Shown: positions 1-64,000 of the stretch, piece by piece
Layout: each line of letters opens with the position of its first letter
Position numbering within the stretch: position 1 is the stretch's first letter
Virus record (IMG/VR): IMGVR_UViG_3300029267_006021
DNA: 64,000 nt
Direction: 5' to 3' (one strand)
Source: a virus
Program-made: the position numbers and the translations under genes
The notes under the pieces: model-generated
What the model saw: only the letters and a program-made list of their open reading frames with translations
Database searches by the model: none
What the model was told of the DNA's origin: nothing

Positions 1-80
1 TTGCATGTTTATATTATACTCTATAGGGGAGATATAGATCAAGGGATTTCTGAAAGTATTCTCAAAAAATTTTTTATACT

Positions 81-1457
81 CTAGTAACCTCTCACGTTAA
101 ATGAGGCATAGTTGCGAGGCGAGACAACGCCAGATTTATTGAATGGACCAAGATGAACACTCAAGCCTATTCCGTACCTGGGCATATTTAAACCCTTCAT
201 TATATGAATGGACTTCTTGTACTGCTCGACCATCTTGTCAAACATCCCTTCGGCATTATTCTTCAAGCTCTCATACTTTGCACTCTTGTCTATATCCAAT
301 GATATTGCACTGATACTGTACGAGTTATGAGCTAAAATTCCATTGGATAACATAAAATTTTCATTTCCAGGAACAGATAAATCAAACATAAACTCATGTG
401 GTTCAGATTCAATTATACTCCTCAACTCCTCAGCAACAATTTTATCATTCTCGATCACTACAATTTTATCATCAATATCTAAATTTCTGGGCTGTATCTC
501 TCTTAAAAAATCATCTTCTAAGGCAAATAAACTATGATCCTCTGTTGTGGTGATTTTTCTACCTTTCTCTGTTATACATGTAAAAGTCCGTTTATAAGGG
601 ACTTTATGTCGCAGAACGTCACTTATACTCTCATATGTAACTTTACCGTCTAGAGATGAAGATTTGACACATAATTTATTTGCCTCAAAACTTAATTTAA
701 TTTTATGTTCCGCAGGACTAGTAACTATTTCCCAAAGATCTCCAATAGTTATCCGAATTTCTTCACCGTCTTCCAACATTAGATCCAATTCAGAATCTGC
801 TGCAACTGAGAACTCGTCGAGAACCCAATTGGCTGCCCGAGCCATAAACGCGTACGTAGAAGCACCTATAGTAATCATCGTACGCATGTTTAACAGCATG
901 TTATCTAAAGACCAATCAGTCTCAGGCGGATACATATTCACCCGATCCAAAGCCATTTGTAAATATTCAGATAGCTCATAATCTTCCCAAATATATCCAA
1001 AAGTTCGAGTTAAATTTTGAATCTCATCCTCTGAACTGGGAGGAGCAAAACGATAATTACGATCCGGATTATTGTCACGTAACAAAATACGGAGACGCTG
1101 AATTAAATCAGTCACTCGCTGCGTATATAAATAAGGGCTCAAACCTCCAGAGGCTACACTAAAATCCTCAACTGCTTCCATCTCGGCACTAGAAGCAGAC
1201 TCCCAGAAATGCCAACGAATTCTATAGAGACCTACTGCTGCATCAAACGGTACCTGATAGGGAGCATAATAAAAACCAACATTAGTATGTGAAGGTATTC
1301 TTTGGAACGGCCCAATTAAAACTTCGGCTCCTTGTGTCATATCATACAAAGTATAATAAATATTATAAGCATTTGTAGGTTCGCCTATATCATTCCTTAG
1401 AGTTACATTAAGATCATTTGGCCCAAGTACTTGACCTCTTTGAAAGGTGATAGGCAT
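81..1457 (-). CDS. Putative virion neck/head-completion-type protein containing a mini-intein
   Basis: 458 aa ORF with a Hint-domain insert from SVAADSEL to ILAHN followed by Ser. Host function inferred only from the structural-gene context and the extein character (N-terminal beta-rich part, then LIQRLRILLRD...helical region). Confidence 0.55.
   Translation of the reverse strand: MPITFQRGQVLGPNDLNVTLRNDIGEPTNAYNIYYTLYDMTQGAEVLIGPFQRIPSHTNVGFYYAPYQVPFDAAVGLYRIRWHFWESASSAEMEAVEDFSVASGGLSPYLYTQRVTDLIQRLRILLRDNNPDRNYRFAPPSSEDEIQNLTRTFGYIWEDYELSEYLQMALDRVNMYPPETDWSLDNMLLNMRTMITIGASTYAFMARAANWVLDEFSVAADSELDLMLEDGEEIRITIGDLWEIVTSPAEHKIKLSFEANKLCVKSSSLDGKVTYESISDVLRHKVPYKRTFTCITEKGRKITTTEDHSLFALEDDFLREIQPRNLDIDDKIVVIENDKIVAEELRSIIESEPHEFMFDLSVPGNENFMLSNGILAHNSYSISAISLDIDKSAKYESLKNNAEGMFDKMVEQYKKSIHIMKGLNMPRYGIGLSVHLGPFNKSGVVSPRNYASFNVRGY
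324..809 (-). mobile_element. Mini-intein (162 aa, no homing endonuclease)
   Basis: Block A starts with Ser (S-VAADSEL), block B TTTEDHSLF (TxxH), block F FMFDLSVPGNENF, block G NGILAHN|S with terminal His-Asn and +1 Ser; 486 nt in frame. Confidence 0.9.
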
Positions 1458-1487
1458 CTCTAATCTCTGGCAGGCCTGGATTTTCTT

Positions 1488-1850
1488 CTAGACTAAACCT
1501 AGCTTCTCTTCCATCTCAACATAAGCATAAGAAATTGCTTGACTTATATCACCACTGGCAACCATATCTTCTATGTGCTGTACCTCAGAATCAGAAAAAC
1601 TCATTTCAAAAGCTTTCTTATAAAGATCTTTAATATTTGTTCCTAACTGTGTTTCAATATCATAAAGATGATCAGGAAGATCGCCAGGTTTCTCAAGTAT
1701 TTGCATCAAATCTTTTTCATATGGAAGTAACTTTTTCAAAATACCTAATAATTCTTTGTCATGTGTCGTGAGAGCAGATTCGAGTTTCTGTTCATATTCA
1801 CCAAATTCTAGCTCAGCAGCAATCTTTTTCAACTCTTTGACTGGGTCCAT
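1488..1850 (-). CDS. Small acidic protein, ELKKIA-leader family
   Basis: MDPVKELKKIAAEL start; GGAG RBS before ATG at 1850 (ORF track starts at TTG 1862). Confidence 0.75.
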   Translation of the reverse strand: MDPVKELKKIAAELEFGEYEQKLESALTTHDKELLGILKKLLPYEKDLMQILEKPGDLPDHLYDIETQLGTNIKDLYKKAFEMSFSDSEVQHIEDMVASGDISQAISYAYVEMEEKLGLV

Positions 1851-1908
1851 TTTTTTCTCCAAAAACTAATCTCTGGCAGGTCTGGATTCTCTTCTGCGGC
1901 TTCTCATT

Positions 1909-2142
1909 TTATTTATTTTTCGTTTTCTTCTGAACCAATTTATTTAGATATCCTTGACCAATAGTATCAGTAGTTAGCCATAAAGCAACGTAGTCAGCTG
2001 TCGTACCCATCTCGTAATTATCAGCCCACTCCTCAAAAGAATCTTTTAAATCTGCCCAATAAGAAGCATCATAAAATGTCATTGACACTTCAGGATCTTC
2101 TATCTCAGCAGCAATCTTTTTCAACTCTTTAATCGGATCCAT
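1909..2142 (-). CDS. Small acidic protein, ELKKIA-leader family
   Basis: MDPIKELKKIAAEI start; GGAG RBS before ATG at 2142. Confidence 0.75.
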   Translation of the reverse strand: MDPIKELKKIAAEIEDPEVSMTFYDASYWADLKDSFEEWADNYEMGTTADYVALWLTTDTIGQGYLNKLVQKKTKNK

Positions 2143-2157
2143 TTTTTTCTCCAAAAA

Positions 2158-2724
2158 CTAATCTCTGGCTGGTCTGGATTCTCTTCTGCGGCTTCTCATT
2201 CTAGGGTCTGAAAAAGCTTGTGATTGAGCCTCTTCGCGAGCCTCTAAACATTCAGGGCATAAAGTATTACCAGGAGGTAATGGGCCTGCCCCACATTGTT
2301 GGCAATAACCTGCAGACTTTAAAAACTCGTCTAATTCTGCCGTAATTTGTTCTAGTTCATGAGACAGATGTTCTTCTATTGGAGGAGATTCCTCTTCGAC
2401 TTCCTCTATTTTTTCCTCTATCTCTTCTATCTGTTCTACATCAACAATATTTTCTTTAATCGCTACAACATGTTCTTGCATCTTGACTAAAGATTTCTCA
2501 ATCTTAGACAAGGCCTTCTGAGCGGCTTCACCTGAGGATTGTTCTTTTAAAACAGTAAGAGCATCTTGAGATTTCGTTATTTCTTTTTCCAATTTTTCAG
2601 CAACTTTTTGTATATCTTGGACTTCCTCTTTTTCTTGTTCTTCTACTGCTTCTTCAATCTCTTCAATCTTTTCATCAGTAGATAAACGATTAAGGTGCTC
2701 TGCCAATTCTTTAAGATCGAGCAT
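2158..2724 (-). CDS. Acidic coiled-coil protein with C-terminal Cys4 zinc finger
   Basis: 188 aa, E/K-rich helical; CQQC...CPEC near the C-terminus; GGAG RBS. Confidence 0.7.
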   Translation of the reverse strand: MLDLKELAEHLNRLSTDEKIEEIEEAVEEQEKEEVQDIQKVAEKLEKEITKSQDALTVLKEQSSGEAAQKALSKIEKSLVKMQEHVVAIKENIVDVEQIEEIEEKIEEVEEESPPIEEHLSHELEQITAELDEFLKSAGYCQQCGAGPLPPGNTLCPECLEAREEAQSQAFSDPRMRSRRRESRPARD

Positions 2725-2738
2725 TATTCATCTCCAAA

Positions 2739-2930
2739 CTAATTAGGGTTCCGTGGATGTATTTCAGGAGGCAGATAATTAGGCAGCAAAATGCCCCACT
2801 CTAAACTCTGCTTTGTATTAGCCCCACGTCCCGTTACATCTGTTCTAAATTCTTGAAGATCTTCCCCAAGAGAATTTAGAACACTTAAGAGATTAAAATT
2901 CTCGCCTGACTGTGTACCATCAACACTCAT
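2739..2930 (-). CDS. Small hypothetical protein (paralogue of 2944-3156)
   Basis: GGAG RBS; shares the G(R/K)GANT motif with the neighbouring gene. Confidence 0.6.
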   Translation of the reverse strand: MSVDGTQSGENFNLLSVLNSLGEDLQEFRTDVTGRGANTKQSLEWGILLPNYLPPEIHPRNPN

Positions 2931-2943
2931 TGGTGTCTCCTTT

Positions 2944-3156
2944 CTAGTTTTGTATCTGGCCTAAGCCTTGGTCACCCGGTGTGATAGCCTCGTAGCTGCT
3001 CATTCTGGGTGCCAACCAAACTGCTAGATCTTGGAAACCTTGAGCCTGAGTATTGGCTCCCTTACCTTTCATATTGGCAAGCCAGTAATCATTTAAATTC
3101 TGACCTGTCGGAAGATAGATATTGTAGTTGTAGTTAGCTTGATCAACATTATTCAT
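2944..3156 (-). CDS. Small hypothetical protein
   Basis: AAGGAG RBS; 70 aa; KGKGANT motif. Confidence 0.6.
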   Translation of the reverse strand: MNNVDQANYNYNIYLPTGQNLNDYWLANMKGKGANTQAQGFQDLAVWLAPRMSSYEAITPGDQGLGQIQN

Positions 3157-3180
3157 TTTCGTCTCCTTTAAAGATCTTGC

Positions 3181-3420
3181 TTATGAATGCAAGATTGACT
3201 TCTGAGCGCGAATATAATGGACAAAGTCTAAAGCCGAAACTTTAGCATTGCCATTATAATAATCTTCCTTTAATCTGGGTATAGTCCCTGTGTCTTCAAA
3301 ATAAAAATAAACTCGATCAGTCTCTCTCACATGTTTTACTTGAGAACAACCAGCTGTTCTCAAAAAAGCACTTAAGTATAAGTCAGCTGTTTTATAAAGT
3401 TCATTCTTTGGTTGAACCAT
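3181..3420 (-). CDS. DUF5659-like small phage protein
   Basis: YKTADLYLSAFL...RVYFYFED...YYNG pattern typical of this family; GGAG RBS before ATG at 3420 (ORF track 3432). Confidence 0.6.
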   Translation of the reverse strand: MVQPKNELYKTADLYLSAFLRTAGCSQVKHVRETDRVYFYFEDTGTIPRLKEDYYNGNAKVSALDFVHYIRAQKSILHS

Positions 3421-3461
3421 CGCTATCTCCATTCAAATCTAAATATCACTTGATATAGAAA

Positions 3462-3474
3462 ATTAGTAAATTAT
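3462..3474 (-). promoter_or_regulatory. Candidate late-promoter motif ATAATTTACTAAT
   Basis: One of about 10 oriented copies upstream of structural-type genes. Confidence 0.55.
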
Positions 3475-3535
3475 AAGATGTATGTAATAATCTTCTTATT
3501 CCAACAACAATCAAACGATTAGGAGAGGTTTATTT

Positions 3536-4960
3536 ATGTCTTCACAGTTAGATGCTGCGCTCAAGTTTGGTCCAGAAACTTTAGCAAGTGATTCAGAAAA
3601 GACTGGATATCTTTGGGCTACTTATTCAGGCCCTACCTGGTACGTGAACCCAGATGATTCGAATGCTTATGCAACGATTAATGAAGCATCTGCTGAAGCT
3701 GACGCCACACTTGAATCTAATAAACCAATCATTATTTTACTAGCTCCTGGTAAAACTCATACTTTAGTTGACGAAAGTTTTAGCCCGGTTGTTAATAGAG
3801 ATACTCGGATACAAGCTGTCAACGCTTCTGATGGAGGTTGGTATCAAGACCCAACCACAACAATTATTGGTAACATCATACAATCTTCGGCTGCAGGACA
3901 ATCAGTAAGGCACAATTTTGAATTAGATAATGTTACTCTTACAGGCTCTATTCATTTTGCTCCTAAATGGAATTCTTTCTTTAACCACTGTGCTTTATCA
4001 GGACCATTTACTAGAGAACATGGATCTGATGGTTCTTTTATACGGATGTTCGATATTAATATGACAACAAATTGGACAGATCTAGATGCAAATGGAGGTG
4101 GAAGCAATGGAACAATTCATCTCTTTAATGCCAATCTAAACCAATTAAATGCTTCGGATATTTTTACCTTGATTGATGGAGCTGATTTAAGAGTTTTCAG
4201 TTGTCGTTTTGCTAGTTATGTTGGAAACGGAGGCCATCTATTTGATCTTTCGGGTGGTTCTAATAGCATCCGAGCATTCAACATTAATACTTTTAAATTG
4301 TCACCGGCAAATGATTTCAGCTTGGCTGTAGATTGTGCTAGCTCATCTTTCTGGGGATATGGAAAAACACTCTTTAATTGCTGGACGAATGGCGCTGGGC
4401 AATTCAATTTTGGCGTTGGTATGCATTGGGGAGATTCTAGTGGACGAATTGACTATTCTACAGATGAAGACGCCAATGAGCCAGAACCTTTAAACCCACC
4501 TAAAAATCATATGGTTTGGTATGATAATAGAACAGGCGAAGTTCTCACATGGAATGGTAGTATTTGGATTACTGGCACGCGTTATCGTAAAGAAATGGCA
4601 ATTGGTATTTCGTCAACTCCAGCTGCCGAACATGATATCGGTTGGAATATCCCCGCTAATTGCCACGCTGTCAAAGGTTCAATGAAAACTCTTAAAACGC
4701 TAACTGGGGCAGGGGGTTGCACAAAAGCAGGTTTAGGAGTCGCAGGCGACTTAGATAAATATAGTGAAACATCTAACCTCTCAGTAGGTAATCGCGTTGG
4801 GAAACTCAATCCTAATCCTTCTCCTGATGGTGGTGGAGATGATTTAAAAATTTATGCCACATCTGGAGGAGGGGTCGCAGCAGGTACTATCGCTGGATCA
4901 GGAACAGAGGACATACGATTAATGGTTTGGTATGAAGCCCCAATAATCATACCTAGTTGA
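3536..4960 (+). CDS. Putative virion surface protein (beta-helix/pectate-lyase-like, fibre or spike)
   Basis: 474 aa, G/S/N/T-rich; YATINEA...IILLAPG opening typical of beta-helix proteins; AGGAGAGG RBS; motif variant ATAATCTTCTTAT at 3487-3499. Confidence 0.5.
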   Translation: MSSQLDAALKFGPETLASDSEKTGYLWATYSGPTWYVNPDDSNAYATINEASAEADATLESNKPIIILLAPGKTHTLVDESFSPVVNRDTRIQAVNASDGGWYQDPTTTIIGNIIQSSAAGQSVRHNFELDNVTLTGSIHFAPKWNSFFNHCALSGPFTREHGSDGSFIRMFDINMTTNWTDLDANGGGSNGTIHLFNANLNQLNASDIFTLIDGADLRVFSCRFASYVGNGGHLFDLSGGSNSIRAFNINTFKLSPANDFSLAVDCASSSFWGYGKTLFNCWTNGAGQFNFGVGMHWGDSSGRIDYSTDEDANEPEPLNPPKNHMVWYDNRTGEVLTWNGSIWITGTRYRKEMAIGISSTPAAEHDIGWNIPANCHAVKGSMKTLKTLTGAGGCTKAGLGVAGDLDKYSETSNLSVGNRVGKLNPNPSPDGGGDDLKIYATSGGGVAAGTIAGSGTEDIRLMVWYEAPIIIPS

Positions 4961-5828
4961 TGACTTCTAAGATCTGTTTTGCTCTTTCTTCCCAGGTGTG
5001 ATTTCTATAGGTATGCTCGAAACCTTTTTCTGCTACACTTTTTCTCTGACTCGGATTTAATAAATAATATCTTAAAAGAGAACGCAAAGTCTCCCCTTCA
5101 TCATTTACTGGGTACAATACAATTTCTTCTCCGGGTACAAAATATGGTGTAATATTTCGAGTATTATCTATAAAAGTACAACGTCTTAAAGCTGTTTCAT
5201 TGAAACCTCTGCCAATTGTTTTATTTTCTGTCCCGTCTCTATTTATTTTAGATCTATTAATACATAAGATAATCTTACTTCTTAGATATAAATTAACTAC
5301 TTCTTTTACTGAAACCCACTCATTATTGGAAATTATTTCTATGTTTCCAAAAGATTTTAAACGGGAAGCCCATGAAGCCGGTGTAATTACCTGTACTTTA
5401 AATTCTTCAGACAAAGGTTTGAGCCATGAAAGAACTTCTGGCCTTGGATCAAATAAAGTACCACAGAAAATTATGTCGATGTCTTGATATACTTCTATAG
5501 CTTTATAAACTTCAAGATCTACGCCTAAAGGTAAATGAAATACTGGGCAGTTATAAAATTGTTCTAGAGACTTAATAGCATTTTCTTCCACAGTAAATAT
5601 AATATCTGGAGAACCTTCTGAAAGATTCTCATAAAGCCCCTCAGTATCATAATAAATTAATGTTGGTGATTTTTCTGAATAGGTAGGCAAATCTAATGTA
5701 ATACAATAATCAGGTGAATCTTGAGAATTAACTTCTAGTTTTTTAAATGCTCTATCTAGGCCATTTAAAATAGGTAAACGTCTAAGATTATTACCATAAG
5801 AAACTAAAGAAATTTTTGGAGAAGTCAT
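4953..5828 (-). CDS. CgeB-like glycosyltransferase (GT-B, Glyco_trans_1_2-like)
   Basis: LPLGVDLEVY, DIIFCG, YLRSKIILCIN, FVPGEEIVLY and HTWEERAKQIL motifs. Confidence 0.8.
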   Translation of the reverse strand: MTSPKISLVSYGNNLRRLPILNGLDRAFKKLEVNSQDSPDYCITLDLPTYSEKSPTLIYYDTEGLYENLSEGSPDIIFTVEENAIKSLEQFYNCPVFHLPLGVDLEVYKAIEVYQDIDIIFCGTLFDPRPEVLSWLKPLSEEFKVQVITPASWASRLKSFGNIEIISNNEWVSVKEVVNLYLRSKIILCINRSKINRDGTENKTIGRGFNETALRRCTFIDNTRNITPYFVPGEEIVLYPVNDEGETLRSLLRYYLLNPSQRKSVAEKGFEHTYRNHTWEERAKQILEVIN

Positions 5829-6217
5829 TTCTTTTTTTCTTTATCGATCATTTGTTCAAATGATTTTTCACTTCGACCTTCAGACTTAGCATATTTTGAA
5901 GCTTCCTTCCAGGTGTCAAAAATTTCAGGTTTGCCTTCTTTGTTTTCGACATTAGGAACTAATTTTGGTGTTGAGTGGCTTTCTCTTTGTTTTTTATCCA
6001 TTAATTTTGAACGTCGTTGGCGATAATTATTTTCTCTATTTACTTTACTCGGAGGAGGACCAGTGAGCCCATCTTTGATATTAAAATTTGTACAAAAAAT
6101 GCGTTGCATTGGTTCCCCACATTCTGGACAATCATGTTCTCGCTTTTCTTCAGACATCTTATGAAAATGTTCTTCAAGCAAATTGCATTTTCGACAAACA
6201 AATTCATAAATAGGCAT
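5825..6217 (-). CDS. FmdB-family zinc-ribbon protein
   Basis: MPIYEFVCRKC...CPECG; AAAGGAAA RBS before ATG at 6217. Confidence 0.8.
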   Translation of the reverse strand: MPIYEFVCRKCNLLEEHFHKMSEEKREHDCPECGEPMQRIFCTNFNIKDGLTGPPPSKVNRENNYRQRRSKLMDKKQRESHSTPKLVPNVENKEGKPEIFDTWKEASKYAKSEGRSEKSFEQMIDKEKKK

Positions 6218-6228
6218 TTGTTTCCTTT

Positions 6229-7368
6229 CTACTCTTCTGTTAAAACACGTTCCATCCAATCTTGAGTTAAAGCAGCCACTAAATGTTTGCACAAAAAGGC
6301 ACGATTTGTTGGACCATCTAACGGGAGTTTATGCCGAACATTAACCCTAGGAAGCGAACCATCATCTTCCCGTTCTCCATATCCGTAACCACGTGTCCAA
6401 GAGCTGCGCGAAGGACCCCAAAATTTGAAGGCCGGACAAGTACATTTCACTGCAATATGAAGATCTGAAAAATCTTTACCCAAAATATCTTCAGGCTTCT
6501 GTGATACACCTTTATACTCTGGAAGTATTTTTATTCGCACTAGATGTCCAGATGGATCACTTCCTTCATGAGGACAAATGACGCGCAGTGTCCAAACCAA
6601 TTTCTTTAAATCTGAACGTACAAACTTAACAGTACAATCTTTTGCTAGAACCTTATTCCGTCTTATTGTCTGATCTACAAGCTCTTTAGCTGTCCAAGCT
6701 ACCCTCGGGACTTTTTGATAAACTTTCTTAACGGGTGGGCCAGATGGTAGAGATTCTATAGGTCTATCTTCCCTAACCTGACGATGTTCTACCCATTTTT
6801 GATAAAGCGCTGGGGTCTCTTTTAAATCTCGATGGAACTCCAGGAGCTCAAATTGAAGATCATTACGTGATTGATCCGGAGTTAAGTCTCGATATCTATC
6901 GGTTCTCCACCACTTCTGCCAATCCCAAAAACGTAAGTAGTCTTTTGTTTTAGTTTCTGTAGGAGTTACAGGTCTAATGATCTTTCGACCAAGGTCACCA
7001 AAACCCCCTTGACCAAAATAACCTGCATCTCCTTGAGCCTTAAGATAACGAAAAATAATTCTACTTACAGCATTTTTATACTTTGGAGTGTCCATAAAAT
7101 AAAAGAAATTATTATAAAATGAAGAAGGGGGCCAACCATCATCTGGGCGCCATTTTTGTGCATTGTCCCACTCAGCCGGAAATCTAACCGGATAGCGGAC
7201 ATTATCCTGGTGTATGCGATTCCAATCAAGCCTAGTTTCTGGCCCAAAATAAATACCGTCATCTATTTTATTAACAGGACTTGTTGAACGGCTCGGAACA
7301 ATTACGAATTCTCGTAGGGCATTTAAACGTTCGCGACGTTCTAATTTATCTTCTCTAGAATTTGACAT
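6229..7368 (-). CDS. Protein with C-terminal SWIM-like zinc finger
   Basis: CTCPAFKFWG...LCKHL motif; likely start MSNSRE at 7368 (ORF track 7467 overlaps the upstream gene). Confidence 0.65.
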   Translation of the reverse strand: MSNSREDKLERRERLNALREFVIVPSRSTSPVNKIDDGIYFGPETRLDWNRIHQDNVRYPVRFPAEWDNAQKWRPDDGWPPSSFYNNFFYFMDTPKYKNAVSRIIFRYLKAQGDAGYFGQGGFGDLGRKIIRPVTPTETKTKDYLRFWDWQKWWRTDRYRDLTPDQSRNDLQFELLEFHRDLKETPALYQKWVEHRQVREDRPIESLPSGPPVKKVYQKVPRVAWTAKELVDQTIRRNKVLAKDCTVKFVRSDLKKLVWTLRVICPHEGSDPSGHLVRIKILPEYKGVSQKPEDILGKDFSDLHIAVKCTCPAFKFWGPSRSSWTRGYGYGEREDDGSLPRVNVRHKLPLDGPTNRAFLCKHLVAALTQDWMERVLTEE

Positions 7369-7370
7369 AA

Positions 7371-9848
7371 TCAAACCTTTCGGGGCGGTTTTAAACCCAC
7401 AATATCTTCGCAACCTTGTCTTAAAACACAAGTTGTTGTCCGGATTACATGAAATTTTTGAAGCCATTTATTTTTAAATCGTTTTAAAGATTGATAATAA
7501 CTCGTTATCCAATTTTCTGGATGAGCTCCTGATTCACGGTGCTCAACCGGCAATTGAATAGCATAATTTTTAAACCCTCTAGATAAAGATTCAAGACAAA
7601 TATCGGCACCATAGAGATGAGATTCTATAATACGTTCATCGAATTTTAAGCCTAAATCCTTACGAACAACTAAAAAACACTCGTCAACTGTCTGTGCTTC
7701 TCCCTCATTTTTACTCCAACGCCCTTCTGGAACTTTTAAACCTCCCATTATCTTACCCTCTTGCGTCCACCCAGCGACTCCTATTACCCCCCAATTAGAC
7801 GGGAGATCTTTTATTTTGGATTCAAGCTGTTTAAACCAACCTGGATAAAAATGTAAATCTTGATGACACAATATGACATATTTTGATTTAGCTTGTTGCA
7901 AGGAACGATTATAGGCCGAAGCAATTGACAATTTTTCGACTAAATTAAAAACAGGTAAAAATTCTAATTTTTGAGATAGCTCTCGATTTGGACGAACAAT
8001 ATTATCCATCCACATTTTAGGACGAGTAACACAAGTTACAATCGTAAATGTAGGCTTTGTAACTTTGGGTCCTAAATAAACTTTATGTCTAAAATCTGAT
8101 AAATAAAAATGTTGATCTGGAGAATAATTCCATTTTTTCTGCAAGTATTCAACATCCTTAGATCGTCCACCGCGTCTTATTTTCTTTGAAGTTGCGGCTT
8201 CTTCGTGTATCGCCACAGTACCAGAACTTACAACAGATTTCTTTTTAAGTCTATATGCAACACTGAGACAAAGATCTATGTCTTCATAACCATAATCATA
8301 ACCTGCCGGAAAACCACCAATTTCTTTAAAATCCTCCGAGCGCATTAATAAACAGGCCCCGGTAATAGCTTGAAATTGACGATCTACTTCAGCAAAATTG
8401 CGCAATTTTGGAGACATAAAAAAATGCGAAAGATTAACTGGAATTCTATTGTGTTGAAAAAGAACCCCAAGATGCTGCGGAGTTCCATTCGGATAATATA
8501 AACGTCCTCCCACAATTCCCACCTCTGGATCATTCCGCAGAATGTTAACCATTTCAGTAAGCCAATTCTTCTTTGGAATTACATCATTATTTAAGAATAA
8601 AACATAATCTCCAGAAGCATGCTCTCGAAAAATAGCGTTGTTTAATTCGCCAAAACTACCTAAATTATTTGCACGAGGCGTTATTGTAACTCGAGGGTCT
8701 TCAAGACGTTGTAAAACATCTACAGAATTATCAGTTGAACCATTATCACAAACATGCCAACGCCATTCTGGATAAGTCGTATTCTTACTAATTGCTTCAA
8801 AACACCTTTGTAATAGATCTGCTCGATTAAAGTTAAGAGTTATAATATCAACTAAACCAACGATTTTCTTTGAAAATACTGGTTCTAATTTAGTAGGCTT
8901 ATGAATAATCTTTTTATTAAAAACAATTGTAGGTTCTACCTCTGTAAAAATAGGCACTTGAGGTACAACTCTTTTTGCTGGAGCTGGTGGGGCAGCCCCT
9001 CTCAAACTAAAAGAAATCGAACCATCGATAACTTCTTTATTTATCTTTAAGATTCCCCCATTATGCTCTCTAAGTATACGAACACCAATAGCTTTGCCTG
9101 ATTCACCCTTATCTGAGGAAAGCGTAAGAATAAATTTTTTATTTTGGGCTTTAGTCGGAGATAATGGTAAAATTAATGGGAAGCCATTAGTCACTTGATT
9201 AGCAAATATCGTATTTTTGAAAAGAGAATGTCCTTGATCATCTGATAAATCTATAGATAAGGATCCCTCAATAGAACCATAATTATCTAGATCTAAAGAT
9301 AGACCATCAACAACCCCAAAATCCCCAATAAATTCTTGCTTAATAGCTGAACCTTTTAAAATCGGATAAGTATAAGAGGATCTGCTAGGATGTCCTATTT
9401 TTGGTATTCGACATTTACTTCTAAAAACAACAAATCCAGGTACAGGTTTATTATTTAAATAGCGTTGACCTTGAAAGAGTCTTGAACTCTTCCAAATAAC
9501 GACATTGTTGCTCTGAAAGGAAGCAGGAGCTTCAATTTCAAAAATAAAATCTCTACCTCGCGATTTCTGTAAAGGTTGAAATTCAAAAGGATGGTAAAGA
9601 TTATCTCGTATATTTGCTAAATGCTCAACCAAACGAACAATTTCATAGGCACTTCCTTGCTGCCGCAGTGTAAAAACAAGCTGTCCGACATTAGTGCGAT
9701 TATATGTTCCAAATTTAACTTCAATACAATTTAAATTATCCATCCGACAATGAAAAGTTTGTCCAATTTTGACTCCGGCTATAAGTTCTTCACATAAACT
9801 TTCAGAGCCCGAAATTTGACAATCGAGCATTGCTTTATAAGATGTCAT
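7371..9848 (-). CDS. Multidomain glycosyltransferase: two beta-rich N-terminal modules plus two GT-A (GT2-like) domains
   Basis: DNGSTD, LFLNNDV, YGYEDIDLC (GT2); second domain ILCHQD...VDECFL...HLYGADICL. Confidence 0.85.
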   Translation of the reverse strand: MTSYKAMLDCQISGSESLCEELIAGVKIGQTFHCRMDNLNCIEVKFGTYNRTNVGQLVFTLRQQGSAYEIVRLVEHLANIRDNLYHPFEFQPLQKSRGRDFIFEIEAPASFQSNNVVIWKSSRLFQGQRYLNNKPVPGFVVFRSKCRIPKIGHPSRSSYTYPILKGSAIKQEFIGDFGVVDGLSLDLDNYGSIEGSLSIDLSDDQGHSLFKNTIFANQVTNGFPLILPLSPTKAQNKKFILTLSSDKGESGKAIGVRILREHNGGILKINKEVIDGSISFSLRGAAPPAPAKRVVPQVPIFTEVEPTIVFNKKIIHKPTKLEPVFSKKIVGLVDIITLNFNRADLLQRCFEAISKNTTYPEWRWHVCDNGSTDNSVDVLQRLEDPRVTITPRANNLGSFGELNNAIFREHASGDYVLFLNNDVIPKKNWLTEMVNILRNDPEVGIVGGRLYYPNGTPQHLGVLFQHNRIPVNLSHFFMSPKLRNFAEVDRQFQAITGACLLMRSEDFKEIGGFPAGYDYGYEDIDLCLSVAYRLKKKSVVSSGTVAIHEEAATSKKIRRGGRSKDVEYLQKKWNYSPDQHFYLSDFRHKVYLGPKVTKPTFTIVTCVTRPKMWMDNIVRPNRELSQKLEFLPVFNLVEKLSIASAYNRSLQQAKSKYVILCHQDLHFYPGWFKQLESKIKDLPSNWGVIGVAGWTQEGKIMGGLKVPEGRWSKNEGEAQTVDECFLVVRKDLGLKFDERIIESHLYGADICLESLSRGFKNYAIQLPVEHRESGAHPENWITSYYQSLKRFKNKWLQKFHVIRTTTCVLRQGCEDIVGLKPPRKV

Positions 9849-10065
9849 CTAGTCAATCCGTTTATACTGGCAAAAAATCACTGACCTATTTTGCTTTTTA
9901 ACTAACTCAGGAAATTCCTTCTGGGCCATCCTCCTCATTTCCTTCCTAAACAAAGAGATTTCTTCTTTCGTGAAGTTTTTTGATTAGCAAATAAATTTTA
10001 GTCTTCACAGATATTTACCAACTAATCCAATTGATTATACAAAATTAGTTAATTATGTACTGATG

Positions 10066-10809
10066 TTATTTCTTTTTATTTGGTGGGATTTTTGAAACCT
10101 CAACTTTACCCTCTTTTAAATTTTTATCAACATAAGTATCAAAATCTTGGCCTAAAATATCTTCAGGTTTTGTTTCTTTCTTTGCGGAAGGATTTTTTTC
10201 TTTTGGAGAGAGAGAGGATATGTGTTTGTCAATATGCTTTTTTAAGGTTTTATCTATAACAGCAAGACGCATAAGAGTATTAACATTTTTAATTTTTAGC
10301 ATTTCTTTTTTGCGTGTTGCCCAATGCTGATTAAGATCCCAACTTTTAATTAAATCAGCATCATCAACATTAGACATATTTTTCAGTTGTTCAAACTGAA
10401 TTGAATGATCTTCATCTTCTCGATCTTCAAAGCCAATCTTTGGTTTTTTAGAATCTTTGGTTTTCTTTTGTTTAGACTCATCAACAGCTTTTGAATCTTC
10501 TTCATAAACTATTTGTTCAAATTCTTTTTTCTTCGTTTTTGCTTCAGATTTCTTAACTCCTTCAATTGGACGAGATTCCTCTACTCCTTCATAATCAATA
10601 CGAGAATCTGCTGATTCAGAAAGATCCTCCATAGCAACAAGCCAACCTCTTTTAATCGCACCAACAAGAGGACTTGGTCGCACATTCTGTTCAACATTAC
10701 CAAATTTGACCTTACCTGCATCTTTATCGAAGAATAAAATAGAATCTTTAACTAGATCGCAGGAAAGTTCGCCAAAATGAAAACTCTGCTTTACGATGTA
10801 CTGTTTCAT
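10066..10809 (-). CDS. Hypothetical charged protein, possibly virion-associated
   Basis: AAGGA RBS before MKQYIV at 10809; preceded by the motif at 10854-10866. Confidence 0.65.
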   Translation of the reverse strand: MKQYIVKQSFHFGELSCDLVKDSILFFDKDAGKVKFGNVEQNVRPSPLVGAIKRGWLVAMEDLSESADSRIDYEGVEESRPIEGVKKSEAKTKKKEFEQIVYEEDSKAVDESKQKKTKDSKKPKIGFEDREDEDHSIQFEQLKNMSNVDDADLIKSWDLNQHWATRKKEMLKIKNVNTLMRLAVIDKTLKKHIDKHISSLSPKEKNPSAKKETKPEDILGQDFDTYVDKNLKEGKVEVSKIPPNKKK

Positions 10810-10853
10810 GGAAGGTCCTTTCAATCTAAATTTAAATCTAATTAACAAAACGC

Positions 10854-10905
10854 ATTAGTGAACTATAGACAAAAAAACAAAAACTTGATGAAATAGTTTA
10901 CTAAT
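10854..10905. promoter_or_regulatory. Divergent pair of candidate late-promoter motifs (ATAGTTCACTAAT on -, ATAGTTTACTAAT on +)
   Basis: Copies at 10854-10866 (-) and 10893-10905 (+), each pointing to its own downstream gene. Confidence 0.6.
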
Positions 10906-10955
10906 ATCAAGATTTGAGTGTTAACCAGGAATTGAGTATCTTTCAGGAGACAGTC

Positions 10956-11468
10956 ATGCCGTTTTACTACAACACTGGGACGGACAATTTTTCAGGTTTA
11001 ACTGTGGGGTCAGTCTTTGTTAAGGACCTTGGCGAGCGTACGCATAAGGTTCATGGCCCACAAAGAATGACGCCCAATCCAAACTTTGGGTCAAAAAGTG
11101 CTACTTTGATGGCAACCCTAACTGCCCCAGCAGGCTACACTTATTCAATTGGGGCCGACGGATTTATCCGCCTCACAAGGGATGCTGACGGCTTTCTAAT
11201 GAGTTATTACTCAATTACACCGATGGATGTAGCCAACGGGTATATTGCTTATAAAAAGCCGGTGCTGGGCTGGGATGCCACAGCAAACAGATGGGTAATG
11301 TTGTGGCAACCAACGAATATCGGACAAAATAGATACTTTCCTCACCCGCAGACTGGAAATGTTCCAGTAGTTGTTTGGGTTGACCCTACTGGAGACCAGA
11401 TCAGAAGTCATAATACAGGACAAATACATGACTTCATCGCTCGCGGCATACTCGTACTAACCGTTTAA
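10956..11468 (+). CDS. Hypothetical protein, probably virion structural
   Basis: AGGAG RBS before ATG at 10956 (MPFYYN); motif upstream; terminator downstream. Confidence 0.7.
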   Translation: MPFYYNTGTDNFSGLTVGSVFVKDLGERTHKVHGPQRMTPNPNFGSKSATLMATLTAPAGYTYSIGADGFIRLTRDADGFLMSYYSITPMDVANGYIAYKKPVLGWDATANRWVMLWQPTNIGQNRYFPHPQTGNVPVVVWVDPTGDQIRSHNTGQIHDFIARGILVLTV

Positions 11469-11469
11469 C

Positions 11470-11508
11470 AAAAAATAAGCCCATGATTAAATCATGGGCT
11501 TATTTTTT
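11470..11508. terminator. Bidirectional rho-independent terminator
   Basis: aaaaaataagcccatgat-taa-atcatgggcttatttttt perfect inverted repeat between convergent genes. Confidence 0.85.
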
Positions 11509-11512
11509 CTAA

Positions 11513-11737
11513 TTAGCTCCAAACATCAAGCCGCTTTTTAGCCAAAGTCAGAAGATGATCAGCCTTTTTCATTCTCTCAATAGAAATTTCTCTCTGTTCT
11601 TCGTTTAAATCCTGCGCTAAATGCGATTCAAGAGATAGAAAAGAAACCGCACTAGCAATGAACAAAATAAGATCCCCTAGCCCCATAAATTCAATTTCTT
11701 CCTCAGTTGTTTCAAAAACAATTGGGCGTTCTTCCAT
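11513..11737 (-). CDS. Hypothetical protein
   Basis: AAAGGAA RBS before MEERP at 11737; last gene of the glycan operon. Confidence 0.55.
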   Translation of the reverse strand: MEERPIVFETTEEEIEFMGLGDLILFIASAVSFLSLESHLAQDLNEEQREISIERMKKADHLLTLAKKRLDVWS

Positions 11738-11748
11738 TTGAATTCCTT

Positions 11749-12513
11749 TCAAATTTGGGACGTAGACCAAGACCATGTTTTTACATAGTCTTTCAATTGC
11801 TCAGCAGACATTCGACGAATTTTATAATACTCCTGCTCGTTTAACTTTGAAAGATTATTCTCAACGCTATTATAATGGCGAGGATGAGACAAATGATATA
11901 AATGTCCAGAAGTCCTTATAATTTTAAAACCTAATTTTTTAAAACGTATCAAACGTTCATTATCTTCATAACCCCAAGATCTAAAATTCTCATTCTCCAT
12001 CCCGCCTTGGTAAAAAGCCTTTTTGCTCCAAAAAAAGGCTCCTCCAACAGCACGTGGATTAGTACAATGACATTGACCATCCCTAATTGAATTTAAACTA
12101 AGTTCCGCTCGAATCGTAGGATGAAACTTTTCAGGAACATCTAAGCATCTGCCAGCATAAGGTAAAACACCTGAAGACTGTCCTGACACAAGAGAACCTA
12201 CTGCTTCTGTATACTGACGAAGAGGAAGTAAAATATCAGCATCATAATTAACGATAATGGGAGTCTGTGAAAGTTTTGCCAAATTATTTAAAATTCTAGT
12301 ACGATGAAACCATTTATTTTCAGAAGGGAAGTGATAAACTTTACAATTCTTACCAAAATCTTCTAAGGTAAATATTGGAGATTCTTCTCCAATTAAAATA
12401 TTAGTCTTAAAATATTTCTGAAGATAGTCTACAACAAGATCTAAACAAGATCTTCGCTTTGGCGAATCAACACGAATTGGAATAGTAAACGTTGTATTAC
12501 TTAAATCAATCAT
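11749..12513 (-). CDS. Glycosyltransferase, GT2/GT7-C (galactosyltransferase-like)
   Basis: NYDAD DxD motif; GGMENENFRSWGYEDNE; LYHLSH. Confidence 0.85.
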   Translation of the reverse strand: MIDLSNTTFTIPIRVDSPKRRSCLDLVVDYLQKYFKTNILIGEESPIFTLEDFGKNCKVYHFPSENKWFHRTRILNNLAKLSQTPIIVNYDADILLPLRQYTEAVGSLVSGQSSGVLPYAGRCLDVPEKFHPTIRAELSLNSIRDGQCHCTNPRAVGGAFFWSKKAFYQGGMENENFRSWGYEDNERLIRFKKLGFKIIRTSGHLYHLSHPRHYNSVENNLSKLNEQEYYKIRRMSAEQLKDYVKTWSWSTSQI

Positions 12514-13511
12514 TTCGTCTCTAAAAATTTCTCAACAAAAGATAAAATAATCTTTGAAGGGGGCTCCTCAGATAGATAAAATGACTGGTCTCTAACTGGA
12601 GCCGAAGATAATAACCAAGAAGAATCTGTTATTGAAAATTGACATCTCTTAGCAAAATTAAATACAAAGGTATCTTGCCACTCCGCCAAAGAACGAAAAA
12701 CTAAAGTAGACTTTCCAAAAAAAGGAGAGATCTTCTGCAGACTACCAGAATCCGTTAAAACAAAGGAACACCTAGAAAGATAATCAATCATCTGGGTATA
12801 AGAACAAGGCTCCAATTTCTGGATATTACTCGGCAAACTCATTTTTCGAACTAAACTATCAATACGATGGTGCACGAAAAACTTTATTGGAATTAAAATA
12901 CGGCTACAAAATTGAATAATTTTTTCTAGCTGTTTAATATTACAATTCTCTTGACGATGTATTGTCATTACGCCAAACTCTTCAAAACTAATTTTTGGAT
13001 CAAGTTTATTCAAATATTCATACTCAAGGTCCCCACAAAAAATACCATTGGATACTTGTTTTAGTGCCCTCTCAGAGGAACAAAATTTTAAGGAAGAAAC
13101 GCTATCAACAAAAAGACGATTAATTTCTTCAGGCACTAAGGAATCTCCACATCTTTCCCCTGCCTCTATATGAGCAACAGGTATACCTCTTTTATAAGAA
13201 GCGAGTGCGGCACAAAAAGTAGAATTTGTATCACCAAAAGTCATAACAATATTTGGATTCATTAAAGACAAAAAAGTATTGATCTTTAAAAGACATTCAG
13301 ATATAAAATTCAATTCAGAATAATTTGTTAAATCTAACGTAAAATCGATCTCTAAACCTAAATCTTTAATAATCTGAGAAGAAACATTCGGAGAAAAATG
13401 TTGATAAGTGTCTACAATCTGATGATCGACTCTTAATCTTTTACATAGATCATAAAACGGCTTAATTTTTATATATTGGGGTCGGGTTCCTATAATACTT
13501 AAAATTTTCAT
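12510..13511 (-). CDS. wecB: UDP-N-acetylglucosamine 2-epimerase family protein (WecB/WbpI-like)
   Basis: GTRPQYIK, GDTNST, HIEAG, PEEINR, TIHR and TDSG motifs; RPQ is more WbpI/WlbD-like than the RPE of WecB. Confidence 0.85.
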   Translation of the reverse strand: MKILSIIGTRPQYIKIKPFYDLCKRLRVDHQIVDTYQHFSPNVSSQIIKDLGLEIDFTLDLTNYSELNFISECLLKINTFLSLMNPNIVMTFGDTNSTFCAALASYKRGIPVAHIEAGERCGDSLVPEEINRLFVDSVSSLKFCSSERALKQVSNGIFCGDLEYEYLNKLDPKISFEEFGVMTIHRQENCNIKQLEKIIQFCSRILIPIKFFVHHRIDSLVRKMSLPSNIQKLEPCSYTQMIDYLSRCSFVLTDSGSLQKISPFFGKSTLVFRSLAEWQDTFVFNFAKRCQFSITDSSWLLSSAPVRDQSFYLSEEPPSKIILSFVEKFLETK

Positions 13512-14623
13512 TTTTCTAAAGCTTTCTTTACAGAATCAACAACATAATTAACTTCAGTATCTGATAACTTTGGATATAAAGGAAGAGATATTGTAGATGC
13601 CCCAATTCGTTCAGTCTCCGGAAAAGCTTCTTCTTTTTGTTGGAATAAATCTCTAAATTTACGCAACAAATGTAAAGGCTCATAATTAATAGTAAAGCCT
13701 ATACCAAAAGATCTAAGATTTTCCATTATCTTCTCTCGCTTATTTGGGTCAACCCAAATTGTTGAAAGATGATAACCGCTCTGAGAATTTGGATAAATTT
13801 TTGGCATTATTGTTGAAAAATGTTTATGATATTCAATATCAATTTCTTTTCGTCTTCTCCAATGTTTTTCAATTTTAGACATCTGAGGCAAAAGTAAAGC
13901 GGCTTGTATATTTGACATGTTATATTTCCACCCTAATTCAACTAAATCCCAATGACTAATTTTATGAGCATATCTTAAAGAAACTTCCTTATCAATCCCA
14001 TGCGTGTGTAAAAGTCGGACTTTATCTATTATATCTGAACGATTAGATATAAGAGATCCTCCCTCACCACAAGTTAAACTCTTCGTTGCATAAAAACTAA
14101 AACAAGATGCATCACTCAATTCACCTACCCTGATCCCATCACGTGAGGCTTCTAAAGCATGAGCTGCATCTTCTATGACAATTAAATTATAATTATCAGC
14201 AATTTTTCGAATTGCTCTCATATCACACATCTGTCCATACAAATGAACAGGCAAAATAGCTTTTGTTTTAGGAGTAATCGCTGCTTCAATTAAATTTGCA
14301 TCGAGATTTCCAGTATCTCTTTCAACATCAACCCAAACAGGCTTTGCCCCAATATGTACTAAAATTAGAGAAGTAGCAACAAAGGTTAAAGGCGTTGTTA
14401 TAACCTCATCTCCTTCTTTAATACCTGCAGCTAAAAGAGCCAAATGAAGAGCCCCAGTACAATGAGATAGACCAACGCAGTAGTCTACAGATAAATAATT
14501 GGCGAACTCTTGCTCAAATTGTGTAACCAAAGAACCTGTTGTTAAAAATTCCGAATCTAAAGCAGAACAAACAGATTCTTTTTCTTCTATATCTAAATTG
14601 TGTTTAAAAAATTCTACTTTCAA
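13508..14623 (-). CDS. DegT/DnrJ/EryC1/StrS sugar aminotransferase
   Basis: PVHLYG, EDAAHA, SFYATKSLTCGEGG (PLP lysine). Confidence 0.92.
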   Translation of the reverse strand: MKVEFFKHNLDIEEKESVCSALDSEFLTTGSLVTQFEQEFANYLSVDYCVGLSHCTGALHLALLAAGIKEGDEVITTPLTFVATSLILVHIGAKPVWVDVERDTGNLDANLIEAAITPKTKAILPVHLYGQMCDMRAIRKIADNYNLIVIEDAAHALEASRDGIRVGELSDASCFSFYATKSLTCGEGGSLISNRSDIIDKVRLLHTHGIDKEVSLRYAHKISHWDLVELGWKYNMSNIQAALLLPQMSKIEKHWRRRKEIDIEYHKHFSTIMPKIYPNSQSGYHLSTIWVDPNKREKIMENLRSFGIGFTINYEPLHLLRKFRDLFQQKEEAFPETERIGASTISLPLYPKLSDTEVNYVVDSVKKALEK

Positions 14624-15648
14624 TGGAGAATTACCTTTCCATCTGGGAGTTTAATAGGAACCTCACGCATCCATCTTAGAGGTTCCCACCATTCACGGTT
14701 TGCCGCATACCATTTAATTGTTTTTTGCAAACCTTCTTTAAATGGAGTCTTTGCCTTCCAGGACCATTGCTTAAAAACTTTTTCAGTGGAAGCAATATGC
14801 CTAGTTACCTGTCCTGGACGATCATAAATGTACTCGATTAAATCTGAAGATTTTTCTAAGGACGATAAAATAAAATTGGCAATAAAGTTCAAATCATAAT
14901 CTTTACCTGAACCTGCATTAAAACATTGGCCAAATAAATTTTCACTTGATCTTAGGATAGTATCCAAAATTTCACAATGGTCATGAACAAAAATCCAATC
15001 TCGTGAAGCTGTCCCGTCTCCGTGGATTTTCAAAGGCTCGTTTAAAAGAGCGTTCGTTATGAAACGAGGTATTACTTTTTCCAAATGCTGGTTTGGGCCA
15101 TAATTATTAAAAGGTCTAACAATAATGGCAGGTATATTATAAGTCTTCCAATAAGAATAAACTAATCTATCAGCTCCGGCTTTTGCACTAGCATATGGGC
15201 TCATAGGTAAAAGTGGATGTTCTTCAGTCATCGGATCTTCTACCGCTGTACCGTAAACTTCTGACGTTGAAATATGTATAAACTTTTTTACTTTTGGATT
15301 TTTTAAAATAGCGCTACAAAGCGTTTGTGTTCCTAGAACATCTGTCTCAAAAAAGATACGATTATCAAAGATAGAGCGAGCAACATGACTTTCAGCAGCA
15401 AAATGAACGATGTAGTCAGAACGATCTACTAATGGGTTAACAATCTCAGGATTACAAATATTTCCATACCAAAACTCAAAACGATCAGAATCTAAAAGAG
15501 ATTTACTAAAATTCTGGAGATTACCTGCATAAGTCAAAAGATCTAGAACTATCAAACGGCATTGAGGATATTTATTAAAAAGAAACTTTACAAAATTGCT
15601 TCCAATAAATCCTGCCCCACCTGTAATTAAAATAGTAATCTGATCCAT
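14620..15648 (-). CDS. rfbB: dTDP-glucose 4,6-dehydratase-like extended SDR
   Basis: GGAGFIG, DLLTYAGN, HFAAESHV, STSEVYG, YASAK, NNYGPNQHLEK; start at 15648 with GGAGG RBS. Confidence 0.85.
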   Translation of the reverse strand: MDQITILITGGAGFIGSNFVKFLFNKYPQCRLIVLDLLTYAGNLQNFSKSLLDSDRFEFWYGNICNPEIVNPLVDRSDYIVHFAAESHVARSIFDNRIFFETDVLGTQTLCSAILKNPKVKKFIHISTSEVYGTAVEDPMTEEHPLLPMSPYASAKAGADRLVYSYWKTYNIPAIIVRPFNNYGPNQHLEKVIPRFITNALLNEPLKIHGDGTASRDWIFVHDHCEILDTILRSSENLFGQCFNAGSGKDYDLNFIANFILSSLEKSSDLIEYIYDRPGQVTRHIASTEKVFKQWSWKAKTPFKEGLQKTIKWYAANREWWEPLRWMREVPIKLPDGKVILH

Positions 15649-16568
15649 CAGTCCCTCCAAACAGCTATACCAAAACCTGACGCCCCATAACCATTCCCAT
15701 TATATAAAAGATATTTTCTAGAATCATGTTTAAAAACACAAGGGAAACAAACTGATTCTGAATCCCAACCATCTGCAGAAATACTCAAGCCAATAAATTT
15801 ATCTTTTCGTTGCCAACTTAAACCATCCAAAGACTCGGCATAACCTATTCGAAATGTTTGAGCTTCTTTTGAAGCACGATAAGAGTACCACATTTTATAG
15901 AGATTATCTTCTTTTAGAACACATGGACGGCCTATAGAATACTCAATATTGGAATTGAAATCTATACAAATATGTCCAGACCTTTCCCACTCAAGCCCAT
16001 CAGAAGATTCTGCATATTTAATATGATAATAATGTTTAGGCTTATTATGCTCGACTACCCATTTAACTCCAGAACTATACCACATTCGAAAATAATTGTC
16101 TTCTTGGAGGACCCAACAAGTCCCGGCTAAAAATGGATCAATTTTATTACGACCTAAAATAGGAGATTTGGAGAGGCGAGAAAAGATAGATTCATCATTT
16201 TGGTTTGCTGCTACACCAAGAAAAGAGTACATTGGAACTGTTTTTCCTAAACTCCAACCAACATAATATAGGTATTTAACGCCACCAAAACTTAAAATCT
16301 GACAAGGAAAAAGACCGCTATCATCAAAAGTCCCTAAATCTCCTAAACTTAAAACAGGCCTCTGATCAACATCAATAATAACTTGTTTATTTAGATTAAA
16401 TTTTAAACGCCCAATTTGAGACCTATTTAAGGCATCTCGAGCAGCAAAATAAATATGGAAAAGATCTGTCCCAATATGCTCAACGCAGGGCATTGCAGCA
16501 TGCGAGCAAAGCCAATCCAAATTTGCATCTTTTGGATTAAAAATTAACCCTTTTTTAAGCCATGGCAT
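15648..16568 (-). CDS. Five-bladed beta-propeller glycosidase-like protein (GH32/43/130-like)
   Basis: Repeated YAESxDGLxW and P-x-V blade motifs; typical of sugar-nucleotide loci. Confidence 0.7.
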   Translation of the reverse strand: MPWLKKGLIFNPKDANLDWLCSHAAMPCVEHIGTDLFHIYFAARDALNRSQIGRLKFNLNKQVIIDVDQRPVLSLGDLGTFDDSGLFPCQILSFGGVKYLYYVGWSLGKTVPMYSFLGVAANQNDESIFSRLSKSPILGRNKIDPFLAGTCWVLQEDNYFRMWYSSGVKWVVEHNKPKHYYHIKYAESSDGLEWERSGHICIDFNSNIEYSIGRPCVLKEDNLYKMWYSYRASKEAQTFRIGYAESLDGLSWQRKDKFIGLSISADGWDSESVCFPCVFKHDSRKYLLYNGNGYGASGFGIAVWRD

Positions 16569-17292
16569 TTCTTTTTGCCTGAATTAAAATACTAGTACAA
16601 AGTTCTGGATAATGGATTCCCTCTTTAAAAAGACCTGTTATGATCGAATTTGATAAATTCAAAGACTCAATTTGTTTAGTTGCAAAGGGCTTTAAATAAA
16701 TCCCCTCAACTGAATTAACATAATAACCACAAGCAGACACTAAAGAATTTAAAGAATTAACTGAAAAAAGGCGCTTATGTCCTACAGAAAGATCTGCTTC
16801 ACTTAAATCAGACAAATTTTTAATAAGCCCGGCATGTAAACCTAAACGCTTATTTAAAGCCTCAAAATTAGGAACAATAATAAATAAAGAACCGTCAGGC
16901 ACTAAATGCTTTCTAAATCTCTTTAATATAACTTCAGGATCTTGTACATGCTCTAAAATAAAACCCATCATAATAACATCAAAATAATCACTTGATTCAT
17001 ACTCCTCAAAAAGAGTATGAATTATCTTAGTATCTCCAATGGCTTTCTCTTTAAATTTATCAATTGCTTTTTTTGATCCCTCTATAATAACATGTTTAGA
17101 AAAATGTTTAGAGAATTTTAAAGAAGAGTCTCCATAACCAATACCTAATTCTAATACTGATAATTCTTCGGGGTTCTTTAACTGTGTTATAATTCTATCT
17201 GTGTACCAGTTTATAACTAATTTGGTTTCATCAGCATAAGGAAATGCTTCATAATTTGTATAGAAAGCATCAAGACTATCAAATAAAGACAT
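16555..17292 (-). CDS. Class I SAM-dependent methyltransferase
   Basis: VLELGIGYG, FILEHV, IIVPN. Confidence 0.85.
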   Translation of the reverse strand: MSLFDSLDAFYTNYEAFPYADETKLVINWYTDRIITQLKNPEELSVLELGIGYGDSSLKFSKHFSKHVIIEGSKKAIDKFKEKAIGDTKIIHTLFEEYESSDYFDVIMMGFILEHVQDPEVILKRFRKHLVPDGSLFIIVPNFEALNKRLGLHAGLIKNLSDLSEADLSVGHKRLFSVNSLNSLVSACGYYVNSVEGIYLKPFATKQIESLNLSNSIITGLFKEGIHYPELCTSILIQAKRNAMA

Positions 17293-17319
17293 AACAAACC
17301 TCTATTTTATTTTTACTAC

Positions 17320-17985
17320 CTAAAGCTTCATAAATCTACTAAATTGTTCTGAATCTAAACGAAAAGGTTTTGTGGGTTCCGTAACAAACACTTGTTTATC
17401 TGTTGTATCATTTAAAATAACTGTTTGTGAGCCAATAATGCATTCGTTTCCTATTTTTAAAGCATTACGAATGAAAGAATTGCCTCCTATAAAACAATTA
17501 TTTCCAATTTTGACATCTCCGCAAACAACAACATGTGACGAGAAAAAACAAAAATTTCCGATCTCAACATCATGGCCAAAATGACAACCGCTCCAAATAA
17601 CTGTGCCGACTCCAATCTGCATAAAAGGTTGTAAATTATTATCTTCTAGAATAAAAGAATTTTCTCCAATTTGAGTATCTCCCCAATGAGTTGCTTTTGA
17701 ACTCAGATATTTTGCAAACTTATATCCTTTTTCCTTTGCTTCAAGATATTTTGATTCACGTATAGAATTCAACTTTGAATAACCAATCGCTACAAACATC
17801 TCAAAAGATGAAGGTGGGGCATACCTCTCAATTTCGTCGAAAGGGATAACAGGTAGACCACAAAAATGACTTTCTTGTGGTTGGTCCTCTGTGAAACAAG
17901 TAATCGCATAAGAAGAATCTTTGATAAAATAAAAATGAGCTAATTGCGCAAATTTAGAAGTACCAAAAATAATAAGATTAGGCAT
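17320..17985 (-). CDS. NeuD/PglD/VioB-family sugar acetyltransferase
   Basis: N-terminal Rossmann-like part (FVAIGY...R) followed by hexapeptide repeats with GHD. Confidence 0.85.
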   Translation of the reverse strand: MPNLIIFGTSKFAQLAHFYFIKDSSYAITCFTEDQPQESHFCGLPVIPFDEIERYAPPSSFEMFVAIGYSKLNSIRESKYLEAKEKGYKFAKYLSSKATHWGDTQIGENSFILEDNNLQPFMQIGVGTVIWSGCHFGHDVEIGNFCFFSSHVVVCGDVKIGNNCFIGGNSFIRNALKIGNECIIGSQTVILNDTTDKQVFVTEPTKPFRLDSEQFSRFMKL

Positions 17986-17997
17986 TACTATCTCCTT

Positions 17998-18714
17998 CTA
18001 TAGTCTGAGACCCCCGTCTACCTGCAAAATTCGACCATTAAAAAAAGCATTTTCAATAATAAATATAAAACCTTTAATGATCTCTTCTTCAGTAGCTAAA
18101 CGTTTTAAAGGAGTCTGTTTAATCCATTTTTTCTGTAAATCTATAGGCATTTTACTTGTAATGCCTGAATCTACAAATCCTGGAGCAATCCCAGCAACTC
18201 GAATCTTGAAATTGGATAACTCTTTAGCCCATGTTAAAGTTAAGGATTCAACTGCGGCTTTCGAAGCGCTATAAGCAGATTGTCCGGAGTTTCCTAAGGA
18301 AGCGATAGAACTAACATTAATAATTAAACCCTTAACTCGATTCTGGACCATTTTCAGGACAACTTCACGAGTAACATAAAAAAGCCCATTTAAATTAACA
18401 TCGAAAACTTCATGCCATTCATCTATTGGGTGAGATATCAAACCTGATTCCGAAAAACCAACTAAAAGATGATCCTGTGTGACTGCCGCATTATTAATTA
18501 GAATGTCAACTGGATCAAGATCTTTTAAAGAATGATAAACATTTATTGCTTGGGAGACATTACACTTAATAAAATTATCAAAGGTAGCGGAATTATTTTC
18601 AACCAAATCTAAAACCGTGATTTGAGCTCCACGTTTCTTTAATTCTATAGCAAGAGATAAACCAATACCCGAAGATCCTCCTGTAATCAAAATATGTTTG
18701 TTAAGTAGAGCCAT
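17998..18714 (-). CDS. FabG-like short-chain dehydrogenase (3-oxoacyl-ACP reductase-like)
   Basis: TGGSSGIG, NNAA, YSASK, APGF, VDGG. Confidence 0.85.
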   Translation of the reverse strand: MALLNKHILITGGSSGIGLSLAIELKKRGAQITVLDLVENNSATFDNFIKCNVSQAINVYHSLKDLDPVDILINNAAVTQDHLLVGFSESGLISHPIDEWHEVFDVNLNGLFYVTREVVLKMVQNRVKGLIINVSSIASLGNSGQSAYSASKAAVESLTLTWAKELSNFKIRVAGIAPGFVDSGITSKMPIDLQKKWIKQTPLKRLATEEEIIKGFIFIIENAFFNGRILQVDGGLRL

Positions 18715-18717
18715 TCA

Positions 18718-18951
18718 CTAAAAACCCTTCTTCTTTAAGACTTCAAGTATCTTCAAAAAGCTCTTCATTTCAATAATATCAGCAACTTCTAAAGTTATTC
18801 CAAATTCACTCTCAATAGTACTCATAATTTCTAAATGCCGCATTGAGTCCCAACTAGGAGTTTTTTGTAAAGAAACAGATTCATCAACTTGATCTGCGGA
18901 TAAATCAAAAATATCAGACAAAATTTTCTTGATTTGTTCTTCTAACATCAA
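18718..18951 (-). CDS. Acyl carrier protein
   Basis: 77 aa, acidic; WDSMRHL phosphopantetheine-serine motif; IESEFGI. Confidence 0.88.
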   Translation of the reverse strand: MMLEEQIKKILSDIFDLSADQVDESVSLQKTPSWDSMRHLEIMSTIESEFGITLEVADIIEMKSFLKILEVLKKKGF

Positions 18952-20525
18952 ATGCTCTCCAAAAAATTAGATTTAAAATAATCTACAAGAAGACGATAAA
19001 GAATTTTTTGAGTAGGTCCCTTTGGGATCTCCGATAAATCCGACAGCGTGTTGATTATAATTACTTCTTTCGGGCACTTAAAATAAGCAAGGTAATCAGC
19101 GCAAAACCCAATAATTGTCTTTTTATCAAGTGAACTATTTATAGTTAATTTTACAAACGCACAAAGTTCTTGTCCAAGTATGGGATCAGGTATACCAATC
19201 ACTGCACAATCTGCAATTTCTGGATGCTTAAGTAAAACATTTTCAGTCTCTGATGGATATATATTTTCTCCGCCTTTTATAATCAGAAAGTCATGTCTAC
19301 CCGCAAAATAAAAATAACCATCTTCTGTCTCATAACCATAGTCACCAGTATGGAACCACCCATTTCGAAAAGATTTTTCATTGAGGTCAGGCAAATTATA
19401 ATAGCCCCGTGTCACATTTAAACCACAAATACAAATCTCGCCAACTTCATTAAGAACAACATGGCCATTTTCATCTAAGACTTTCATTTCATTTATATTG
19501 AGAGGTCGCCCAACTGATCTCTTTCTTCGTTTTTCTGCTGGGTAATCATTAAAACATGAAAAAGATGTAGTTTCAGTTAAGCCAAAGCCTTCAAAAATTG
19601 GAACTCTAAAAGCGTCTTCAAACTTCTTTTGAATTTCTTCAGATAATGTTTGCCCCCCACAAATTATACCTTGTAAACTGCCCCTACGCTTTGATTTCTT
19701 CTCTCTTAATAAAACTGATAAAATAGAGGGCATTACACTTAACCAAGTACACTGATATTTTTCAACAATCTCCCAAAAAGACTTTAAGACCAAAACAGAC
19801 TCTACAAGAACTAAAGAACCTCCCACACTTAAAGGAGCAAGAAGAGTTACTACCTGCCCATTATTATGAAAAAGAGGTAGTATACATAAGGTCCTTGTCT
19901 CCTTATTAAATTGAAATTTCTCTGCAATAGCCTGGGCGTCATAAATTAGATTAGCTTGAGATAAGATCACACCTTTAGGGTTACCTGTAGTCCCTGAAGT
20001 ATAAATAATAACTGCATCATCCCAGAGAGAAGTCCTTAAAACATCCAAATTCTTCACTGAAAATAAATGTTCTGACGCAGAAAAGAGATTTAAATCAATA
20101 GAAATTTTCTTTATAGATAGAGTGTCAACTTTCGAGGATAACTCTTGTTTATAAAATAAAATCTTTGAATCACTATTGTTAGCAATAAAATCGATCTCTC
20201 GAGAAGATAATTTAGGATTAATTGGAACTACAATGATACCTGAAACAAGACAAGCAAAATATAATAACACGAATTCTTTACAATTATCGGCAAGTAAGCT
20301 AACATGATCTCCCTTTTTGAGTCCCATATTATGCTTTAAATAATAGCTTCCAGAAATCGCTGAGTAATATAATTCCTCAAAAGTCATTTGTGAATCAAAA
20401 AAGATTAAAGCTGTTCTAGAACCATAAAGAGTAGTCTGTTCTCTCAAGAGTTTATAAATATTAATATAACGAGGTGGGACCGCTTGAGAAAATTTAAGTT
20501 TCTGATGCTCTTCTAATTCAGCCAT
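18948..20525 (-). CDS. AMP-binding acyl-CoA/acyl-ACP synthetase (class I adenylate-forming enzyme)
   Basis: YTSGTTGNPKG, GFGLTET, WFHTGD, IKGGENIYPSE. Confidence 0.92.
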   Translation of the reverse strand: MAELEEHQKLKFSQAVPPRYINIYKLLREQTTLYGSRTALIFFDSQMTFEELYYSAISGSYYLKHNMGLKKGDHVSLLADNCKEFVLLYFACLVSGIIVVPINPKLSSREIDFIANNSDSKILFYKQELSSKVDTLSIKKISIDLNLFSASEHLFSVKNLDVLRTSLWDDAVIIYTSGTTGNPKGVILSQANLIYDAQAIAEKFQFNKETRTLCILPLFHNNGQVVTLLAPLSVGGSLVLVESVLVLKSFWEIVEKYQCTWLSVMPSILSVLLREKKSKRRGSLQGIICGGQTLSEEIQKKFEDAFRVPIFEGFGLTETTSFSCFNDYPAEKRRKRSVGRPLNINEMKVLDENGHVVLNEVGEICICGLNVTRGYYNLPDLNEKSFRNGWFHTGDYGYETEDGYFYFAGRHDFLIIKGGENIYPSETENVLLKHPEIADCAVIGIPDPILGQELCAFVKLTINSSLDKKTIIGFCADYLAYFKCPKEVIIINTLSDLSEIPKGPTQKILYRLLVDYFKSNFLESI

Positions 20526-21753
20526 GTAAAAATTTCCCGACTCTCTCTAAACCTGTATGAATTTTTTTAAAACTTCCTACAAGCGGCCCAAAACTTAATC
20601 TAATACCTTTTTTCATCGAATTACCAAAACCCCATCCTGGAACAAATAATACATTAGTTGCTTCCAAAACTTTTTTCACAAAGCCAACGCTATCGGCTTC
20701 AGTTTTAATACAAATATAAGGTGCACTCTGAGCAGATATGTAAGGTAATTTTAAATTAGTTTTTATTTCTTCTTCAACAAAAGAAGCGGTTTTCTTATAA
20801 AAATCTCTTATTTCAGATATATACCCAGTCAATAAATTATTATCTAAAACTACTTTATCGATAAAATGAGTAAAAGCTAGCTGATGTAAAGTATCGGGAC
20901 TTAAACTCAATGAATTCTGTATTGATCTTAAGGAATCTATAATAAATTCTGGAGCCTCAACCCATCCCATTCGTCTTCCGAGATTTTTCGCCCACTTTGA
21001 ATTTGAATGAATAGACAAAAAGTTTGGGCTTGGTGCCCAAGAAAAATACTCAGGAATTTCCTCAGTAAAAGTAAGAGTTTTGTAAGCAAAGTCTAAAATA
21101 AGGAAACTATCAATTTTTTCGACAGCCTCTCTAGCCCGTTTAACAAAATTTGTTGGAAGTATTTGTGAAGTAGGATTATCCGGAGATATCAAAATAACAA
21201 CTTTCGGTTGCTCTTTTAAAATGAAATTAGATAAATCATCTGTCTTTTCATTTACTTCATACTCCCATAATTGTGTATTTAAAACAGGAAAGCGTATAAT
21301 TTCTATATCACAAGCTGTTAAAGACTGTATTGGATAATTGCAATAGGTTGGGTCTAAAAGTAAAATCTTTTCTCCAGGATTCATTAAACAAAGAATAAGA
21401 GCATAAAAGAGTTGAGTAGAACTCGACCCAATAGCAACATTAGCCACTTTTAAATCTTTAACATTAAAAAGGATCTGCTCAAACTGAATAATAGCCTCTT
21501 TACATTCATTAAAGCCTAAAGTCGGGGAATACTCACCAGTAAAGTCAAAACTATCTCTTATAAGAAATTCATAAGATTCAGATAAAGATATAGGAGCGTG
21601 ATGCCCAACGAATCCACCGGCAAAGCTAATTAGATCTTTCGGATTTAAACCAAGAGACTTAATAAATTGTGGGTCGGCAAAGTCCATAATCTCCCGAATA
21701 GGAGAAGGTCGCTGCAAAAACGTCATAGCTTTTTTTGAAATTTGATTTTTCAC
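20518..21753 (-). CDS. PLP-dependent aminotransferase, class I/II
   Basis: SPDNPTS, DFAY, SNSK...GRRMGW, IRLSF. Confidence 0.85.
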   Translation of the reverse strand: MKNQISKKAMTFLQRPSPIREIMDFADPQFIKSLGLNPKDLISFAGGFVGHHAPISLSESYEFLIRDSFDFTGEYSPTLGFNECKEAIIQFEQILFNVKDLKVANVAIGSSSTQLFYALILCLMNPGEKILLLDPTYCNYPIQSLTACDIEIIRFPVLNTQLWEYEVNEKTDDLSNFILKEQPKVVILISPDNPTSQILPTNFVKRAREAVEKIDSFLILDFAYKTLTFTEEIPEYFSWAPSPNFLSIHSNSKWAKNLGRRMGWVEAPEFIIDSLRSIQNSLSLSPDTLHQLAFTHFIDKVVLDNNLLTGYISEIRDFYKKTASFVEEEIKTNLKLPYISAQSAPYICIKTEADSVGFVKKVLEATNVLFVPGWGFGNSMKKGIRLSFGPLVGSFKKIHTGLERVGKFLHG

Positions 21754-22511
21754 TTTAAATCCTCAGGTGTCAAAATACGCACATTCTTTGGTTTTGGTAT
21801 TACCATTCGTCCTGTTAAAATATCTAAACTCTCCTGTCCATGATTAAAAAGTAAGTCAACAATAGATAAATGCGAAATAAAAACATCTTGTTTCCATGTC
21901 TTCTGATTATAGTAAGGATGTTTATAGTCATGCCACAATAATGAATAACCCACTTCCTTAAATTGATCTTCATCTATATAATTCTTAGCTAAAACACCTG
22001 AAATATAAACTTTAACTTTGGGTAAAGTTTTCAAAATAGCGATAAGTTTATCACTTTTTTCAAGATGAGAAACATTCTTAAATTTTTGAGAAAATTTAAA
22101 CACTACATCTTTAATTCCGAGATAATTGACTATTTCAAGAACCAAAGCATAATTCAAATTTGAAATGTTAGAATGTTTTTCTCTTAAAGGTTTCTCAATC
22201 AAAGGAAAAACTTCAGGAAAGAAAGGAGTCTTTTTATAACAACTATATATAAGATTTAAATGCTTTTCTATCCAAGGTTGTGAATAACTAATACCAACTT
22301 CGCAAATTTTATATTCTCTAGAACTTTTTTTAAGATTAACTGGAACAGTAAGCCAACTCCATCCTTGGGGTGTACGACATCTATTTCGACTACGCCAATC
22401 TCGTTTAGTCCATTGAACATCATCAAGAAAAATAAAATAGTCACTCTGATCAATAAAATCAAAGAAACCTAACCAAGGTAAGTAGGCCGATTGTAAGATA
22501 GTACATTTCAT
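21750..22511 (-). CDS. wbqC: WbqC-family protein
   Basis: QSAYLPWLGFF...DDVQWTKRDWRSRN...WLTVP; LSIVDLLFN. Confidence 0.9.
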   Translation of the reverse strand: MKCTILQSAYLPWLGFFDFIDQSDYFIFLDDVQWTKRDWRSRNRCRTPQGWSWLTVPVNLKKSSREYKICEVGISYSQPWIEKHLNLIYSCYKKTPFFPEVFPLIEKPLREKHSNISNLNYALVLEIVNYLGIKDVVFKFSQKFKNVSHLEKSDKLIAILKTLPKVKVYISGVLAKNYIDEDQFKEVGYSLLWHDYKHPYYNQKTWKQDVFISHLSIVDLLFNHGQESLDILTGRMVIPKPKNVRILTPEDLK

Positions 22512-23119
22512 TTATAAACATACACCGAATATTCCCATAAAGGGTAATCATGTCGCAAGATAACGCGGGGACTCAAATTTTCAATACAAAAATTAAGCAT
22601 TTTCTGTGGAGAATAATAAAATAAATGTTCTTCCTCAAAATCAACATATGAAGTCATCATGTTAAAAGCCAAACCTTTTCGAGTAAATTCAAAAAGCTTT
22701 ACGAGCATTGATTTTACAAACTCTTCCCATTCAGCATTTAAAATCTGATTTTTGACATAAAATAAACCTGAAATAACAATAAAGTCAGATAAAATTGGAG
22801 GCTCTTCTAAAACGTTTAATATCTCAAAACAAACTCCAGGAAATAAAGATTTAGCTTCTTGAATCATACTTTCAGAAATATCTGTCCCGGTATATTTACA
22901 GGAAATTCTCTGATCTCGAAGATACTTCAAAAAATGTCCGCAGCCACATCCCACATCATGCACTAATTTGTCTGAAAGGTCACCTATTTCACTTAAAATC
23001 TTAAAACGAAGATTCTGTGAGACATTATCTTTCCAATCAACTCCTTTAGATGTTGGACCATGAAGAGCAAGTTTAGATTCATAATAGTCTATAGTTTCTT
23101 TATAGATCTTCGGGAACAT
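22508..23119 (-). CDS. Class I SAM-dependent methyltransferase
   Basis: DVGCGCG, YTGTDIS, GLAFN, RHDYPLWEY. Confidence 0.85.
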   Translation of the reverse strand: MFPKIYKETIDYYESKLALHGPTSKGVDWKDNVSQNLRFKILSEIGDLSDKLVHDVGCGCGHFLKYLRDQRISCKYTGTDISESMIQEAKSLFPGVCFEILNVLEEPPILSDFIVISGLFYVKNQILNAEWEEFVKSMLVKLFEFTRKGLAFNMMTSYVDFEEEHLFYYSPQKMLNFCIENLSPRVILRHDYPLWEYSVYVYK

Positions 23120-23975
23120 TTTTTAATTCTCGTTTTTCTTTACAAGTCCAATCTTGACAATTACGACAAATTTCTGGAACTTTTGACCATTGTTCCAAAA
23201 TATGATATTTTGCAAAGTCATGTACTTGTTTTGACCAAATTTCTTTAAGGGGCGTAGTATTAATATTTGAAAATACTGTGCGCCCATCCCAATCATTTAC
23301 ACAAAACGGAGTTCTGCCATCCCAATAAATGCCCAAAGTATCAAGAAGAGAAGGGCAAGAATAGCGATCAATTTCAGGTTGGTCGACTTCAACCATATCT
23401 ATCCACTGAGCAGGCTCTTTTATAAAAACACTAACCTCTCGCTGTCCCCAATAATCTGCAAAGAGTTTCTTTTCTTGTTCATTTTCAGCCATTGAAATCA
23501 ATTGAACAGAAACCTTTAAGTCTTTGGGCTTTATTTTTAAAAATTGATCAACATTATATAGAACCTTATTAAAATCTCCTCCAATTCGGATCTTTTTATA
23601 GGTTTCTTCAGTTGCGGCATCAATCCCAATATAAATTTCAGTGAGCCCTGCATCAATCAAAGATTTGGAAGTCTCTGGATCTAAAGCATTTCCATTAGTA
23701 TTAATTAAGTGATGTTTTAAACCTAAATATCTTCCAAATCGTATATATTCAGGTAGTCTATTTTTAATTATTAAAGGCTCCCCTAAAAAACAATACCATA
23801 AACGGATATGAGTATTAAAATCGGCAATTTGTTCTAAAATATTTAACATAAGTTCTTTTTTCATATTACCTAATTTACGCTTCGTTGTTCTTCGACCGCA
23901 CATCTTGCATTCAAGTTGGCAGTGGGCAGTTGTTTCAACAACAATATTTCTTGGATAACTCAAATCAACAATCAT
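23100..23975 (-). CDS. Radical SAM protein with SPASM/twitch domain
   Basis: CQLECKMC (CxxxCxxC), GEPL, TNG; C-terminal C...CVND...CRNC. Confidence 0.9.
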   Translation of the reverse strand: MIVDLSYPRNIVVETTAHCQLECKMCGRRTTKRKLGNMKKELMLNILEQIADFNTHIRLWYCFLGEPLIIKNRLPEYIRFGRYLGLKHHLINTNGNALDPETSKSLIDAGLTEIYIGIDAATEETYKKIRIGGDFNKVLYNVDQFLKIKPKDLKVSVQLISMAENEQEKKLFADYWGQREVSVFIKEPAQWIDMVEVDQPEIDRYSCPSLLDTLGIYWDGRTPFCVNDWDGRTVFSNINTTPLKEIWSKQVHDFAKYHILEQWSKVPEICRNCQDWTCKEKRELKNVPEDL

Positions 23976-23977
23976 CT

Positions 23978-25081
23978 TTAATTCATCCTTTCATAACATG
24001 AAATTAAATTTTTGAGCATAAATTCCTTACCATACTTTTTGTAGCGGTCTCGAATAGAGATATAACGTTCTTGAAGATCTTTAAGATTCTCGATCGCATA
24101 TAACAAAGTGTGTATTATCTTCTTTTGATCTAAAGGCGTTCTCAATAAATGTTCTTTATGTTTTAACAAATTTTGAGTTTCTGGGGAATCAAAAATAATA
24201 ACGACTGCCCCGGAATAAAGTGCTTGAACATTTGTTCCAGCGAAACCTGAATCATGTGTTGTCATCGAATAAATAATATTATGTTCTTTAATTAACTGAG
24301 CAAAATCTCTTTGTGAGAGTTTTTTACTTATAAATGTACAATATTGAGAGATCTTTAATCTTTTTGTTAGATCTCTCATTTTAATAAGATAAGGCATCCC
24401 ATCTTGAACAGATTGACCAACCACTAGTGTTACATGCACATTAGTATATTTTCGAAGTAGACTTGGGATTGATCTAATTAGAAATTCTTGATTATAATGC
24501 GGAACCATAGAACGGGGCGAAAGAATTTTAGGTTCTAAAGAAACTTCACGTTGTTTTTCATAAAATGAAAGGTCAATCAAAGGTCGAAACATTACATATT
24601 TATTAGAAAGTTGTACACCGTAGAATTTTTCAAAGACCGGAACCATATGCGCCATACCATGCAAAAAATAATCAATAGTTTTAATACAAAAAGACTCATA
24701 ATATTTTGATTTTTTTGTTGGCCTTTTTATAGTTTGTGAACTCCAAGGCATAATGCATGTAGGCAATTTAAAAGTCTCTTTTGACAACCAAGTAGGAATA
24801 CAAGAATAAGTTAAGGAATGCCCATGAACTAAATTAGGCTTTTCAATTTTAAAAACTGTAGCTAAAAAATTACGCAATTTCGGAATATTGAAGGAAGATG
24901 CCCCATGATAAGATCTATAAGGATAGTGGTAAACCGGAATATGTTTAGAAGTTACACTCTGATGCTTAGGCATATAACTTATTAAACATTGTTTATAGCC
25001 TAATACATCCAAGGATTGTACTACATCTCCCAAATGTACAGAATGTGCTCCGCCGATATGACAAATCTTAGGCTTTTGCAT
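23978..25081 (-). CDS. GT4-like (GT-B) glycosyltransferase
   Basis: KPNLVHGH N-terminal domain; donor-binding SGFAGTNVQALYSG variant. Confidence 0.7.
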   Translation of the reverse strand: MQKPKICHIGGAHSVHLGDVVQSLDVLGYKQCLISYMPKHQSVTSKHIPVYHYPYRSYHGASSFNIPKLRNFLATVFKIEKPNLVHGHSLTYSCIPTWLSKETFKLPTCIMPWSSQTIKRPTKKSKYYESFCIKTIDYFLHGMAHMVPVFEKFYGVQLSNKYVMFRPLIDLSFYEKQREVSLEPKILSPRSMVPHYNQEFLIRSIPSLLRKYTNVHVTLVVGQSVQDGMPYLIKMRDLTKRLKISQYCTFISKKLSQRDFAQLIKEHNIIYSMTTHDSGFAGTNVQALYSGAVVIIFDSPETQNLLKHKEHLLRTPLDQKKIIHTLLYAIENLKDLQERYISIRDRYKKYGKEFMLKNLISCYERMN

Positions 25082-25083
25082 CT

Positions 25084-25653
25084 TTAAATCTTCTGTAAAA
25101 AATATTGGATACCTATAAATTCAATTAGTTTCACGTGACCAGATTGAATAAATTCATCTACTGCACGGATAGGTCCTTCAAAATAAGGTTTTTTAATGTA
25201 GTCATCTCCAGTTATAAAACCTCCAGGCTTAACCTTTAAATAACAAAGATCTAAATCTTTTTTAACAAAAGCATATTCATGATTTCCATCAATATAAACC
25301 CAATCAAAATAATTATCTGGAAAACTAGATAGCGTTTTATCTGAATAGTCTCGATGTACCTTAACAATTTCTTTTTGAATTAGAGAATTGAATCTAACAA
25401 GAACATCTTGATACATTTTATCTAAATCCTTTTGTCCGAAAACCTTTCTTCTCTGGTTCGTCTCTTGGTGTAAAGGTGTGTGATTCTGAAAAACCCAGGG
25501 GTCTATTAAGTGTAATTTCTTAGGCTGGGTCAATGATAAAATCAATTGAGACCCTTGACCATAAAGAACACCAAGCTCTGCGCAAACACTATTTTTTGGT
25601 AGCTTTTTAAATAAAATTCTTCTCTGCTCACTATGATATAATTTTTTCGCCAT
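25084..25653 (-). CDS. Class I SAM methyltransferase (Methyltransf_24-like)
   Basis: AELGVLYG, IDPW, FDWVYIDGNHEY, GGFITGDDY. Confidence 0.88.
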   Translation of the reverse strand: MAKKLYHSEQRRILFKKLPKNSVCAELGVLYGQGSQLILSLTQPKKLHLIDPWVFQNHTPLHQETNQRRKVFGQKDLDKMYQDVLVRFNSLIQKEIVKVHRDYSDKTLSSFPDNYFDWVYIDGNHEYAFVKKDLDLCYLKVKPGGFITGDDYIKKPYFEGPIRAVDEFIQSGHVKLIEFIGIQYFLQKI

Positions 25654-26386
25654 AAGCTAATAAGCCTTTCTTACTTTGATTATAGGCAACAACCACATTT
25701 TCAAAATAATGTTTGTGTAAAAGAAGATTAAGAGATTTTCTTGAATAATAAAACAAATGGTTAGGGATATCTATAGTAAACTCATTAGCATCCACAGAGG
25801 GTACTGAAAGAGATATTACACCTTCCTTTCCTAAGATACGATAGACTTCTTCAAGAAATTTATTTGGATTACCTAAATGCTCTAAAAGTTGATGAAAAAT
25901 TATAATATCGAACTCGCCATCTTTAAATTTAAAATCGAAAATAGTTCCTTTTTTAACATTTAAAGCATAAACTGTTTTACAATAATTCAAATATCCATCA
26001 TGTAGGTCTAAACCCAAACAGTCATAACCTAAATTTACAAATCTCTTCAAGAAAGACCCCGAATAGCAACCAATCTCAAGAACTTTACCCTTAGGTTTTA
26101 AATTAGAAAATTGTGATAAAAAATTAAAGTATTCGGGGTAAACATTTTTTTCTCTAAATTCTGTATCATTTTTAATCAAATTAAAGGATTTATTTTTTCG
26201 GGCATAATGTTGAACTAAAAATTCTCCTGTAGGTAAAGGTTGGGCAAAATAGGTTTCGCATTCTTGACAAAAGAAAATTGAAAAGGAACCTTGATTCACT
26301 ATCTTCATTCTTTTTTTAGAATGTTTTGGATTAATGGCTGTTGCAGAATCTTTCTCACAGATGGGACAAATCATGGTCTTTTCCAA
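25631..26386 (-). CDS. Class I SAM methyltransferase with N-terminal zinc-binding motif
   Basis: CPIC...CQEC; VLEIGCYSG; LLEHL; HLFYYS. Confidence 0.88.
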   Translation of the reverse strand: MEKTMICPICEKDSATAINPKHSKKRMKIVNQGSFSIFFCQECETYFAQPLPTGEFLVQHYARKNKSFNLIKNDTEFREKNVYPEYFNFLSQFSNLKPKGKVLEIGCYSGSFLKRFVNLGYDCLGLDLHDGYLNYCKTVYALNVKKGTIFDFKFKDGEFDIIIFHQLLEHLGNPNKFLEEVYRILGKEGVISLSVPSVDANEFTIDIPNHLFYYSRKSLNLLLHKHYFENVVVAYNQSKKGLLAYGEKIIS

Positions 26387-29100
26387 AATTGATTGTAACC
26401 TTCACCCATCCAATATTCCCATTTAGAAGGTAAAGCTGTACAAACACCATCTATAGAACCTGGATCTTTTATAGTGTCTTTGAAATACTGATTAAAAATA
26501 GATTTAGTTAATTCAGGTTTCCAAGAAAATTTATGAGCATTTATATTTAATTCTTCAATCCAAGTGGCATAAGGTTGTTTCTTTACTTTTTTATCTGTGT
26601 TATATACATCGTCTTTAATCATTGGGTTAAAAGTCATTGGGTTCATTGAACCTATCCGCATTCTAGGAAAACCCCATTTTCTAGGATTTTCACCCAAAGC
26701 TTGGATAAAACTATTAATACCATAGCATTTTCCGCACTGCCCACAATTTGGGAAACCAAGCATACAACTTCTTTGCCATTTCATTGAATCTGGATATCTT
26801 TTAATTAACAAAGTTTGCATTCCGTAATGAGCGAGTCCCCAAAATGGACAGTTTATTTCATAACCCGTTGCTTTAGAAATACTATCAAAATGAAAAACTG
26901 AACTATTTGTACGAATCGGTGTATTGTCACGAACCCAAACTTTTGAATCTGGAGTATTCAAAGCAGTTAAAATTGTATTAGAACCATAAGCATGAGCAAG
27001 AGGCAAAGCAAAAAGCCACCAAGGAATAATTTTATAACCATTTCTCACAAAATCTGTTTTAATATAGAGTGAAGAAATATTATTTTGTTTATAAAAACCT
27101 ACCATTGCTTTTTTGCGTTCTGCCCAAACCTCTTCACCTCGAGATACAGCAATATATTGATTACCTACTATAAAACTCTTAAGCGGAAATCCAAGTTCCT
27201 TAACTAATAATGACAAAAGTAATCCATCCTTGCCCATACCATTTGAACATAAAATAGGTCCTGTATTCTTAACTTCTTCTGCTTCCACAATTTTTTTAGC
27301 AGACACTTTAACTGGCGATTTAGTTTTTACTAAACCATAAGAATTTGAAGCATGATTCAAACGCACATGGTCATTAATACAATCAACCTCTTTTTGAGTT
27401 AATTCATCAAACTCAATTGGAATATTATTCCAAGCAAAATGTTCTGACATTATAATCCCACACATAAAATTTGCTAAATGGCGTGGAGTATGAATAACTT
27501 TTTCAGTATAAACTATAGTTAAATTTTTTCGGTTCATATGTTTTAAAAAATGAGGCCATAAAAAAGTAATGTGTTTATCACAAATATTAGTCTTAATCTT
27601 CATCAGAGTCTCCTTTGCTTTTTGAGAAATAAATAAATTTTCACTAACTAAACTCTTACAACGTTTAAGGCGGATCCAAACTTCTCTTGGAATATGTTTT
27701 GATAAATCAATTTTATGTTTAACAAAAGGATAGTGACACTTTCTCATTAATTTGCCACGAGTATTAGAAATATTATTTAACCCATTCGAATCAAAACCCT
27801 TCAACCAATTTTTTGAAGTTAGTAAAGAAACTTTTAGTTTTCGTTTAACAATAGTCTTAAGAGTATGAAAAATCCAACTATCAATAGAAAATCGACGATC
27901 TATCAAAGGTAACCTTTTCATTAAATCTGTACGGATAGCCATATTTAAACCAGTATTCCCCTTACCTTTAAAAAGAACAGTAATATCTGTAGCAATATCA
28001 TAAAAAGGCCCTAATTGTGCTTGAACCCAATCTGGTTTTTGTTGCTTGAATAGATCATAGGTTTCTTTCAATCTAAAAGGCTGAGAATAACAATCAGCAG
28101 CTTGCAATAAAAAACAAAGAGAACTATTACTTGCCTGTTGAGCCAACTGATACCATTTCCGTGATAAAGGCTGCCAATTTTTAAGACTATTATACTCTAA
28201 TCTCTGACAACGTATTTTTGCGAAGGCTTCTCTATAGTCTTCTATTTGTTCTCTACCAAATGAAAATTCTTCTTCTTCTATAATTAATAATTCCCAATCG
28301 AAATTTATATTCTTTTGACGAACTAAACTCTCTAAAGCGAGCCATGCAATATGTTTCCCTCTAAAAATTGGAAGAGCAACTGTTAATTCTATCTTCGATT
28401 TCTTTTTGGATCTTCTTTTTCTTGCTTCTTGCTTAGCTATGCCATAACCATTTAGAGCTTCTTGAAAATTACTACCCCGAGAAAGAGAATGGGGAAGAGA
28501 GCGATATAAATAAAGAGGCTTTGGTATATGCAATGGGGTTGCTACTTCCTCTAATTTTAAAATTAGATCTTTATCTACTGCCCCTTTAAGTTTTGTATTT
28601 AAACCTGGAGTTTTTAGATAAATAGATCTTCGGAAGGTTTGTAGAGCACTAATGCAATCTACTTCTAAACTAGTTTTCCCTTTAGGTAATGCTCGACTCC
28701 ATCCAGGATTTTGTTTTCTTAATTCAGAATCACAAACGAAAAAATTGGTATAAACAAAACCTGCATTTGGGTGCTCTCTATAGAACTTAAGGACTTCTTC
28801 AACACAAGTAGAGGCTAAACCGTCATCTGAGCCTAAAAAACAAACTATGTCATTTTTAGATTGCAAGATCAACTGATGAAGCGAAGCAGCACATCCTAAA
28901 TTTTGACTATTAAAACTTAGATGAATTTTTGGATGGTTTGCATAATCTTGAAGTATAGCCCGTGAATGATCTGTACTATTATCATCTACAATATAAATTT
29001 CCCAATCTTGGGAGGTCTGTTGAAAAATTGAGTCAATACATCTCCTTAAAAAGCGTCCTTTATTATAATTAGGAATTAATATTGAAATTTTTTCAATCAT
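26371..29100 (-). CDS. Tri-domain protein: two GT2-like domains plus a QueC/MurL-like ATP-pyrophosphatase-type domain
   Basis: IPNYN/VDDNSTD/FLGSDD (GT2); second GT-A domain with QAADC; C-terminal NGMGKDG (SGGKDS-like) and SC...CGQCGKC. Confidence 0.75.
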   Translation of the reverse strand: MIEKISILIPNYNKGRFLRRCIDSIFQQTSQDWEIYIVDDNSTDHSRAILQDYANHPKIHLSFNSQNLGCAASLHQLILQSKNDIVCFLGSDDGLASTCVEEVLKFYREHPNAGFVYTNFFVCDSELRKQNPGWSRALPKGKTSLEVDCISALQTFRRSIYLKTPGLNTKLKGAVDKDLILKLEEVATPLHIPKPLYLYRSLPHSLSRGSNFQEALNGYGIAKQEARKRRSKKKSKIELTVALPIFRGKHIAWLALESLVRQKNINFDWELLIIEEEEFSFGREQIEDYREAFAKIRCQRLEYNSLKNWQPLSRKWYQLAQQASNSSLCFLLQAADCYSQPFRLKETYDLFKQQKPDWVQAQLGPFYDIATDITVLFKGKGNTGLNMAIRTDLMKRLPLIDRRFSIDSWIFHTLKTIVKRKLKVSLLTSKNWLKGFDSNGLNNISNTRGKLMRKCHYPFVKHKIDLSKHIPREVWIRLKRCKSLVSENLFISQKAKETLMKIKTNICDKHITFLWPHFLKHMNRKNLTIVYTEKVIHTPRHLANFMCGIIMSEHFAWNNIPIEFDELTQKEVDCINDHVRLNHASNSYGLVKTKSPVKVSAKKIVEAEEVKNTGPILCSNGMGKDGLLLSLLVKELGFPLKSFIVGNQYIAVSRGEEVWAERKKAMVGFYKQNNISSLYIKTDFVRNGYKIIPWWLFALPLAHAYGSNTILTALNTPDSKVWVRDNTPIRTNSSVFHFDSISKATGYEINCPFWGLAHYGMQTLLIKRYPDSMKWQRSCMLGFPNCGQCGKCYGINSFIQALGENPRKWGFPRMRIGSMNPMTFNPMIKDDVYNTDKKVKKQPYATWIEELNINAHKFSWKPELTKSIFNQYFKDTIKDPGSIDGVCTALPSKWEYWMGEGYNQFWKRP

Positions 29101-29974
29101 TTTTAAAGGATCTCAAAGCAGAAACCAGAGCAATCGCAGGCTTTGCGTCATCAATACTGAAACCTTTACCTTCCAAAATTTCTTGATAGCATACAGTATG
29201 TAAAGGCTCTAGCCCTTTAGAAAGATCCAAAACATAGTCATCAATCATAAAAACTCGTCGAGCAAATTCGTCCTCTTCTAAATCTTTTGAATCAAGTGAT
29301 AAAGACCAGTTAACTTTTGCATGTTCTAAATCCAAAAAACCAGAAACCTTTGCAGGAGAATACTCTGAAATCAAATATGACTTAACAGACCCAAAAAACC
29401 AAAGTACAAGATCAAAAAGATGAATACCAATATTAGTTACTAAATCTCCAGATCTTATCGAGTCGCCTTTCCATGAAGTATGATACCAAGGACCTCTACG
29501 AGTAATATAATCAATTTTTACTATAGCGTGTTCTGAATTTGAAGACTCAATTATCTTTTTTAACTTTAATACTTCAGGATGATATCTCAATTGTAAGATC
29601 GCATAGATTCTTTTGTTAAAGCGTGCTTCTAGCTCTTGTAATGGGTCTAAGTTCCAGGGGTTAATAGTCAAAGGTTTCTCACAAATAGCGTTTGCTCCCA
29701 AACGCAAAGCTATCCGACAATGGGCATCATGCAAATAATTAGGAGTACAAATACTAATATAGTCTACACCTTCTCCTTTAAGACGGAGTTTTTCTAAATG
29801 TCTATCAAATCTCTCGATCTCAGTAAAAAAGCGAACATCAGAAAAGTAACTATCCAAAACACCTACAGAATCATGCGGATCACAAGCAGCAACCAAAGTA
29901 TGTCCAGTATCTTTAATTGCTTTTAAATGCCGAGGAGCAATATAACCAGCAGCTCCTAGTAAAGCAAATCTCAT
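29093..29974 (-). CDS. wbpB: Gfo/Idh/MocA oxidoreductase, UDP-GlcNAcA 3-dehydrogenase (WbpB/WlbA-like)
   Basis: FALLGAAGYIAPRHLKAIK, DSVG, PNYLHDAH, CEKP, SWKGD, TNIGIH match WbpB-type signatures. Confidence 0.88.
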   Translation of the reverse strand: MRFALLGAAGYIAPRHLKAIKDTGHTLVAACDPHDSVGVLDSYFSDVRFFTEIERFDRHLEKLRLKGEGVDYISICTPNYLHDAHCRIALRLGANAICEKPLTINPWNLDPLQELEARFNKRIYAILQLRYHPEVLKLKKIIESSNSEHAIVKIDYITRRGPWYHTSWKGDSIRSGDLVTNIGIHLFDLVLWFFGSVKSYLISEYSPAKVSGFLDLEHAKVNWSLSLDSKDLEEDEFARRVFMIDDYVLDLSKGLEPLHTVCYQEILEGKGFSIDDAKPAIALVSALRSFKND

Positions 29975-30537
29975 TTTTGGACAAGCTCTCCAGAAACAAG
30001 ATGATACTCTCTACCGCATAAGCAACGAACATTTGACGTTATTAAATTAAGAGAATTACCACATTTACAAACCCAACCTCTATCTATAGCCGGATTCCCA
30101 TAAAACAACTTAAAATTGGGGAGATCTTGAGTAACAACACTTCCAGCTCCAACAAATGAATATTTACCAATCTTACGGGGACAAATAATCGTTGAATTAG
30201 CACCTAAGGTTGCTCCCTTACTGATGACAGTTTTTTCATAATTTTTATTTTTGGGAAAACGGCTTCGAGGACGAAGAACATTTGTGAAAACTACACTTGG
30301 GCCACAAAAAACATCATCTTCCAAGAGAATTCCAGCAAAGATTGAAACATTATTTTGTATCTTACAATTATCCCCAATAATAACCTTCTCTCCTATAAAT
30401 ACATTTTGACCTAAAGTACAATTTGACCCAATTTTAACATCTCTAGAAATATGAGAAAAATGCCAAATCTTTGTATCTGAACCAATAGAGGTATTTGAAT
30501 CAATAATAGCCGAAGAATGCGTATAAAATTTAGGCAT
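29971..30537 (-). CDS. wbpD: Hexapeptide N-acetyltransferase (WbpD/WlbB-like)
   Basis: IWHFSHI, LGQNV, KIQNNVSI, FCGPSVVFTNVLRPRS, GWVCKCG; start at 30537. Confidence 0.88.
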   Translation of the reverse strand: MPKFYTHSSAIIDSNTSIGSDTKIWHFSHISRDVKIGSNCTLGQNVFIGEKVIIGDNCKIQNNVSIFAGILLEDDVFCGPSVVFTNVLRPRSRFPKNKNYEKTVISKGATLGANSTIICPRKIGKYSFVGAGSVVTQDLPNFKLFYGNPAIDRGWVCKCGNSLNLITSNVRCLCGREYHLVSGELVQK

Positions 30538-31645
30538 CAAAAAAATCCTTAATCGTTCTAACAACTTTATAAATTTGTCTTTCTGAGATGCCAGCAAACA
30601 AAGGTAAGGAAAGAACTTCTTGAGATACTCTTTCAGACTCAGGCAAACTACCTACACTATAAGTATAATTAGAAAAAATCTTTTGAAGATGTAAAGGTTG
30701 GGGATAATAAATTGCACAGCCTATCCCTTTTTCTCTCAAAAATTGAATTAAAGCAGGGCGTTTCTGAACCCTAATAGTAAAAAGAGCCCAAGATGACTTA
30801 AGATAATCTTCTGGAAATTTAGGAAGAACTATCTTTTCATTTAAATTAAAAGAGGAAAAAATCTCCAAATATTTTTTAGCTGCTTGTTCTCGACGCTCTC
30901 TCCAAAGATCTACATAGTCTATTTTTATAGAAAGTAAGGCTGCTTGAAGGGCATCTAATCTAAAATTCCCTCCCATTTGACTAAAAGTAAGAGAACCAAT
31001 AGACCTTTGCTGTCTCATTGCTAAGATTTTCTCTAGCAATTCTAAAGAATTTACGCTAATGAGACCCCCATCTCCAAAACCCCCAAGAGGCTTGGTTGGG
31101 AAAAAACTAAAACAACCTAAAGAACCGAAGGTACCAACTTTTCTGTCATTGATTGTTGCCCCAAAAGCCTGTGCAGCATCTTCAATAATAAAGATATTAT
31201 GTCTATTGGAAATCTTTAAAATTTCTTCCAAATTAATAGGCAAACCATAAAGATGTACAGGAATAACTGCCTTTGTTTTGGAAGTAATTGCCGCTTCAAA
31301 ACTCTCAACAGAAATATTAAATGTTTCAGAATTTATATCTACAAAAACTGGTTTAGCTCCAACCCAACAAATCGCAGATGCTGTGGCAATAAAAGTAAAA
31401 GAGGGTAAAATAACTTCATCTCCGGGCCCAATACCTAGAGACTTTAGAGCAAGTATTAGAGCATCTGACCCGCTTGAAACACCTACTGTATGTTTAGAAC
31501 CTAAAAACTTAGAACATTTTGTCTCAAAATCAGTAACTTGGGCTCCCAATATAAATTGATTAGAACTCAAAATCTCTTGAAAAGATTCTGTTAAAGATGA
31601 AGTTAAAGGGGCATTTTGAAAAGATAAATCAAATAAAGGTATCAT
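30530..31645 (-). CDS. wbpE: DegT-family aminotransferase (WbpE/WlbC-like)
   Basis: EDAAQAFGA, SFFPTKPLGGFGDGG, NFRLDALQAA; adjacent to wbpB/wbpD-like genes. Confidence 0.82.
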   Translation of the reverse strand: MIPLFDLSFQNAPLTSSLTESFQEILSSNQFILGAQVTDFETKCSKFLGSKHTVGVSSGSDALILALKSLGIGPGDEVILPSFTFIATASAICWVGAKPVFVDINSETFNISVESFEAAITSKTKAVIPVHLYGLPINLEEILKISNRHNIFIIEDAAQAFGATINDRKVGTFGSLGCFSFFPTKPLGGFGDGGLISVNSLELLEKILAMRQQRSIGSLTFSQMGGNFRLDALQAALLSIKIDYVDLWRERREQAAKKYLEIFSSFNLNEKIVLPKFPEDYLKSSWALFTIRVQKRPALIQFLREKGIGCAIYYPQPLHLQKIFSNYTYSVGSLPESERVSQEVLSLPLFAGISERQIYKVVRTIKDFFDA

Positions 31646-32517
31646 TAACCGATCTCCAATTTATTTAACCTCTCATAGTCGAATCTTCTACCAATAATCT
31701 TATTATCTCTAAAAATCAAGTGATAAGGAGGATTCTTAACATAATTTTTTAAAATTAAAGGCACATCATAGGGAAATTGGATTAATTTCTTAGAGTATAA
31801 TTCCTTAATTAAATCGGAAGCATCCTTATGCAAAACTTCTTTAAGATAAGAAAGATGATCCAGATTAAGATGCATCTTCCTTCTAAAAAGTCTCCATTTT
31901 GAACGATGAACTCTATAAACAAAATGTAGATCAGATTTAACGTCTACTGAAATAAAATAATAACCAGCCATTTCAAATGTTTTACAACCCTTTTTCCAAA
32001 TACGTTCATCCCAACCATGTGTATTAGAAACAACAACTTTTTCTAAATAATCTTTATGAAACATCGCACAATTAAGAGGATGTATATGAGAAGTTTTCCA
32101 AGTTTGATTTAATAAAACTCTCATAACTGGAGTCTTACACATAAAGCGATGGTAACGATCAAACGCTTTATTCTTTTCTAAATAAAGTAATTGTTTTTGT
32201 AGACTATGCGGGGAAGTATCTTCAAAAGCAACAAAATCAGCATCCCATACAAATATAAAAGCATTAGAACATTTAGAAATAGCAAAATTGCGGAGATCTG
32301 CTAAATCAATAATCTTAGGTTCTTTAAATATTTTAAGATTTAAATTATGTTTTGATTTTAATTGTTCAACTTTTAAAACAGTCTTATCTGTAGAACCATT
32401 ATCTACAAAAATAATCTCATCGGCAATGTTAGCAATAGATAGGATACAGGGTTCAATCCAATAAATTTCATCTTTAGCAACGATATAAAAAGAGATGGGA
32501 GTCTTAAGATTGTCCAT
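31645..32517 (-). CDS. GT2 glycosyltransferase
   Basis: VDNGSTDKT, RNFA, VWDAD. Confidence 0.82.
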   Translation of the reverse strand: MDNLKTPISFYIVAKDEIYWIEPCILSIANIADEIIFVDNGSTDKTVLKVEQLKSKHNLNLKIFKEPKIIDLADLRNFAISKCSNAFIFVWDADFVAFEDTSPHSLQKQLLYLEKNKAFDRYHRFMCKTPVMRVLLNQTWKTSHIHPLNCAMFHKDYLEKVVVSNTHGWDERIWKKGCKTFEMAGYYFISVDVKSDLHFVYRVHRSKWRLFRRKMHLNLDHLSYLKEVLHKDASDLIKELYSKKLIQFPYDVPLILKNYVKNPPYHLIFRDNKIIGRRFDYERLNKLEIG

Positions 32518-33358
32518 AAAAATATTTCTCCCAATTAGTTTGTTCTTCTTCCATAGGCATCTCTCGAAACTGCGTATTCAAATTTTCTACGTCTATAAAT
32601 AAATCATAAGGCAAATCTCTTTTTGAACACCAAGACATGAAAGCTTTTAAATCCTTAGGCAAACACATACCAGAAAAACCTCGAAGACCATCTCGTCCAG
32701 GCGAAAAGGTATGCATTGGATGAATCCAACCATTTTGAACAGAGACTTCGCGAACTAAATTAAAATCAATTTGTAAGTTTTCACAGGCTAAACGTAATAA
32801 ATTAAAATAAGTATTCTTAACAGCATAAAAAACATTGCAAGCATATTTAATAATTTCAGACTCTTCATAGAGACAAGTAATTATTTTAGAACTCTCAATA
32901 GGTTTAGAAATCTTATTAATTAAACTCTCCCACTTTTTATAAGACGAAAAATCTTGAAAACCATAAATGATCTGAGGAGCTTTCAAAATATCTTTTTCAT
33001 CTCCCGTTACATTTAAAAACTCAGGAGAATGAGCAATATTCAAATTTAGGTAAGTTTCTGATAATCTTCTTGAAGTGCCTGGAACAACAGTACTCTTTAA
33101 AATGACCAAACCTAAAAAATTAAGAGTATTTAAAGAATGAAAAACTTGTTCTATATGCGAGGAGTCCTGGGAACCTGAGACCGTTGGAGTCGGAACGCAA
33201 ACAAATATAACAGAGCATTCAGATACTAAAGTCTCCAAAGAATTTTTACTTCGAGACCGATCAATATCATAAACTTTAGTTTGGAATTGGGCAATAGAAT
33301 AAAATCTATCAATTCTTTGACCTACAACACCATTTCCAATAATCCCGATCATTTCCAC
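32504..33358 (-). CDS. UDP-glucose/GDP-mannose dehydrogenase family protein (short phage-type form lacking the C-terminal domain)
   Basis: GNGVVG, CVPTP, KSTVVPG, PEFL, EIIKYACN, GFSGMCLPKD (catalytic Cys). Confidence 0.88.
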   Translation of the reverse strand: MEMIGIIGNGVVGQRIDRFYSIAQFQTKVYDIDRSRSKNSLETLVSECSVIFVCVPTPTVSGSQDSSHIEQVFHSLNTLNFLGLVILKSTVVPGTSRRLSETYLNLNIAHSPEFLNVTGDEKDILKAPQIIYGFQDFSSYKKWESLINKISKPIESSKIITCLYEESEIIKYACNVFYAVKNTYFNLLRLACENLQIDFNLVREVSVQNGWIHPMHTFSPGRDGLRGFSGMCLPKDLKAFMSWCSKRDLPYDLFIDVENLNTQFREMPMEEEQTNWEKYFYGQS

Positions 33359-33396
33359 AAAGCCTTAAAAGATCAAAACATTATAAGTGAAAAATT

Positions 33397-34203
33397 TCAA
33401 TCATTTTTGACTTCTTTAGCAACAATTCCATCCCCGTCAAGAGGGAGACAAGAAATATTTTTTCGATAATCAAAATCTCCCCTACTTGAAGTGTGTAATT
33501 TCCAGAGGTCATATTTACGATAAGCGTTATCTCCTTGTAAATGAGTAACCCAAGAATCTGAAGAACGAATCTGACCACTAACTAAACCAGAAGCGGCAAC
33601 TTTCATAACAAAACGGGCGTCCTCATGCCCATAAAGACGGTCTTCTGCAAATTTATGTTTTAACCAAAAAGATCTAGGTAAAGCGAGTGGTGCCCCATTA
33701 ACCACTGTAGTGTGTTCAAAAAGTAAGTCAGCATGAATAGGATTAATATGTCCTGCAGTGGCACTTTTTGGAACTTCAGGAGTTCCAAAAAGATTTCTAA
33801 CTTCTAAACAACAAGCCCCAAAACGTTCTCCGAAAAATTTATAAGATCCCCATAAAAAATAAAGCCAATCTTTGTAGACTAAAATATCATTATCTAATTT
33901 AATAAATAATTGACGAGAGCTCTTAGCGAGTATTTGATTAATTGCCCTACCAATACCTAAATTCTTTTTATTATCAATAATCTTAATTTGATGTTTAGAA
34001 CCTTCTTTTTTTCTTTGGGCAAAAAATTGATGCAATTTAGTAACTGTCCCATCCGTAGACCCATTATCAGATAGGATAATTTCAACACTAGGTGCTGTAT
34101 GCTTTAGAAGATTCTCAAGAGTAGCCTTTGTATATTTCCAACGATTAAAAGTGAGAATACCTATAGTAATTTGACTTCCATCATAAATTCTTTTTTTCAT
34201 CAT
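33397..34203 (-). CDS. GT2 glycosyltransferase (paralogue of 34204-35181)
   Basis: DNGSTD, KLDND, YGHED. Confidence 0.85.
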   Translation of the reverse strand: MMKKRIYDGSQITIGILTFNRWKYTKATLENLLKHTAPSVEIILSDNGSTDGTVTKLHQFFAQRKKEGSKHQIKIIDNKKNLGIGRAINQILAKSSRQLFIKLDNDILVYKDWLYFLWGSYKFFGERFGACCLEVRNLFGTPEVPKSATAGHINPIHADLLFEHTTVVNGAPLALPRSFWLKHKFAEDRLYGHEDARFVMKVAASGLVSGQIRSSDSWVTHLQGDNAYRKYDLWKLHTSSRGDFDYRKNISCLPLDGDGIVAKEVKND

Positions 34204-35181
34204 CTAAAACCACATTGTAAATATCTTTTTTAATTCTTCTCTTAAATCATTCCGAATCTCATTTTTTAGATCATCTAAAATATCTCTACGTAACTTTTTA
34301 TACAATTCGACACCTAATTCTTCTTTTATATCTTTTTTAATGAGAGTGATTAAAGTATTTTCAGAATCTTTAATTAAATTTGAAGCAGGCGCTTTATTCC
34401 CAAGCTGAATTTGATCTCCCTCAAGAGGCAAACACGAAACACCTGCTTCAAATTTAAAACTTCTCCCAATTTTTGCAACATGATTTTTCCATAGATCATA
34501 TTTTCGATAACGGTTGTCATGCTGAAGATGAGTTACCCAAGTAGTCGGTGAACGTAGTTGCCCACAAACTAAGCCTTTATTCCAGGCTTTTACAGCAAGT
34601 CGTGCGTCTTCATGTCCATAAAGACGATCCTCAGAAAACTTATGCCGCGACCAAAAAGATCGAGACATGGCCATTGTAGCTCCGTTTACAGCAGGAGTCC
34701 GTTCGAATAAAATCCCTCCCACTATTATCTCAGTTTTACCTTGAGTTCTTTTTCGTGACAGTCGAGAACGTCCATCAGTGTCACGAACTTCAAGACAGCA
34801 AACACCTAATCTATTTTTAAAATGTGCATAAACCAACCAAAGAAAATAAACCCATCTTCTACATACAAGAATATCATTATCTAATTTGATTAAAAGATCT
34901 CCTTTACTTTGACTAAAAGCTAAATTAACTGCACGACCTATCCCCAAATTCTTCTTATTTTCAATAATTTTGATATTGCGCTGCCCACTTTTCTTCTGGG
35001 CATTTTGTATATAAGTCTTCAATTTTTGGACCGTATTATCTGTAGAACCATTATCAATAATAATAATTTCAGTTTTTAAGGGAGTATGTTTGAATAAATG
35101 ATTAAGTGTGCGTTCGGTATATGGCCACCTATTAAATGTTGTCAGAGCAATCGAAATTTTATGTTCAGGATAACTCAACAT
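34204..35181 (-). CDS. GT2 glycosyltransferase with C-terminal helical tail
   Basis: DNGSTD, KLDND, YGHED. Confidence 0.85.
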   Translation of the reverse strand: MLSYPEHKISIALTTFNRWPYTERTLNHLFKHTPLKTEIIIIDNGSTDNTVQKLKTYIQNAQKKSGQRNIKIIENKKNLGIGRAVNLAFSQSKGDLLIKLDNDILVCRRWVYFLWLVYAHFKNRLGVCCLEVRDTDGRSRLSRKRTQGKTEIIVGGILFERTPAVNGATMAMSRSFWSRHKFSEDRLYGHEDARLAVKAWNKGLVCGQLRSPTTWVTHLQHDNRYRKYDLWKNHVAKIGRSFKFEAGVSCLPLEGDQIQLGNKAPASNLIKDSENTLITLIKKDIKEELGVELYKKLRRDILDDLKNEIRNDLREELKKIFTMWF

Positions 35182-35182
35182 G

Positions 35183-35929
35183 CTAAAAATCTCTTTTCAA
35201 AACTTCGAACTTTTCCTCAGGATCTTTTTGGTATAATTTAAATTTCTTGCTATGCGTGAAATCTGAAAAAATCTGAGAATTCTTCTCAGACCATCTGTTT
35301 TTATTCCTTTTAGGCATACCTCCGTTTACTGATAAAAACTCAAAAAAACGTTTTGGTTGGTGGAGAGTGTAATAAGGAACCCATTTATATAAACCAGCTT
35401 TACAAATACGATAAGTCCATTCACAATGCTCATAACCATAACCTTTAAATGCCGGGTTCAAATAACCCACTTTCTGTAGCACTTTTTGAGTAATAAAAAC
35501 AAATTGACCATTTAAATCTCCAGAACCATATAAAGGTATTCCTTTATATATCTTAGGTTTATAAGTTGCCAAACAACCATAATTAAAATGATGCAAACCT
35601 GTTTTTTTATGGGTATTTATAGTATATTGAAACAACTGAGGTTTCACCAATAAAATATCATCCTCAAAAAGAAAGATATATTCAAAGTTCTTGAGTACTT
35701 TTAAAAGTCTATTCTTATTTGCAGCGACTCCTTGGTTCTTAGCCAAAATCGAAACAATATCTTTTTGTTGTCTTAAAAAATTTTGGGTACCATCTGTGCA
35801 GCCATCAGAAGCAAATACAACGAGATATCCCTTTGTAAGATTAAATCTTCTTAAGGTTGCTAGAATAGATCGCACATTATTTAAACGGTTAAAACATGAA
35901 ATGCCAATGCCTATTGTTTTATTTCGCAT
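35183..35929 (-). CDS. GT2 glycosyltransferase
   Basis: SDGCTDGT, FEDD, VGYLNPAFKGYGYEH. Confidence 0.85.
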   Translation of the reverse strand: MRNKTIGIGISCFNRLNNVRSILATLRRFNLTKGYLVVFASDGCTDGTQNFLRQQKDIVSILAKNQGVAANKNRLLKVLKNFEYIFLFEDDILLVKPQLFQYTINTHKKTGLHHFNYGCLATYKPKIYKGIPLYGSGDLNGQFVFITQKVLQKVGYLNPAFKGYGYEHCEWTYRICKAGLYKWVPYYTLHQPKRFFEFLSVNGGMPKRNKNRWSEKNSQIFSDFTHSKKFKLYQKDPEEKFEVLKRDF

Positions 35930-35972
35930 AACTTAGTAACAGATATAAGTTCTTTATGACCAAGAGAGGAAA

Positions 35973-37472
35973 TTAAGGCAGGATCTGTTTGAATTTTCTT
36001 TTGATCTCACCAGCCTGCAACAGCATAATTTTAGAAGATTTGCCAGCCAACTTTTCAATATATCTGTACTGTTCTTGAGTATGTTTGTAAGGCGAAACAT
36101 GGCTCACTTCATGAATGATAATACCTAAACCTTGATCAGTAAAAGGAGATTTTGTGAAGAACTCGCAATACTTATTCAAAGACTTTCTGTACAACCGAAT
36201 CAAAAAGGCACCATTACCTTCACTCCCACAATCAGCAAGCCGTCTACCTCCTGGATAGGAGTTTTCAATAACCTCAACTCGCCAAGAATAAGAAGGTTCA
36301 AGCTGTTCAGCAAACCACTTCACAAAGTCAACGATCTTCTTATCTCTAGGACTAAGGTCTTCATATGAAGTGACCTTAGGCGTCCACTCTGAACTCTGAG
36401 TACGTCCAAACCAATCTAAATCTCCCTCCATAGTCTGCTTCATGAACTTCTTGACTGTTGGTCTTCTCTGCTTAAACGCTTTTCGCCAACCCTGAGAAAG
36501 ATGCCCAGTTACAACGACTCGGGCCCCTTTCTCAGAAACTAAAATATTCTGAGCATGATCCAAATTAGTTCCTACAACCGTATTTGCCCCAAAGCGCTTC
36601 TGGATCACTTTATCTTGAACTTCTGGGTCTGAATCTCCGATTACTTGACCTACGTAATCTGCTGTTACTTCCTCTTTAGTTAGTTTAGATACACGACGCT
36701 CCAAAAGCTGTTTGTAAAGACGCTTTTTATAAGTCTCACGGATATGATTTCGCTCAGGTGGAATCGAAATACGTTGTAGAATATTCACATCATAAGGATA
36801 GTCAAGTAGAACGTCAACAGGAATGCCCATTTCATAGATATAAGCAACATCATGTTTCTTCTCATAAAGTTCAACAGTAGTCATTCTAAGTTTTTCATGT
36901 TCTCTTAAACTATCATCATAAATAACAGTCTTTAAATTAATCTCATCATACTCCTCGAGTTTTTCTCGAGGTTCTATTTTAAGACCATTAATGTAAAAAC
37001 TAACATTTTCTGGGATAATCAAAAATTGACACCAAGAAATAATCTTATCAATTGACTCAGATGGCCATTCTGTAATAAACAATCTTAGACAGGTACCTTT
37101 TTCAGTTCTATCAGGAAGTTCTTTGCGTTTACTCTTTAAGATATCAAATGAAATTGAACCATTTTGGGAAAATACCAAAGCTTTATCTGCGACTATAATA
37201 AGTTCTTTAATTCCACGTCCCATTCTACCACGACTTGTCGGCTTGAGTCTCTTATCTGTTTTAAAGAGTGTCCAAAGGGTGCTGAGATCTCGAACCCCTC
37301 CTTCGCAATCGTCTTCTATTTGAAGGATGATTTCTTCAAATTCTTCCTTAATATCGAGTTTAAAACAAGTTGGACTCTCATCAAGTATGTTTTGAATTGC
37401 CTCACGCACTAGTTCTTCAGGAGATCGAGAAAGATTCTTTTTTCGCCAAGCATCCAAATCAACTTCTAGCAT
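35973..37472 (-). CDS. GHKL (HATPase_c-like) ATPase fused to an HExxH zincin-like domain
   Basis: ELVREAIQNILDE (N-box), IEDDCEGG, RGRMGRGIK, GT; C-terminal IIIHEVSH; likely start MLEVD at 37472. Confidence 0.7.
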   Translation of the reverse strand: MLEVDLDAWRKKNLSRSPEELVREAIQNILDESPTCFKLDIKEEFEEIILQIEDDCEGGVRDLSTLWTLFKTDKRLKPTSRGRMGRGIKELIIVADKALVFSQNGSISFDILKSKRKELPDRTEKGTCLRLFITEWPSESIDKIISWCQFLIIPENVSFYINGLKIEPREKLEEYDEINLKTVIYDDSLREHEKLRMTTVELYEKKHDVAYIYEMGIPVDVLLDYPYDVNILQRISIPPERNHIRETYKKRLYKQLLERRVSKLTKEEVTADYVGQVIGDSDPEVQDKVIQKRFGANTVVGTNLDHAQNILVSEKGARVVVTGHLSQGWRKAFKQRRPTVKKFMKQTMEGDLDWFGRTQSSEWTPKVTSYEDLSPRDKKIVDFVKWFAEQLEPSYSWRVEVIENSYPGGRRLADCGSEGNGAFLIRLYRKSLNKYCEFFTKSPFTDQGLGIIIHEVSHVSPYKHTQEQYRYIEKLAGKSSKIMLLQAGEIKRKFKQILP

Positions 37473-37564
37473 AACTATAACTTCTTTCTTTTTATATTGT
37501 ACAAGAATGGCACAAAGATATTTACAAAGTAAACTTTTTAATAATAACAAGATAACTGAAGTGC

Positions 37565-38113
37565 TTATTTCAAGAAGGAATCATATGACCAAAATTTTGT
37601 TTTCTTAGGTCTTGGATCATAATCTCGAGTGAAACTATGAGTCCACTCTGGGTGGACAAAGTTTTGATTCGGACGGACAGCATAACCTGAAGGATCGAGC
37701 AAAAGTTTAAATATAGCAGTACCTGGAACTACAAGACATTTAACACTATTTTCAATTAAATTAATCCATCGCTCTGCTAAAGATTGATCAGTTCTTTCTC
37801 CAATCCAGTCAGCATCTGGAGGTATGAAAACAAGCCCTTTCTCTTTCTGAACTTCTCTTACAAAGTCAATAAACCACATATAGTGACGAACAGGTGCGAT
37901 ATGTGGGTTCTTCCTAAGAGCAAAAGTTCTACAATCGACAATCGTTAACTCTTTTGCTTTAACAAAAGGAATATCAGGATGAGGAGAAATTAAATGCTTA
38001 GAATTCTGTTCTAGATCAAATGTACTCTTCTTACCTACTAATGAAGTAATGCAAGGTACCCATTCAGGTTTTTGGATGAGATCACTCAATGAAAACCAAG
38101 TCCACCTTTCCAT
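37565..38113 (-). CDS. Hypothetical protein
   Basis: 182 aa ORF overlapping the end of the upstream TOPRIM gene. Confidence 0.6.
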   Translation of the reverse strand: MERWTWFSLSDLIQKPEWVPCITSLVGKKSTFDLEQNSKHLISPHPDIPFVKAKELTIVDCRTFALRKNPHIAPVRHYMWFIDFVREVQKEKGLVFIPPDADWIGERTDQSLAERWINLIENSVKCLVVPGTAIFKLLLDPSGYAVRPNQNFVHPEWTHSFTRDYDPRPKKTKFWSYDSFLK

Positions 38114-38879
38114 GTTTTTGATATACGGCGTACGGATCCTTTCCTTCGGGGCTATAGAAACAAGCGCGATTCTGATCTATAAACTTCGAAGATTTAATTA
38201 AACCATAACCATCCATATCAAAACAAACGACCCAATTAGCAGTCTTTAATTGTTCCATATGATTTGGTGTAATTTCAATAGAACCAAGACCAACTATATT
38301 TTTATAACCACTCTCATTAAAAGCAACATAATCAAGAAAACCTTCGCATAAAACCAGTTGTTGACCTTTGCTACATTTATGAAGACCAAAAGTAGCTTGC
38401 TGACCAATAGGAAATAACCACTTGAAACTATTTTGAACAATCTGAGGGTTGAGTATACGAAAGCCTATCTCATTAATCTTGCCTTCCCAATCCCTACTAG
38501 GAATTACCATAAATTGAGCATTAAAAATACTTACACCGGCAGATTTCCAAAAATTAAGCTGCTCTTTGTTAAATAAAACATAAGCATTTTCAAAACAATT
38601 CTGTTCTGAAACAGTAAACAAACCTACTTCATATTTATCAAGAATCTTAGAAGAAAGACCACGAAAATCTATATTTTTAGATTGTTTACGCGAAGTTATA
38701 CAAGATTTAATGAAATCTTCAGATTGTTGGAATGAAAAAGATAGTTTACAGTGCTTTTGAACGTGTTTTTGGCCATAAAGACCTATAATAGAACGAGTGA
38801 GAGGTTTAGCAATCAAATCTATACCATCATAGGCCAATTTATAACGAAATGCTTGCCGATCTATAAATGCATGTCTCAT
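38082..38879 (-). CDS. TOPRIM-domain, DnaG primase-like protein
   Basis: VLCEGFLDY, CFDMDGYG (DxD), GKDP; no N-terminal zinc-binding domain visible. Confidence 0.75.
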   Translation of the reverse strand: MRHAFIDRQAFRYKLAYDGIDLIAKPLTRSIIGLYGQKHVQKHCKLSFSFQQSEDFIKSCITSRKQSKNIDFRGLSSKILDKYEVGLFTVSEQNCFENAYVLFNKEQLNFWKSAGVSIFNAQFMVIPSRDWEGKINEIGFRILNPQIVQNSFKWLFPIGQQATFGLHKCSKGQQLVLCEGFLDYVAFNESGYKNIVGLGSIEITPNHMEQLKTANWVVCFDMDGYGLIKSSKFIDQNRACFYSPEGKDPYAVYQKHGKVDLVFIE

Positions 38880-38884
38880 GCAAC

Positions 38885-38893
38885 ATTATACAA
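38885..38893 (-). promoter_or_regulatory. Sigma70-like -10 box (TTGTATAAT), probably a leaderless transcript
   Basis: TATAAT ends about 6 nt before the ATG at 38879; the same 9-mer recurs at 10034, 44480, 47574 and 55147. Confidence 0.5.
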
Positions 38894-38926
38894 AAAATAA
38901 GAGTAGTTGTTAACTACTCTTATTTT
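38892..38926 (-). terminator. Rho-independent terminator after the ELKKIA array
   Basis: aaaataagagtagtt-gtt-aactactcttatttt 15 bp inverted repeat with a U-tract on the minus strand. Confidence 0.8.
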
Positions 38927-38937
38927 AATTTAGCAAT

Positions 38938-39510
38938 CTATTCATAATCAGCGGGATTTATATTCATCACTTTAAAATACTGATCAGCGTTTGTTGATAT
39001 ATTTTTCTTTACAGCATCTATATGTTTTTTCATCTCATCATCACTAAGTAACATGAGTATTGATTTCACAAATGCTGTAGCTTTGCGCGCAAGATCTTCA
39101 AAAGCATTTGGAAAATATATCTCGTCTGTTATCCACTCGAGCGTTTTGGCTGGGTCTTGAAGAACATCTTTCTTAAAAATCTCAATAGCTCCAGATGAAA
39201 GATTTCTATTTGAATAATACATATTTGTTAAATCTGTAATCGACTCTTTTGCAGTAGAATTTACTAACGCTTGGGCTAGGATTTTTGGGTAACCTTCTGA
39301 CCAGTCAAGATAACTCCACCCAGACGGAAACCAATTATGGGGCGCCCCAGCATTCATCATCTTGGTAATTTCATCTACACCGAGATTATTAAGGTAATCC
39401 ATAAAATCAGCGTAGACATCAAATTCTTCTGCGTCTCTTCCTTGCACTGCCTTTTTCTGTGTTTTTGCTAAATCTTGAGCGATCTTTTTGAGTTCTTCTG
39501 CTGGGTTCAT
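38938..39510 (-). CDS. Acidic protein, ELKKIA-leader family
   Basis: MNPAEELKKIAQDL start; GGAG RBS. Confidence 0.75.
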   Translation of the reverse strand: MNPAEELKKIAQDLAKTQKKAVQGRDAEEFDVYADFMDYLNNLGVDEITKMMNAGAPHNWFPSGWSYLDWSEGYPKILAQALVNSTAKESITDLTNMYYSNRNLSSGAIEIFKKDVLQDPAKTLEWITDEIYFPNAFEDLARKATAFVKSILMLLSDDEMKKHIDAVKKNISTNADQYFKVMNINPADYE

Positions 39511-39544
39511 TTTTTCTCTCCAAATGAATCAAACTAAATAATAT

Positions 39545-39922
39545 TTAATAATAAACCATAGACTCTAAAACAAGTGTTCCGCCTGTGGTACTAACTACAT
39601 CAGTTGCTGTGGCTAAGAAATCATGAAGATCTTCATAGTCTACTGGAAGGTCAGATGATTCTGGCTCAACTACTTTATCAAGAAAAGCACTCATTGCCAT
39701 GCCGAAGTCTTCTTCATTTTCTCCCAGTTTAAAATCTCGAGCGGATTCTAAAAGATCCTCTGGGACTCCTTTTAATACGGCAGTTATCTTTGGAGATCTT
39801 CCAGTACTGGGTGAAGAAACTTCGAGTGAGACACCTCCAGTGAAATCCTTCTTCCAATTCCATTTTAAATCTTCTTTATCAAGTTCTTCTGCGATCTTTT
39901 TGAGTTCTTCTGCGGAGTTCAT
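39545..39922 (-). CDS. Acidic protein, ELKKIA-leader family
   Basis: MNSAEELKKIAEEL start. Confidence 0.75.
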   Translation of the reverse strand: MNSAEELKKIAEELDKEDLKWNWKKDFTGGVSLEVSSPSTGRSPKITAVLKGVPEDLLESARDFKLGENEEDFGMAMSAFLDKVVEPESSDLPVDYEDLHDFLATATDVVSTTGGTLVLESMVYY

Positions 39923-39948
39923 GTTTGATTCTCATTAAAAACTAATTT

Positions 39949-40281
39949 TTAGAGTTCAGGATGTCCTTCAGGAATTCTCCAGATAATCTTACCTGGCTCC
40001 ACTTTATACACAACATAAAGTGGAGTTTCAAAGGCATCCTCAATTAAATCTGGATCATATTTATCCTGCACTTGAGGACGAATAGTTTTCTCAAGTTCTT
40101 CTCCAAGTTCTGTATCATCTGCAGTTTCCATTGATTCCAATGCCAAATTAGTAATATATTCAGGCAAACCTGACATCTCAATTGTTTTTGAATCAACTCT
40201 ATGAATTTCAACTTCTTCATCTCTCTTCAAATTTTGCTCTAACTCTGCAGCGATCTTTTTGAGTTCTCTTGCTGGGTTCAT
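39949..40281 (-). CDS. Acidic protein, ELKKIA-leader family
   Basis: MNPARELKKIAAEL start; motif ATAATCTACTAAT at 40327-40339 upstream. Confidence 0.75.
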   Translation of the reverse strand: MNPARELKKIAAELEQNLKRDEEVEIHRVDSKTIEMSGLPEYITNLALESMETADDTELGEELEKTIRPQVQDKYDPDLIEDAFETPLYVVYKVEPGKIIWRIPEGHPEL

Positions 40282-40326
40282 TGTGTGTCCCTTTAAAAAC
40301 CAAAAACTAATTTTTAAATCTCGATA

Positions 40327-40339
40327 ATTAGTAGATTAT
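40327..40339 (-). promoter_or_regulatory. Candidate late-promoter motif ATAATCTACTAAT
   Basis: About 46 nt upstream of the first ELKKIA gene; identical to the copy at 63846-63858. Confidence 0.6.
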
Positions 40340-40534
40340 TTAGAAAATCTAGAAATAAATTTAGTGATCTACCGTTAGCTAAAGCACATGGCTTTCTTTG
40401 TTTTGATTCTTGTGATAGGACGATCTACCCCAGGAGTTGGGCCATTAACCCAGTGGCAGAAAACTGTTTCAACATCTAAACTAGAAAAATCACGAAGACA
40501 GCGAAGCAGGTCTTCTTTGCTAAAAATTTTTTCG

Positions 40535-41011
40535 TCATTCAGTACTATCTTCATTTTTAAGACTCCTATCTTGATTAACAGGAACTAAACGATACAAAGA
40601 GTCTTGATAACAAACAATTTTCTCTTCTTCATTATGGAAGAAAACATCCCTTGGTTTTAAAAGATAGGGCAAAACGAAAAGAAGAACAAAAAATACTGTG
40701 CTCAACAAAAAGATATAAATAAAAAATGGAAGATTATCAGAAAAGAAATTCTTGGCTGTATGTTTTAATCCGGGAGGCCCTGGTAAAGGCATCCAATGGG
40801 TTATATCTGAATAACCTAAACCTTCATCAGTATGATAACTATGGCGAGGAGTTTTATCAGAAGAACAAGCATCTCCTCCCACCCATTCAAAAATACATGA
40901 AACAACTCCACTTTTAGGACCATAAGCTATGACATGCATTGTATCATGAAAACTATTAATAAAACCGGGCTGAGGGTGCTTTCCATCTTGACAATCAATC
41001 CATTTGCTCAT
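40535..41011 (-). CDS. DUF551-like domain protein with a C-terminal transmembrane segment
   Basis: MSKWID...ITHWMPLPGPP; hydrophobic FFIYIFLLSTVFFVLLFVLPY. Confidence 0.65.
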   Translation of the reverse strand: MSKWIDCQDGKHPQPGFINSFHDTMHVIAYGPKSGVVSCIFEWVGGDACSSDKTPRHSYHTDEGLGYSDITHWMPLPGPPGLKHTAKNFFSDNLPFFIYIFLLSTVFFVLLFVLPYLLKPRDVFFHNEEEKIVCYQDSLYRLVPVNQDRSLKNEDSTE

Positions 41012-41184
41012 TGATAAACCTCATAACTTCGTTTCATTCCACATTTGGAACAAGTCCACACTACATATTCAGGATAACTCTCTCTGCTTTCAGGTAGATA
41101 ATCATGGTCACAATCAGAATCCCCTCCTGAGCTTACACCAGTAAAGGGACAACAATAATCAGGCAATTCAATCTTTCGATTCAT
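41008..41184 (-). CDS. Small Cys-rich zinc-finger protein
   Basis: CDH...CSKCG; likely start MNRK at 41184. Confidence 0.5.
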   Translation of the reverse strand: MNRKIELPDYCCPFTGVSSGGDSDCDHDYLPESRESYPEYVVWTCSKCGMKRSYEVYQ

Positions 41185-41371
41185 TTTGAGGAATCCATTC
41201 TCCAAAGATCTCTTGGGTTTTGAAATTCCAAGACATGCGAGTGATTCCTACATAGTAACTAGAAGCAATTTCAAAGGATGACGAAGAAGCTGAGATAATC
41301 TGATTTAAAGTGAGCAAAAAATCCTCACTTGTTGCCGCTGTACGCAATTCAAACATGCATATCTCTTTCAA
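41168..41371 (-). CDS. Hypothetical protein
   Basis: ORF in a co-oriented run; TATAAT box at 41378-41383. Confidence 0.4.
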   Translation of the reverse strand: MKEICMFELRTAATSEDFLLTLNQIISASSSSFEIASSYYVGITRMSWNFKTQEIFGEWIPQNESKD

Positions 41372-41394
41372 CGTTTGATTATATAATTAGAAGC

Positions 41395-41697
41395 TTATGA
41401 ATCTTCAGATGAAAACTTAACTCTTAAACCTTCGGACTGAGCATCATAGAGAAGTTTGATTTCTGAAGGAGTGAAAGACTTAGTTGGAAAAATCAAAACT
41501 GATCCAATTTGCTTACCAGACAAGTCCATCCAGGAAATAACATCAAACAGTGCTTTTAAATAACCCTTCCTAACTAAATCTCTATCAGTGAAGCTGTTCA
41601 CTGTATCGCATTCTTGAGCTTCTAAAACATTTAGAATTTCATCTCGAATTTTTAAACGTAATTCTGCCATTTCAACAAAATTTTGACCGTCAAACAT
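41395..41697 (-). CDS. Hypothetical protein
   Basis: 100 aa; GGGAG RBS. Confidence 0.6.
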   Translation of the reverse strand: MFDGQNFVEMAELRLKIRDEILNVLEAQECDTVNSFTDRDLVRKGYLKALFDVISWMDLSGKQIGSVLIFPTKSFTPSEIKLLYDAQSEGLRVKFSSEDS

Positions 41698-41707
41698 AAT
41701 TAACTCC

Positions 41708-41917
41708 CTAATCTAGACGTGTTAAACCCAGTTCGATAAAAGAATCTTCTACAATTTTATCAGGCTCGAATTCTAAAACTTCTTCAAAAATCCATTCATG
41801 TCCGCAATAAGGACATTGACATCCGTCAATGTCTGGAACAGTACAATCATTAAGATCTCCTAGGTTAACATAACAATATTTTTTACAAGCAGGGCAATAA
41901 ACTTTATCGTACATCAA
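41708..41917 (-). CDS. Small zinc-ribbon protein
   Basis: CPAC...CPYCG. Confidence 0.6.
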   Translation of the reverse strand: MMYDKVYCPACKKYCYVNLGDLNDCTVPDIDGCQCPYCGHEWIFEEVLEFEPDKIVEDSFIELGLTRLD

Positions 41918-42144
41918 GAGACCTTTGAATTATTTTCTAAGTTTTCAGTTTTTCGTTTTTGTACATCTTTAATCCTGCTCAAACTCCATTCTTCTACTTC
42001 CACTAAATTATTAGCCTTCTTTAAAGTTATAAATAGTGGGTTTTTAACATTTAAATTTCGACCACCTATTATTAGTTTACCTTGTTGACTTTTCAATGAG
42101 CATCCTAGACTCTTTAGACGTTTTCTAAGATCTCGAAATTTCAT
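41914..42144 (-). CDS. Small basic protein (paralogue of 52041-52214)
   Basis: GGAGG RBS before MKFRD; aligns with the unannotated 57 aa ORF at 52041-52214. Confidence 0.6.
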   Translation of the reverse strand: MKFRDLRKRLKSLGCSLKSQQGKLIIGGRNLNVKNPLFITLKKANNLVEVEEWSLSRIKDVQKRKTENLENNSKVS

Positions 42145-42160
42145 CTTGACCTCCACAATG

Positions 42161-42502
42161 CTAAGACCACATAGACTTTAAAAGAACTGAACAGTATTTA
42201 AGCAAAGTCCAATCCTCACATTTCACAAGCCCCTCCCATAAGGGAGCTTCATGTTTTGGAACTTTCTTTGCTAAAACATGCAAAAATCTTCGGCAAATCC
42301 TGGCAATCTTTTTGACTTCATCTTTCTTTGCTTTGTTCGCAGTTTCTGCTACATACATACCTTCAGACAGCACGCTATGTATTTTAGCCGCGGTTTTTTC
42401 TTCTGGTTCATTATCAAGAGACTTAATGTTTGTTTTACCGAAGGCTACTGCAAGTTCACTCCAATCTCGACCTTTAAATCTGTAACCTTTTAAAAAGGGC
42501 AT
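42161..42502 (-). CDS. Hypothetical protein
   Basis: 113 aa; AAGGA RBS. Confidence 0.6.
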   Translation of the reverse strand: MPFLKGYRFKGRDWSELAVAFGKTNIKSLDNEPEEKTAAKIHSVLSEGMYVAETANKAKKDEVKKIARICRRFLHVLAKKVPKHEAPLWEGLVKCEDWTLLKYCSVLLKSMWS

Positions 42503-42706
42503 TTTTAAATCTTCCTTAAGATAGTGAAAACAAAAGAAACAATCTTAGTGAGCAATCTATTTAAAATTGGATGTTTTAATCTCCATTGAATTTTTTAAAA
42601 ATAGACCTCAAATTGTTCTCTATCCTTAAATCGAAGACATTCAAACTCATTTTTGCAACTACTTTTTTGTAGATTTCTGACACTTAGTATCAAACATAAA
42701 TTTCCT

Positions 42707-42889
42707 CTACTTTTGCTTAGGCAGAGGATTAAATTTTGGATTGATAAAGCCATTAACCTCTCTCCACCAATGTTCAATATCATCAGATCTCCAGGAAGAC
42801 TTCATCTCGTCATCAAAATCCCAAGGAAATTCAAAGCCGTCCTCAAATTTTATCCCAAAATGAAGTTGTCCATTAGTAGAAATACCCAT
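42707..42889 (-). CDS. Hypothetical protein, possibly truncated
   Basis: 60 aa, MGISTNGQLHFGI... Confidence 0.45.
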   Translation of the reverse strand: MGISTNGQLHFGIKFEDGFEFPWDFDDEMKSSWRSDDIEHWWREVNGFINPKFNPLPKQK

Positions 42890-42929
42890 TAATCAGAACC
42901 TTGAAAGAACTGTAAAAGAAAGAGGAAAA

Positions 42930-43118
42930 CTAACAACTAAAACGGCATCTTTTTCTTGTAGAAACCTTTTCAGGTTGTATTCTAAGATCTTCGAAAGATT
43001 CAGTAGTCAAATTGCCTTCAGTAGTTGCTATAAGTGTATCTCCTTCTTTAAATACAAGATCACTCTCACTAAGCAAATTGCCTTCAGAATCCTTAATTTG
43101 AAGTTTAGCTTTTTTCAT
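42930..43118 (-). CDS. Hypothetical protein
   Basis: GGAG RBS before MKKAK at 43118. Confidence 0.45.
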   Translation of the reverse strand: MKKAKLQIKDSEGNLLSESDLVFKEGDTLIATTEGNLTTESFEDLRIQPEKVSTRKRCRFSC

Positions 43119-43539
43119 TCTTGTGTCTCTCCAATTGAACACAGTCTTCGCACAACCAAAGCCTAGTTTTTGAGGGACCAATAGAATAACCCTCTGTCAG
43201 AGTCCCAATTCGTCCTACAACACTTTCTCGAATTTCAGGACTAGTTATTTTCTCAAGGTCAAGATCCTTAGGATGAACTCTCTCTTGATTTGTTATCACA
43301 AAATTTTGAGGTGCTACATCATAGGGAAGAAGAGGTTTTTCTTCACCGCATCTTTCACAATGTTCAGGTTTCTCTAAAAAACTATGCTTCTTATCTTTTA
43401 TCTTTTCCTGTGGAACATAAACAATGTAATTAACACCATCCTCTTCCCAGGTTACTGCTTCAAAATCTTCTGGACAACGCATAAATTTCTGACCATCATA
43501 AGTCCTACCATCATGAAGTGTAATCTTTAAATTAATCAT
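43105..43539 (-). CDS. Hypothetical zinc-finger protein
   Basis: CERCG...LCEDC; AAGGAG RBS. Confidence 0.6.
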   Translation of the reverse strand: MINLKITLHDGRTYDGQKFMRCPEDFEAVTWEEDGVNYIVYVPQEKIKDKKHSFLEKPEHCERCGEEKPLLPYDVAPQNFVITNQERVHPKDLDLEKITSPEIRESVVGRIGTLTEGYSIGPSKTRLWLCEDCVQLERHKNEKS

Positions 43540-43997
43540 AATGTCTCCTTCAAAACGAATCTACGGGCCTTAAAAGGACCCTGCAGGGCCCACTGAAGAG
43601 AAAAAGTTATTTCTGTTTCTCTAGCAGTAAGTGCAGAACACTTAATTTGAAGATCAAAAGCAAATTTCCCATTTTCTTTGGGCTGGCCGAAAACATATAA
43701 TTCAGGTTCTTCAATTAAGCGAGTACAATAAAATAAATGTCCATAAACTTCAAAGAGACTACCAGTCCCAAATAAAGTGCTTGAATTCTTACCAAATTTT
43801 CGAAGAGCTACCACACTGGCGGAAGAACCTACAATAAAGCCCTCAAATTTTTCTAAGTGACTTTTGAGTTCAGAAGGGAGTATGGTGGTCGTCTCTTGTT
43901 CTCGAAGTTGCTCTAACCAAAAACTGTCAATTTGCTCTGACATCAAAGATACAAATTTATCGCAAGGTAGTGTGATTTGTTTTGCATCTAAATTTAT
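43536..43997 (-). pseudogene. Degenerate major-capsid-like paralogue interrupted near its 5' end by the IS element
   Basis: LRKFGK...YGHLFYCTRLIEEPELYVFGQPK aligns with MCP VRKFGR...WGAQLMVSRIVPVGRVYVCAEPE. The ORF-track TTG start (44033) lies inside the IS hairpin; the probable original ATG is at 45642; an internal ATG is at 43943. Confidence 0.5.
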
Positions 43998-44045
43998 GAA
44001 CTCAGCACAAAATACCTTGGGTCTTGTACCCAAGGATGAATGCGC

Positions 44046-44447
44046 TCACTTCTTCTTTTGTTCTTCAATATATTTCTTGATTGTTTCTTCATTAACTTGA
44101 CCTACACCACCATAATAAGTGCTTTTTGACCATAAACCACTACCCCAGAATTTTTTACCTTTTAATTCAGGAAACAAAGTAAAAATTTGAACCGCAGTGA
44201 TACTTTTAATTGTTTTAACAATATTAACCGGGGTTACAAACGGGTCTATTTGTAAAAATATATGGACATGATCAGGCATAATTTCAATGTTTTCCACTAG
44301 CCACTTATAATTAATGCAAATTTCACCAATCAAATGTTTAAGATGTACTTCAATAGGTCCAACTAAAACTTGATGTCTAAACTTTGTACAAAATACAAGA
44401 TGAAGACCAATTTGATGTACACAATGAGAAGATTTTATTAACTTCAT
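44046..44447 (-). CDS. tnpA: IS200-family Y1 HUH transposase
   Basis: HLVFCTKFR, DHVHIF (HUH), LWSKSTY, catalytic Tyr in KKYIEEQ. Confidence 0.95.
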   Translation of the reverse strand: MKLIKSSHCVHQIGLHLVFCTKFRHQVLVGPIEVHLKHLIGEICINYKWLVENIEIMPDHVHIFLQIDPFVTPVNIVKTIKSITAVQIFTLFPELKGKKFWGSGLWSKSTYYGGVGQVNEETIKKYIEEQKKK

Positions 44448-44498
44448 GTTTCTTCTTTTTAATCAGTAATTATTTACTAATTATACAATTAATAAAGT

Positions 44499-45626
44499 AT
44501 GAAGAGAACAATTAAAATTCGAGTGACATCAGAAAGGCCAGAGGATCTTCTATCTCTTATGGAATCTTATAGTCAAATTTACCAAATACATTCTAACTGG
44601 GCTTTTCAAAATAAAACCTACTCAAAACAAAAAGCACACGAATCTCTTTATCTAGATATCAGAAGATGTTATACAGATATACCATCGGCCTTAATTCAAT
44701 GTGCTAGAGATAATGCTCTAGAATCAGTCAAAGCAATTAAATTTAAAAGACAACCTAAACCTAAAAGATATGCCACTATCAGATATGACCGCAGAACCGC
44801 AACTCTAAGAGGGGAGCAACTTACTATTTCTTCAATAGGTAAAAGACAAAAATTTATTTTGACTATACCAAATTATTTTAAAGATATTTTGAACACTTGG
44901 AAATTTACAGGTTGTACTTTGTCATATAATAAGAAAAAACAATTTTGGTGCCATTTGAACTTTGAAAAAGAATCTCCAAACAAACAAACAGGTAAGGCTT
45001 TAGGCATTGACCTTGGCATTCATAATATGGCGATGACATCAGATGGAGATAAATTTTCAGGCAAAGAAGTTAAAGCCCACAGAAGACGCTACCTTTACAA
45101 TAGAAAAACCCTGCAGACAAAAGGCACTCCTTCAGCCAAAAGAAAGTTAAAACAACTTTCTGGTAAGGAGAAGCGGTTCAGTCAGCAGGTTAATCATAAC
45201 ATTTCAAAACAACTTGTTCATCTCCCAGTTTGTGTTCTTGTGTTAGAAGATTTGTCTAAGATAAATAAAAAGAAGGGTAAACATTATAACAAACGCATTT
45301 CTGATTGGTCATTTGCGCAGCTTCAAAAGTTTATCTTCTATAAGGCTGAGGCTCTGGGTAAGACTGTTGTATTTGTTGATGCTAGATATACGTCACAAAA
45401 GTGTAACTGTTGCGGATATGTCTCTAAAACAAATCGAAACAAAAACAAATTTACTTGTATTAAATGTGGTTACTCAGAACATGCTGATGTGAATGCTGCA
45501 AAGAACATCAAAGATAATTACAAACTCTCTACCCAAGTAGGTAGAGCAGGGTGCAGTCAATCACCCAAATGTAACACATCTTATGATGTAGTTACAAGCC
45601 TTGGGTCTCGTACCCAAGGTAGTTGA
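44499..45626 (+). CDS. tnpB: RNA-guided endonuclease TnpB
   Basis: RuvC-I GIDLG, RuvC-II VLEDL, zinc ribbon CNCCG/CIKCG, RuvC-III HADVNAAKNI; all three acidic residues intact. Confidence 0.95.
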   Translation: MKRTIKIRVTSERPEDLLSLMESYSQIYQIHSNWAFQNKTYSKQKAHESLYLDIRRCYTDIPSALIQCARDNALESVKAIKFKRQPKPKRYATIRYDRRTATLRGEQLTISSIGKRQKFILTIPNYFKDILNTWKFTGCTLSYNKKKQFWCHLNFEKESPNKQTGKALGIDLGIHNMAMTSDGDKFSGKEVKAHRRRYLYNRKTLQTKGTPSAKRKLKQLSGKEKRFSQQVNHNISKQLVHLPVCVLVLEDLSKINKKKGKHYNKRISDWSFAQLQKFIFYKAEALGKTVVFVDARYTSQKCNCCGYVSKTNRNKNKFTCIKCGYSEHADVNAAKNIKDNYKLSTQVGRAGCSQSPKCNTSYDVVTSLGSRTQGS

Positions 45627-45802
45627 CTCTCACACTTTGCATGAGCAATTTTATCAGAGTGACGATGAAATAACCATCGCTTAAGAAATGTCCAAGGATA
45701 AAATGTTAGACGATAATGCCAAAAATGAAAACGAGGATGTTTCCACCAAGGACGCATCAGACTTAATAAATTAATTGCAATAAGTCTAAAGATCTCTCTC
45801 AT
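45581..45802 (-). CDS. Hypothetical W/H-rich protein whose C-terminus is replaced by IS sequence; possibly the 3' half of 45799-46236
   Basis: Reads into the IS right end at 45627; precise excision would give ...AKCENKFRCKTNHTTLR-stop. Confidence 0.45.
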   Translation of the reverse strand: MREIFRLIAINLLSLMRPWWKHPRFHFWHYRLTFYPWTFLKRWLFHRHSDKIAHAKCESQLPWVRDPRLVTTS

Positions 45803-46236
45803 TTCTTGGAAGTTACCCCTTTTCGATGCATTTCCTGAAAATTATCAACAGGGTTAGAAGCAAGCCTTGCTAAATGCATCATTAATCTAGGAGTCATTTC
45901 CTTTCGCCACACACGCCAAAGAATTGTTGAAGAAACTCCGAATAGCATCTCAAAACAAGAAGTCTGTGGACGGCCTTCTCTATCAAGAAAACATTGTTCA
46001 GTTTCATATTCAAAATCGGCTTCATACATTATTTTTTTGTAATCTTTGGAATCATGCTTAAGTTGCTGGGTGCCAAACCAGTCACAAGAATCATCAAAGC
46101 CATCCTTCTCGGGATCTTTATGCCAAATAATTGCCATTGTCTCTCGGTAACCCTTTGGAAACATCTTCTCTTTACCAGGCCTATGTTTCCACCAAGGATA
46201 TTTAATTTCAAGAACTCGAGTGTATGGATCATGCAA
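45799..46236 (-). CDS. Hypothetical phage protein
   Basis: MHDP...WHKDPEKDGFDDSCDW; 145 aa. Confidence 0.6.
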   Translation of the reverse strand: MHDPYTRVLEIKYPWWKHRPGKEKMFPKGYRETMAIIWHKDPEKDGFDDSCDWFGTQQLKHDSKDYKKIMYEADFEYETEQCFLDREGRPQTSCFEMLFGVSSTILWRVWRKEMTPRLMMHLARLASNPVDNFQEMHRKGVTSKK

Positions 46237-46256
46237 TAGAATACCCCTTTAATTTG

Positions 46257-46517
46257 TTAAAGATTATAGCGGTGCCGAACTAATTCAAGGTTTTCTGCAA
46301 TTTCTTTTGCTGCTTCTTCTTTCATATTTGGGTAGTTCTTATGAATCGATTCTACTAAGGTTTTAATTTCGAGCAAAGAACCTTCTTTGAGAATATCAAA
46401 TTCTTGGCGCATTCTTTTTAATTCCTGCCGTAATTGAGATATCTCGCTATCCATCTCTAATGCAATTGAAGCAATCCATTCTGAGCGTGTCATTTCACTA
46501 GCTTTTTCGTCTGGCAA
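46257..46517 (-). CDS. Hypothetical coiled-coil protein
   Basis: GGAG RBS, TTG start. Confidence 0.5.
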   Translation of the reverse strand: MPDEKASEMTRSEWIASIALEMDSEISQLRQELKRMRQEFDILKEGSLLEIKTLVESIHKNYPNMKEEAAKEIAENLELVRHRYNL

Positions 46518-46537
46518 GATTAATCTCCGCTATCATT

Positions 46538-46900
46538 TTAGATATTTTTGAATGAATTGGTATTAGACCACCCAAAAGGATAAGCTTTTGCTTCCGGCAA
46601 CGCAGCCAAGATGTTCTGAACCCCTGATTTATTAAGGCTGTGTACCCATATCCTGGGAGGTTTAAAATGAGGATTTAATTCAAGCCATTGGGCTACTGCA
46701 TAACCAGTCCCTACCCCAGATTCAACCATTTCTTTGCCCCCGAGATCATGATCAAGCCATAACTCATCCCATTGTTTTTCCTGAAGTTGTTCTATACAAT
46801 CAGTAACAGTATCAACTATAACTACTGTACTTCCAATGAATTTCTGCCGAAATGCTTTGACACGTTCTGGATTATCTTCGAGTATTAGAATCTGGGCCAT
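46538..46900 (-). CDS. Cyclic-phosphate-processing receiver-like domain protein (cREC)
   Basis: ILILEDNPER, LWLDHDLG, TGYAVAQWL, VHSLN pattern. Confidence 0.75.
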   Translation of the reverse strand: MAQILILEDNPERVKAFRQKFIGSTVVIVDTVTDCIEQLQEKQWDELWLDHDLGGKEMVESGVGTGYAVAQWLELNPHFKPPRIWVHSLNKSGVQNILAALPEAKAYPFGWSNTNSFKNI

Positions 46901-46936
46901 TTTAAAACCTCTACTATTTTACAATTGAAACCAAGA

Positions 46937-47488
46937 TCAATCAACCAAATTAACAATCACTTTTCTATTCTTACTTAGCACATAAAAATGACTATTTAAA
47001 TGCCCTTCAGGGAAGAGATCTAATCTACAAACCATAACAGATGACCAAAGTATGGCCATAAAACCATATTTAATAAGAGAAGGACTCATAATTAAATCGA
47101 GTACATCCCTTCCAAATCTTCTAATGTCTGAATAGATCTTAGGGGTGAAAACACAAGCAATAACTCGTTCATCTTTTTCTTCGATTTTAGCAAAAACATC
47201 TGATAAATTGTCTGGAGTGAGGGTTTTTAACTTCTGCTTCATAACAATATCATTGTCGGATATGCTTATTCGAACCTTGATTAAATCAAGAAAATCTGGT
47301 GCTAAAATATCTAAAGGCCAAACAAATTGCTCTGAGTTAGTTTTAAGTCTTAAAATTAACTCAGAGTTGCTTGGAATCTTTTCGACTAATTCATTCTTTT
47401 GTAATTGACGTGCTTGAGCAGGATATAGATCAATAAGTTCAGTAAGATTTGGTGCTAAAAGTTTAATTTTTGTGCTCGTGTTAGACAT
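46937..47488 (-). CDS. Truncated paralogue of the major capsid protein
   Basis: LSDVFAKIEEKDERVIACVFTPKIYSDIRRFGRDVLD aligns ungapped with MCP LADAFALIERHDLRVARLFFNARDYTDVRKFGRDILD. Confidence 0.75.
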   Translation of the reverse strand: MSNTSTKIKLLAPNLTELIDLYPAQARQLQKNELVEKIPSNSELILRLKTNSEQFVWPLDILAPDFLDLIKVRISISDNDIVMKQKLKTLTPDNLSDVFAKIEEKDERVIACVFTPKIYSDIRRFGRDVLDLIMSPSLIKYGFMAILWSSVMVCRLDLFPEGHLNSHFYVLSKNRKVIVNLVD

Positions 47489-47834
47489 GGATAAGGCCTT
47501 CTAAAATAAGACGAAGTTATCTCACCTAACTAGGAGGCGGTCTAAAATCTTAACCAAACTTTGGTTAGTGCTAATTATACAAAGTGGGGTTAGTATAAGT
47601 TTGATGTTTTCACTTTAGGGTCTCCTTTCTCTGATGTCTTAACTGATCTATTTTTTGTACCCAGCATTGGGAGTGAATATTTCTTTATCTAATGTTTCTC
47701 TTATTTCTCCCATCGCCCACAATTTGCTTTCGCCTGCCCTCTGGCACATCAATCCAACAAAAGCATTCGCCGTCGCCGGAAGCACGACTCCTGAAAACTA
47801 TTACGTTTTCCATCTTAACTCTCCTCTCCTACTG

Positions 47835-48062
47835 TTAAATTCCCCTTAGTGTCTGCTGATATGCAAGATTCTCCAAGCGCTCATCCTCCAGGGACTTCCG
47901 TGCAAGGTTAAGCCCATGTAGGATCAGCCGCTTCCTCTGGTGCTCTTTCGAGCAACAAGCGCAATCGTAGCCACCATAAAGAAGGTAGACCCTTGCAGAT
48001 TCAAGATCGCTCCATGTTAGTGCTGTCTTCATTGTACTTTTCCCTACAGTAGGTTTGGCCAC
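47835..48062 (-). CDS. Hypothetical protein
   Basis: Co-oriented small ORF in the GC-richer island. Confidence 0.45.
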   Translation of the reverse strand: MAKPTVGKSTMKTALTWSDLESARVYLLYGGYDCACCSKEHQRKRLILHGLNLARKSLEDERLENLAYQQTLRGI

Positions 48063-48241
48063 ACATCAGGAGCCTGACTCATTTTAGCCTGAATGTTGCG
48101 TCGTACCCTGTCAATGACTGGCCCTGGACCAGTCCGACGTCGAATCTCATCAATGGTACGAATCCTTCCACAAGAACGACATTGCCATAAATCGCCCCAC
48201 GCTTTCTCCCACTGGATTTCTCCGCATTCGCATTCGTTCAT
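48044..48241 (-). CDS. Small zinc-ribbon protein
   Basis: CECG...CRSCG; GAGG RBS. Confidence 0.55.
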   Translation of the reverse strand: MNECECGEIQWEKAWGDLWQCRSCGRIRTIDEIRRRTGPGPVIDRVRRNIQAKMSQAPDVWPNLL

Positions 48242-48275
48242 TGCACTTTACCTCAACTGTTCAAGTAAACTGCCT

Positions 48276-48485
48276 TCATTGCTTTTCGAACATTTTGTCT
48301 TTTGCCTGCTGCATGTCATCCAAAATAATTAAGATGTCCTCACAGACGGCAATCATCAGGTTTCGATTTTCTGCGGGAAGATCCTCCCACGGCACAGCCG
48401 TTTCGGGCCGGGTTTTGTACCCAAACTCCGGAGCCCGCTCTTCGTATCTCTTATGGAAAAACCTTGCCATTCGAACTGCGTTCAT
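48276..48485 (-). CDS. Hypothetical phage protein
   Basis: AGGAGAG RBS before MNAVRM; FHKRYEERAPEFGYKTR...LMIAVC. Confidence 0.65.
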   Translation of the reverse strand: MNAVRMARFFHKRYEERAPEFGYKTRPETAVPWEDLPAENRNLMIAVCEDILIILDDMQQAKDKMFEKQ

Positions 48486-48579
48486 CTTCACTCTCCTATT
48501 ATCTTGCAACGTCTCTTGAAACCTGATATCATACTCCTGTCAACCAAACCCGGGCCTCAGCATCGTGCTGGGGCCTTCT

Positions 48580-48912
48580 TTATTGCTCTCGTACAGAACT
48601 GCCTTGCTCTTTTACGGAAGTGTATTGCAGATCCGCTGCAAACACAGCAAACGTGCGAGCCATCTCCAGAAGACGAGACTTGCACCTCTCATAAATTACC
48701 GGTAGATCGTCGTCATTGTCCCATGTGTCATCGTTCTCCGAGTCCCAAATGACCTCGCGCCCCAACATGATTTGGAAGTAACCAGAACATGGGGCGCACA
48801 AGTAGGCGAACATTGGTGCCTCTCCGTTTACAGCAAAAAGATTCTCTTCGAATTCGTCCGCGAGAAGGTCAACTGCTCGCTCCACTTCCTTGCGTAGTTC
48901 TTTGTATGCCAT
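48580..48912 (-). CDS. Hypothetical protein
   Basis: GGAGGAG RBS; 110 aa. Confidence 0.65.
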   Translation of the reverse strand: MAYKELRKEVERAVDLLADEFEENLFAVNGEAPMFAYLCAPCSGYFQIMLGREVIWDSENDDTWDNDDDLPVIYERCKSRLLEMARTFAVFAADLQYTSVKEQGSSVREQ

Positions 48913-48958
48913 TACTCCTCCGTTGAACTGCCTTGCTTTTCGTCTGTTTTGTCTTCTT

Positions 48959-49351
48959 TCACTCTTTTGGTAAACTGCTCAATTGTGCTTTGGCCCAGGT
49001 CTTCCACTTGGCTGCGTGGCGTTTGAGTTTTGCCCTGGCCTCGGTCGCGGTCATGCCGTGGTCCCGACGGAAGCGGCGCCAGAGGGTGCGCCTATAATTC
49101 GTGTTGTCGCCTGGGGTCTGGATGTCATTCATGGCCCGGATGTACCACCACCCATCACCGTCCAGGATGGAACATCCATCCGGATCGCCGTGTCTGTTCG
49201 CCGGACACCTCCTGCAATGATAAACGAACCCAGCCTCCGCCCGAAGACCACACACGCACGGACGACAAACGCTCTTACCCCGTGCGATAGCTTCGTATGC
49301 TGGCACCAATCGTTCTAGCACCAGTTCTGCAAACTTTTGTGTCTTAGTCAT
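48959..49351 (-). CDS. Hypothetical Cys-rich protein
   Basis: AAGGA RBS; 130 aa. Confidence 0.55.
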   Translation of the reverse strand: MTKTQKFAELVLERLVPAYEAIARGKSVCRPCVCGLRAEAGFVYHCRRCPANRHGDPDGCSILDGDGWWYIRAMNDIQTPGDNTNYRRTLWRRFRRDHGMTATEARAKLKRHAAKWKTWAKAQLSSLPKE

Positions 49352-49511
49352 TTTTTTATCCTTTTTTTAGTGCGAAAAGTTAAATAAGAGCCGGTGAGCG
49401 GTGGCGTTTTCGCCGGCGCCATATCGCCCCATCGCCACGGAGCACCCCTCGCCGGGGCAAGCACTCCATTTCGTCCGGCCAAGGGACTGGTGAGGAGCAA
49501 ACCAGGCCGAA

Positions 49512-49634
49512 AGGCGCGGGCCGGATTTGAACCGGCTTGAGAGGTTGCTTCCACTATGCAACATGCTGGGGCAAAAATCCCTGTTCTCTCGGGCTGCAAT
49601 TAATGCCCGCGTGTTCCCATCACGCCGCCGCGCC
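49512..49634 (-). ncRNA. tRNA-like structured RNA with a non-canonical anticodon arm and an expanded branched variable region
   Basis: 7 bp acceptor stem GGCGCGG/CCGCGCC, D-like arm GCGTG/CACGC, canonical T-arm GCCGG-TTCAAAT-CCGGC; no encoded CCA. Confidence 0.65.
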
Positions 49635-49659
49635 ATCTTCACTCTCCTGTCAAATTGCC

Positions 49660-49944
49660 TTATTCTCCTGTTATTGCATGATGGGCAGCGCCTGCTCTAC
49701 ACTTTGCACAATCACACCGCCATTCGAGTAAGGCTTTCAATCCTTCTTTGGTCATTTTCCACGACAAGGATTCTGGATATTGATGTCCGCATTTGACACA
49801 TTCCCACAGCAGCCTTGCACCACTACGTTCAGCCGCGCATTCTACGTCTATATCTGCTGGATCATTGGACAATCGCCGTAGGCGCATCAGCACTTCAAGC
49901 ATCGCCGGATTCGGGTATTTACAACGATCAGGTTTACTTGGCAT
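49660..49944 (-). CDS. Hypothetical Cys-rich protein
   Basis: AAGGAG RBS before MPSKPD at 49944; CVKCG, CDCAKC. Confidence 0.55.
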   Translation of the reverse strand: MPSKPDRCKYPNPAMLEVLMRLRRLSNDPADIDVECAAERSGARLLWECVKCGHQYPESLSWKMTKEGLKALLEWRCDCAKCRAGAAHHAITGE

Positions 49945-50173
49945 TTGTTTGCTCCTTACTGAGAATGGATTTATACGGATCAGGATACTCCTGCTCGTAT
50001 TCCGCAAGCATTTCACGAGCGTGCGTTGCCGCATTTTTTGCACGTTCGATTACATCTTCCATGAAGACGCAGGTACCGTAAGGCCCAATATCCTCCAGGG
50101 CCTCAATCGTTTCCGATAGGATCGTCTTGAGGCGAATGCGCGGATCCTGGCGTCTTCTGTGTTTCAGCATCAA
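49934..50173 (-). CDS. Hypothetical protein
   Basis: Co-oriented ORF overlapping the next start. Confidence 0.5.
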   Translation of the reverse strand: MMLKHRRRQDPRIRLKTILSETIEALEDIGPYGTCVFMEDVIERAKNAATHAREMLAEYEQEYPDPYKSILSKEQTNAK

Positions 50174-50203
50174 GTTTCCGTTTCAATTGGACCGTATCTA
50201 TTA

Positions 50204-50893
50204 CTACGTTACGATTGTGCAGCACCTTTCTTTGATTGCATGCCGCAAGATTTGCAATTGTGGCGGGTAAATATCGTCATCGTGTAAATCAACGTCCATG
50301 CCGTGTTCTTTGCTGAGGTAGTCCGAAATCAAAACAGCCAATGTTGACTTTCCAGAACCAACGATGCCGCTGATTGTGATATGAAGATTGGACTGTCTTT
50401 CTATTGTTCTTTCCTTCGTTGAATTGAGCAGATCCAATTGCTGCTTGAGTTCAGATACTTCTTGGCGCAGACGGTCACGCTCCCATCCGATTGCACAAAT
50501 TTTATCTACGATGTGTGTATCACTAACTTTGCCCAGGAAACCGTCTGCAACTTCGTGTGCCTTCTTCAGCCATGTTTCAGCTCGATCTTTTTCGCGGACT
50601 ATCTGTGCTATCGGACGGCCCAGACTTTTGTCTATGATATCGGCGGTATACAACGTTGATTCCCACGTGTTATCTCCGTACTCCGCGCAAAGTTGTCGCA
50701 GTACTTTGATCGTTTCTTCTCGTTCGATAAGAAGCGCGGCCGCTTTGCGCATTTCCTTGTCCGTTCCGGGCTCAATCATATCCAAATGACGTACCGCGTT
50801 GACCATACACTGCAACCATGCGGCGCGTTCGCCTAATTCGAATTTAAGTTCCTCGCGGGCCATCTGTTCTTCATTTGGTTCATCCGGCATCAT
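50204..50893 (-). CDS. Hypothetical coiled-coil protein ending in a P-loop fragment
   Basis: AGGAGG RBS before MMPDEP at 50893; GIVGSGKST near the C-terminus. Confidence 0.6.
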   Translation of the reverse strand: MMPDEPNEEQMAREELKFELGERAAWLQCMVNAVRHLDMIEPGTDKEMRKAAALLIEREETIKVLRQLCAEYGDNTWESTLYTADIIDKSLGRPIAQIVREKDRAETWLKKAHEVADGFLGKVSDTHIVDKICAIGWERDRLRQEVSELKQQLDLLNSTKERTIERQSNLHITISGIVGSGKSTLAVLISDYLSKEHGMDVDLHDDDIYPPQLQILRHAIKERCCTIVT

Positions 50894-51191
50894 CTTCCTC
50901 CTGCTTGAAGTGGTTGAAGCCTTCCATCGTGATATGTAGTTTCCAGTGAAAAGATAATTGCATGTCTTTATCCATGAATGGCACAAAAGGACAATCTGGG
51001 GGAATACGGCGAGCAGCGTACACTACTCCATCTTCTCCGACAAGTTCAAATTCACGGACGTATACTCTTTCACGTGGCATTGGGAAGGTTACATCGTCCG
51101 TGATTATGGCATCGTTCTTGTGAACTACGACGGCATGTACTGCTTCGGATTTGAGATTATCGTCTTTGTTTAACCGGATGTAGTATTTCAT
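50880..51191 (-). CDS. Hypothetical protein
   Basis: AAGGAGG RBS; 103 aa. Confidence 0.65.
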   Translation of the reverse strand: MKYYIRLNKDDNLKSEAVHAVVVHKNDAIITDDVTFPMPRERVYVREFELVGEDGVVYAARRIPPDCPFVPFMDKDMQLSFHWKLHITMEGFNHFKQEEDDAG

Positions 51192-51210
51192 AGTAGCCTC
51201 CTTCAGTCTG

Positions 51211-51510
51211 TCAGTACCGATAGATATGCTTAACTATGAATGGGTAATTTATTGATTGCTTTTTCTCTGAAGAGTTAGATTCAACAAGCCACTCAACATG
51301 TTCCCTGATGTCCGACTCTACGCAATTATCATGATTACTCATTTCAGAATTGATATTGCTACCCCATATACGAATAACATCAACACGCCATGTTTCATTG
51401 TTAACCTCAATGGACAGTTTCTTATCGCCACACCATGCCTCAATTAAATAATCTGAAGTTATTGTTTTGGCGTTATATTGTCTAAGCATTTGCAATATCG
51501 AATGCTTCAT
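51211..51510 (-). CDS. Hypothetical protein
   Basis: AAGGA RBS; 99 aa. Confidence 0.55.
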   Translation of the reverse strand: MKHSILQMLRQYNAKTITSDYLIEAWCGDKKLSIEVNNETWRVDVIRIWGSNINSEMSNHDNCVESDIREHVEWLVESNSSEKKQSINYPFIVKHIYRY

Positions 51511-51552
51511 TTGTTCAGTTCCTTAGTTTTGTCTGTCTTGCTCTCCCGATAT

Positions 51553-51744
51553 TTAGTAATAAAGGAAGTTTCCTTCTCTCGGTTGGGGTTTGGGGTCCGG
51601 ATGTCTATTACGAGCACTTTTGATAATATTTTCCATGAAATTCCGGTCGGTTAGATCATATAGAAGATCAATAAATTTACCGATACAACCCGTCTTAATT
51701 AGGAATTGTGCAAATATTTTCATGTCTTTGGCATTTTCCATCAT
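51553..51744 (-). CDS. Hypothetical protein
   Basis: GGAGG RBS; 63 aa. Confidence 0.5.
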   Translation of the reverse strand: MMENAKDMKIFAQFLIKTGCIGKFIDLLYDLTDRNFMENIIKSARNRHPDPKPQPREGNFLYY

Positions 51745-51883
51745 TCCCTCCCTTAATCTTGCAAATCCAATAAACTGCCTTGTTCAACACTTGCGATTTC
51801 GTAGCAATTGAAGGTGTTCTCGGCTTTCTGCGCCCGTTCGCACGGCTCGTCTGTATCAAGGATTCGCGTTTCCATGGTTCCAC
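51695..51883 (-). CDS. Hypothetical small basic protein
   Basis: Co-oriented ORF only. Confidence 0.3.
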   Translation of the reverse strand: MEPWKRESLIQTSRANGRRKPRTPSIATKSQVLNKAVYWICKIKGGNDGKCQRHENICTIPN

Positions 51884-52040
51884 CTTTCACATGAATCTCA
51901 CCACGCTACTGAATGGTAGAGCAGGAAGCAACCCAACTTAGGATAGCCTTGATCTTTGGTTTCTATGCCTGTGCCGGTCACTGGCCCTGGGTACTCGTCC
52001 CCGACTACATAGACCTTTTGATCTCCCAAACGAAAGCAAT

Positions 52041-52214
52041 CTATTTAGACATAAACGCTTCTACTTGTACCAAGTTTTCGGCTTCGAGAAGCACGCCGTA
52101 TCGTCGCTCTTTCCCTTGGCCTTCGTGTCCTCTGACGATCAGCTTCCCGCGCTCACTTTTTAGGCAGCGACCATGTGATCTTAGGTGCTTCCTGGCTTTC
52201 GAAAATCGGCTCAT
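52041..52214 (-). CDS. Small basic protein missing from the ORF track (57 aa, paralogue of 41914-42144)
   Basis: MSRFSKARKHLRSHGRCLKSERGKLIVRG...LLEAENLVQVEAFMSK; AGGAGAG RBS. Confidence 0.65.
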   Translation of the reverse strand: MSRFSKARKHLRSHGRCLKSERGKLIVRGHEGQGKERRYGVLLEAENLVQVEAFMSK

Positions 52215-52265
52215 CTTCACTCTCCTTAACCCTTGTTGGATTCAATGTTCTTCCTATTTTACAAA

Positions 52266-53456
52266 TCACCAGATGCCTTGTTTAAGCGCTTGTACGTTAA
52301 TTTTTGAGAGGTCGTAGTTTGAGGTGACATCGTATGGTGATTCGTTTGGTTTGAGTTTGAGTTTTCCTCTGAGACTTCGAATGTCTAGGGCAGGAATAAG
52401 AAAGAGAGCGAGGATTTTTCTATAAGATCTATTTAGACCAACAAAAAAGTAATTATCTGCGAGTTCTCTTGTTTTGATTTCTTTTCGCTTAAAATTAAAA
52501 CAACCATTATTATCAACAGCACTCGTCTTAACATCTATTTTACCCAAAAAAGGCTCAATAAAGTCATAAGGTGAATCAATACCTTTTTCTATAAGCATAT
52601 CTTTGGCTTGTGGGTATAACTTGAAAAAGATTAGTTCTCCTAAACGGCCTTTCCATAATGGAATCATTTCCTGTAATTTAGTTAAATCATAAGCCCACTT
52701 AGGGTGCACTTTAAATAGCTTTTCAAGGTAAAGATTGAGGTTGTTGAGGTCATAGAGATGAGTAACTTCAAAGGGTTGTAACCACAAAAGAGCATGATCT
52801 TCTACTACTGTTTGAGCATCATAACAAACAACCATAGAACCGCTCAAAAAGATTTTTCGAGGAATAAGCCAAATCTTCGCTATTTCTATTCTTCCTTTTT
52901 CGAAACCTATACAAAATAAATAGTCACAATCTTTTTTAGCATGTTTTTGAAAAGGCCAAGATTTAGAACCGAGGCGTTCTACAGGTTGACAAGTTTTAAC
53001 ATCTACCCGTTTTAAAATAGAATGATCAAAATCATAAGAGGATGTATCACTTTCTTCTAAATTTAAATCCCGACTATCTGGATAAAGATACAAAAATAGA
53101 GTTTCACCAATACGTCCGAAAAACTTTTCATTTTTTCGCATTTCAGAAAGACGTTGTAAAAGAATTTCTTCTGAATATTTTTGGAATGTGGGTCTATATT
53201 TTTGTAAGCGTTCTACAACCTCATCAAAACCTTTAATTTCGCATTTAGGACAAAGATATCTAGAGTTCTTATAAGAATCATCAAAGAATTCTTTTTGGCA
53301 CTCTTTACAAATTTTCTTTCTCTTCTGTTGCTGAGATTCTTTCTGAGCCAATTTTGAACATTCAAAACTACAACGGAATTGTTTCGAATGCTTAGGTTTA
53401 AATTTCTTGCCACATTGTGGACAAATCATTTCTAGATATTGGTCACTTTTCTTCAT
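52266..53456 (-). CDS. Zinc-finger protein with tandem PD-(D/E)xK-like nuclease domains (putative homing endonuclease)
   Basis: N-terminal CxxC repeats; two copies of GR(I/L)GE...YDF...(V/I)DVKT...DxxFxxG. Confidence 0.65.
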   Translation of the reverse strand: MKKSDQYLEMICPQCGKKFKPKHSKQFRCSFECSKLAQKESQQQKRKKICKECQKEFFDDSYKNSRYLCPKCEIKGFDEVVERLQKYRPTFQKYSEEILLQRLSEMRKNEKFFGRIGETLFLYLYPDSRDLNLEESDTSSYDFDHSILKRVDVKTCQPVERLGSKSWPFQKHAKKDCDYLFCIGFEKGRIEIAKIWLIPRKIFLSGSMVVCYDAQTVVEDHALLWLQPFEVTHLYDLNNLNLYLEKLFKVHPKWAYDLTKLQEMIPLWKGRLGELIFFKLYPQAKDMLIEKGIDSPYDFIEPFLGKIDVKTSAVDNNGCFNFKRKEIKTRELADNYFFVGLNRSYRKILALFLIPALDIRSLRGKLKLKPNESPYDVTSNYDLSKINVQALKQGIW

Positions 53457-53466
53457 TTGTTATTCC

Positions 53467-55128
53467 TTAGTCCAAAGATTTACATGCAGAACATTTTGAA
53501 TGCTTAGCATTTTTAGTTAAATTATCCCCATGAAAAATTTTTCCGCACTTTCTACAGAAACGATAATTTACATGTTCTTTTCTTGGAATCATATTCTTTA
53601 GCAAGAAATCAACTAGATCTTTTGAACAAACCAAACAATATAAAGGAGTATCTTTAGTATACCAAATTACTTCTTTGTTACAACGAGAACAAATTGGTAC
53701 TGGACGGGTTTTGAGTTGGCGGCAGGTGGGGCATTTGCGGAATTGACCTTTGCCTCTTAGTTCTTCAGGTACTTCAAATGACTCTCCACACCAAGTGCAG
53801 ATTTTCTTTTGGGGGCCTTTATCTAGACGTTGTGAAACATAATTTTCTTTGTAATGTTCTTTAAAAGATTTATCTTTACATTCTGGAGAACAATATTGTG
53901 AGTTGCAAGATTGGCGGATGCTAACCCTATAAGGTTTATTGCAGTATTTGCAGTATTTTGTAGTGAGACGTTCTGACATTGGTGTATTCCTTAATTCTTG
54001 ACAAGTTAAACAATATCTAGAAGAGTTCGCATAAGAATCATCGTAGAAAGATTGTCCACATTGTTTACAGATTTTATTGCGTTTGGCTTTGTTTTGTTCT
54101 TTCTTTCGAGCGTCGTGACCTGTGCGAGAACATTCTTTAGAGCAATAAATGCTATGGCTTGCGTTATTTGTCTCAAACTCTTTCTTACAATCAGGGTGTT
54201 GGCAGATTCGGGTCTCAAAAATCTTACCTTCTGCAAAACGTCTTTTAACAGTGACAATCTGTGGTTTTGCTATCTTGCGAGAAGGTGTTCCATTCAGATA
54301 GTCTTGAGGAATTTTATACATGAGATCTTTGGTGACATATTGTCTTAAATGGTCATAAAAATCCTCTGATGAGTCAGATAAAATTCTGAATTTACAAAAT
54401 AACTTACCAGATTCTAAAGTAGAGATATTCCCAAAACAAGTATTAAGATTGTATTTTTCCCATAAAATCTTAACAATCTTTGTTTTAATTTCTTTAGAAA
54501 TAAGGAGTGATGTCCCAATAACAAAAGAGCTATTATCAAGTTCTCCATCATCTAGATACCAAAAGGCTAGATGATCTAAACTTAAACGTTTTAATAAGTC
54601 GTCTGGAAACACTTTAATAGCTGGGCCTTTTTCTTGTTCCAAATAGTATAATTCGCGATAATGATTAAAAATAGGATGTCCTATAGTTTTAAATCCTTTG
54701 CATGAATATTGAGTATTAGAAACCTTTTCAACTTTAATCTTAGCAAGCCCCTGTCGAGTATTCTCTGTTAAAAAAGCATCAAGAATTTGAGCTTTGTATC
54801 GTAGATATTCAAGTTGCCCAGTAGAATGTCCACATCCATAATAACAAAGACCTGAAGAAGTAATACCAATCGTGCTATCGCCTAAAAGTGTACCCTCAAT
54901 AAAACTTTGTTGAGATTCTGTTAATTTAATATCGCCCACGACCTTTTTCCATCTCTTAGATCGACGGATATTCCACTTATGTCGGGAACTATAAATATGA
55001 TCATGGTTGTAACCCAGACGTTTAGCAATTTCGTTATCTGTTAAATTTTCCTCTTCAACTAGATATCTTAATAATTCATAGGTGAGTTGAGTTTTGTGTT
55101 CTTTCTTTGATTTTGCTTTTTCATACAT
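53467..55128 (-). CDS. LAGLIDADG (type 2) homing endonuclease with N-terminal HTH and C-terminal zinc-finger array
   Basis: TDNEIAKRLG HTH; FIEGTLLGDSTI and LAFWYLDDG LAGLIDADG motifs; many CxxC pairs. Confidence 0.85.
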   Translation of the reverse strand: MYEKAKSKKEHKTQLTYELLRYLVEEENLTDNEIAKRLGYNHDHIYSSRHKWNIRRSKRWKKVVGDIKLTESQQSFIEGTLLGDSTIGITSSGLCYYGCGHSTGQLEYLRYKAQILDAFLTENTRQGLAKIKVEKVSNTQYSCKGFKTIGHPIFNHYRELYYLEQEKGPAIKVFPDDLLKRLSLDHLAFWYLDDGELDNSSFVIGTSLLISKEIKTKIVKILWEKYNLNTCFGNISTLESGKLFCKFRILSDSSEDFYDHLRQYVTKDLMYKIPQDYLNGTPSRKIAKPQIVTVKRRFAEGKIFETRICQHPDCKKEFETNNASHSIYCSKECSRTGHDARKKEQNKAKRNKICKQCGQSFYDDSYANSSRYCLTCQELRNTPMSERLTTKYCKYCNKPYRVSIRQSCNSQYCSPECKDKSFKEHYKENYVSQRLDKGPQKKICTWCGESFEVPEELRGKGQFRKCPTCRQLKTRPVPICSRCNKEVIWYTKDTPLYCLVCSKDLVDFLLKNMIPRKEHVNYRFCRKCGKIFHGDNLTKNAKHSKCSACKSLD

Positions 55129-55242
55129 TTGTTAACCTCCTTGATTATTATACAAGGCAATGTTAGAAAATTTTACGAGTTTTTTCAAAAAAAGGTATTC
55201 AAAAATCCTGAAGCCAATTGTGCGGAAGTTTATTTTAACAAT

Positions 55243-55271
55243 AAAAAAGCCGGCCAAAATGACCGGCTTTT
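55243..55271 (-). terminator. Rho-independent terminator after the capsid gene
   Basis: On the minus strand, AAGCCGGUCA-UUU-UGGCCGGCUU running into a U-tract. Confidence 0.85.
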
Positions 55272-55293
55272 CTACGTTTTATGTGATTTTATG

Positions 55294-56181
55294 TTATCTT
55301 GTGATGTCAAGCCTGGTGAGTGCGAATGGGTTATATGCCCCGATCCCTAAATTCTCGAATATCGAAAATCCAATTGTTCTCGCCTTAGGATCATCTGCAC
55401 TTAGAACCGTGAGTTCCGTACGAACGGGAATGCGGCCAAAGAACTCGGGCTCGGCACACACGTACACGCGTCCCACCGGCACTATCCTAGACACCATCAA
55501 CTGGGCTCCCCAAAGGTTTGCCTGCAACCCAGTCTTCAGCAAGGTCGCCTGGCTCTCGATATCCAAGATATCACGGCCAAACTTCCTCACATCAGTGTAA
55601 TCTCTCGCGTTGAAGAACAACCTCGCAACGCGAAGATCATGACGCTCGATCAGAGCGAAGGCATCTGCCAGCACATCGCCCGTGATTGGGGCAGCCACTG
55701 GGATATCAGGATTAGGAGCCAACCCACCAAAGCCAGCCGCCTGAATCGCATCCATGATGGCGAAGACCCTGGTATCTTCCTCCGCCTGAACCTCGCTCTT
55801 CGCCAAGTCCTGTGCTCTCTCGATCAGGTCATATCTGCGTTCCTTGACCTGAGTCAGCGGGATTTCAGGGTTGGATGCAATCTCAAAGAGAGGAAAGATC
55901 ACTCTCTTTGGCTTCTGGATTGCCAGCACGTTTTCACCCTCTTCCCCTATGACGTATGCGACTGCATCTGGGTCCCTGTCATAAATAGGAAGAGCACCAT
56001 CTGGCAGTTGCTCGACCAAAAAGGTCTTTCTGCCAATACTCGTATAGTCCCGACGAGCCCTAAGAGGCTGAATCATCGAAGCAGCCAACTTCTGTCGACC
56101 TGCAGCGGTCTTGATCAACTCCCCGATGATCTGACTCCTGGCCTCGTTGCTAAGGACTTCTCCATGTCCTTCGCCTGCCAT
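55294..56181 (-). CDS. HK97-fold major capsid protein
   Basis: Last gene of the protease-scaffold-decoration-capsid run, followed by a terminator; E-loop/spine pattern (RKTFLVEQLPDG, AEEDTRVF, LWGAQLMVS); AAGGAGG RBS before ATG at 56181 (ORF track 56217). Confidence 0.82.
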   Translation of the reverse strand: MAGEGHGEVLSNEARSQIIGELIKTAAGRQKLAASMIQPLRARRDYTSIGRKTFLVEQLPDGALPIYDRDPDAVAYVIGEEGENVLAIQKPKRVIFPLFEIASNPEIPLTQVKERRYDLIERAQDLAKSEVQAEEDTRVFAIMDAIQAAGFGGLAPNPDIPVAAPITGDVLADAFALIERHDLRVARLFFNARDYTDVRKFGRDILDIESQATLLKTGLQANLWGAQLMVSRIVPVGRVYVCAEPEFFGRIPVRTELTVLSADDPKARTIGFSIFENLGIGAYNPFALTRLDITR

Positions 56182-56216
56182 CTGTAAATCCTCCTTTAAC
56201 TTTGCTATCGCATCCA

Positions 56217-56825
56217 TTAGACGCGAAGAGCAATCCTCATCGAGGTGTCCGCTGTCGTCGGCACCCTGGTCAGGATGGCCACTGGCTGATTGTTGGCTGC
56301 AGCGATGATTCCATTTGTTACCGTTGGTGGATAATTAGTGAGATCATCAGGAGCAACGTTTGTCAGCAGACCCGATCTGCTGTCACAATACAGCCTATCT
56401 CCAGCAGTATAAGTAAGAGTAGTTGCAGTGTGAACACCATAGGTATCCCTGGCATTCGTTTCATAGTACCTAACCTCGTATGTGCCCATGCTGTCGACAT
56501 ACGGGGCCCGTCCACTCGCTGCTGCCGAGGTGGACTGGAAAGCGTACCCAGCCGCATCATTGATGAACAGACCTAATGGTGTCTCAGAAAGATCCGGACT
56601 TGCAGCCGGAGTAGGTCCACCAATCAAATCCGTACCCTTAACCACTGCAACGCTACCAGCAAGCACGCCTGCCGGAGTCGCAGCTGAAAGGGTGGAATTG
56701 ATGGTAGTCCCAGCCGTGAAATTCACTCTCGTGAATCCATTGGCATCCAAGAAACCAAGGCTGTTCCGGTGCCCGACATACAGAATGCGGAGTCCGTAAT
56801 CGGCACCCTGAACGCTGACTACCAT
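56217..56825 (-). CDS. Putative head decoration/cement protein
   Basis: 202 aa, A/T/G-rich, immediately upstream of the MCP; GDRLY...GLLT motif. Confidence 0.65.
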   Translation of the reverse strand: MVVSVQGADYGLRILYVGHRNSLGFLDANGFTRVNFTAGTTINSTLSAATPAGVLAGSVAVVKGTDLIGGPTPAASPDLSETPLGLFINDAAGYAFQSTSAAASGRAPYVDSMGTYEVRYYETNARDTYGVHTATTLTYTAGDRLYCDSRSGLLTNVAPDDLTNYPPTVTNGIIAAANNQPVAILTRVPTTADTSMRIALRV

Positions 56826-56874
56826 TTCCTTCTACCTCCCAACTTAAGGCCTAATAAACTATGGCTTTGCAGCC

Positions 56875-57645
56875 TTACACACTAAAGACATCCGAAACAT
56901 CTGGATCGGATTTCCAAAGGTTCTCGAGTCTAACACCTGAACCACTCGCTTTCTTCACATTACCAAGTTTCTTGGCACCTTTCTTAGCGGCGGTTTTTGA
57001 AGGCGTTTCAAAAATCTGATCTAAAATAGCGCTATCATCGGAAGCGTTGATTTCGATTTCTTCCTCGCTAGCTTCCTTGTCTTCATCCTCGTCTTCATCC
57101 TCGTCGTCTTCTTCTGAAGTCTTTGACTTCTGGCACTCTTCGGTGCCTCCATAAGGCCCAGTGCCGTCAGGCTTACCAGGACCTTCAATTGCTCCTGCTT
57201 CTTTGGTCTCTTCGGCTTCCTTGGTTTCTAGAAGCTCGTACTTTCTCTTCAGCAAGTTGATAATTGAAGAAGTTGGAAGATCCATAAGTTCGACTGCCTG
57301 ATCCTCAGCAATCTTTTCATCAGCTCCCGGCAGAAAAAGCTCAGCGATCTTTAAGCAAGCTTCGGCTTTCTTGCTGACCTCAGCCTTAATTCTCTCACGT
57401 TCTTTTCTTGCTTTACGAATAGCTGCTTGTCTCTTCGCTGCAGTAATAGGAGCTGGAAGCCCTACCTCATTCCTCTTATCCTTTTTCCATTGAGTATCTA
57501 AATCAGGAAGAGGATGATTCTCAACGAACTTATGAGTCTCGTACTTTTCCACTGGCGGGTTTTTCCTGTCTTCACGACCAAGCTGATTTGGATCAGTTAA
57601 ATCAGCTTTTTTGGCCTGAGCCCTTTTAGTAAGTCTTTTTCTCAT
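56875..57645 (-). CDS. Putative scaffolding protein
   Basis: Highly charged, low complexity, between protease and decoration genes; short hydrophobic C-terminal tail PDVSDVFSV. Confidence 0.6.
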   Translation of the reverse strand: MRKRLTKRAQAKKADLTDPNQLGREDRKNPPVEKYETHKFVENHPLPDLDTQWKKDKRNEVGLPAPITAAKRQAAIRKARKERERIKAEVSKKAEACLKIAELFLPGADEKIAEDQAVELMDLPTSSIINLLKRKYELLETKEAEETKEAGAIEGPGKPDGTGPYGGTEECQKSKTSEEDDEDEDEDEDKEASEEEIEINASDDSAILDQIFETPSKTAAKKGAKKLGNVKKASGSGVRLENLWKSDPDVSDVFSV

Positions 57646-57692
57646 TTCCAGCTCCTTCTAAACGTAATCAATCTTTTCAACAAATAATTCAA

Positions 57693-57762
57693 ATTAGTAA
57701 AGTATTAAACTTTTTTGAATTATTTGCTAATTAACATTTTTGTATGTTAATTAGTGGACTAT
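57693..57762 (-). promoter_or_regulatory. Two candidate late-promoter motifs with an 11 bp hairpin, upstream of the scaffold-capsid operon
   Basis: ATACTTTACTAAT at 57693-57705, ATAGTCCACTAAT at 57750-57762; inverted repeat ctaattaacat/atgttaattag at 57727-57754. Confidence 0.55.
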
Positions 57763-59321
57763 TACGAATCTTTCTGTTCAAGTAAATTATATCTCAGGAT
57801 TTCTGAAGATATTTTCTTGAGCTCCGGCTGAGTTAAATCGCGTTTAAATAAAGTCTTGCAATATTTTATGAATGCTTCCTTTGTTTTAAAATCTTTAGCC
57901 TTTAAAGCAGCTTTATAAATCTTAGGGTCTTGTTTTCCAAGCTCTGAACTAATGAAAGCAGAAAGCAAAATTCCATCTCTTCCATCTAAATCAAATTTTC
58001 TAAGGCTTTCCCAAGGTTTTCCTTGACTTAAAGCCAAAATCGCCTTTGTAATAGATTCGCTCTTAGATCCAAAAATCTTTTTAATCTTTGAAGATATATC
58101 ATTGTATTTATAAGATTCGAATTCATTGAGAGGTTTTGTATTTGATTTAACTAGCGTATCATGGGTTAAAGCTTCATCTGGTATGTATTCTCTAGTTCTT
58201 CTTGCTGTTTGTATTTCGTCGCTTAGTTCTTTGAGTAGTTCTTCTTTTGCTTCTTCTTTTGCGCGTTCTTTAATCTCTTGTTTAATAACATCTTTAATAT
58301 CGACAAATGTTGTTGGTTTTTCTAACTCTTCAGGAGTTTCCGTTTCTACTGGAGCTGCTTCTTCTGTTGGGGCGTCTTCTTCCGGGGGTGTCTCTTCTGT
58401 TGGGGCGTCTTCCTCTGGAGGTGGCGGAGCCGCTTCCTCTGTTTCTGCTGGTGCGTCTTCTTCTCCTTGAGCTAAAATATAGCGTGATGTATTAGCAACT
58501 TTCTTTAATTTAAGTCCTTCATCTCCCTTTAAGGGCTTAATTTCAAAAGCAGATTTAATTTTATCTTTAAGTTCAAACTTAGGAGCCACAATATTGCGAG
58601 TCACTGCTCCTTCAAATGCCGGATTCTTAACCCAACTAGCGTCAATAAATTGAACTGACTCTGGATCATCCTTATGCCCACAAAGTTCAGCAATAATTCT
58701 CTCAACACCATTATTGTCAATAAATTTATTTCCTTTAAGATATCTAATGTGATGACAGAGTTGTACTGAATCTTCTGCTTTATTCCCGCATTTTGAACAA
58801 AAGGTCCATGCAACCACACAACCCATTGATAATTTATTTGTTTCTCCACTTTCTATTTTCTTAACTAAATCTTTATGTTTTCTATCAGTGGCAACTAAAA
58901 TATCAACATAAATTGATTTGGCTTCTTTGTCCGAAGCAGTCTTTCCTGGAAAAATAACTTCACGAGCGACAGCGTCAATGACTTTACCTTTAGACTGTTC
59001 TGCAATTTGAACATGCTCAACAAAGTTATCTGCGCCTACGAATGATTTATAACAACCTAAAAGTAAATTTCGTTCCCAAGCATCATAATTATTGTTAACG
59101 AATTTTGCAGTTTCTGGTGTAATATAATGTTCAGGATCTTCTTCAACATCTACCGAAGCAATAATAGTACAATGACTAAGACAATACTCCTTTGGATCAT
59201 ATTCTGCGACTATTTTACTTGCAGTTCTAGACGAAAAATCTCGATCAGAAATTTCTGACCACTGAGTCCAGTCTACTACTGGATTAACCACTACTGCTGA
59301 AGCTGTTTTTAAAAAGGCCAT
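57762..59321 (-). CDS. Putative prohead maturation protease with Cys-rich insertion and acidic linker
   Basis: NFVEH...KGKVIDA...LSMGC...ASWVKNPAFEGA resembles assemblin/HK97-type protease motifs; head-module position. Confidence 0.7.
   Translation of the reverse strand: MAFLKTASAVVVNPVVDWTQWSEISDRDFSSRTASKIVAEYDPKEYCLSHCTIIASVDVEEDPEHYITPETAKFVNNNYDAWERNLLLGCYKSFVGADNFVEHVQIAEQSKGKVIDAVAREVIFPGKTASDKEAKSIYVDILVATDRKHKDLVKKIESGETNKLSMGCVVAWTFCSKCGNKAEDSVQLCHHIRYLKGNKFIDNNGVERIIAELCGHKDDPESVQFIDASWVKNPAFEGAVTRNIVAPKFELKDKIKSAFEIKPLKGDEGLKLKKVANTSRYILAQGEEDAPAETEEAAPPPPEEDAPTEETPPEEDAPTEEAAPVETETPEELEKPTTFVDIKDVIKQEIKERAKEEAKEELLKELSDEIQTARRTREYIPDEALTHDTLVKSNTKPLNEFESYKYNDISSKIKKIFGSKSESITKAILALSQGKPWESLRKFDLDGRDGILLSAFISSELGKQDPKIYKAALKAKDFKTKEAFIKYCKTLFKRDLTQPELKKISSEILRYNLLEQKDS
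58360..58412. repeat. Coding tandem repeat (EEDAPTEE) in the protease linker
   Basis: tcttctgttggggcgtcttc at 58360 and 58393 (33 nt period). Confidence 0.75.
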
Positions 59322-59363
59322 TCTAATCTCCTCGCAACAATCTAATCATTTAAATCGCAACGT

Positions 59364-59376
59364 ATTAGTGAACTAT
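59364..59376 (-). promoter_or_regulatory. Candidate late-promoter motif ATAGTTCACTAAT
   Basis: About 43 nt upstream of the protease start; identical to the copy at 10854. Confidence 0.6.
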
Positions 59377-60389
59377 GAGAAGAGTGCTTCTTTCCAATTA
59401 GAATTTTTAATATCATAATGCTCATGTGCCCAAGAAGAAATGCTCTTTTTAATGATGCTAAATTCCCAAAGATGATAGATATTCTCAAGTACGTTAAACC
59501 AATCGGAATCTTCTACCAGAAGACTATCATAGAGAGTTTTTTCCAGGATTTCTAAATAGGGCTGTACCTTACTAACTACCGGCACTATCCCAGATGCCAT
59601 ATATTCAATAGCCTTAAGTCTACTTTTACAACGATTAAATGGGCAGTTTCTTAATGGAGCAAATCCAAGATTCGCTGGCAATTTATGAAGAAGTGCTAAA
59701 TAACTTTCAGGTGGGACAGCAGGTATTAAAAAAATTTGATCTGGAGATACTTGATTTAAAATAGGTTTATTAATTGTATGTATAGCAATCAATAACATAT
59801 CTGGATGTAATTTTAAAAATCTAATCAAACCTCTTTCTAAAACTTTTAAATCTGCTTTATGTGAAGTACTACCACCCCAAAGCAAACAAAAGCGATCTTT
59901 TAAGATATCTATTGAAACCTTTTTGAACTCTTTATTTCTTAGATCAATCTCTACATCTTGGTTTAAATAATCAAAATCAATATAATTATCAACAATAACA
60001 ATATTAGGATTATAGCGATGGTAGGCTTCTTTTAAACATTCATTGGTAACAATAACAAAATCGGCTTCTCTTAGAAAATTACGAATAACTACCTGATGTT
60101 TTAAATAAAAAGCACTAGCCGGGTTCCAATCAGGTAGATCTAAAAGATTATCATCGATTTCATAGATAACTGTGCCTCCCCTTTTTTTGATATCTCTAAA
60201 AACATTCAATTCTGAATATAAACAGGCACGACCAAAAATATAGGCTTTATCTACAACATTATGAAGGTTTATAGAATCAACAGAACTAACTTTAAAACCT
60301 AAAGAAAATAAATGTTTAACAGGAAGATCAACCCGATAGTGAGTACAAGCGTTTTCGCCTTTGCGTAAAAAAACGACTTCTTTAAACAT
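59373..60389 (-). CDS. GT-B (GT4-like) glycosyltransferase within the head module
   Basis: YRVDLP, YEIDD, WGGSTSH, APL...FNRCKSRLKAIEYMASGIVPVVS. Confidence 0.82.
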   Translation of the reverse strand: MFKEVVFLRKGENACTHYRVDLPVKHLFSLGFKVSSVDSINLHNVVDKAYIFGRACLYSELNVFRDIKKRGGTVIYEIDDNLLDLPDWNPASAFYLKHQVVIRNFLREADFVIVTNECLKEAYHRYNPNIVIVDNYIDFDYLNQDVEIDLRNKEFKKVSIDILKDRFCLLWGGSTSHKADLKVLERGLIRFLKLHPDMLLIAIHTINKPILNQVSPDQIFLIPAVPPESYLALLHKLPANLGFAPLRNCPFNRCKSRLKAIEYMASGIVPVVSKVQPYLEILEKTLYDSLLVEDSDWFNVLENIYHLWEFSIIKKSISSWAHEHYDIKNSNWKEALFS

Positions 60390-60397
60390 CTTAAGAA

Positions 60398-61009
60398 TTA
60401 GTAGGAATGATCCCAGACTTCAACACGAATTGTTGAGTCGACGGGTACTCTAAACCAAACTTTTCGTTCATAACGTATATCAAAAACCATCCCATTATCA
60501 GGAGATCCCAAAGGACCAAGCCTCCCATGAACTGTAACACCATCAAAACTATAATCAACTGTATCTGCCCCAGTCAGATTAAGAAGTGAGATACCTTGAG
60601 ATAAAAAGCCCCAATTAAACTGTGGATTTACTGGAAAATTAGCTGAAGCAATTATATCTAAATCTTTAGCGAATCTTGGGCCTACTTCAGGAGCCAAACC
60701 CCTTTCAGGTGAGTTTGCTAAAGAACTTTCTACCCCATTTGAGTTAACTTCAGTAATTCTAAAATAATACGGGGCATTATTAGTAATACCTAAATCACCT
60801 GAACGTGATAATTGTCTAACGACACAACCCCGAAAAGGCCCCTGCGACGGATAATTTGGAATATTACCATCAATTAAAATACCAGCAAAGGCTGGAGCGC
60901 TGACTGTAGACCCATATAAACGATAAAATTGAATTGTGGAACCACTTGGTTTCCAATATAGAGTGATTATATCTTGTACATTATCCCCGACATTAAGATC
61001 TAAAGCCAT
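60398..61009 (-). CDS. Putative virion protein with a fibronectin type III-like domain
   Basis: ITLYW...YRLYGS...YYFRITEVNSNGVES. Confidence 0.6.
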   Translation of the reverse strand: MALDLNVGDNVQDIITLYWKPSGSTIQFYRLYGSTVSAPAFAGILIDGNIPNYPSQGPFRGCVVRQLSRSGDLGITNNAPYYFRITEVNSNGVESSLANSPERGLAPEVGPRFAKDLDIIASANFPVNPQFNWGFLSQGISLLNLTGADTVDYSFDGVTVHGRLGPLGSPDNGMVFDIRYERKVWFRVPVDSTIRVEVWDHSY

Positions 61010-61021
61010 TTTACTTCCCTA

Positions 61022-61303
61022 TTATAAACAAATAAAACTTGGTCCTGGGCAAGATCCAGTTACTTTGGGCACTCCCGTATAACTCTCGGCAAATGTGTCA
61101 TCCCTTACCATATAAATGGCAATATACATATCCCTGATTACCTGTTCAGGTATAGGCACTGAAAATCCAGCATGCCCAAGAGGAGTTTCTATATCTTTAA
61201 TAAAAACCTTATCTTCAACCTCATTCCAAATTACAGTAAAATAGTAGTATTGACTATCTACCGTGGAACGAAACTTGAATTCTCGTCCAAGTAAACAGCT
61301 CAT
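61022..61303 (-). CDS. Hypothetical protein
   Basis: 93 aa, start overlaps the upstream stop. Confidence 0.55.
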   Translation of the reverse strand: MSCLLGREFKFRSTVDSQYYYFTVIWNEVEDKVFIKDIETPLGHAGFSVPIPEQVIRDMYIAIYMVRDDTFAESYTGVPKVTGSCPGPSFICL

Positions 61304-62808
61304 AATCCAGCTTCCTCTGGAATAGCGGTTTCAGCTGTCCAATCAATATTCCCATCATATTTTTTAATGAGATCTTCTAAATCTTTTTCAAGACTCTCTG
61401 GAACACCAAAAAGGTTAATCGACCCCTTACCTCTAAATTTAACAGTAAAATCTTTTGACATATTTCTGAATTCTTCATCATATGTAAAATCTGCGCGGTT
61501 GTCCTGTGAACCAAAGTCAATCAAGAATTCTAAAAGTTTCTCTTGGCCCATTATCACTCTATCAAGATCTTGAGCAATTTTTTCAAGACTATCAGATGAA
61601 CCTGAAGCAAATCGAGCTGCCGGGGTTGGCAAAAGATCAAGATTACCTTTAGAGCGTTTTACAACCTCTTGCATCTTTTCATAAACTGCTTTAGCATAGG
61701 GAGCATCAATAGCTTCAGTAATTAAATCACTAATTTTAGCTGTTTTCTTCCCTTTAGTTAAGTCTATAATCTCTTTAAAAACCTTTTGTAGACCTTTTTT
61801 ATCTGCTTTTAAAGCTAAAATAGTCGCTTGTTTTAAAGTCTCGTCAAAATCTTCTATAAAGTAATTGTGAGGTTTGCAATATAAATAAGCAGTGACTGAT
61901 CTAATTGTAGGTTCTGCATAAATCGAACCAAATCTCTCATACAGGAATTTATAAGTTTCTAATTCTTTAAAATGAGCATTATAAGGTACTGTGGCTGCTC
62001 TCAAGAGAACATTAAAAGCCCGCTTTAGAAATCGACTAGCAACTCTTTTAGGCGCCTTTTCAACTGAAAGTATCCAATTATTTGCATTTGGAAACCCTGA
62101 ATTTGAACTACCCACTGTCCCATCTATTGTTATAGAGGTTCCAAAAAAATTAGTCAAAGTATTCGAAGTTTTGACATCTACTGAATCTATATATAATGGA
62201 GACTGTCCTGAAACACCTTTCGTTGAACTATTTTCTGGATCTGGTGAATTCCAACGCTCGGCATCCCAAGTCGAATAATAACCCTCACTATCGACAACAA
62301 CTGACGGCGGCTGAAACCATGGATTGACTCGTACTAAATCCTGAGGATTTTCAAAACCAATACCATAAGGCCAACGAACATCAACTGTATTTGTAGTTGG
62401 GTGAATCGCAAGAACTATACCCAAATATTCAGTAACTCTAAAATCACCAAAGATTTTTCGTACAACATCCCCAGTACGAAAATCCTCAGGGGCTACTAAA
62501 TTTGGGTAGAGTATATCGGCTTGTTTATTCATAGAAGCTTCCTTACCTGCAGGCACAAAGTCTATGGCTTTAAAATCATGTTCCTTCAGCCAAGCCTTCG
62601 CTTCACCTGGAGAGAATTTATCTTTATCAAAATGAATAGACTGAACTACTGCCCGACCTCCTTCAGGCCCCTCCTTCCTCTCTGACTTAATTCCCCAATA
62701 AATATGAATCCCAGAACCGAAATCATGGTCTTTTGGTCCTTCACGACGGATTCGAATAAATTGGTCGGGGTCTTTTATTCTGGCCGAGTGCTCATCTTCA
62801 AAGACCAT
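61300..62808 (-). CDS. Multidomain putative head-associated protein
   Basis: N-terminal EHSARIKDP...AKAWLKEH module, SH3-like GDVVRK...VDVRWP segment, several KxA motifs. Confidence 0.55.
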   Translation of the reverse strand: MVFEDEHSARIKDPDQFIRIRREGPKDHDFGSGIHIYWGIKSERKEGPEGGRAVVQSIHFDKDKFSPGEAKAWLKEHDFKAIDFVPAGKEASMNKQADILYPNLVAPEDFRTGDVVRKIFGDFRVTEYLGIVLAIHPTTNTVDVRWPYGIGFENPQDLVRVNPWFQPPSVVVDSEGYYSTWDAERWNSPDPENSSTKGVSGQSPLYIDSVDVKTSNTLTNFFGTSITIDGTVGSSNSGFPNANNWILSVEKAPKRVASRFLKRAFNVLLRAATVPYNAHFKELETYKFLYERFGSIYAEPTIRSVTAYLYCKPHNYFIEDFDETLKQATILALKADKKGLQKVFKEIIDLTKGKKTAKISDLITEAIDAPYAKAVYEKMQEVVKRSKGNLDLLPTPAARFASGSSDSLEKIAQDLDRVIMGQEKLLEFLIDFGSQDNRADFTYDEEFRNMSKDFTVKFRGKGSINLFGVPESLEKDLEDLIKKYDGNIDWTAETAIPEEAGL

Positions 62809-62838
62809 AATGATCTCCGATAGTATTGATCTAAAATC

Positions 62839-63810
62839 TTATTTATAGTGCTTGACAACTTCCCAGAGTTCAGAATCAATATTATCAGAAATCTTATCGA
62901 TCTCAAGAGCAACTTTCTCATCACCCTGCTTCTCAACCCACTCAGCCAGATTATCCAGGTAACTAGAAGCTTGCTTAAGAGCAGAAGCCCAGTGATAATC
63001 TTCCACAGCTTTATCCACGTGGGGATTCTTTGTTTTAGGAGCTGTGTTCAAATCTTTGACTGGGCCTTCATGCCGACGGGCAACTTCCGAATGCCGAGCT
63101 GGTTGGCGAGGTATATCATCATAGGTATCCATGAACTTTTCATCCTTGTCTCGTTCATAGGCGCCACTAAAATCATACCTCTTCATATAACGAGCTTCAT
63201 CCTTGTCCCCTTCAAGCCAATCAGCTACTCTCCAGATCCTTTTTGCTAAATCTGGATGCGTTGACTTGATCTGATCTGCAACCTTGTCAAGCCTCTTTGC
63301 AAACTCACCTGCCTGTTTCCTGGTCATTTTCTCCTCCTCAAGAGAATCTACATGACTAAGTCTCTGAGCCAAACACAGTAGTTCGCCAACTTTTTCGAAC
63401 TCTCTCTTTGGGCATTTACCTGCAGTTTTTTTGATCTTTGATTTTTTCATTTCTTCATACATTGCTTCAAATACATTTGGATGTATTTTTGATTGGTATT
63501 TTGAATCATCCATACTCCAAATAGCTAATTCTAAAGCCGAGGCAAGCGCAGCCTCTTTATTATAAGAAAAAGTTTCAGGATCGACTAACTTCAAGGCTTC
63601 CTTGACAATTGCATCAAAGTCCTCTTGCTTCAAATCAGCCTTATCAGTATAAGACCAAGGATTTTTTCTCCAATAATCTAAATCATAGACTGAAGGTAAA
63701 TTAAAAGAACTATAATCTTTAATACTCGGAGTAGTCACTCCAGGTGTCTTTTTCAACCGTTCATCAAATGACCAACCATGTTGAGCTTTTTTTGTTTTCA
63801 TAAGCACCAT
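62839..63810 (-). CDS. Putative head-associated (internal) protein
   Basis: Charged helical repeats LDKVADQI/IDKISDNI, KxA motifs, promoter motif upstream. Confidence 0.55.
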   Translation of the reverse strand: MVLMKTKKAQHGWSFDERLKKTPGVTTPSIKDYSSFNLPSVYDLDYWRKNPWSYTDKADLKQEDFDAIVKEALKLVDPETFSYNKEAALASALELAIWSMDDSKYQSKIHPNVFEAMYEEMKKSKIKKTAGKCPKREFEKVGELLCLAQRLSHVDSLEEEKMTRKQAGEFAKRLDKVADQIKSTHPDLAKRIWRVADWLEGDKDEARYMKRYDFSGAYERDKDEKFMDTYDDIPRQPARHSEVARRHEGPVKDLNTAPKTKNPHVDKAVEDYHWASALKQASSYLDNLAEWVEKQGDEKVALEIDKISDNIDSELWEVVKHYK

Positions 63811-63845
63811 TTACAAAGATGTACTTAAATTGTTTACTCCGTCTA

Positions 63846-63858
63846 ATTAGTAGATTAT
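63846..63858 (-). promoter_or_regulatory. Candidate late-promoter motif ATAATCTACTAAT
   Basis: 36-45 nt upstream of the 63810/63801 start. Confidence 0.6.
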
Positions 63859-64000
63859 TGTTTATTGAAAAATTAATTTTAAACTAAAGATATGCGGCGA
63901 AAATGGCGTGAAATTATTCGCTTGAGACGTAAGTTTAAGCTAGAGTTTTTCCCGTCATCCCTCTTTGGCTTTTTTAAATATTTGTGTTCATCTAAATCTG

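Follow-up and report, generated by a model that had tools for sequence, protein, structure and literature searches.

A 26-gene glycan operon in a relative of Bacillus phage G, predicted to work in the cytoplasm and possibly on the virion

Positions 11749-35929 of the window, the 64,000-nucleotide stretch of DNA analysed here, are filled by 26 genes that all lie on the minus strand and either overlap their neighbours or stand at most 38 nt from them. Enzyme classes were assigned with Pfam and NCBIfam, and the count takes in a 77-aa acyl carrier protein (ACP) at 18718-18951. From the 5' end of the operon to its 3' end, the genes are:

35183..35929, minus: GT2-like glycosyltransferase (weak; Pfam Glycos_transf_2 E 7.9e-5, NCBIfam EpsD-like 3e-9), first cluster gene
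34204..35181, minus: GT2 glycosyltransferase (Pfam E 3e-24)
33397..34203, minus: GT2 glycosyltransferase (Pfam E 7e-21)
32504..33358, minus: short NDP-sugar 6-dehydrogenase-like protein, 284 aa (UDPG_MGDP_dh_N and central domain only)
31645..32517, minus: GT2 glycosyltransferase (Pfam E 2.9e-14)
30530..31645, minus: DegT-family sugar 3-aminotransferase, WbpE/QdtB-like (Pfam E 1e-108; PDB QdtB 1e-84, WbpE 9e-68)
29971..30597, minus: WlbB/WbpD-type N-acetyltransferase (PDB 3mqg E 1.3e-55)
29093..29974, minus: WbpB-type NDP-sugar 3-dehydrogenase (PDB 3o9z 4e-83, 3oa2 2e-78)
26371..29100, minus: 909-aa three-module enzyme, GT2, GT-A and QueC-like PP-loop (Pfam, AF2, Foldseek)
25631..26386, minus: class I SAM methyltransferase (Pfam Methyltransf_23/11)
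25084..25653, minus: Methyltransf_24/TylF-like O-methyltransferase (Pfam E 2.9e-15)
23978..25081, minus: GT-B glycosyltransferase, GT1/GT4 type (Pfam Glycos_transf_1; 40% identical homologue in the phage genome G021)
23100..23975, minus: radical SAM/SPASM enzyme (Pfam, NCBIfam)
22508..23119, minus: class I SAM methyltransferase (Pfam)
21750..22511, minus: WbqC-family protein, O-antigen-associated, function not known (Pfam E 2.7e-67)
20518..21753, minus: class I/II PLP aminotransferase (Pfam E 2.4e-29)
18948..20525, minus: AMP-forming acyl ligase (Pfam AMP-binding E 1e-83; NCBIfam fatty-acid ligase-like)
18718..18951, minus: ACP, 77 aa (NCBIfam ACP 2e-6; orthologue PP-binding, weak)
17998..18714, minus: FabG-like 3-oxoacyl-ACP reductase (NCBIfam E 8e-67)
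17320..17985, minus: NeuD/PglD/VioB-family amino-sugar N-acyltransferase (TIGR03570 167.5 bits, over cut-off; PDB PglD, LpxD)
16555..17292, minus: class I SAM methyltransferase (Pfam)
15648..16568, minus: GH130-like protein (weak; Pfam 3.5e-5, under cut-off; NCBIfam 4e-10), possibly a phosphorylase or glycosyl-transfer fold
14620..15660, minus: dTDP-glucose 4,6-dehydratase-like SDR (TIGR01181 E 1.6e-102, 343 bits, slightly under the 365-bit cut-off)
13508..14623, minus: DegT-family C4 aminotransferase (Pfam 1.8e-113; PDB ArnB and perosamine synthetase ~1e-62)
12510..13511, minus: Epimerase_2, WecB/WbpI-like NDP-sugar 2-epimerase (Pfam 8.7e-49; under the TIGR00236 cut-off)
11749..12513, minus: GT-A glycosyltransferase (Glyco_transf_7C match, Pfam 4.5e-8), final cluster gene

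Seven of these are glycosyltransferase (GT) genes with eight GT domains between them (starting at 11749, 23978, 26371, which has two GT-A domains, 31645, 33397, 34204 and 35183), and the GH130-like protein at 15648 lies beside them. Four genes encode methyltransferases (16555, 22508, 25084 and 25631), three aminotransferases (DegT at 13508 and 30530, class I/II at 20518) and two hexapeptide N-acyltransferases (17320 and 29971). Further parts are a diacetamido-uronic acid branch of WbpB/WbpE/WbpD type, a branch of RmlB/DegT type for a 4-amino-6-deoxyhexose, a radical SAM enzyme, an acyl module made up of ACP, ligase and FabG, and WbqC, for which we found no relative among PDB structures. The initial annotation had described about 25 packed, co-directional genes and three GTs outside them; our Pfam and NCBIfam searches bear out every enzyme class and coordinate that it gave, and the three outlying GTs are real by domain or phrog_7162 matches.

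The 284-aa dehydrogenase lacks the C-terminal UDP-binding domain, its TIGR03026 match spanning positions 57-298 of 413, and is a candidate for the WbpA role; the short form also occurs in a diverged relative (281 aa) and in L203 (305 aa). In the 909-aa enzyme, a GT2 module (residues 1-200) is followed by a second GT-A domain (about 225-500) and a QueC-like PP-loop ATPase domain (about 495-909), and the AF2 models of the two parts beyond GT2 each have a pLDDT of 93. From these predicted models, Foldseek matches the second GT-A domain to K4CP/SpsA/TarS, and the PP-loop part, which has an NGMGKDG loop and four invariant Cys, gives a VIA Z of 14.3 to Cap9 and 13.9 to QueC. The GT-A/PP-loop pairing is also present in other phages, and the enzyme probably links sugar transfer to ATP-dependent carboxylate activation, giving an amide.

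The contig can be assigned to a phage because the window holds a prohead protease and a major capsid protein of phage-G type:

55294..56217, minus: major capsid protein, phage-G type (phrog_2522 1e-48)

This capsid protein is 77% identical to LR745208.1 and 37% to phage G; the phage is an uncultured 194-kb relative of Bacillus phage G and appears to be lytic; no integrase came to notice in the parts of the genome covered. The record containing the window is 87.5 kb long, 45% of the genome, and our checks were widened to 68% of the 194,001-bp assembly. A chimeric contig, which would have undone the first reading, is not what we find. The 909-aa protein is identical on eight contigs from at least two samples, six of these contigs being 50-200 kb long, and the same junction from the Toprim/ATPase genes to the first GT occurs in both assemblies shown (ENA ERZ27256778 and Logan SRR14699969, two samples). 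In the diverged relative (Logan SRR29278615, 28.4 kb), the 26 genes are all present in the same order between the same flanks, with amino-acid identities of 45-75% (mean about 63% in the cluster and about 45% in the flanks) and a dN/dS of 0.09-0.34 at saturated synonymous sites. Its counterparts of the first and last GTs are 70% and 75% identical, respectively, the former as the N-terminal part of a 595-aa ORF in which it is fused to the next GT. Since the WbpB-type dehydrogenase is at most about 57% identical to any of 532 bacterial matches, there is no recent bacterial donor. The chance that 24 kb of bacterial DNA was mis-joined to a phage contig, or came from host contamination, is negligible: the GC of the cluster is slightly under that of its flanks (0.31-0.345 and 0.35-0.38) and it lacks the phage motif described below, as such an artefact might, but the junctions recur in independent assemblies from different samples, the diverged relative has the cluster within the same phage flanks, strand and tight packing are uniform throughout, and bacterial homologues all stay at or below that identity. 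By these sequence comparisons, the cluster is a long-resident, selected phage operon.

The three GTs outside the cluster lie in operons behind a late-promoter motif of this phage:

10044..10056, minus: phage-specific motif ATANTNNACTAAT, exact copy
7371..9848, minus: 825-aa GT with GT2 and Glyco_tranf_2_5 domains (Pfam), downstream of the motif at 10044-10056
4953..5828, minus: GT with Glyco_trans_1_2 and DUF3880 (Pfam 2.2e-18, 5.4e-6), last gene of the run from 9848 to 4953
59373..60389, minus: head-operon GT between a 203-aa protein and the prohead protease (phrog_7162 'glycosyltransferase', E 8.5e-32; no match in the Pfam search)

Nine exact copies of the motif occur against 0.37 expected, the others being at 3462, 10854, 10893 (plus strand), 40327, 57693, 57750, 59364 and 63846; in the relative, it ends 34 nt ahead of the start of the 7371..9848 orthologue. 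The domain pair of 4953..5828 we take to be the CgeB/YkvP spore-protein GT architecture. The head-operon GT is syntenic in L004 at 47% identity, against 95% for the capsid protein, and together with its 203-aa neighbour (46%) is the most diverged gene of that operon. No exact motif copy was found between 11.7 and 35.9 kb, where a single copy with one mismatch lies on the coding strand within a gene. Lacking the late motif, and preceded by a sigma-70-like site (38913-38885) and by Toprim and HATPase-like genes, the 24-kb cluster is suggested to be expressed early or in the middle of infection, not as a structural operon.

Neither the 87.5-kb record nor, on extending the search, 68% of the 194-kb genome showed a polytopic membrane protein, a priming phosphoglycosyl transferase or Wzx. 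In a crude Kyte-Doolittle scan of all ORFs of the record, at most two hydrophobic 19-mers were found in any one of them, the ORF with two being the soluble AMP-ligase. Profiles for Bac_transf, Glycos_transf_4 and Polysacc_synt, which do match control genomes, gave no match in the record, and precomputed Pfam lists for record positions 15088-147613 hold no priming or export family. Likewise, no ORF with at least four hydrophobic segments occurs in the complete genomes G021 and G023, from unrelated phages that share parts of the cluster; in G022, a phage with a related module, a 318-aa ORF with five such segments lies directly upstream of WbpD/WbpB-like genes.

It is nonetheless quite possible that the GTs build a new unit or polymer on the undecaprenyl-(pyro)phosphate primer of the host for export by host machinery, a host flippase or ABC transporter and ligase then altering O-antigen, capsule or a teichuronic-type polymer during infection, which could exclude superinfecting phages or keep progeny from adsorbing to debris. 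Bacterial priming enzymes and ligases are frequently encoded outside O-antigen loci, and bacterial O-antigen GTs are likewise soluble. The closest named families of the GT2 enzymes are EPS, teichuronic-acid and colanic-acid GTs, and to judge from these NCBIfam neighbours such enzymes in bacteria act mostly on lipid-linked acceptors; among bacterial polysaccharide modules, the WbpB/D/E triad is a common one. The apparent expression of the cluster with non-structural genes and the multi-segment ORF of G022 point the same way and count against a virion acceptor, as does the published view of the nearest phage precedents, whose authors prefer host O-antigen modification (PMC1079782, PMC7824862, PMC7029224). 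However, primer transferase, Wzx, Wzy and ABC permease were found neither in the 87.5-kb record and 68% of the genome nor in complete G021 and G023, and a 24-kb outlay in a cell soon to lyse would need a special rationale. Moreover, Wzx and Wzy favour cognate units, so that the product of 26 foreign genes would be exported poorly.

Judged by family matches, the chemistry should follow two branches. In the first, the short NDP-sugar dehydrogenase and the WbpB-type, WbpE/QdtB-type, WlbB/WbpD-type and Epimerase_2 enzymes would make a 2,3-diacetamido-2,3-dideoxy-hexuronic acid nucleotide of the UDP-GlcNAc3NAcA/ManNAc3NAcA type; in the second, the RmlB-like 4,6-dehydratase, C4 DegT aminotransferase and PglD/VioB-like N-acyltransferase would give an N-acylated 4-amino-4,6-dideoxyhexose. 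As the 87.5-kb record encodes no nucleotidyltransferase, the host would supply dTDP-glucose and UDP-GlcNAc. The acyl group would be assembled on the 77-aa ACP by the AMP-ligase, FabG-like reductase and class I/II aminotransferase, the sugars chained by eight soluble GT domains, including those of the 909-aa enzyme, and the product tailored by the four methyltransferases and the radical SAM enzyme.

The same ACP, AMP-ligase, FabG, class I/II aminotransferase, radical SAM/SPASM and methyltransferase genes might instead point to another cytoplasmic or released product, such as a glycolipid, a glycosylated small molecule or peptide, or a glycosylated host protein, which we regard as doubtful. Part of this set (ACP, ligase, radical SAM/SPASM and methyltransferases) does look like natural-product tailoring, the GT2 at 31645 weakly matches the SunS peptide S-glycosyltransferase (E 1e-4, far under cut-off), and a secondary-metabolite reading was put forward for a second cyanophage cluster (PMC7824862). 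On the other hand, the eight GT domains and the two complete nucleotide-sugar branches argue for an oligo- or polysaccharide; no precursor peptide, PKS/NRPS or exporter was seen, and the acyl module is more simply a donor for N-acylation by the adjoining PglD/LpxD-like transferase.

Glycosylation of a modified base of the phage DNA would also suit a cytoplasmic pathway that needs no export, and phage GTs can put several sugars on DNA, according to the citation of Pyle et al. 2024 in PMC12619734. We consider it unlikely and give it very little weight, as neither the 87.5-kb record nor the Pfam lists for the added loci showed a thymidylate-synthase-like hydroxymethylase, and the DNA modification of this phage is already covered by a 7-deazaguanine pathway (a queD-queE-folE-QueC cluster with PTPS, two radical SAM enzymes, GCHY-1 and QueC). 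The glycans known from DNA are simple, with one hexose or a few, and are unlike an acylated and methylated amino-uronic glycan whose synthesis takes 26 genes.

The absence, in our searches, of primer transferase, flippase, polymerase, ligase and ABC permease makes a cytoplasmic acceptor the most likely one. We tentatively prefer, ahead of the other readings yet with less than even confidence, a complete cytoplasmic assembly line that builds its glycan directly on virion proteins; the virion itself as acceptor is proposed with similar reserve. Our best guess would be proteins of the head decoration or the fibres, with the GTs of the late structural operons acting as the priming enzymes. The three GTs behind the late motif, the presumed CgeB-like domain pair and the divergent head-operon GT count for a virion acceptor; against it count the missing late motif of the cluster and the head proteins, in which we saw no conspicuous Ser/Thr-rich tail or repeat (Ser and Thr together make up only 20% of the 202-aa protein encoded upstream of the capsid gene). 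If true, the phage would have its own equivalent of the glycans on giant-virus fibrils, mycobacteriophage capsids and the Bacillus spore crust. Of the initial interpretation, a phage with a selected resident cluster, all soluble and without priming or export genes in 68% of the genome, stands; a claim of uniqueness would be too strong.

As in the UDP-ManNAc3NAcA pathway of Pseudomonas aeruginosa (WbpA/B/E/D/I) and Bordetella (WlbA/C/B), the WbpB-, WbpE- and WlbB-like genes are neighbours and keep the usual order, and the same operon contains a dehydrogenase and Epimerase_2; unlike there, the dehydrogenase is the short form, the epimerase falls under the WecB cut-off and the setting has no Wzx or Wzy. 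The Bacillus subtilis spore-crust glycan is made directly on a protein shell by soluble enzymes of the mother-cell cytoplasm. There, CgeB reportedly glycosylates CgeA, a protein of the crust (PMC13577073). Among the GT-A enzymes that the second GT-A domain of the 909-aa protein resembles is SpsA, and 4953..5828 presumably shares the CgeB/YkvP domains, but no orthology to spore-crust proteins was found past the Pfam domains, and the likeness is only an analogy. Mycobacteriophages also encode GTs, reportedly few and using host sugars, whereas the genes here would specify two dedicated nucleotide-sugar branches with acyl and methyl tailoring, and three GTs lie in late structural operons. Soluble mycobacteriophage GTs are reported to glycosylate capsid and tail-tube subunits (Freeman et al. 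2023, as cited in PMC12619734).

The Megavirinae (Mimivirus, Moumouvirus, Tupanvirus) carry fibril glycosylation clusters of 9 to 33 genes, 49 kb in Tupanvirus, with clade-specific content (PMC10117803). They too encode pathways for rare bacterial-type amino sugars (there viosamine, through a 4,6-dehydratase, aminotransferase and N-acetyltransferase, plus methylation) and cluster GT2-type and multidomain GTs with no membrane or export step. However, these are eukaryotic giant viruses whose fibril glycans have been chemically shown, whereas ours is a tailed phage with a putative virion acceptor and differs in its diacetamido-uronic branch, ACP-borne acyl group and PP-loop fusion. Multi-gene glycan clusters of phages as such are already published: cyanophage P-SSM2 has 24 'LPS' genes (PMC1079782), jumbo cyanophages have a cluster of 15 (PMC7824862), and pelagimyophages carry hypervariable islands rich in GTs, with a host recognition cluster (PMC7029224). 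Those, like ours, belong to large lytic phages and are hypervariable gene sets with several GT families alongside methyltransferases, dehydrogenases and sugar epimerases, and their acceptor is likewise a putative one. In contrast, they lie in T4-like lineages, whereas the phage described here, with its phage-G-type capsid protein, carries one 26-gene operon whose order is conserved between diverged relatives.

The 24-kb stretch at 11749-35929, initially annotated as a run of about 25 tightly packed, co-directional glycan genes, was borne out as such: from 35929 to 11749, on the minus strand, which carries nearly all genes of the window, lie 26 genes that overlap or are at most 38 nt apart. Their classes, assigned by Pfam and NCBIfam, are listed below. 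By the same assignments, nucleotide-sugar synthesis genes are clustered here with several glycosyltransferases (GTs), a trait of bacterial O-antigen and capsule loci. The three further GTs placed outside the cluster, at 4953, 7371 and 59373, are also real. Neither the WbqC-family protein nor the head-operon GT gave anything specific in Pfam, NCBIfam or the PDB.

Genes of the cluster, 11749-35929, minus strand, by class
Glycosyltransferase genes: seven (five GT2, one GT-B, one Glyco_transf_7C-type GT-A)
SAM methyltransferases: four
Aminotransferases: two DegT, one class I/II
Hexapeptide N-acyltransferases: two
RmlB-like 4,6-dehydratase: one
GFO/IDH/MocA dehydrogenase: one
Short NDP-sugar dehydrogenase: one
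Epimerase_2 enzyme: one
FabG-like reductase, 77-aa acyl carrier protein (ACP) and AMP-forming ligase
Radical SAM/SPASM enzyme: one
WbqC-family protein: one
GH130-like protein, weak match: one

The window belongs to an 87.5-kb IMG/VR virus record (CheckV completeness 45%). It codes for a prohead protease and for a major capsid protein (phrog_2522), which shares 77% identity with its counterpart in a 485-kb uncultured phage, 52% with the one in a 308-kb Tunturiibacter phage and 37% with the one in Bacillus phage G; relatives of this capsid protein occur on 243 IMG/VR stretches, some of them complete genomes of up to 437 kb. An assembly chimeric with host DNA had been named as something that would refute the initial reading of the cluster. 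However, the junction between the Toprim/ATPase genes and the first GT is the same in two samples, in a 194,001-bp ENA assembly (ERZ27256778, contig k141_632424) and in a Logan contig, and the protein of 909 aa encoded in the cluster is found in identical form on eight contigs, six of which are 50-200 kb long. Furthermore, a 28.4-kb contig from a different sample (Logan SRR29278615; L191), with which the locus was compared as initially proposed, retains 26 of 26 genes in order between the same phage flanking genes, at amino-acid identities of 45-75% in the cluster (mean ~63%) and 39-51% in the flanks. The best bacterial identity of the WbpB-like protein is ~57%, with matches scattered across many phyla. 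Given the shared junctions, the diverged relative with the same cluster and flanks, and this distance from bacterial WbpB, chimerism and recent capture are both excluded. For each computable cluster gene dN/dS between the window and L191 was 0.09-0.34, values that are rough because synonymous sites are saturated.

By its distribution, the cluster is an accessory island of one sub-lineage. Of 18 large relatives, 15 lack the DegT gene, and no homologue of two cluster proteins was found in LR745208.1, the uncultured phage with the 77% identical capsid protein. When the cluster and the right flank were compared by megablast with 50,697 phage records, nothing matched, and IMG/VR, scanned with one protein at a time, yielded no relatives for the flank ATPase, for the 909-aa GT or for RmlB; the WbpB scan returned 18 viral contigs, each with at most four cluster genes in common.

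The window also carries several features of mobile or possibly foreign origin. The first of its two high-GC stretches holds only short ORFs (91-260 aa), one of which (50204-50986) is weakly P-loop/APS-kinase-like; Rfam and tRNA scans were empty there, as they were for the whole window, and the stretch may be a foreign island. The closest relative (L004) is without the two homing-endonuclease-like genes at the position downstream of capsid.

Other features of the window
81-1457: 458-aa protein with an intein splicing domain (Pfam E 4.2e-15, residues 227-350)
44046-44447, minus strand: TnpA of an IS200/IS605-type pair (44046-45626), Y1_Tnp E 1.8e-33
44499-45626, plus strand: TnpB-like gene, divergent from TnpA, phrog_506 E 2.8e-50
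48000-52000 and 56000-58000: GC 0.45-0.51, against ~0.35 elsewhere
52266-55128: immediately after the capsid gene, two large genes resembling homing endonucleases, one HNH (396 aa), one LAGLIDADG plus HNH (553 aa)

The initial annotation had claimed that membrane and export components are lacking, and our wider scan agrees with it. A simple Kyte-Doolittle hydropathy scan found no polytopic protein in the 87.5-kb record, in which no ORF has more than two hydrophobic 19-mers. Bac_transf (PF02397), Glycos_transf_4 (PF00953) and Polysacc_synt (PF01943) are absent from the record and from three complete phages that carry parts of the cluster (G021, G022 and G023), while control genomes were positive; Wzy, WaaL and ABC-2 were assessed only indirectly, through the hydropathy scan. 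The 194,001-bp assembly was read at 15,088-147,613 by exact-protein look-ups with precomputed Pfam lists for the 45 kb that this adds to the record, and no priming or export family and no multi-TM ORF was seen there. Together with the record this amounts to 68% of the genome, in which neither the initiating transferase nor the flippase, polymerase, permease or ligase of a Wzx/Wzy- or ABC-type O-antigen or capsule locus was found. Likewise, in neither G021 nor G023 does any ORF have more than three hydrophobic segments. The sole membrane protein candidate seen among related loci is a 318-aa ORF with five hydrophobic segments at 87987-88943 of G022 (IMGVR_UViG_3300033153_013547, 261 kb), directly upstream of WbpD/WbpB-like genes; it has no Pfam family.

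Two branches of sugar synthesis are predicted. In the first, all three members of the WbpB/WbpE/WbpD-WlbB trio of the UDP-ManNAc3NAcA pathway are represented by adjacent genes with PDB matches: 29093 to WbpB (E 4e-83), 30530 to WbpE (9e-68) and to QdtB (1e-84), and 29971 to WlbB (1.3e-55). Since QdtB outscores WbpE, the substrate of aminotransferase 30530 is not certain. The three types of gene occur together in 35-40 of 80 bacterial loci examined. With the short dehydrogenase and the Epimerase_2 protein, the latter a candidate for the WbpI role that scores 154 bits against a cut-off of 210 for the WecB-type family, they would follow the WbpA/B/E/D/I logic and yield a 2,3-diacetamido-2,3-dideoxy-hexuronic acid. 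Whereas canonical WbpA is a three-domain enzyme, the dehydrogenase at 32504-33358 has 284 aa and no C-terminal UDP-binding domain. Short forms of 281-305 aa are kept in three phage glycan loci (the window; L191, 3291-4136; and L203, a further phage-like contig, 1760-2677), with a dN/dS of 0.29 between two of them. Because the short form is conserved in L191 and L203 we treat it as putatively functional, and phages may thereby have a separate version of this dehydrogenase.

In the second branch, 14620 (RmlB-like), 13508 (a C4 aminotransferase, with ArnB and perosamine synthetase as its nearest matches) and 17320 (of the NeuD/PglD/VioB family, above cut-off) are predicted to make an N-acylated 4-amino-4,6-dideoxyhexose. 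LpxA/LpxD-type relatives of acyltransferase 17320 take acyl-ACP; here an unusual acyl group probably comes from the adjoining ACP and ligase together with the FabG-like reductase and the class I/II aminotransferase. As no sugar-1-phosphate nucleotidyltransferase is encoded in the 87.5-kb record, the host must provide the sugar precursors.

The most unusual protein of the cluster is the 909-aa enzyme (26371-29100), in which a GT2 domain is followed by two parts that gave nothing specific in Pfam, NCBIfam or the PDB before folding. Residues 200-909 have 646 homologues among 1.8 billion representatives (HMMER), most of them separate proteins of ~260 or ~405 aa without a Pfam family. In the predicted structure (pLDDT 93 for both parts) the middle part has a GT-A fold, with chondroitin polymerase K4CP, SpsA and TarS/TarP as top matches, and the C-terminal part resembles a QueC-like PP-loop ATPase, with Z scores of 14.3 to Cap9 (rmsd 2.4, 166 aligned) and 13.9 to QueC. 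Its PP-loop motif is NGMGKDG, with both Gly invariant and N, K and D present in at least 90% of sequences, and there are four invariant Cys. With this SGGxDS-type loop and Cys cluster, the C-terminal part is a member, by fold only, of the PP-loop family of QueC, Cap9 and QatC.

Separate GT-A and PP-loop genes lie side by side, together with differing subsets of the cluster, in a phage-like contig of 73 kb and in three complete phages (96.7, 261 and 99 kb, with terminal repeats) in which a search for a phage-G capsid gave no match. Because the pair recurs in viral and phage-like contigs, we regard it as a mobile module. Homologues also occur in other glycan loci, all-soluble and with many sulfotransferases, a deacetylase and a radical SAM enzyme. 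The PP-loop part probably activates a carboxylate with ATP for amide formation. Amidation of a uronic acid in particular was weakened as a proposal, since G021 has the pair with the deoxy-amino-sugar branch only and lacks a uronic one. A bolder scheme, which we regard as speculative and rather improbable, is that the three-domain enzyme and the recurring pair anchor or polymerise glycan in a phage-specific manner free of a lipid carrier. A carboxylate, of a uronic acid or a protein, would be adenylated and then joined as an amide to an amino sugar or a protein amine by Cap9/QatC-related chemistry, giving an amide-linked, acylated and methylated virion coat, the phage counterpart of giant-virus fibril glycans.

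Where the glycan is placed is a separate matter. We tentatively favour the virion, at rather less than an even chance and on circumstantial evidence. The system is all-soluble, and the motif ATANTNNACTAAT (nine copies in the window against 0.37 expected) stands at the head of the operons that contain three of the GTs. The motif also precedes the protease and head genes and in L191 ends 34 nt before the start of the orthologue of the 825-aa GT. One late-operon GT combines Glyco_trans_1_2 and DUF3880, which we take to be the architecture of CgeB. CgeB has been reported to glycosylate CgeA, a spore-crust protein (PMC13577073). In the head operon (window 59373-61009; L004 5035-6701) identity is 47% for the GT and 46% for its 203-aa neighbour, against 95% for the capsid protein and 86% for the next gene, as would be expected if a surface feature were diversifying. 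Other observations speak against the virion. The late motif is missing from the 24-kb operon, which comes after Toprim and ATPase-like genes with a sigma-70-like site ahead of them. No Ser/Thr-rich tail was found on the capsid protein or its neighbours, although composition alone is not decisive, and bacterial O-antigen GTs are likewise soluble. An exact late motif does lie on the coding strand at 1367-1379 of L191, inside the fused first GT gene at about the end of its first GT part (the GT1/GT2 junction); since it is missing at the orthologous site of the window, we do not use it as evidence of timing.

Remodelling of the host envelope is possible, though we give it somewhat lower odds than the virion. 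Comparable phage clusters have been read as changing the host surface (PMC1079782, PMC7824862, PMC7029224), and priming and export could be performed by the host's own machinery. Some other product is improbable. Glycosylation of phage DNA is very unlikely: the 87.5-kb record has no hydroxymethylase (PF00303), no genes for DNA modification other than those of the 7-deazaguanine type were seen, and the tailoring predicted here is, to our knowledge, far more elaborate than that of DNA glycans.

Besides replication genes, two TnpB genes and a sulfotransferase gene, the region read at 15,088-147,613 contains a queD-queE-folE-QueC cluster. This cluster (L200, 910-5656; ~25.8-30.5 kb of k141_632424) encodes PTPS (QueD), a QueE-like radical SAM enzyme, HAD, GCHY-1 (FolE2), a second radical SAM enzyme and QueC, and adjoins Toprim (primase-like) and dnaN genes; from this gene content the phage DNA is probably 7-deazaguanine-modified. 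The sulfotransferase (Sulfotransfer_1/3; L201, 1-716; ~15.1-15.8 kb of the same record) has counterparts in L203 and L233, where sulfotransferases accompany PP-loop homologues, and sulfation of glycan or protein may be part of the same theme.

If the virion is what carries the glycan, complex bacterial-type coats made by a virus, so far familiar from giant eukaryotic viruses and a few actinophages alone, would occur in large environmental phages as well. This would bear on adsorption, on recognition by immune systems and grazers, and on the stability of the particle. Should the host carry it instead, the cluster would be among the largest surface-remodelling programmes of any lytic phage. In both cases, the conserved short NDP-sugar dehydrogenase and the uncharacterised GT-A/PP-loop pair, which has hundreds of homologues and no Pfam family, are testable enzymes, and the two diverged orthologous clusters are good material for heterologous reconstitution.

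One parallel to a virion acceptor is the autonomous virion glycosylation of giant viruses, with which the phage shares virus-encoded rare-sugar pathways, soluble GTs, lineage-specific presence and the lack of a membrane step; for the phage, a glycan on the virion is a prediction. Virion glycosylation of the mycobacteriophage type would place GT genes with structural genes and express them late; here three GTs lie behind the late motif, and the 24-kb cluster is without it. That type would also glycosylate C-terminal segments of capsid or tail-tube subunits; the capsid protein and its neighbours here have no Ser/Thr-rich tail, a matter of composition that is not decisive alone. With the 'LPS' or host-recognition clusters of cyanophages and pelagimyophages the cluster shares a large lytic phage and a variable multi-gene glycan locus. 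However, those clusters belong to a T4-like backbone and a tail-fibre hypervariable region, whereas here the capsid protein (307 aa) is of phage-G type and the locus has Toprim/ATPase-like genes on one side and a late GT operon on the other. Phage DNA glycosylation systems need an enzyme for the acceptor base, such as a hydroxymethylase, and the record has none. Large glycan clusters of lytic phages, mycobacteriophage virion glycans and autonomous giant-virus glycan clusters (PMC10117803) are already known. What is new here is the phage-G-type lineage, the size and completeness of one operon, its maintenance by selection in diverged relatives, the short dehydrogenase, and the GT-GT-QueC-like fusion with its recurring gene pair.

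What the first reader, a model, noticed from the sequence alone, without database searches (positions are those of the whole stretch)
46937..47488. Truncated copy of the phage's own major capsid protein in the early accessory region: candidate capsid decoy
Seen: near-ungapped similarity to the MCP A-domain (LSDVFAKIEEKDERV...YSDIRRFGRDVLD...LIKYGFMAILWSS versus LADAFALIERHDLRV...YTDVRKFGRDILD...LLKTGLQANLWGA), and KNELVEKIPSNS versus KTFLVEQLPDGA. Most of the E-loop region and the C-terminal strands are missing, and the gene follows a TATAAT box rather than the late motif. Established: several defence systems (CapRel SJ46, Lit) and capsid-hijacking satellites recognise major capsid proteins. 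Inference: an assembly-incompetent mimic made early to titrate capsid sensors, interfere with competing phages or modulate assembly. With the 43536 gene it forms a small paralogue family.
Basis: partly seen in the sequence, partly recalled or inferred. Interest (0 to 1): 0.8.

Follow-up and report, generated by a model that had tools for sequence, protein, structure and literature searches.

The report
Cut-down capsid-protein copy, conserved accessory gene
A large uncultured phage carries a small, conserved, separately regulated gene that keeps only the central "A" domain of its own capsid protein, so it cannot build a shell; it may mimic unassembled capsid protein, but its job is untested.

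Summary
The main observation holds. ORF 46937-47488 (-) encodes a 183-aa protein. Residues 85-158 are homologous to the A-domain of the phage-G-type HK97 major capsid protein (MCP) at 55294-56217 (44% identity over 68 aa, E 4e-16; profile-profile probability 98.7%).

An AlphaFold model (pLDDT 85) shows residues 60-183 as a reduced HK97 fold. The N-arm, the E-loop and the last ~40 MCP residues have no counterpart.

It is not a decaying copy. Six homologues of 176-182 aa exist, dN/dS is about 0.2-0.5, and the family-specific N-terminal 57 residues are its best-conserved part.

New here: in the four copies where it could be examined, the gene carries its own TTGTATAAT-type -10 box and an ~84-nt structured leader, with covariation, that pairs an anti-SD with the Shine-Dalgarno sequence.

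About 50 other small proteins carry the same A-domain core with other extensions. They sit in non-structural contexts.

Two sub-claims fail: the N-terminal "KNELVEKIPSNS" similarity to the MCP, and paralogy with the 43536 gene.

The decoy, assembly-modulator and interference readings remain untested. A 2026 preprint reports that Avs7/8/10 bind the A-domain capsomer interface, which makes the decoy idea testable.

This scan has already noted free-standing A-domain genes in other huge phages.

The parts
46937..47488 (-). CDS of the 183-aa MCP-derived protein (P0001), stop codon included
   Evidence: ORF list and translation. Homologues of 176-182 aa at 37-70% identity. dN/dS 0.16-0.46.
47309..47488 (-). 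Residues 1-60: family-specific, mostly helical N-terminal region, the best-conserved part of the core family
   Evidence: 16 of 26 invariant columns lie in residues 1-57. No relation to the MCP N-terminus. No Pfam or Atlas match. Model pLDDT 48-78.
46940..47308 (-). Residues 61-183: reduced HK97 fold (short helix, A-domain, terminal beta-hairpin)
   Evidence: AF2 pLDDT about 90 over this part. VIA-align Z up to 9.7, 292 chains at Z>=5. In an unbiased scan of 48,161 chains all top 50 are HK97-fold proteins. BFVD best hit is phage G gp27, E 4.6e-5.
47015..47236 (-). Residues 85-158: A-domain core with clear sequence homology to MCP residues 173-246
   Evidence: BLASTP, hhalign, family profile against PDB 6wkk E 1e-21. 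Shared conserved residues, MCP numbering: D185 F187 E191 V197 D209 R211 K212 G214 R215 D216 D219 G230 W236 A238.
47489..47570 (-). Conserved structured 5' leader: hairpin 1, then a long hairpin in which an anti-SD (GCCUCCU) pairs with the Shine-Dalgarno
   Evidence: The same element lies upstream of four divergent homologues. RNAalifold gives 20 pairs, 8 with compensatory changes. 93.7% of cells pair, against 30-55% in slid controls. The covariance model finds only these copies. No Rfam family matches.
47574..47582 (-). TTGTATAAT, a sigma-70-type -10-like box
   Evidence: Five copies in the window, about 1 expected, all on the coding strand; four were checked and lie just upstream of a gene: primase, tnpA, LAGLIDADG and this gene. 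Conserved as TTGTATATT or TTGTAAAAT upstream of homologues.
55294..56217 (-). Major capsid protein of the phage (parent family). The true start is probably Met13 at 56181, giving 295 aa
   Evidence: phrog_2522 E 1e-48. 6wkk gp27 E 1e-60. 77% identity to a 485-kb uncultured phage and 37% to phage G. Relatives and the ENA gene call are 295 aa.
46538..46900 (-). Downstream gene, 36 nt after the stop and probably co-transcribed: cREC_REC receiver-domain protein
   Evidence: PF20274 E 5e-16. No terminator-like site between the two genes. Co-transcription is inferred.

Best explanation
The gene encodes a working, non-structural accessory protein made of two parts. The first is a family-specific N-terminal helical region of about 57 residues. 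The second is a cut-down HK97 fold that keeps the A-domain, including the two helices which in HK97-fold shells form the subunit contacts within a capsomer. It has lost the N-arm, the E-loop and the C-terminal strands that tie capsomers into a lattice, so it cannot build a shell.

It is transcribed from its own host-type promoter. It is translated through a leader that hides the ribosome-binding site, so its synthesis is probably gated.

The most likely mechanism is inferred, not shown. The protein acts as a soluble mimic of the capsomer-forming face of unassembled MCP and competes for whatever binds that face. The favoured partner is a host immune sensor of the kind reported to grip this interface (Avs7/8/10, Dsr1), which would make the protein a decoy or sponge.

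Shown: homology, fold, truncation, selection, accessory and mobile status, promoter-like box and leader structure. Inferred: timing, mimicry and the partner.
For: Homology and fold.

The segments best conserved between the short proteins and the MCP are the two A-domain helices and the RKFGRD loop. PMC8346489 states that the two main A-domain helices form the major interfaces between subunits of a facet.

Selection: intact ORFs of 176-183 aa at 37-70% identity and dN/dS 0.16-0.46.

Accessory status. Synteny with relatives whose MCP is 95% identical ends exactly at the MCP stop codon, and they carry no copy in the next 10 kb. Phage G, Tunturi_5 and LR745208 have only the MCP. Homologues sit after a ribonucleotide reductase gene, among DNA-metabolism genes or among small ORFs.

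Own promoter-like box and a conserved leader that sequesters the SD.

The short proteins have long branches while the MCPs have very short ones, as expected for conflict genes.

[quoted passage not shown] CapRel also touches an A-domain loop (PMC9712102).

The next gene encodes a cREC_REC domain.
Against: There is no experimental or expression data, and the host is unknown. A free A-domain that binds a STAND sensor might activate it instead of blocking it. The N-terminal domain is the most conserved part of the family, and a plain decoy model does not explain it. Other A-domain-only proteins carry a nuclease-like domain, coiled-coil-like tails or tandem copies, which fits an adaptor role at least as well. 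The link to cREC_REC is not conserved in the homologues' loci.
Confidence: 0.3

Rival explanations
1. MCP-binding modulator. The retained A-domain face docks onto MCP subunits. This could cap monomers to stop premature assembly or to hide the interface from sensors. It could also poison capsomers of co-infecting related phages, because a subunit without an E-loop or P-domain would end lattice growth.
For: The interface helices and a charged cluster are retained. The MCP family is extremely conserved across huge phages, about 77-95% identity, so one binder could act on many relatives. The gated translation suggested by the leader would suit a protein that is harmful if mistimed. From general knowledge: satellites such as PICIs encode MCP-like or scaffold-like proteins that redirect helper capsid assembly.
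Against: A poison aimed at relatives would also hit the phage's own, nearly identical MCP. Several MCP-invariant residues are lost (H193, R199, Q223, Q239). There is no data on binding.
Confidence: 0.25
2. Self-assembling ring or small scaffold, like the Family 4 'A-domain encapsulins'. The A-domains would form pentamer- or hexamer-like discs, and the N-terminal domain would recruit or stabilise a partner enzyme.
For: PMC8346489 describes A-domain-only HK97 proteins in archaea and proposes facet-like assembly and chaperoning of operon partners. Some relatives lie beside enzymes: P0008 after a ribonucleotide reductase gene, P0019 after a glycosyltransferase gene, and P0004 near a glycan gene cluster. 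An earlier scan note (e1-5596889) reports such a gene among sugar-enzyme genes.
Against: No conserved partner gene occurs across the loci. No PF08967 match. The gene has its own promoter-like box and leader and is not the second gene of an enzyme operon.
Confidence: 0.15
3. Minor virion component, for example a vertex, plug or internal head protein.
For: It is derived from the MCP. In one relative the homologue appears to lie directly after a 295-aa gene that follows a 202-aa gene, the same lengths as the window's MCP and its upstream neighbour (inferred from lengths only, no DNA available).
Against: It lacks every lattice-forming element. It is absent from phage G, Tunturi_5, LR745208 and the sampled DNA of the closest relatives. 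It has a non-structural promoter type and non-structural neighbours.
Confidence: 0.08
4. Neutral remnant of a partial MCP duplication, or of homing-endonuclease-driven rearrangement next to the MCP gene.
For: Two homing-endonuclease-like genes lie directly downstream of the MCP, and the region is rearrangement-prone.
Against: All seven core-family proteins have the same length (176-183 aa); the five examined at DNA level are intact ORFs, with dN/dS well below 1. The N-terminal domain and the non-coding leader, which shows compensatory changes, are both conserved. The A-domain is only 44% identical to the resident MCP and does not group with it in the tree.
Confidence: 0.02

Closest known systems
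Phage G gp27-type HK97-fold major capsid protein (PDB 6WKK; phrog_2522; Pfam PF25209 on relatives)
   Same: Clear sequence homology over the A-domain core (family profile against 6wkk, E 1e-21) and the same fold for residues 60-183. Shared conserved residues are D185, F187, E191, V197, R211, K212, G214, R215, D216, G230 and W236.
   Different: It is 183 aa against 295-307 aa. It has no N-arm, no E-loop and no C-terminal strands, and it carries an unrelated conserved N-terminal region. It lies outside the head module and is patchily distributed. It evolves much faster than the MCP.
Family 4 'A-domain encapsulins' (Pfam PF08967/DUF1884; PDB 2PK8; Andreas and Giessen 2021, PMC8346489)
   Same: Both are free-standing proteins reduced to the A-domain of the HK97 fold. 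Neither has a known function. A retained capsomer-type interface has been proposed for both.
   Different: Family 4 proteins are cellular (hyperthermophilic archaea and a few Bacteroidetes), about 100 aa, and are the second gene of enzyme operons. This protein is phage-encoded and closely related in sequence to a phage MCP. It has an extra N-terminal domain and its own promoter-like box and leader. It has no PF08967 match.
MCP paralogues with structural roles, such as T4 gp24 vertex protein (PDB 1YUE)
   Same: Both arose by duplication and divergence of the MCP within a phage lineage. 1YUE appears among the fold matches.
   Different: gp24 is a complete HK97-fold subunit that occupies vertices and is encoded in the head module. 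This protein lacks the parts needed to sit in a lattice.
Capsid sensors of bacterial immunity (Avs7/8/10 and Dsr1, preprint 10.64898/2026.01.04.697583; CapRelSJ46, PMC9712102)
   Same: They recognise the part of the MCP that this protein retains, the penton/hexon-forming A-domain interface.
   Different: They are host proteins and only the hypothetical targets. No phage-encoded MCP-fragment inhibitor of them turned up in the literature searches run here.

Membership tests
HK97-fold major capsid protein (phage G gp27 type) | Sequence homology to the family | tested here: met
   Homology covers the A-domain core only: BLASTP E 4e-16, hhalign probability 98.7%, profile against 6wkk E 1e-21, phrog_2522 E 0.019.
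HK97-fold major capsid protein (phage G gp27 type) | Complete fold with N-arm, E-loop, P-domain and A-domain, able to tile a shell | tested here: not met
   Only MCP 173-246 aligns by sequence. The model shows one short helix, the A-domain and one hairpin. N-terminal comparison gives probability 0.2%.
HK97-fold major capsid protein (phage G gp27 type) | Position in the head module and presence in all related phages | tested here: not met
   The gene lies 7.8 kb from the MCP in a variable island. It is absent from phage G, Tunturi_5 and LR745208 and from the 10 kb downstream of the MCP in the nearest relatives.
Family 4 A-domain encapsulins (PF08967) | Match to Pfam PF08967 / DUF1884 | tested here: not met
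   No Pfam family at E <= 1.
Family 4 A-domain encapsulins (PF08967) | Protein reduced to the HK97 A-domain | tested here: inconclusive
   An A-domain with a few flanking elements is present. However, there is an extra conserved region of about 57 residues, and 2PK8 is not among the listed fold matches, which does not exclude similarity.
Family 4 A-domain encapsulins (PF08967) | Two-gene operon downstream of a partner enzyme | tested here: not met
   In the window the gene follows its own promoter-like box and leader. No neighbour is conserved across loci except an unknown upstream gene shared by L008 and L010.
Anti-defence decoy or sponge | Binds and neutralises a host immune sensor or its signal | not testable with these tools
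   The host and its sensors are unknown. Only circumstantial support exists.

The most novel reading that the evidence does not exclude
The protein is a translationally gated immune decoy. It would be a free A-domain, held by a dedicated N-terminal domain, that soaks up Avs7/8/10/Dsr1-type capsid sensors before the real MCP appears. It would be one branch of a broad, undescribed class of capsid-derived counter-defence proteins in huge phages, and its conserved SD-sequestering leader would be a new regulatory RNA.
Probability: 0.2. Interest if true: 0.85.

Novelty: new variant of a known kind. Interest (0 to 1): 0.6.

Why it matters
Several bacterial immune sensors are now reported to recognise the conserved capsomer-forming face of the capsid A-domain. 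Phages cannot easily mutate that face. A phage-encoded soluble copy of just that face would be a simple way round the problem, and none was found in the literature searches run here. If the protein instead binds MCP, it would be a phage-encoded regulator or poison of HK97 assembly. Either way, the roughly 50 related small proteins show that huge phages repeatedly reuse a piece of their capsid protein outside the capsid. The conserved leader adds an uncatalogued regulatory RNA with a clear, testable mechanism.

Tried and rejected
- Complex prediction of MCP with P0001 returned 'no answer' (score 0.00). This is not evidence either way.
- No RNA holder was listed among the public runs that hold this DNA, so expression timing could not be examined.
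- P0003 (gene 43536): homologue search found nothing, the Atlas feature search gave no usable lead, and the single-sequence fold was unusable (pLDDT 36).
- The N-terminal domain has no Pfam match, no Atlas lead and no relation to the MCP N-terminus.
- The IMG/VR scan found no further relatives of the core family. The metagenome scan returned only a contig already in hand.
- Rfam has no family for the leader. The covariance model found no further copies in 194 kb of held sequence.
- The candidate late motifs AATTAGTTT and TYCACTAAT are not enriched above shuffles.
- PDB 2PK8 (Family 4 encapsulin) did not appear in the listed fold matches, and PF08967 did not match.
- DNA of the two contigs where the homologue P0004 appears to follow the MCP directly could not be fetched, so that synteny rests on gene lengths and one Pfam label.
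- The A-domain tree (76 columns) is too poorly resolved to say whether the short families arose once or many times.

Full report
**Where the window comes from.** The window is part of an 87.6-kb IMG/VR viral record (CheckV completeness 45%). An ENA contig of 194 kb carries the same genes. The DNA occurs in sediment and seawater metagenomes. The major capsid protein (MCP) is of the phage-G type. It is 77% identical to that of a 485-kb uncultured phage, 52% to Tunturiibacter phage Tunturi_5 and 37% to Bacillus phage G gp27. It matches phrog_2522 at E 1e-48 and the solved gp27 chain 6wkk at E 1e-60.

**The observation.** ORF 46937-47488 (-) encodes 183 aa (P0001). BLASTP against the MCP (55294-56217, P0002) gives 30/68 identities with one gap, P0001 90-156 against MCP 178-245, E 4e-16. 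Against all 214 stop-to-stop ORFs of the window the MCP is the only significant partner (E 5e-14).
- A profile of the short family hits 6wkk at E 1e-21.
- hhalign of the family profiles gives probability 98.7%, E 1.6e-16, over P0001 85-158 and MCP 173-246.

The similarity is therefore real and confined to the A-domain core.

The N-terminal profiles do not align (probability 0.2%).

The claimed paralogy with the 43536 gene is also not supported:
- no hit to P0001;
- a borderline hit to the MCP (E 0.013 in the ORF set; hhalign probability 8%);
- not found by the A-domain profile;
- no homologues;
- an unusable fold model.

**Fold.** With a 64-row alignment, AlphaFold2 gives mean pLDDT 85, about 90 or more from residue 60 onward.
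- Foldseek against viral models ranks phage G gp27 first (E 4.6e-5).
- VIA-align gives Z up to 9.7 (106-123 aligned residues, rmsd about 4 Å) against HK97-fold capsid and encapsulin chains, with 292 chains at Z >= 5.
- In a Foldseek-independent scan of 48,161 chains, all 50 best matches are HK97-fold proteins.
- The ESM Atlas search again returns capsid clusters, plus a 142-aa viral cluster.

The model has one short helix (63-75), the A-domain (two helices at 92-103 and 116-122 plus the sheet) and a terminal hairpin (167-181). There is no counterpart of the N-arm, the E-loop or the last ~40 MCP residues. Such a protein cannot tile a shell. That last step is inference from established HK97 architecture.

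**A selected gene, not debris.** Six further proteins of 176-182 aa share 37-70% identity over the full length (P0004-P0009).
- The five coding sequences available are all intact.
- Pairwise dN/dS is 0.16-0.46 where it can be estimated, with dS saturated.
- The best-conserved part is not the capsid-like part. It is residues 1-57, which hold 16 of the 26 invariant columns. This region has no detectable relatives.
- Within the A-domain core, the short proteins keep a set of residues that are also invariant in MCPs (D185 F187 E191 V197 D209 R211 K212 G214 R215 D216 D219 G230 W236 A238, MCP numbering). They have lost others (H193, R199, Q223, Q239).
- The conserved segments coincide with the two A-domain helices. 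PMC8346489 describes these as the main interfaces between subunits of a facet.

**Regulation (new here).** The gene is preceded by TTGTATAAT (47574-47582). This motif occurs five times in the window against about one expected, always on the coding strand. Four copies were checked and lie in front of the primase, tnpA and LAGLIDADG genes and this gene.

Between the box and the ATG lies an ~84-nt leader. It is conserved upstream of four homologues whose proteins are only 44-66% identical. Leader nucleotide identity (58-77%) equals or exceeds that of the coding region (50-71%).

RNAalifold predicts a first hairpin, then a long hairpin in which GCCUCCU pairs with the Shine-Dalgarno sequence. Eight of the 20 pairs show compensatory changes. 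On the model-based alignment, 93.7% of cells pair against 30-55% in slid controls, and 0 of 500 shuffles reach the observed values. The caveat is that there are only four distinct sequences and the structure was derived from them.

Single-sequence folds have z-scores of -1.9 to -4.4. No Rfam family matches, and no other copy exists in the held sequence. The unit that moves between genomes is therefore promoter, leader and gene. Translation is probably gated by SD sequestration; that is inferred.

**Genomic setting.** Synteny with the nearest relatives (MCP 95% identical) runs through the head module and stops exactly at the MCP stop codon. Their next 10 kb are unrelated and hold no copy of this gene.

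In the window, the stretch between the MCP and the primase holds:
- two homing-endonuclease-like genes;
- a block of raised G+C (0.45-0.51 against 0.32-0.38);
- this gene;
- a cREC_REC gene 36 nt downstream;
- an IS200/IS605 tnpA-tnpB pair.

In two contigs whose DNA could not be fetched, the homologue P0004 lies between genes of 202 and 295 aa and genes of 192 and 266 aa (Toprim_2). These match the window's MCP-flanking and primase-flanking genes by length. That suggests a compact arrangement, but it is unverified.

Other homologues follow a ribonucleotide reductase gene, sit alone among DNA-metabolism genes or lie among small ORFs. Phage G, Tunturi_5 and LR745208 contain only the MCP copy. 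The gene is therefore a mobile accessory gene, not a head-module component.

**A wider class.** An exhaustive HMMER search found 56 proteins. Most are complete small proteins (93-290 aa) that share only the A-domain core, joined to different extensions:
- coiled-coil-like tails;
- a weak GIY-YIG domain;
- a C-terminal cysteine-rich tail (CxxC motif);
- two tandem A-domains.

In the poorly resolved tree of the core, MCPs have branch lengths of 0.01-0.1 and the short proteins 0.2-1.4. This scan has already reported free-standing A-domain genes in other huge phages, so this is a recurring theme and not a one-off.

**Mechanism.** The following are shown: a selected, regulated, non-lattice-forming MCP derivative that retains the capsomer-interface helices. 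The rest is inference. I favour interface mimicry, with a host capsid sensor as the partner (confidence about 0.3). [quoted passage not shown] The family also shows the patchiness and fast divergence typical of conflict genes.

The rivals are:
- binding to MCP itself, as a cap, timer or poison (0.25);
- a ring-forming scaffold like Family 4 A-domain encapsulins (0.15);
- a minor virion protein (0.08);
- neutral debris (0.02).

The conserved N-terminal domain and the variety of fusions in the wider class are the main facts that the decoy model does not explain.

**Comparison with what is known.** By sequence this is a derivative of the phage-G-type MCP, but it fails the tests for being an MCP. 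By architecture it resembles Family 4 A-domain encapsulins (PMC8346489), but it fails their sequence and operon criteria. Literature searches found no description of phage-encoded A-domain-only proteins or of MCP-fragment decoys. I class it as a new variant of a known kind.

Noticed in passing
window 47489-47582 (-); L010:811-892; L008:2683-2766; L009:1499-1582: A conserved -10 box plus an ~84-nt leader RNA with two hairpins travels with the gene. The second hairpin pairs an anti-SD with the Shine-Dalgarno. Its inner stem is followed by a U-rich run, so attenuation is also possible. No Rfam family matches.
   Followed up: yes
window 52266-55128 (-): Two homing-endonuclease-like genes lie directly after the MCP gene: a 553-aa protein with LAGLIDADG and HNH-like parts, and a 396-aa HNH-like protein. 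Synteny with relatives breaks exactly at the MCP stop codon. The MCP gene may be their homing target.
   Followed up: partly
window 48000-52000: A block of raised G+C (0.45-0.51 against 0.32-0.38 for the backbone) holds small ORFs without family matches. It looks recently acquired.
   Followed up: no
window 46538-46900 (-): A 120-aa protein with a cREC_REC domain (PF20274, E 5e-16) is encoded 36 nt downstream of the target gene and is probably co-transcribed. This link is not seen in the loci of the homologues.
   Followed up: partly
window 38879-38893 (-): The primase-like (Toprim_2) gene starts 5 nt after a TTGTATAAT box, which suggests a leaderless or nearly leaderless mRNA. The same box precedes the tnpA (44480) and LAGLIDADG (55147) genes, and a fifth copy lies at 10034.
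   Followed up: partly
proteins P0011, P0025, P0019, P0012/P0016/P0017, P0033 (loci L030, L031): Other small phage proteins carry the same A-domain core in different architectures: two tandem A-domains, an N-terminal weak GIY-YIG domain, C-terminal coiled-coil-like tails, or a C-terminal cysteine-rich tail (CxxC motif).
   Followed up: partly
window 56181-56217 and 56217-56825 (-): The MCP ORF probably starts at Met13 (56181), giving the 295 aa seen in relatives. The 202-aa gene just upstream occupies the position of phage G's capsid decoration gene gp26. Homology was not tested.
   Followed up: no
L008:871-2642 and L010:3-791: Two homologues of the target gene share an upstream neighbour of unknown function, present as two tandem paralogues in L008 (46-49% identity between loci). 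It is absent from the window's genome record.
   Followed up: partly
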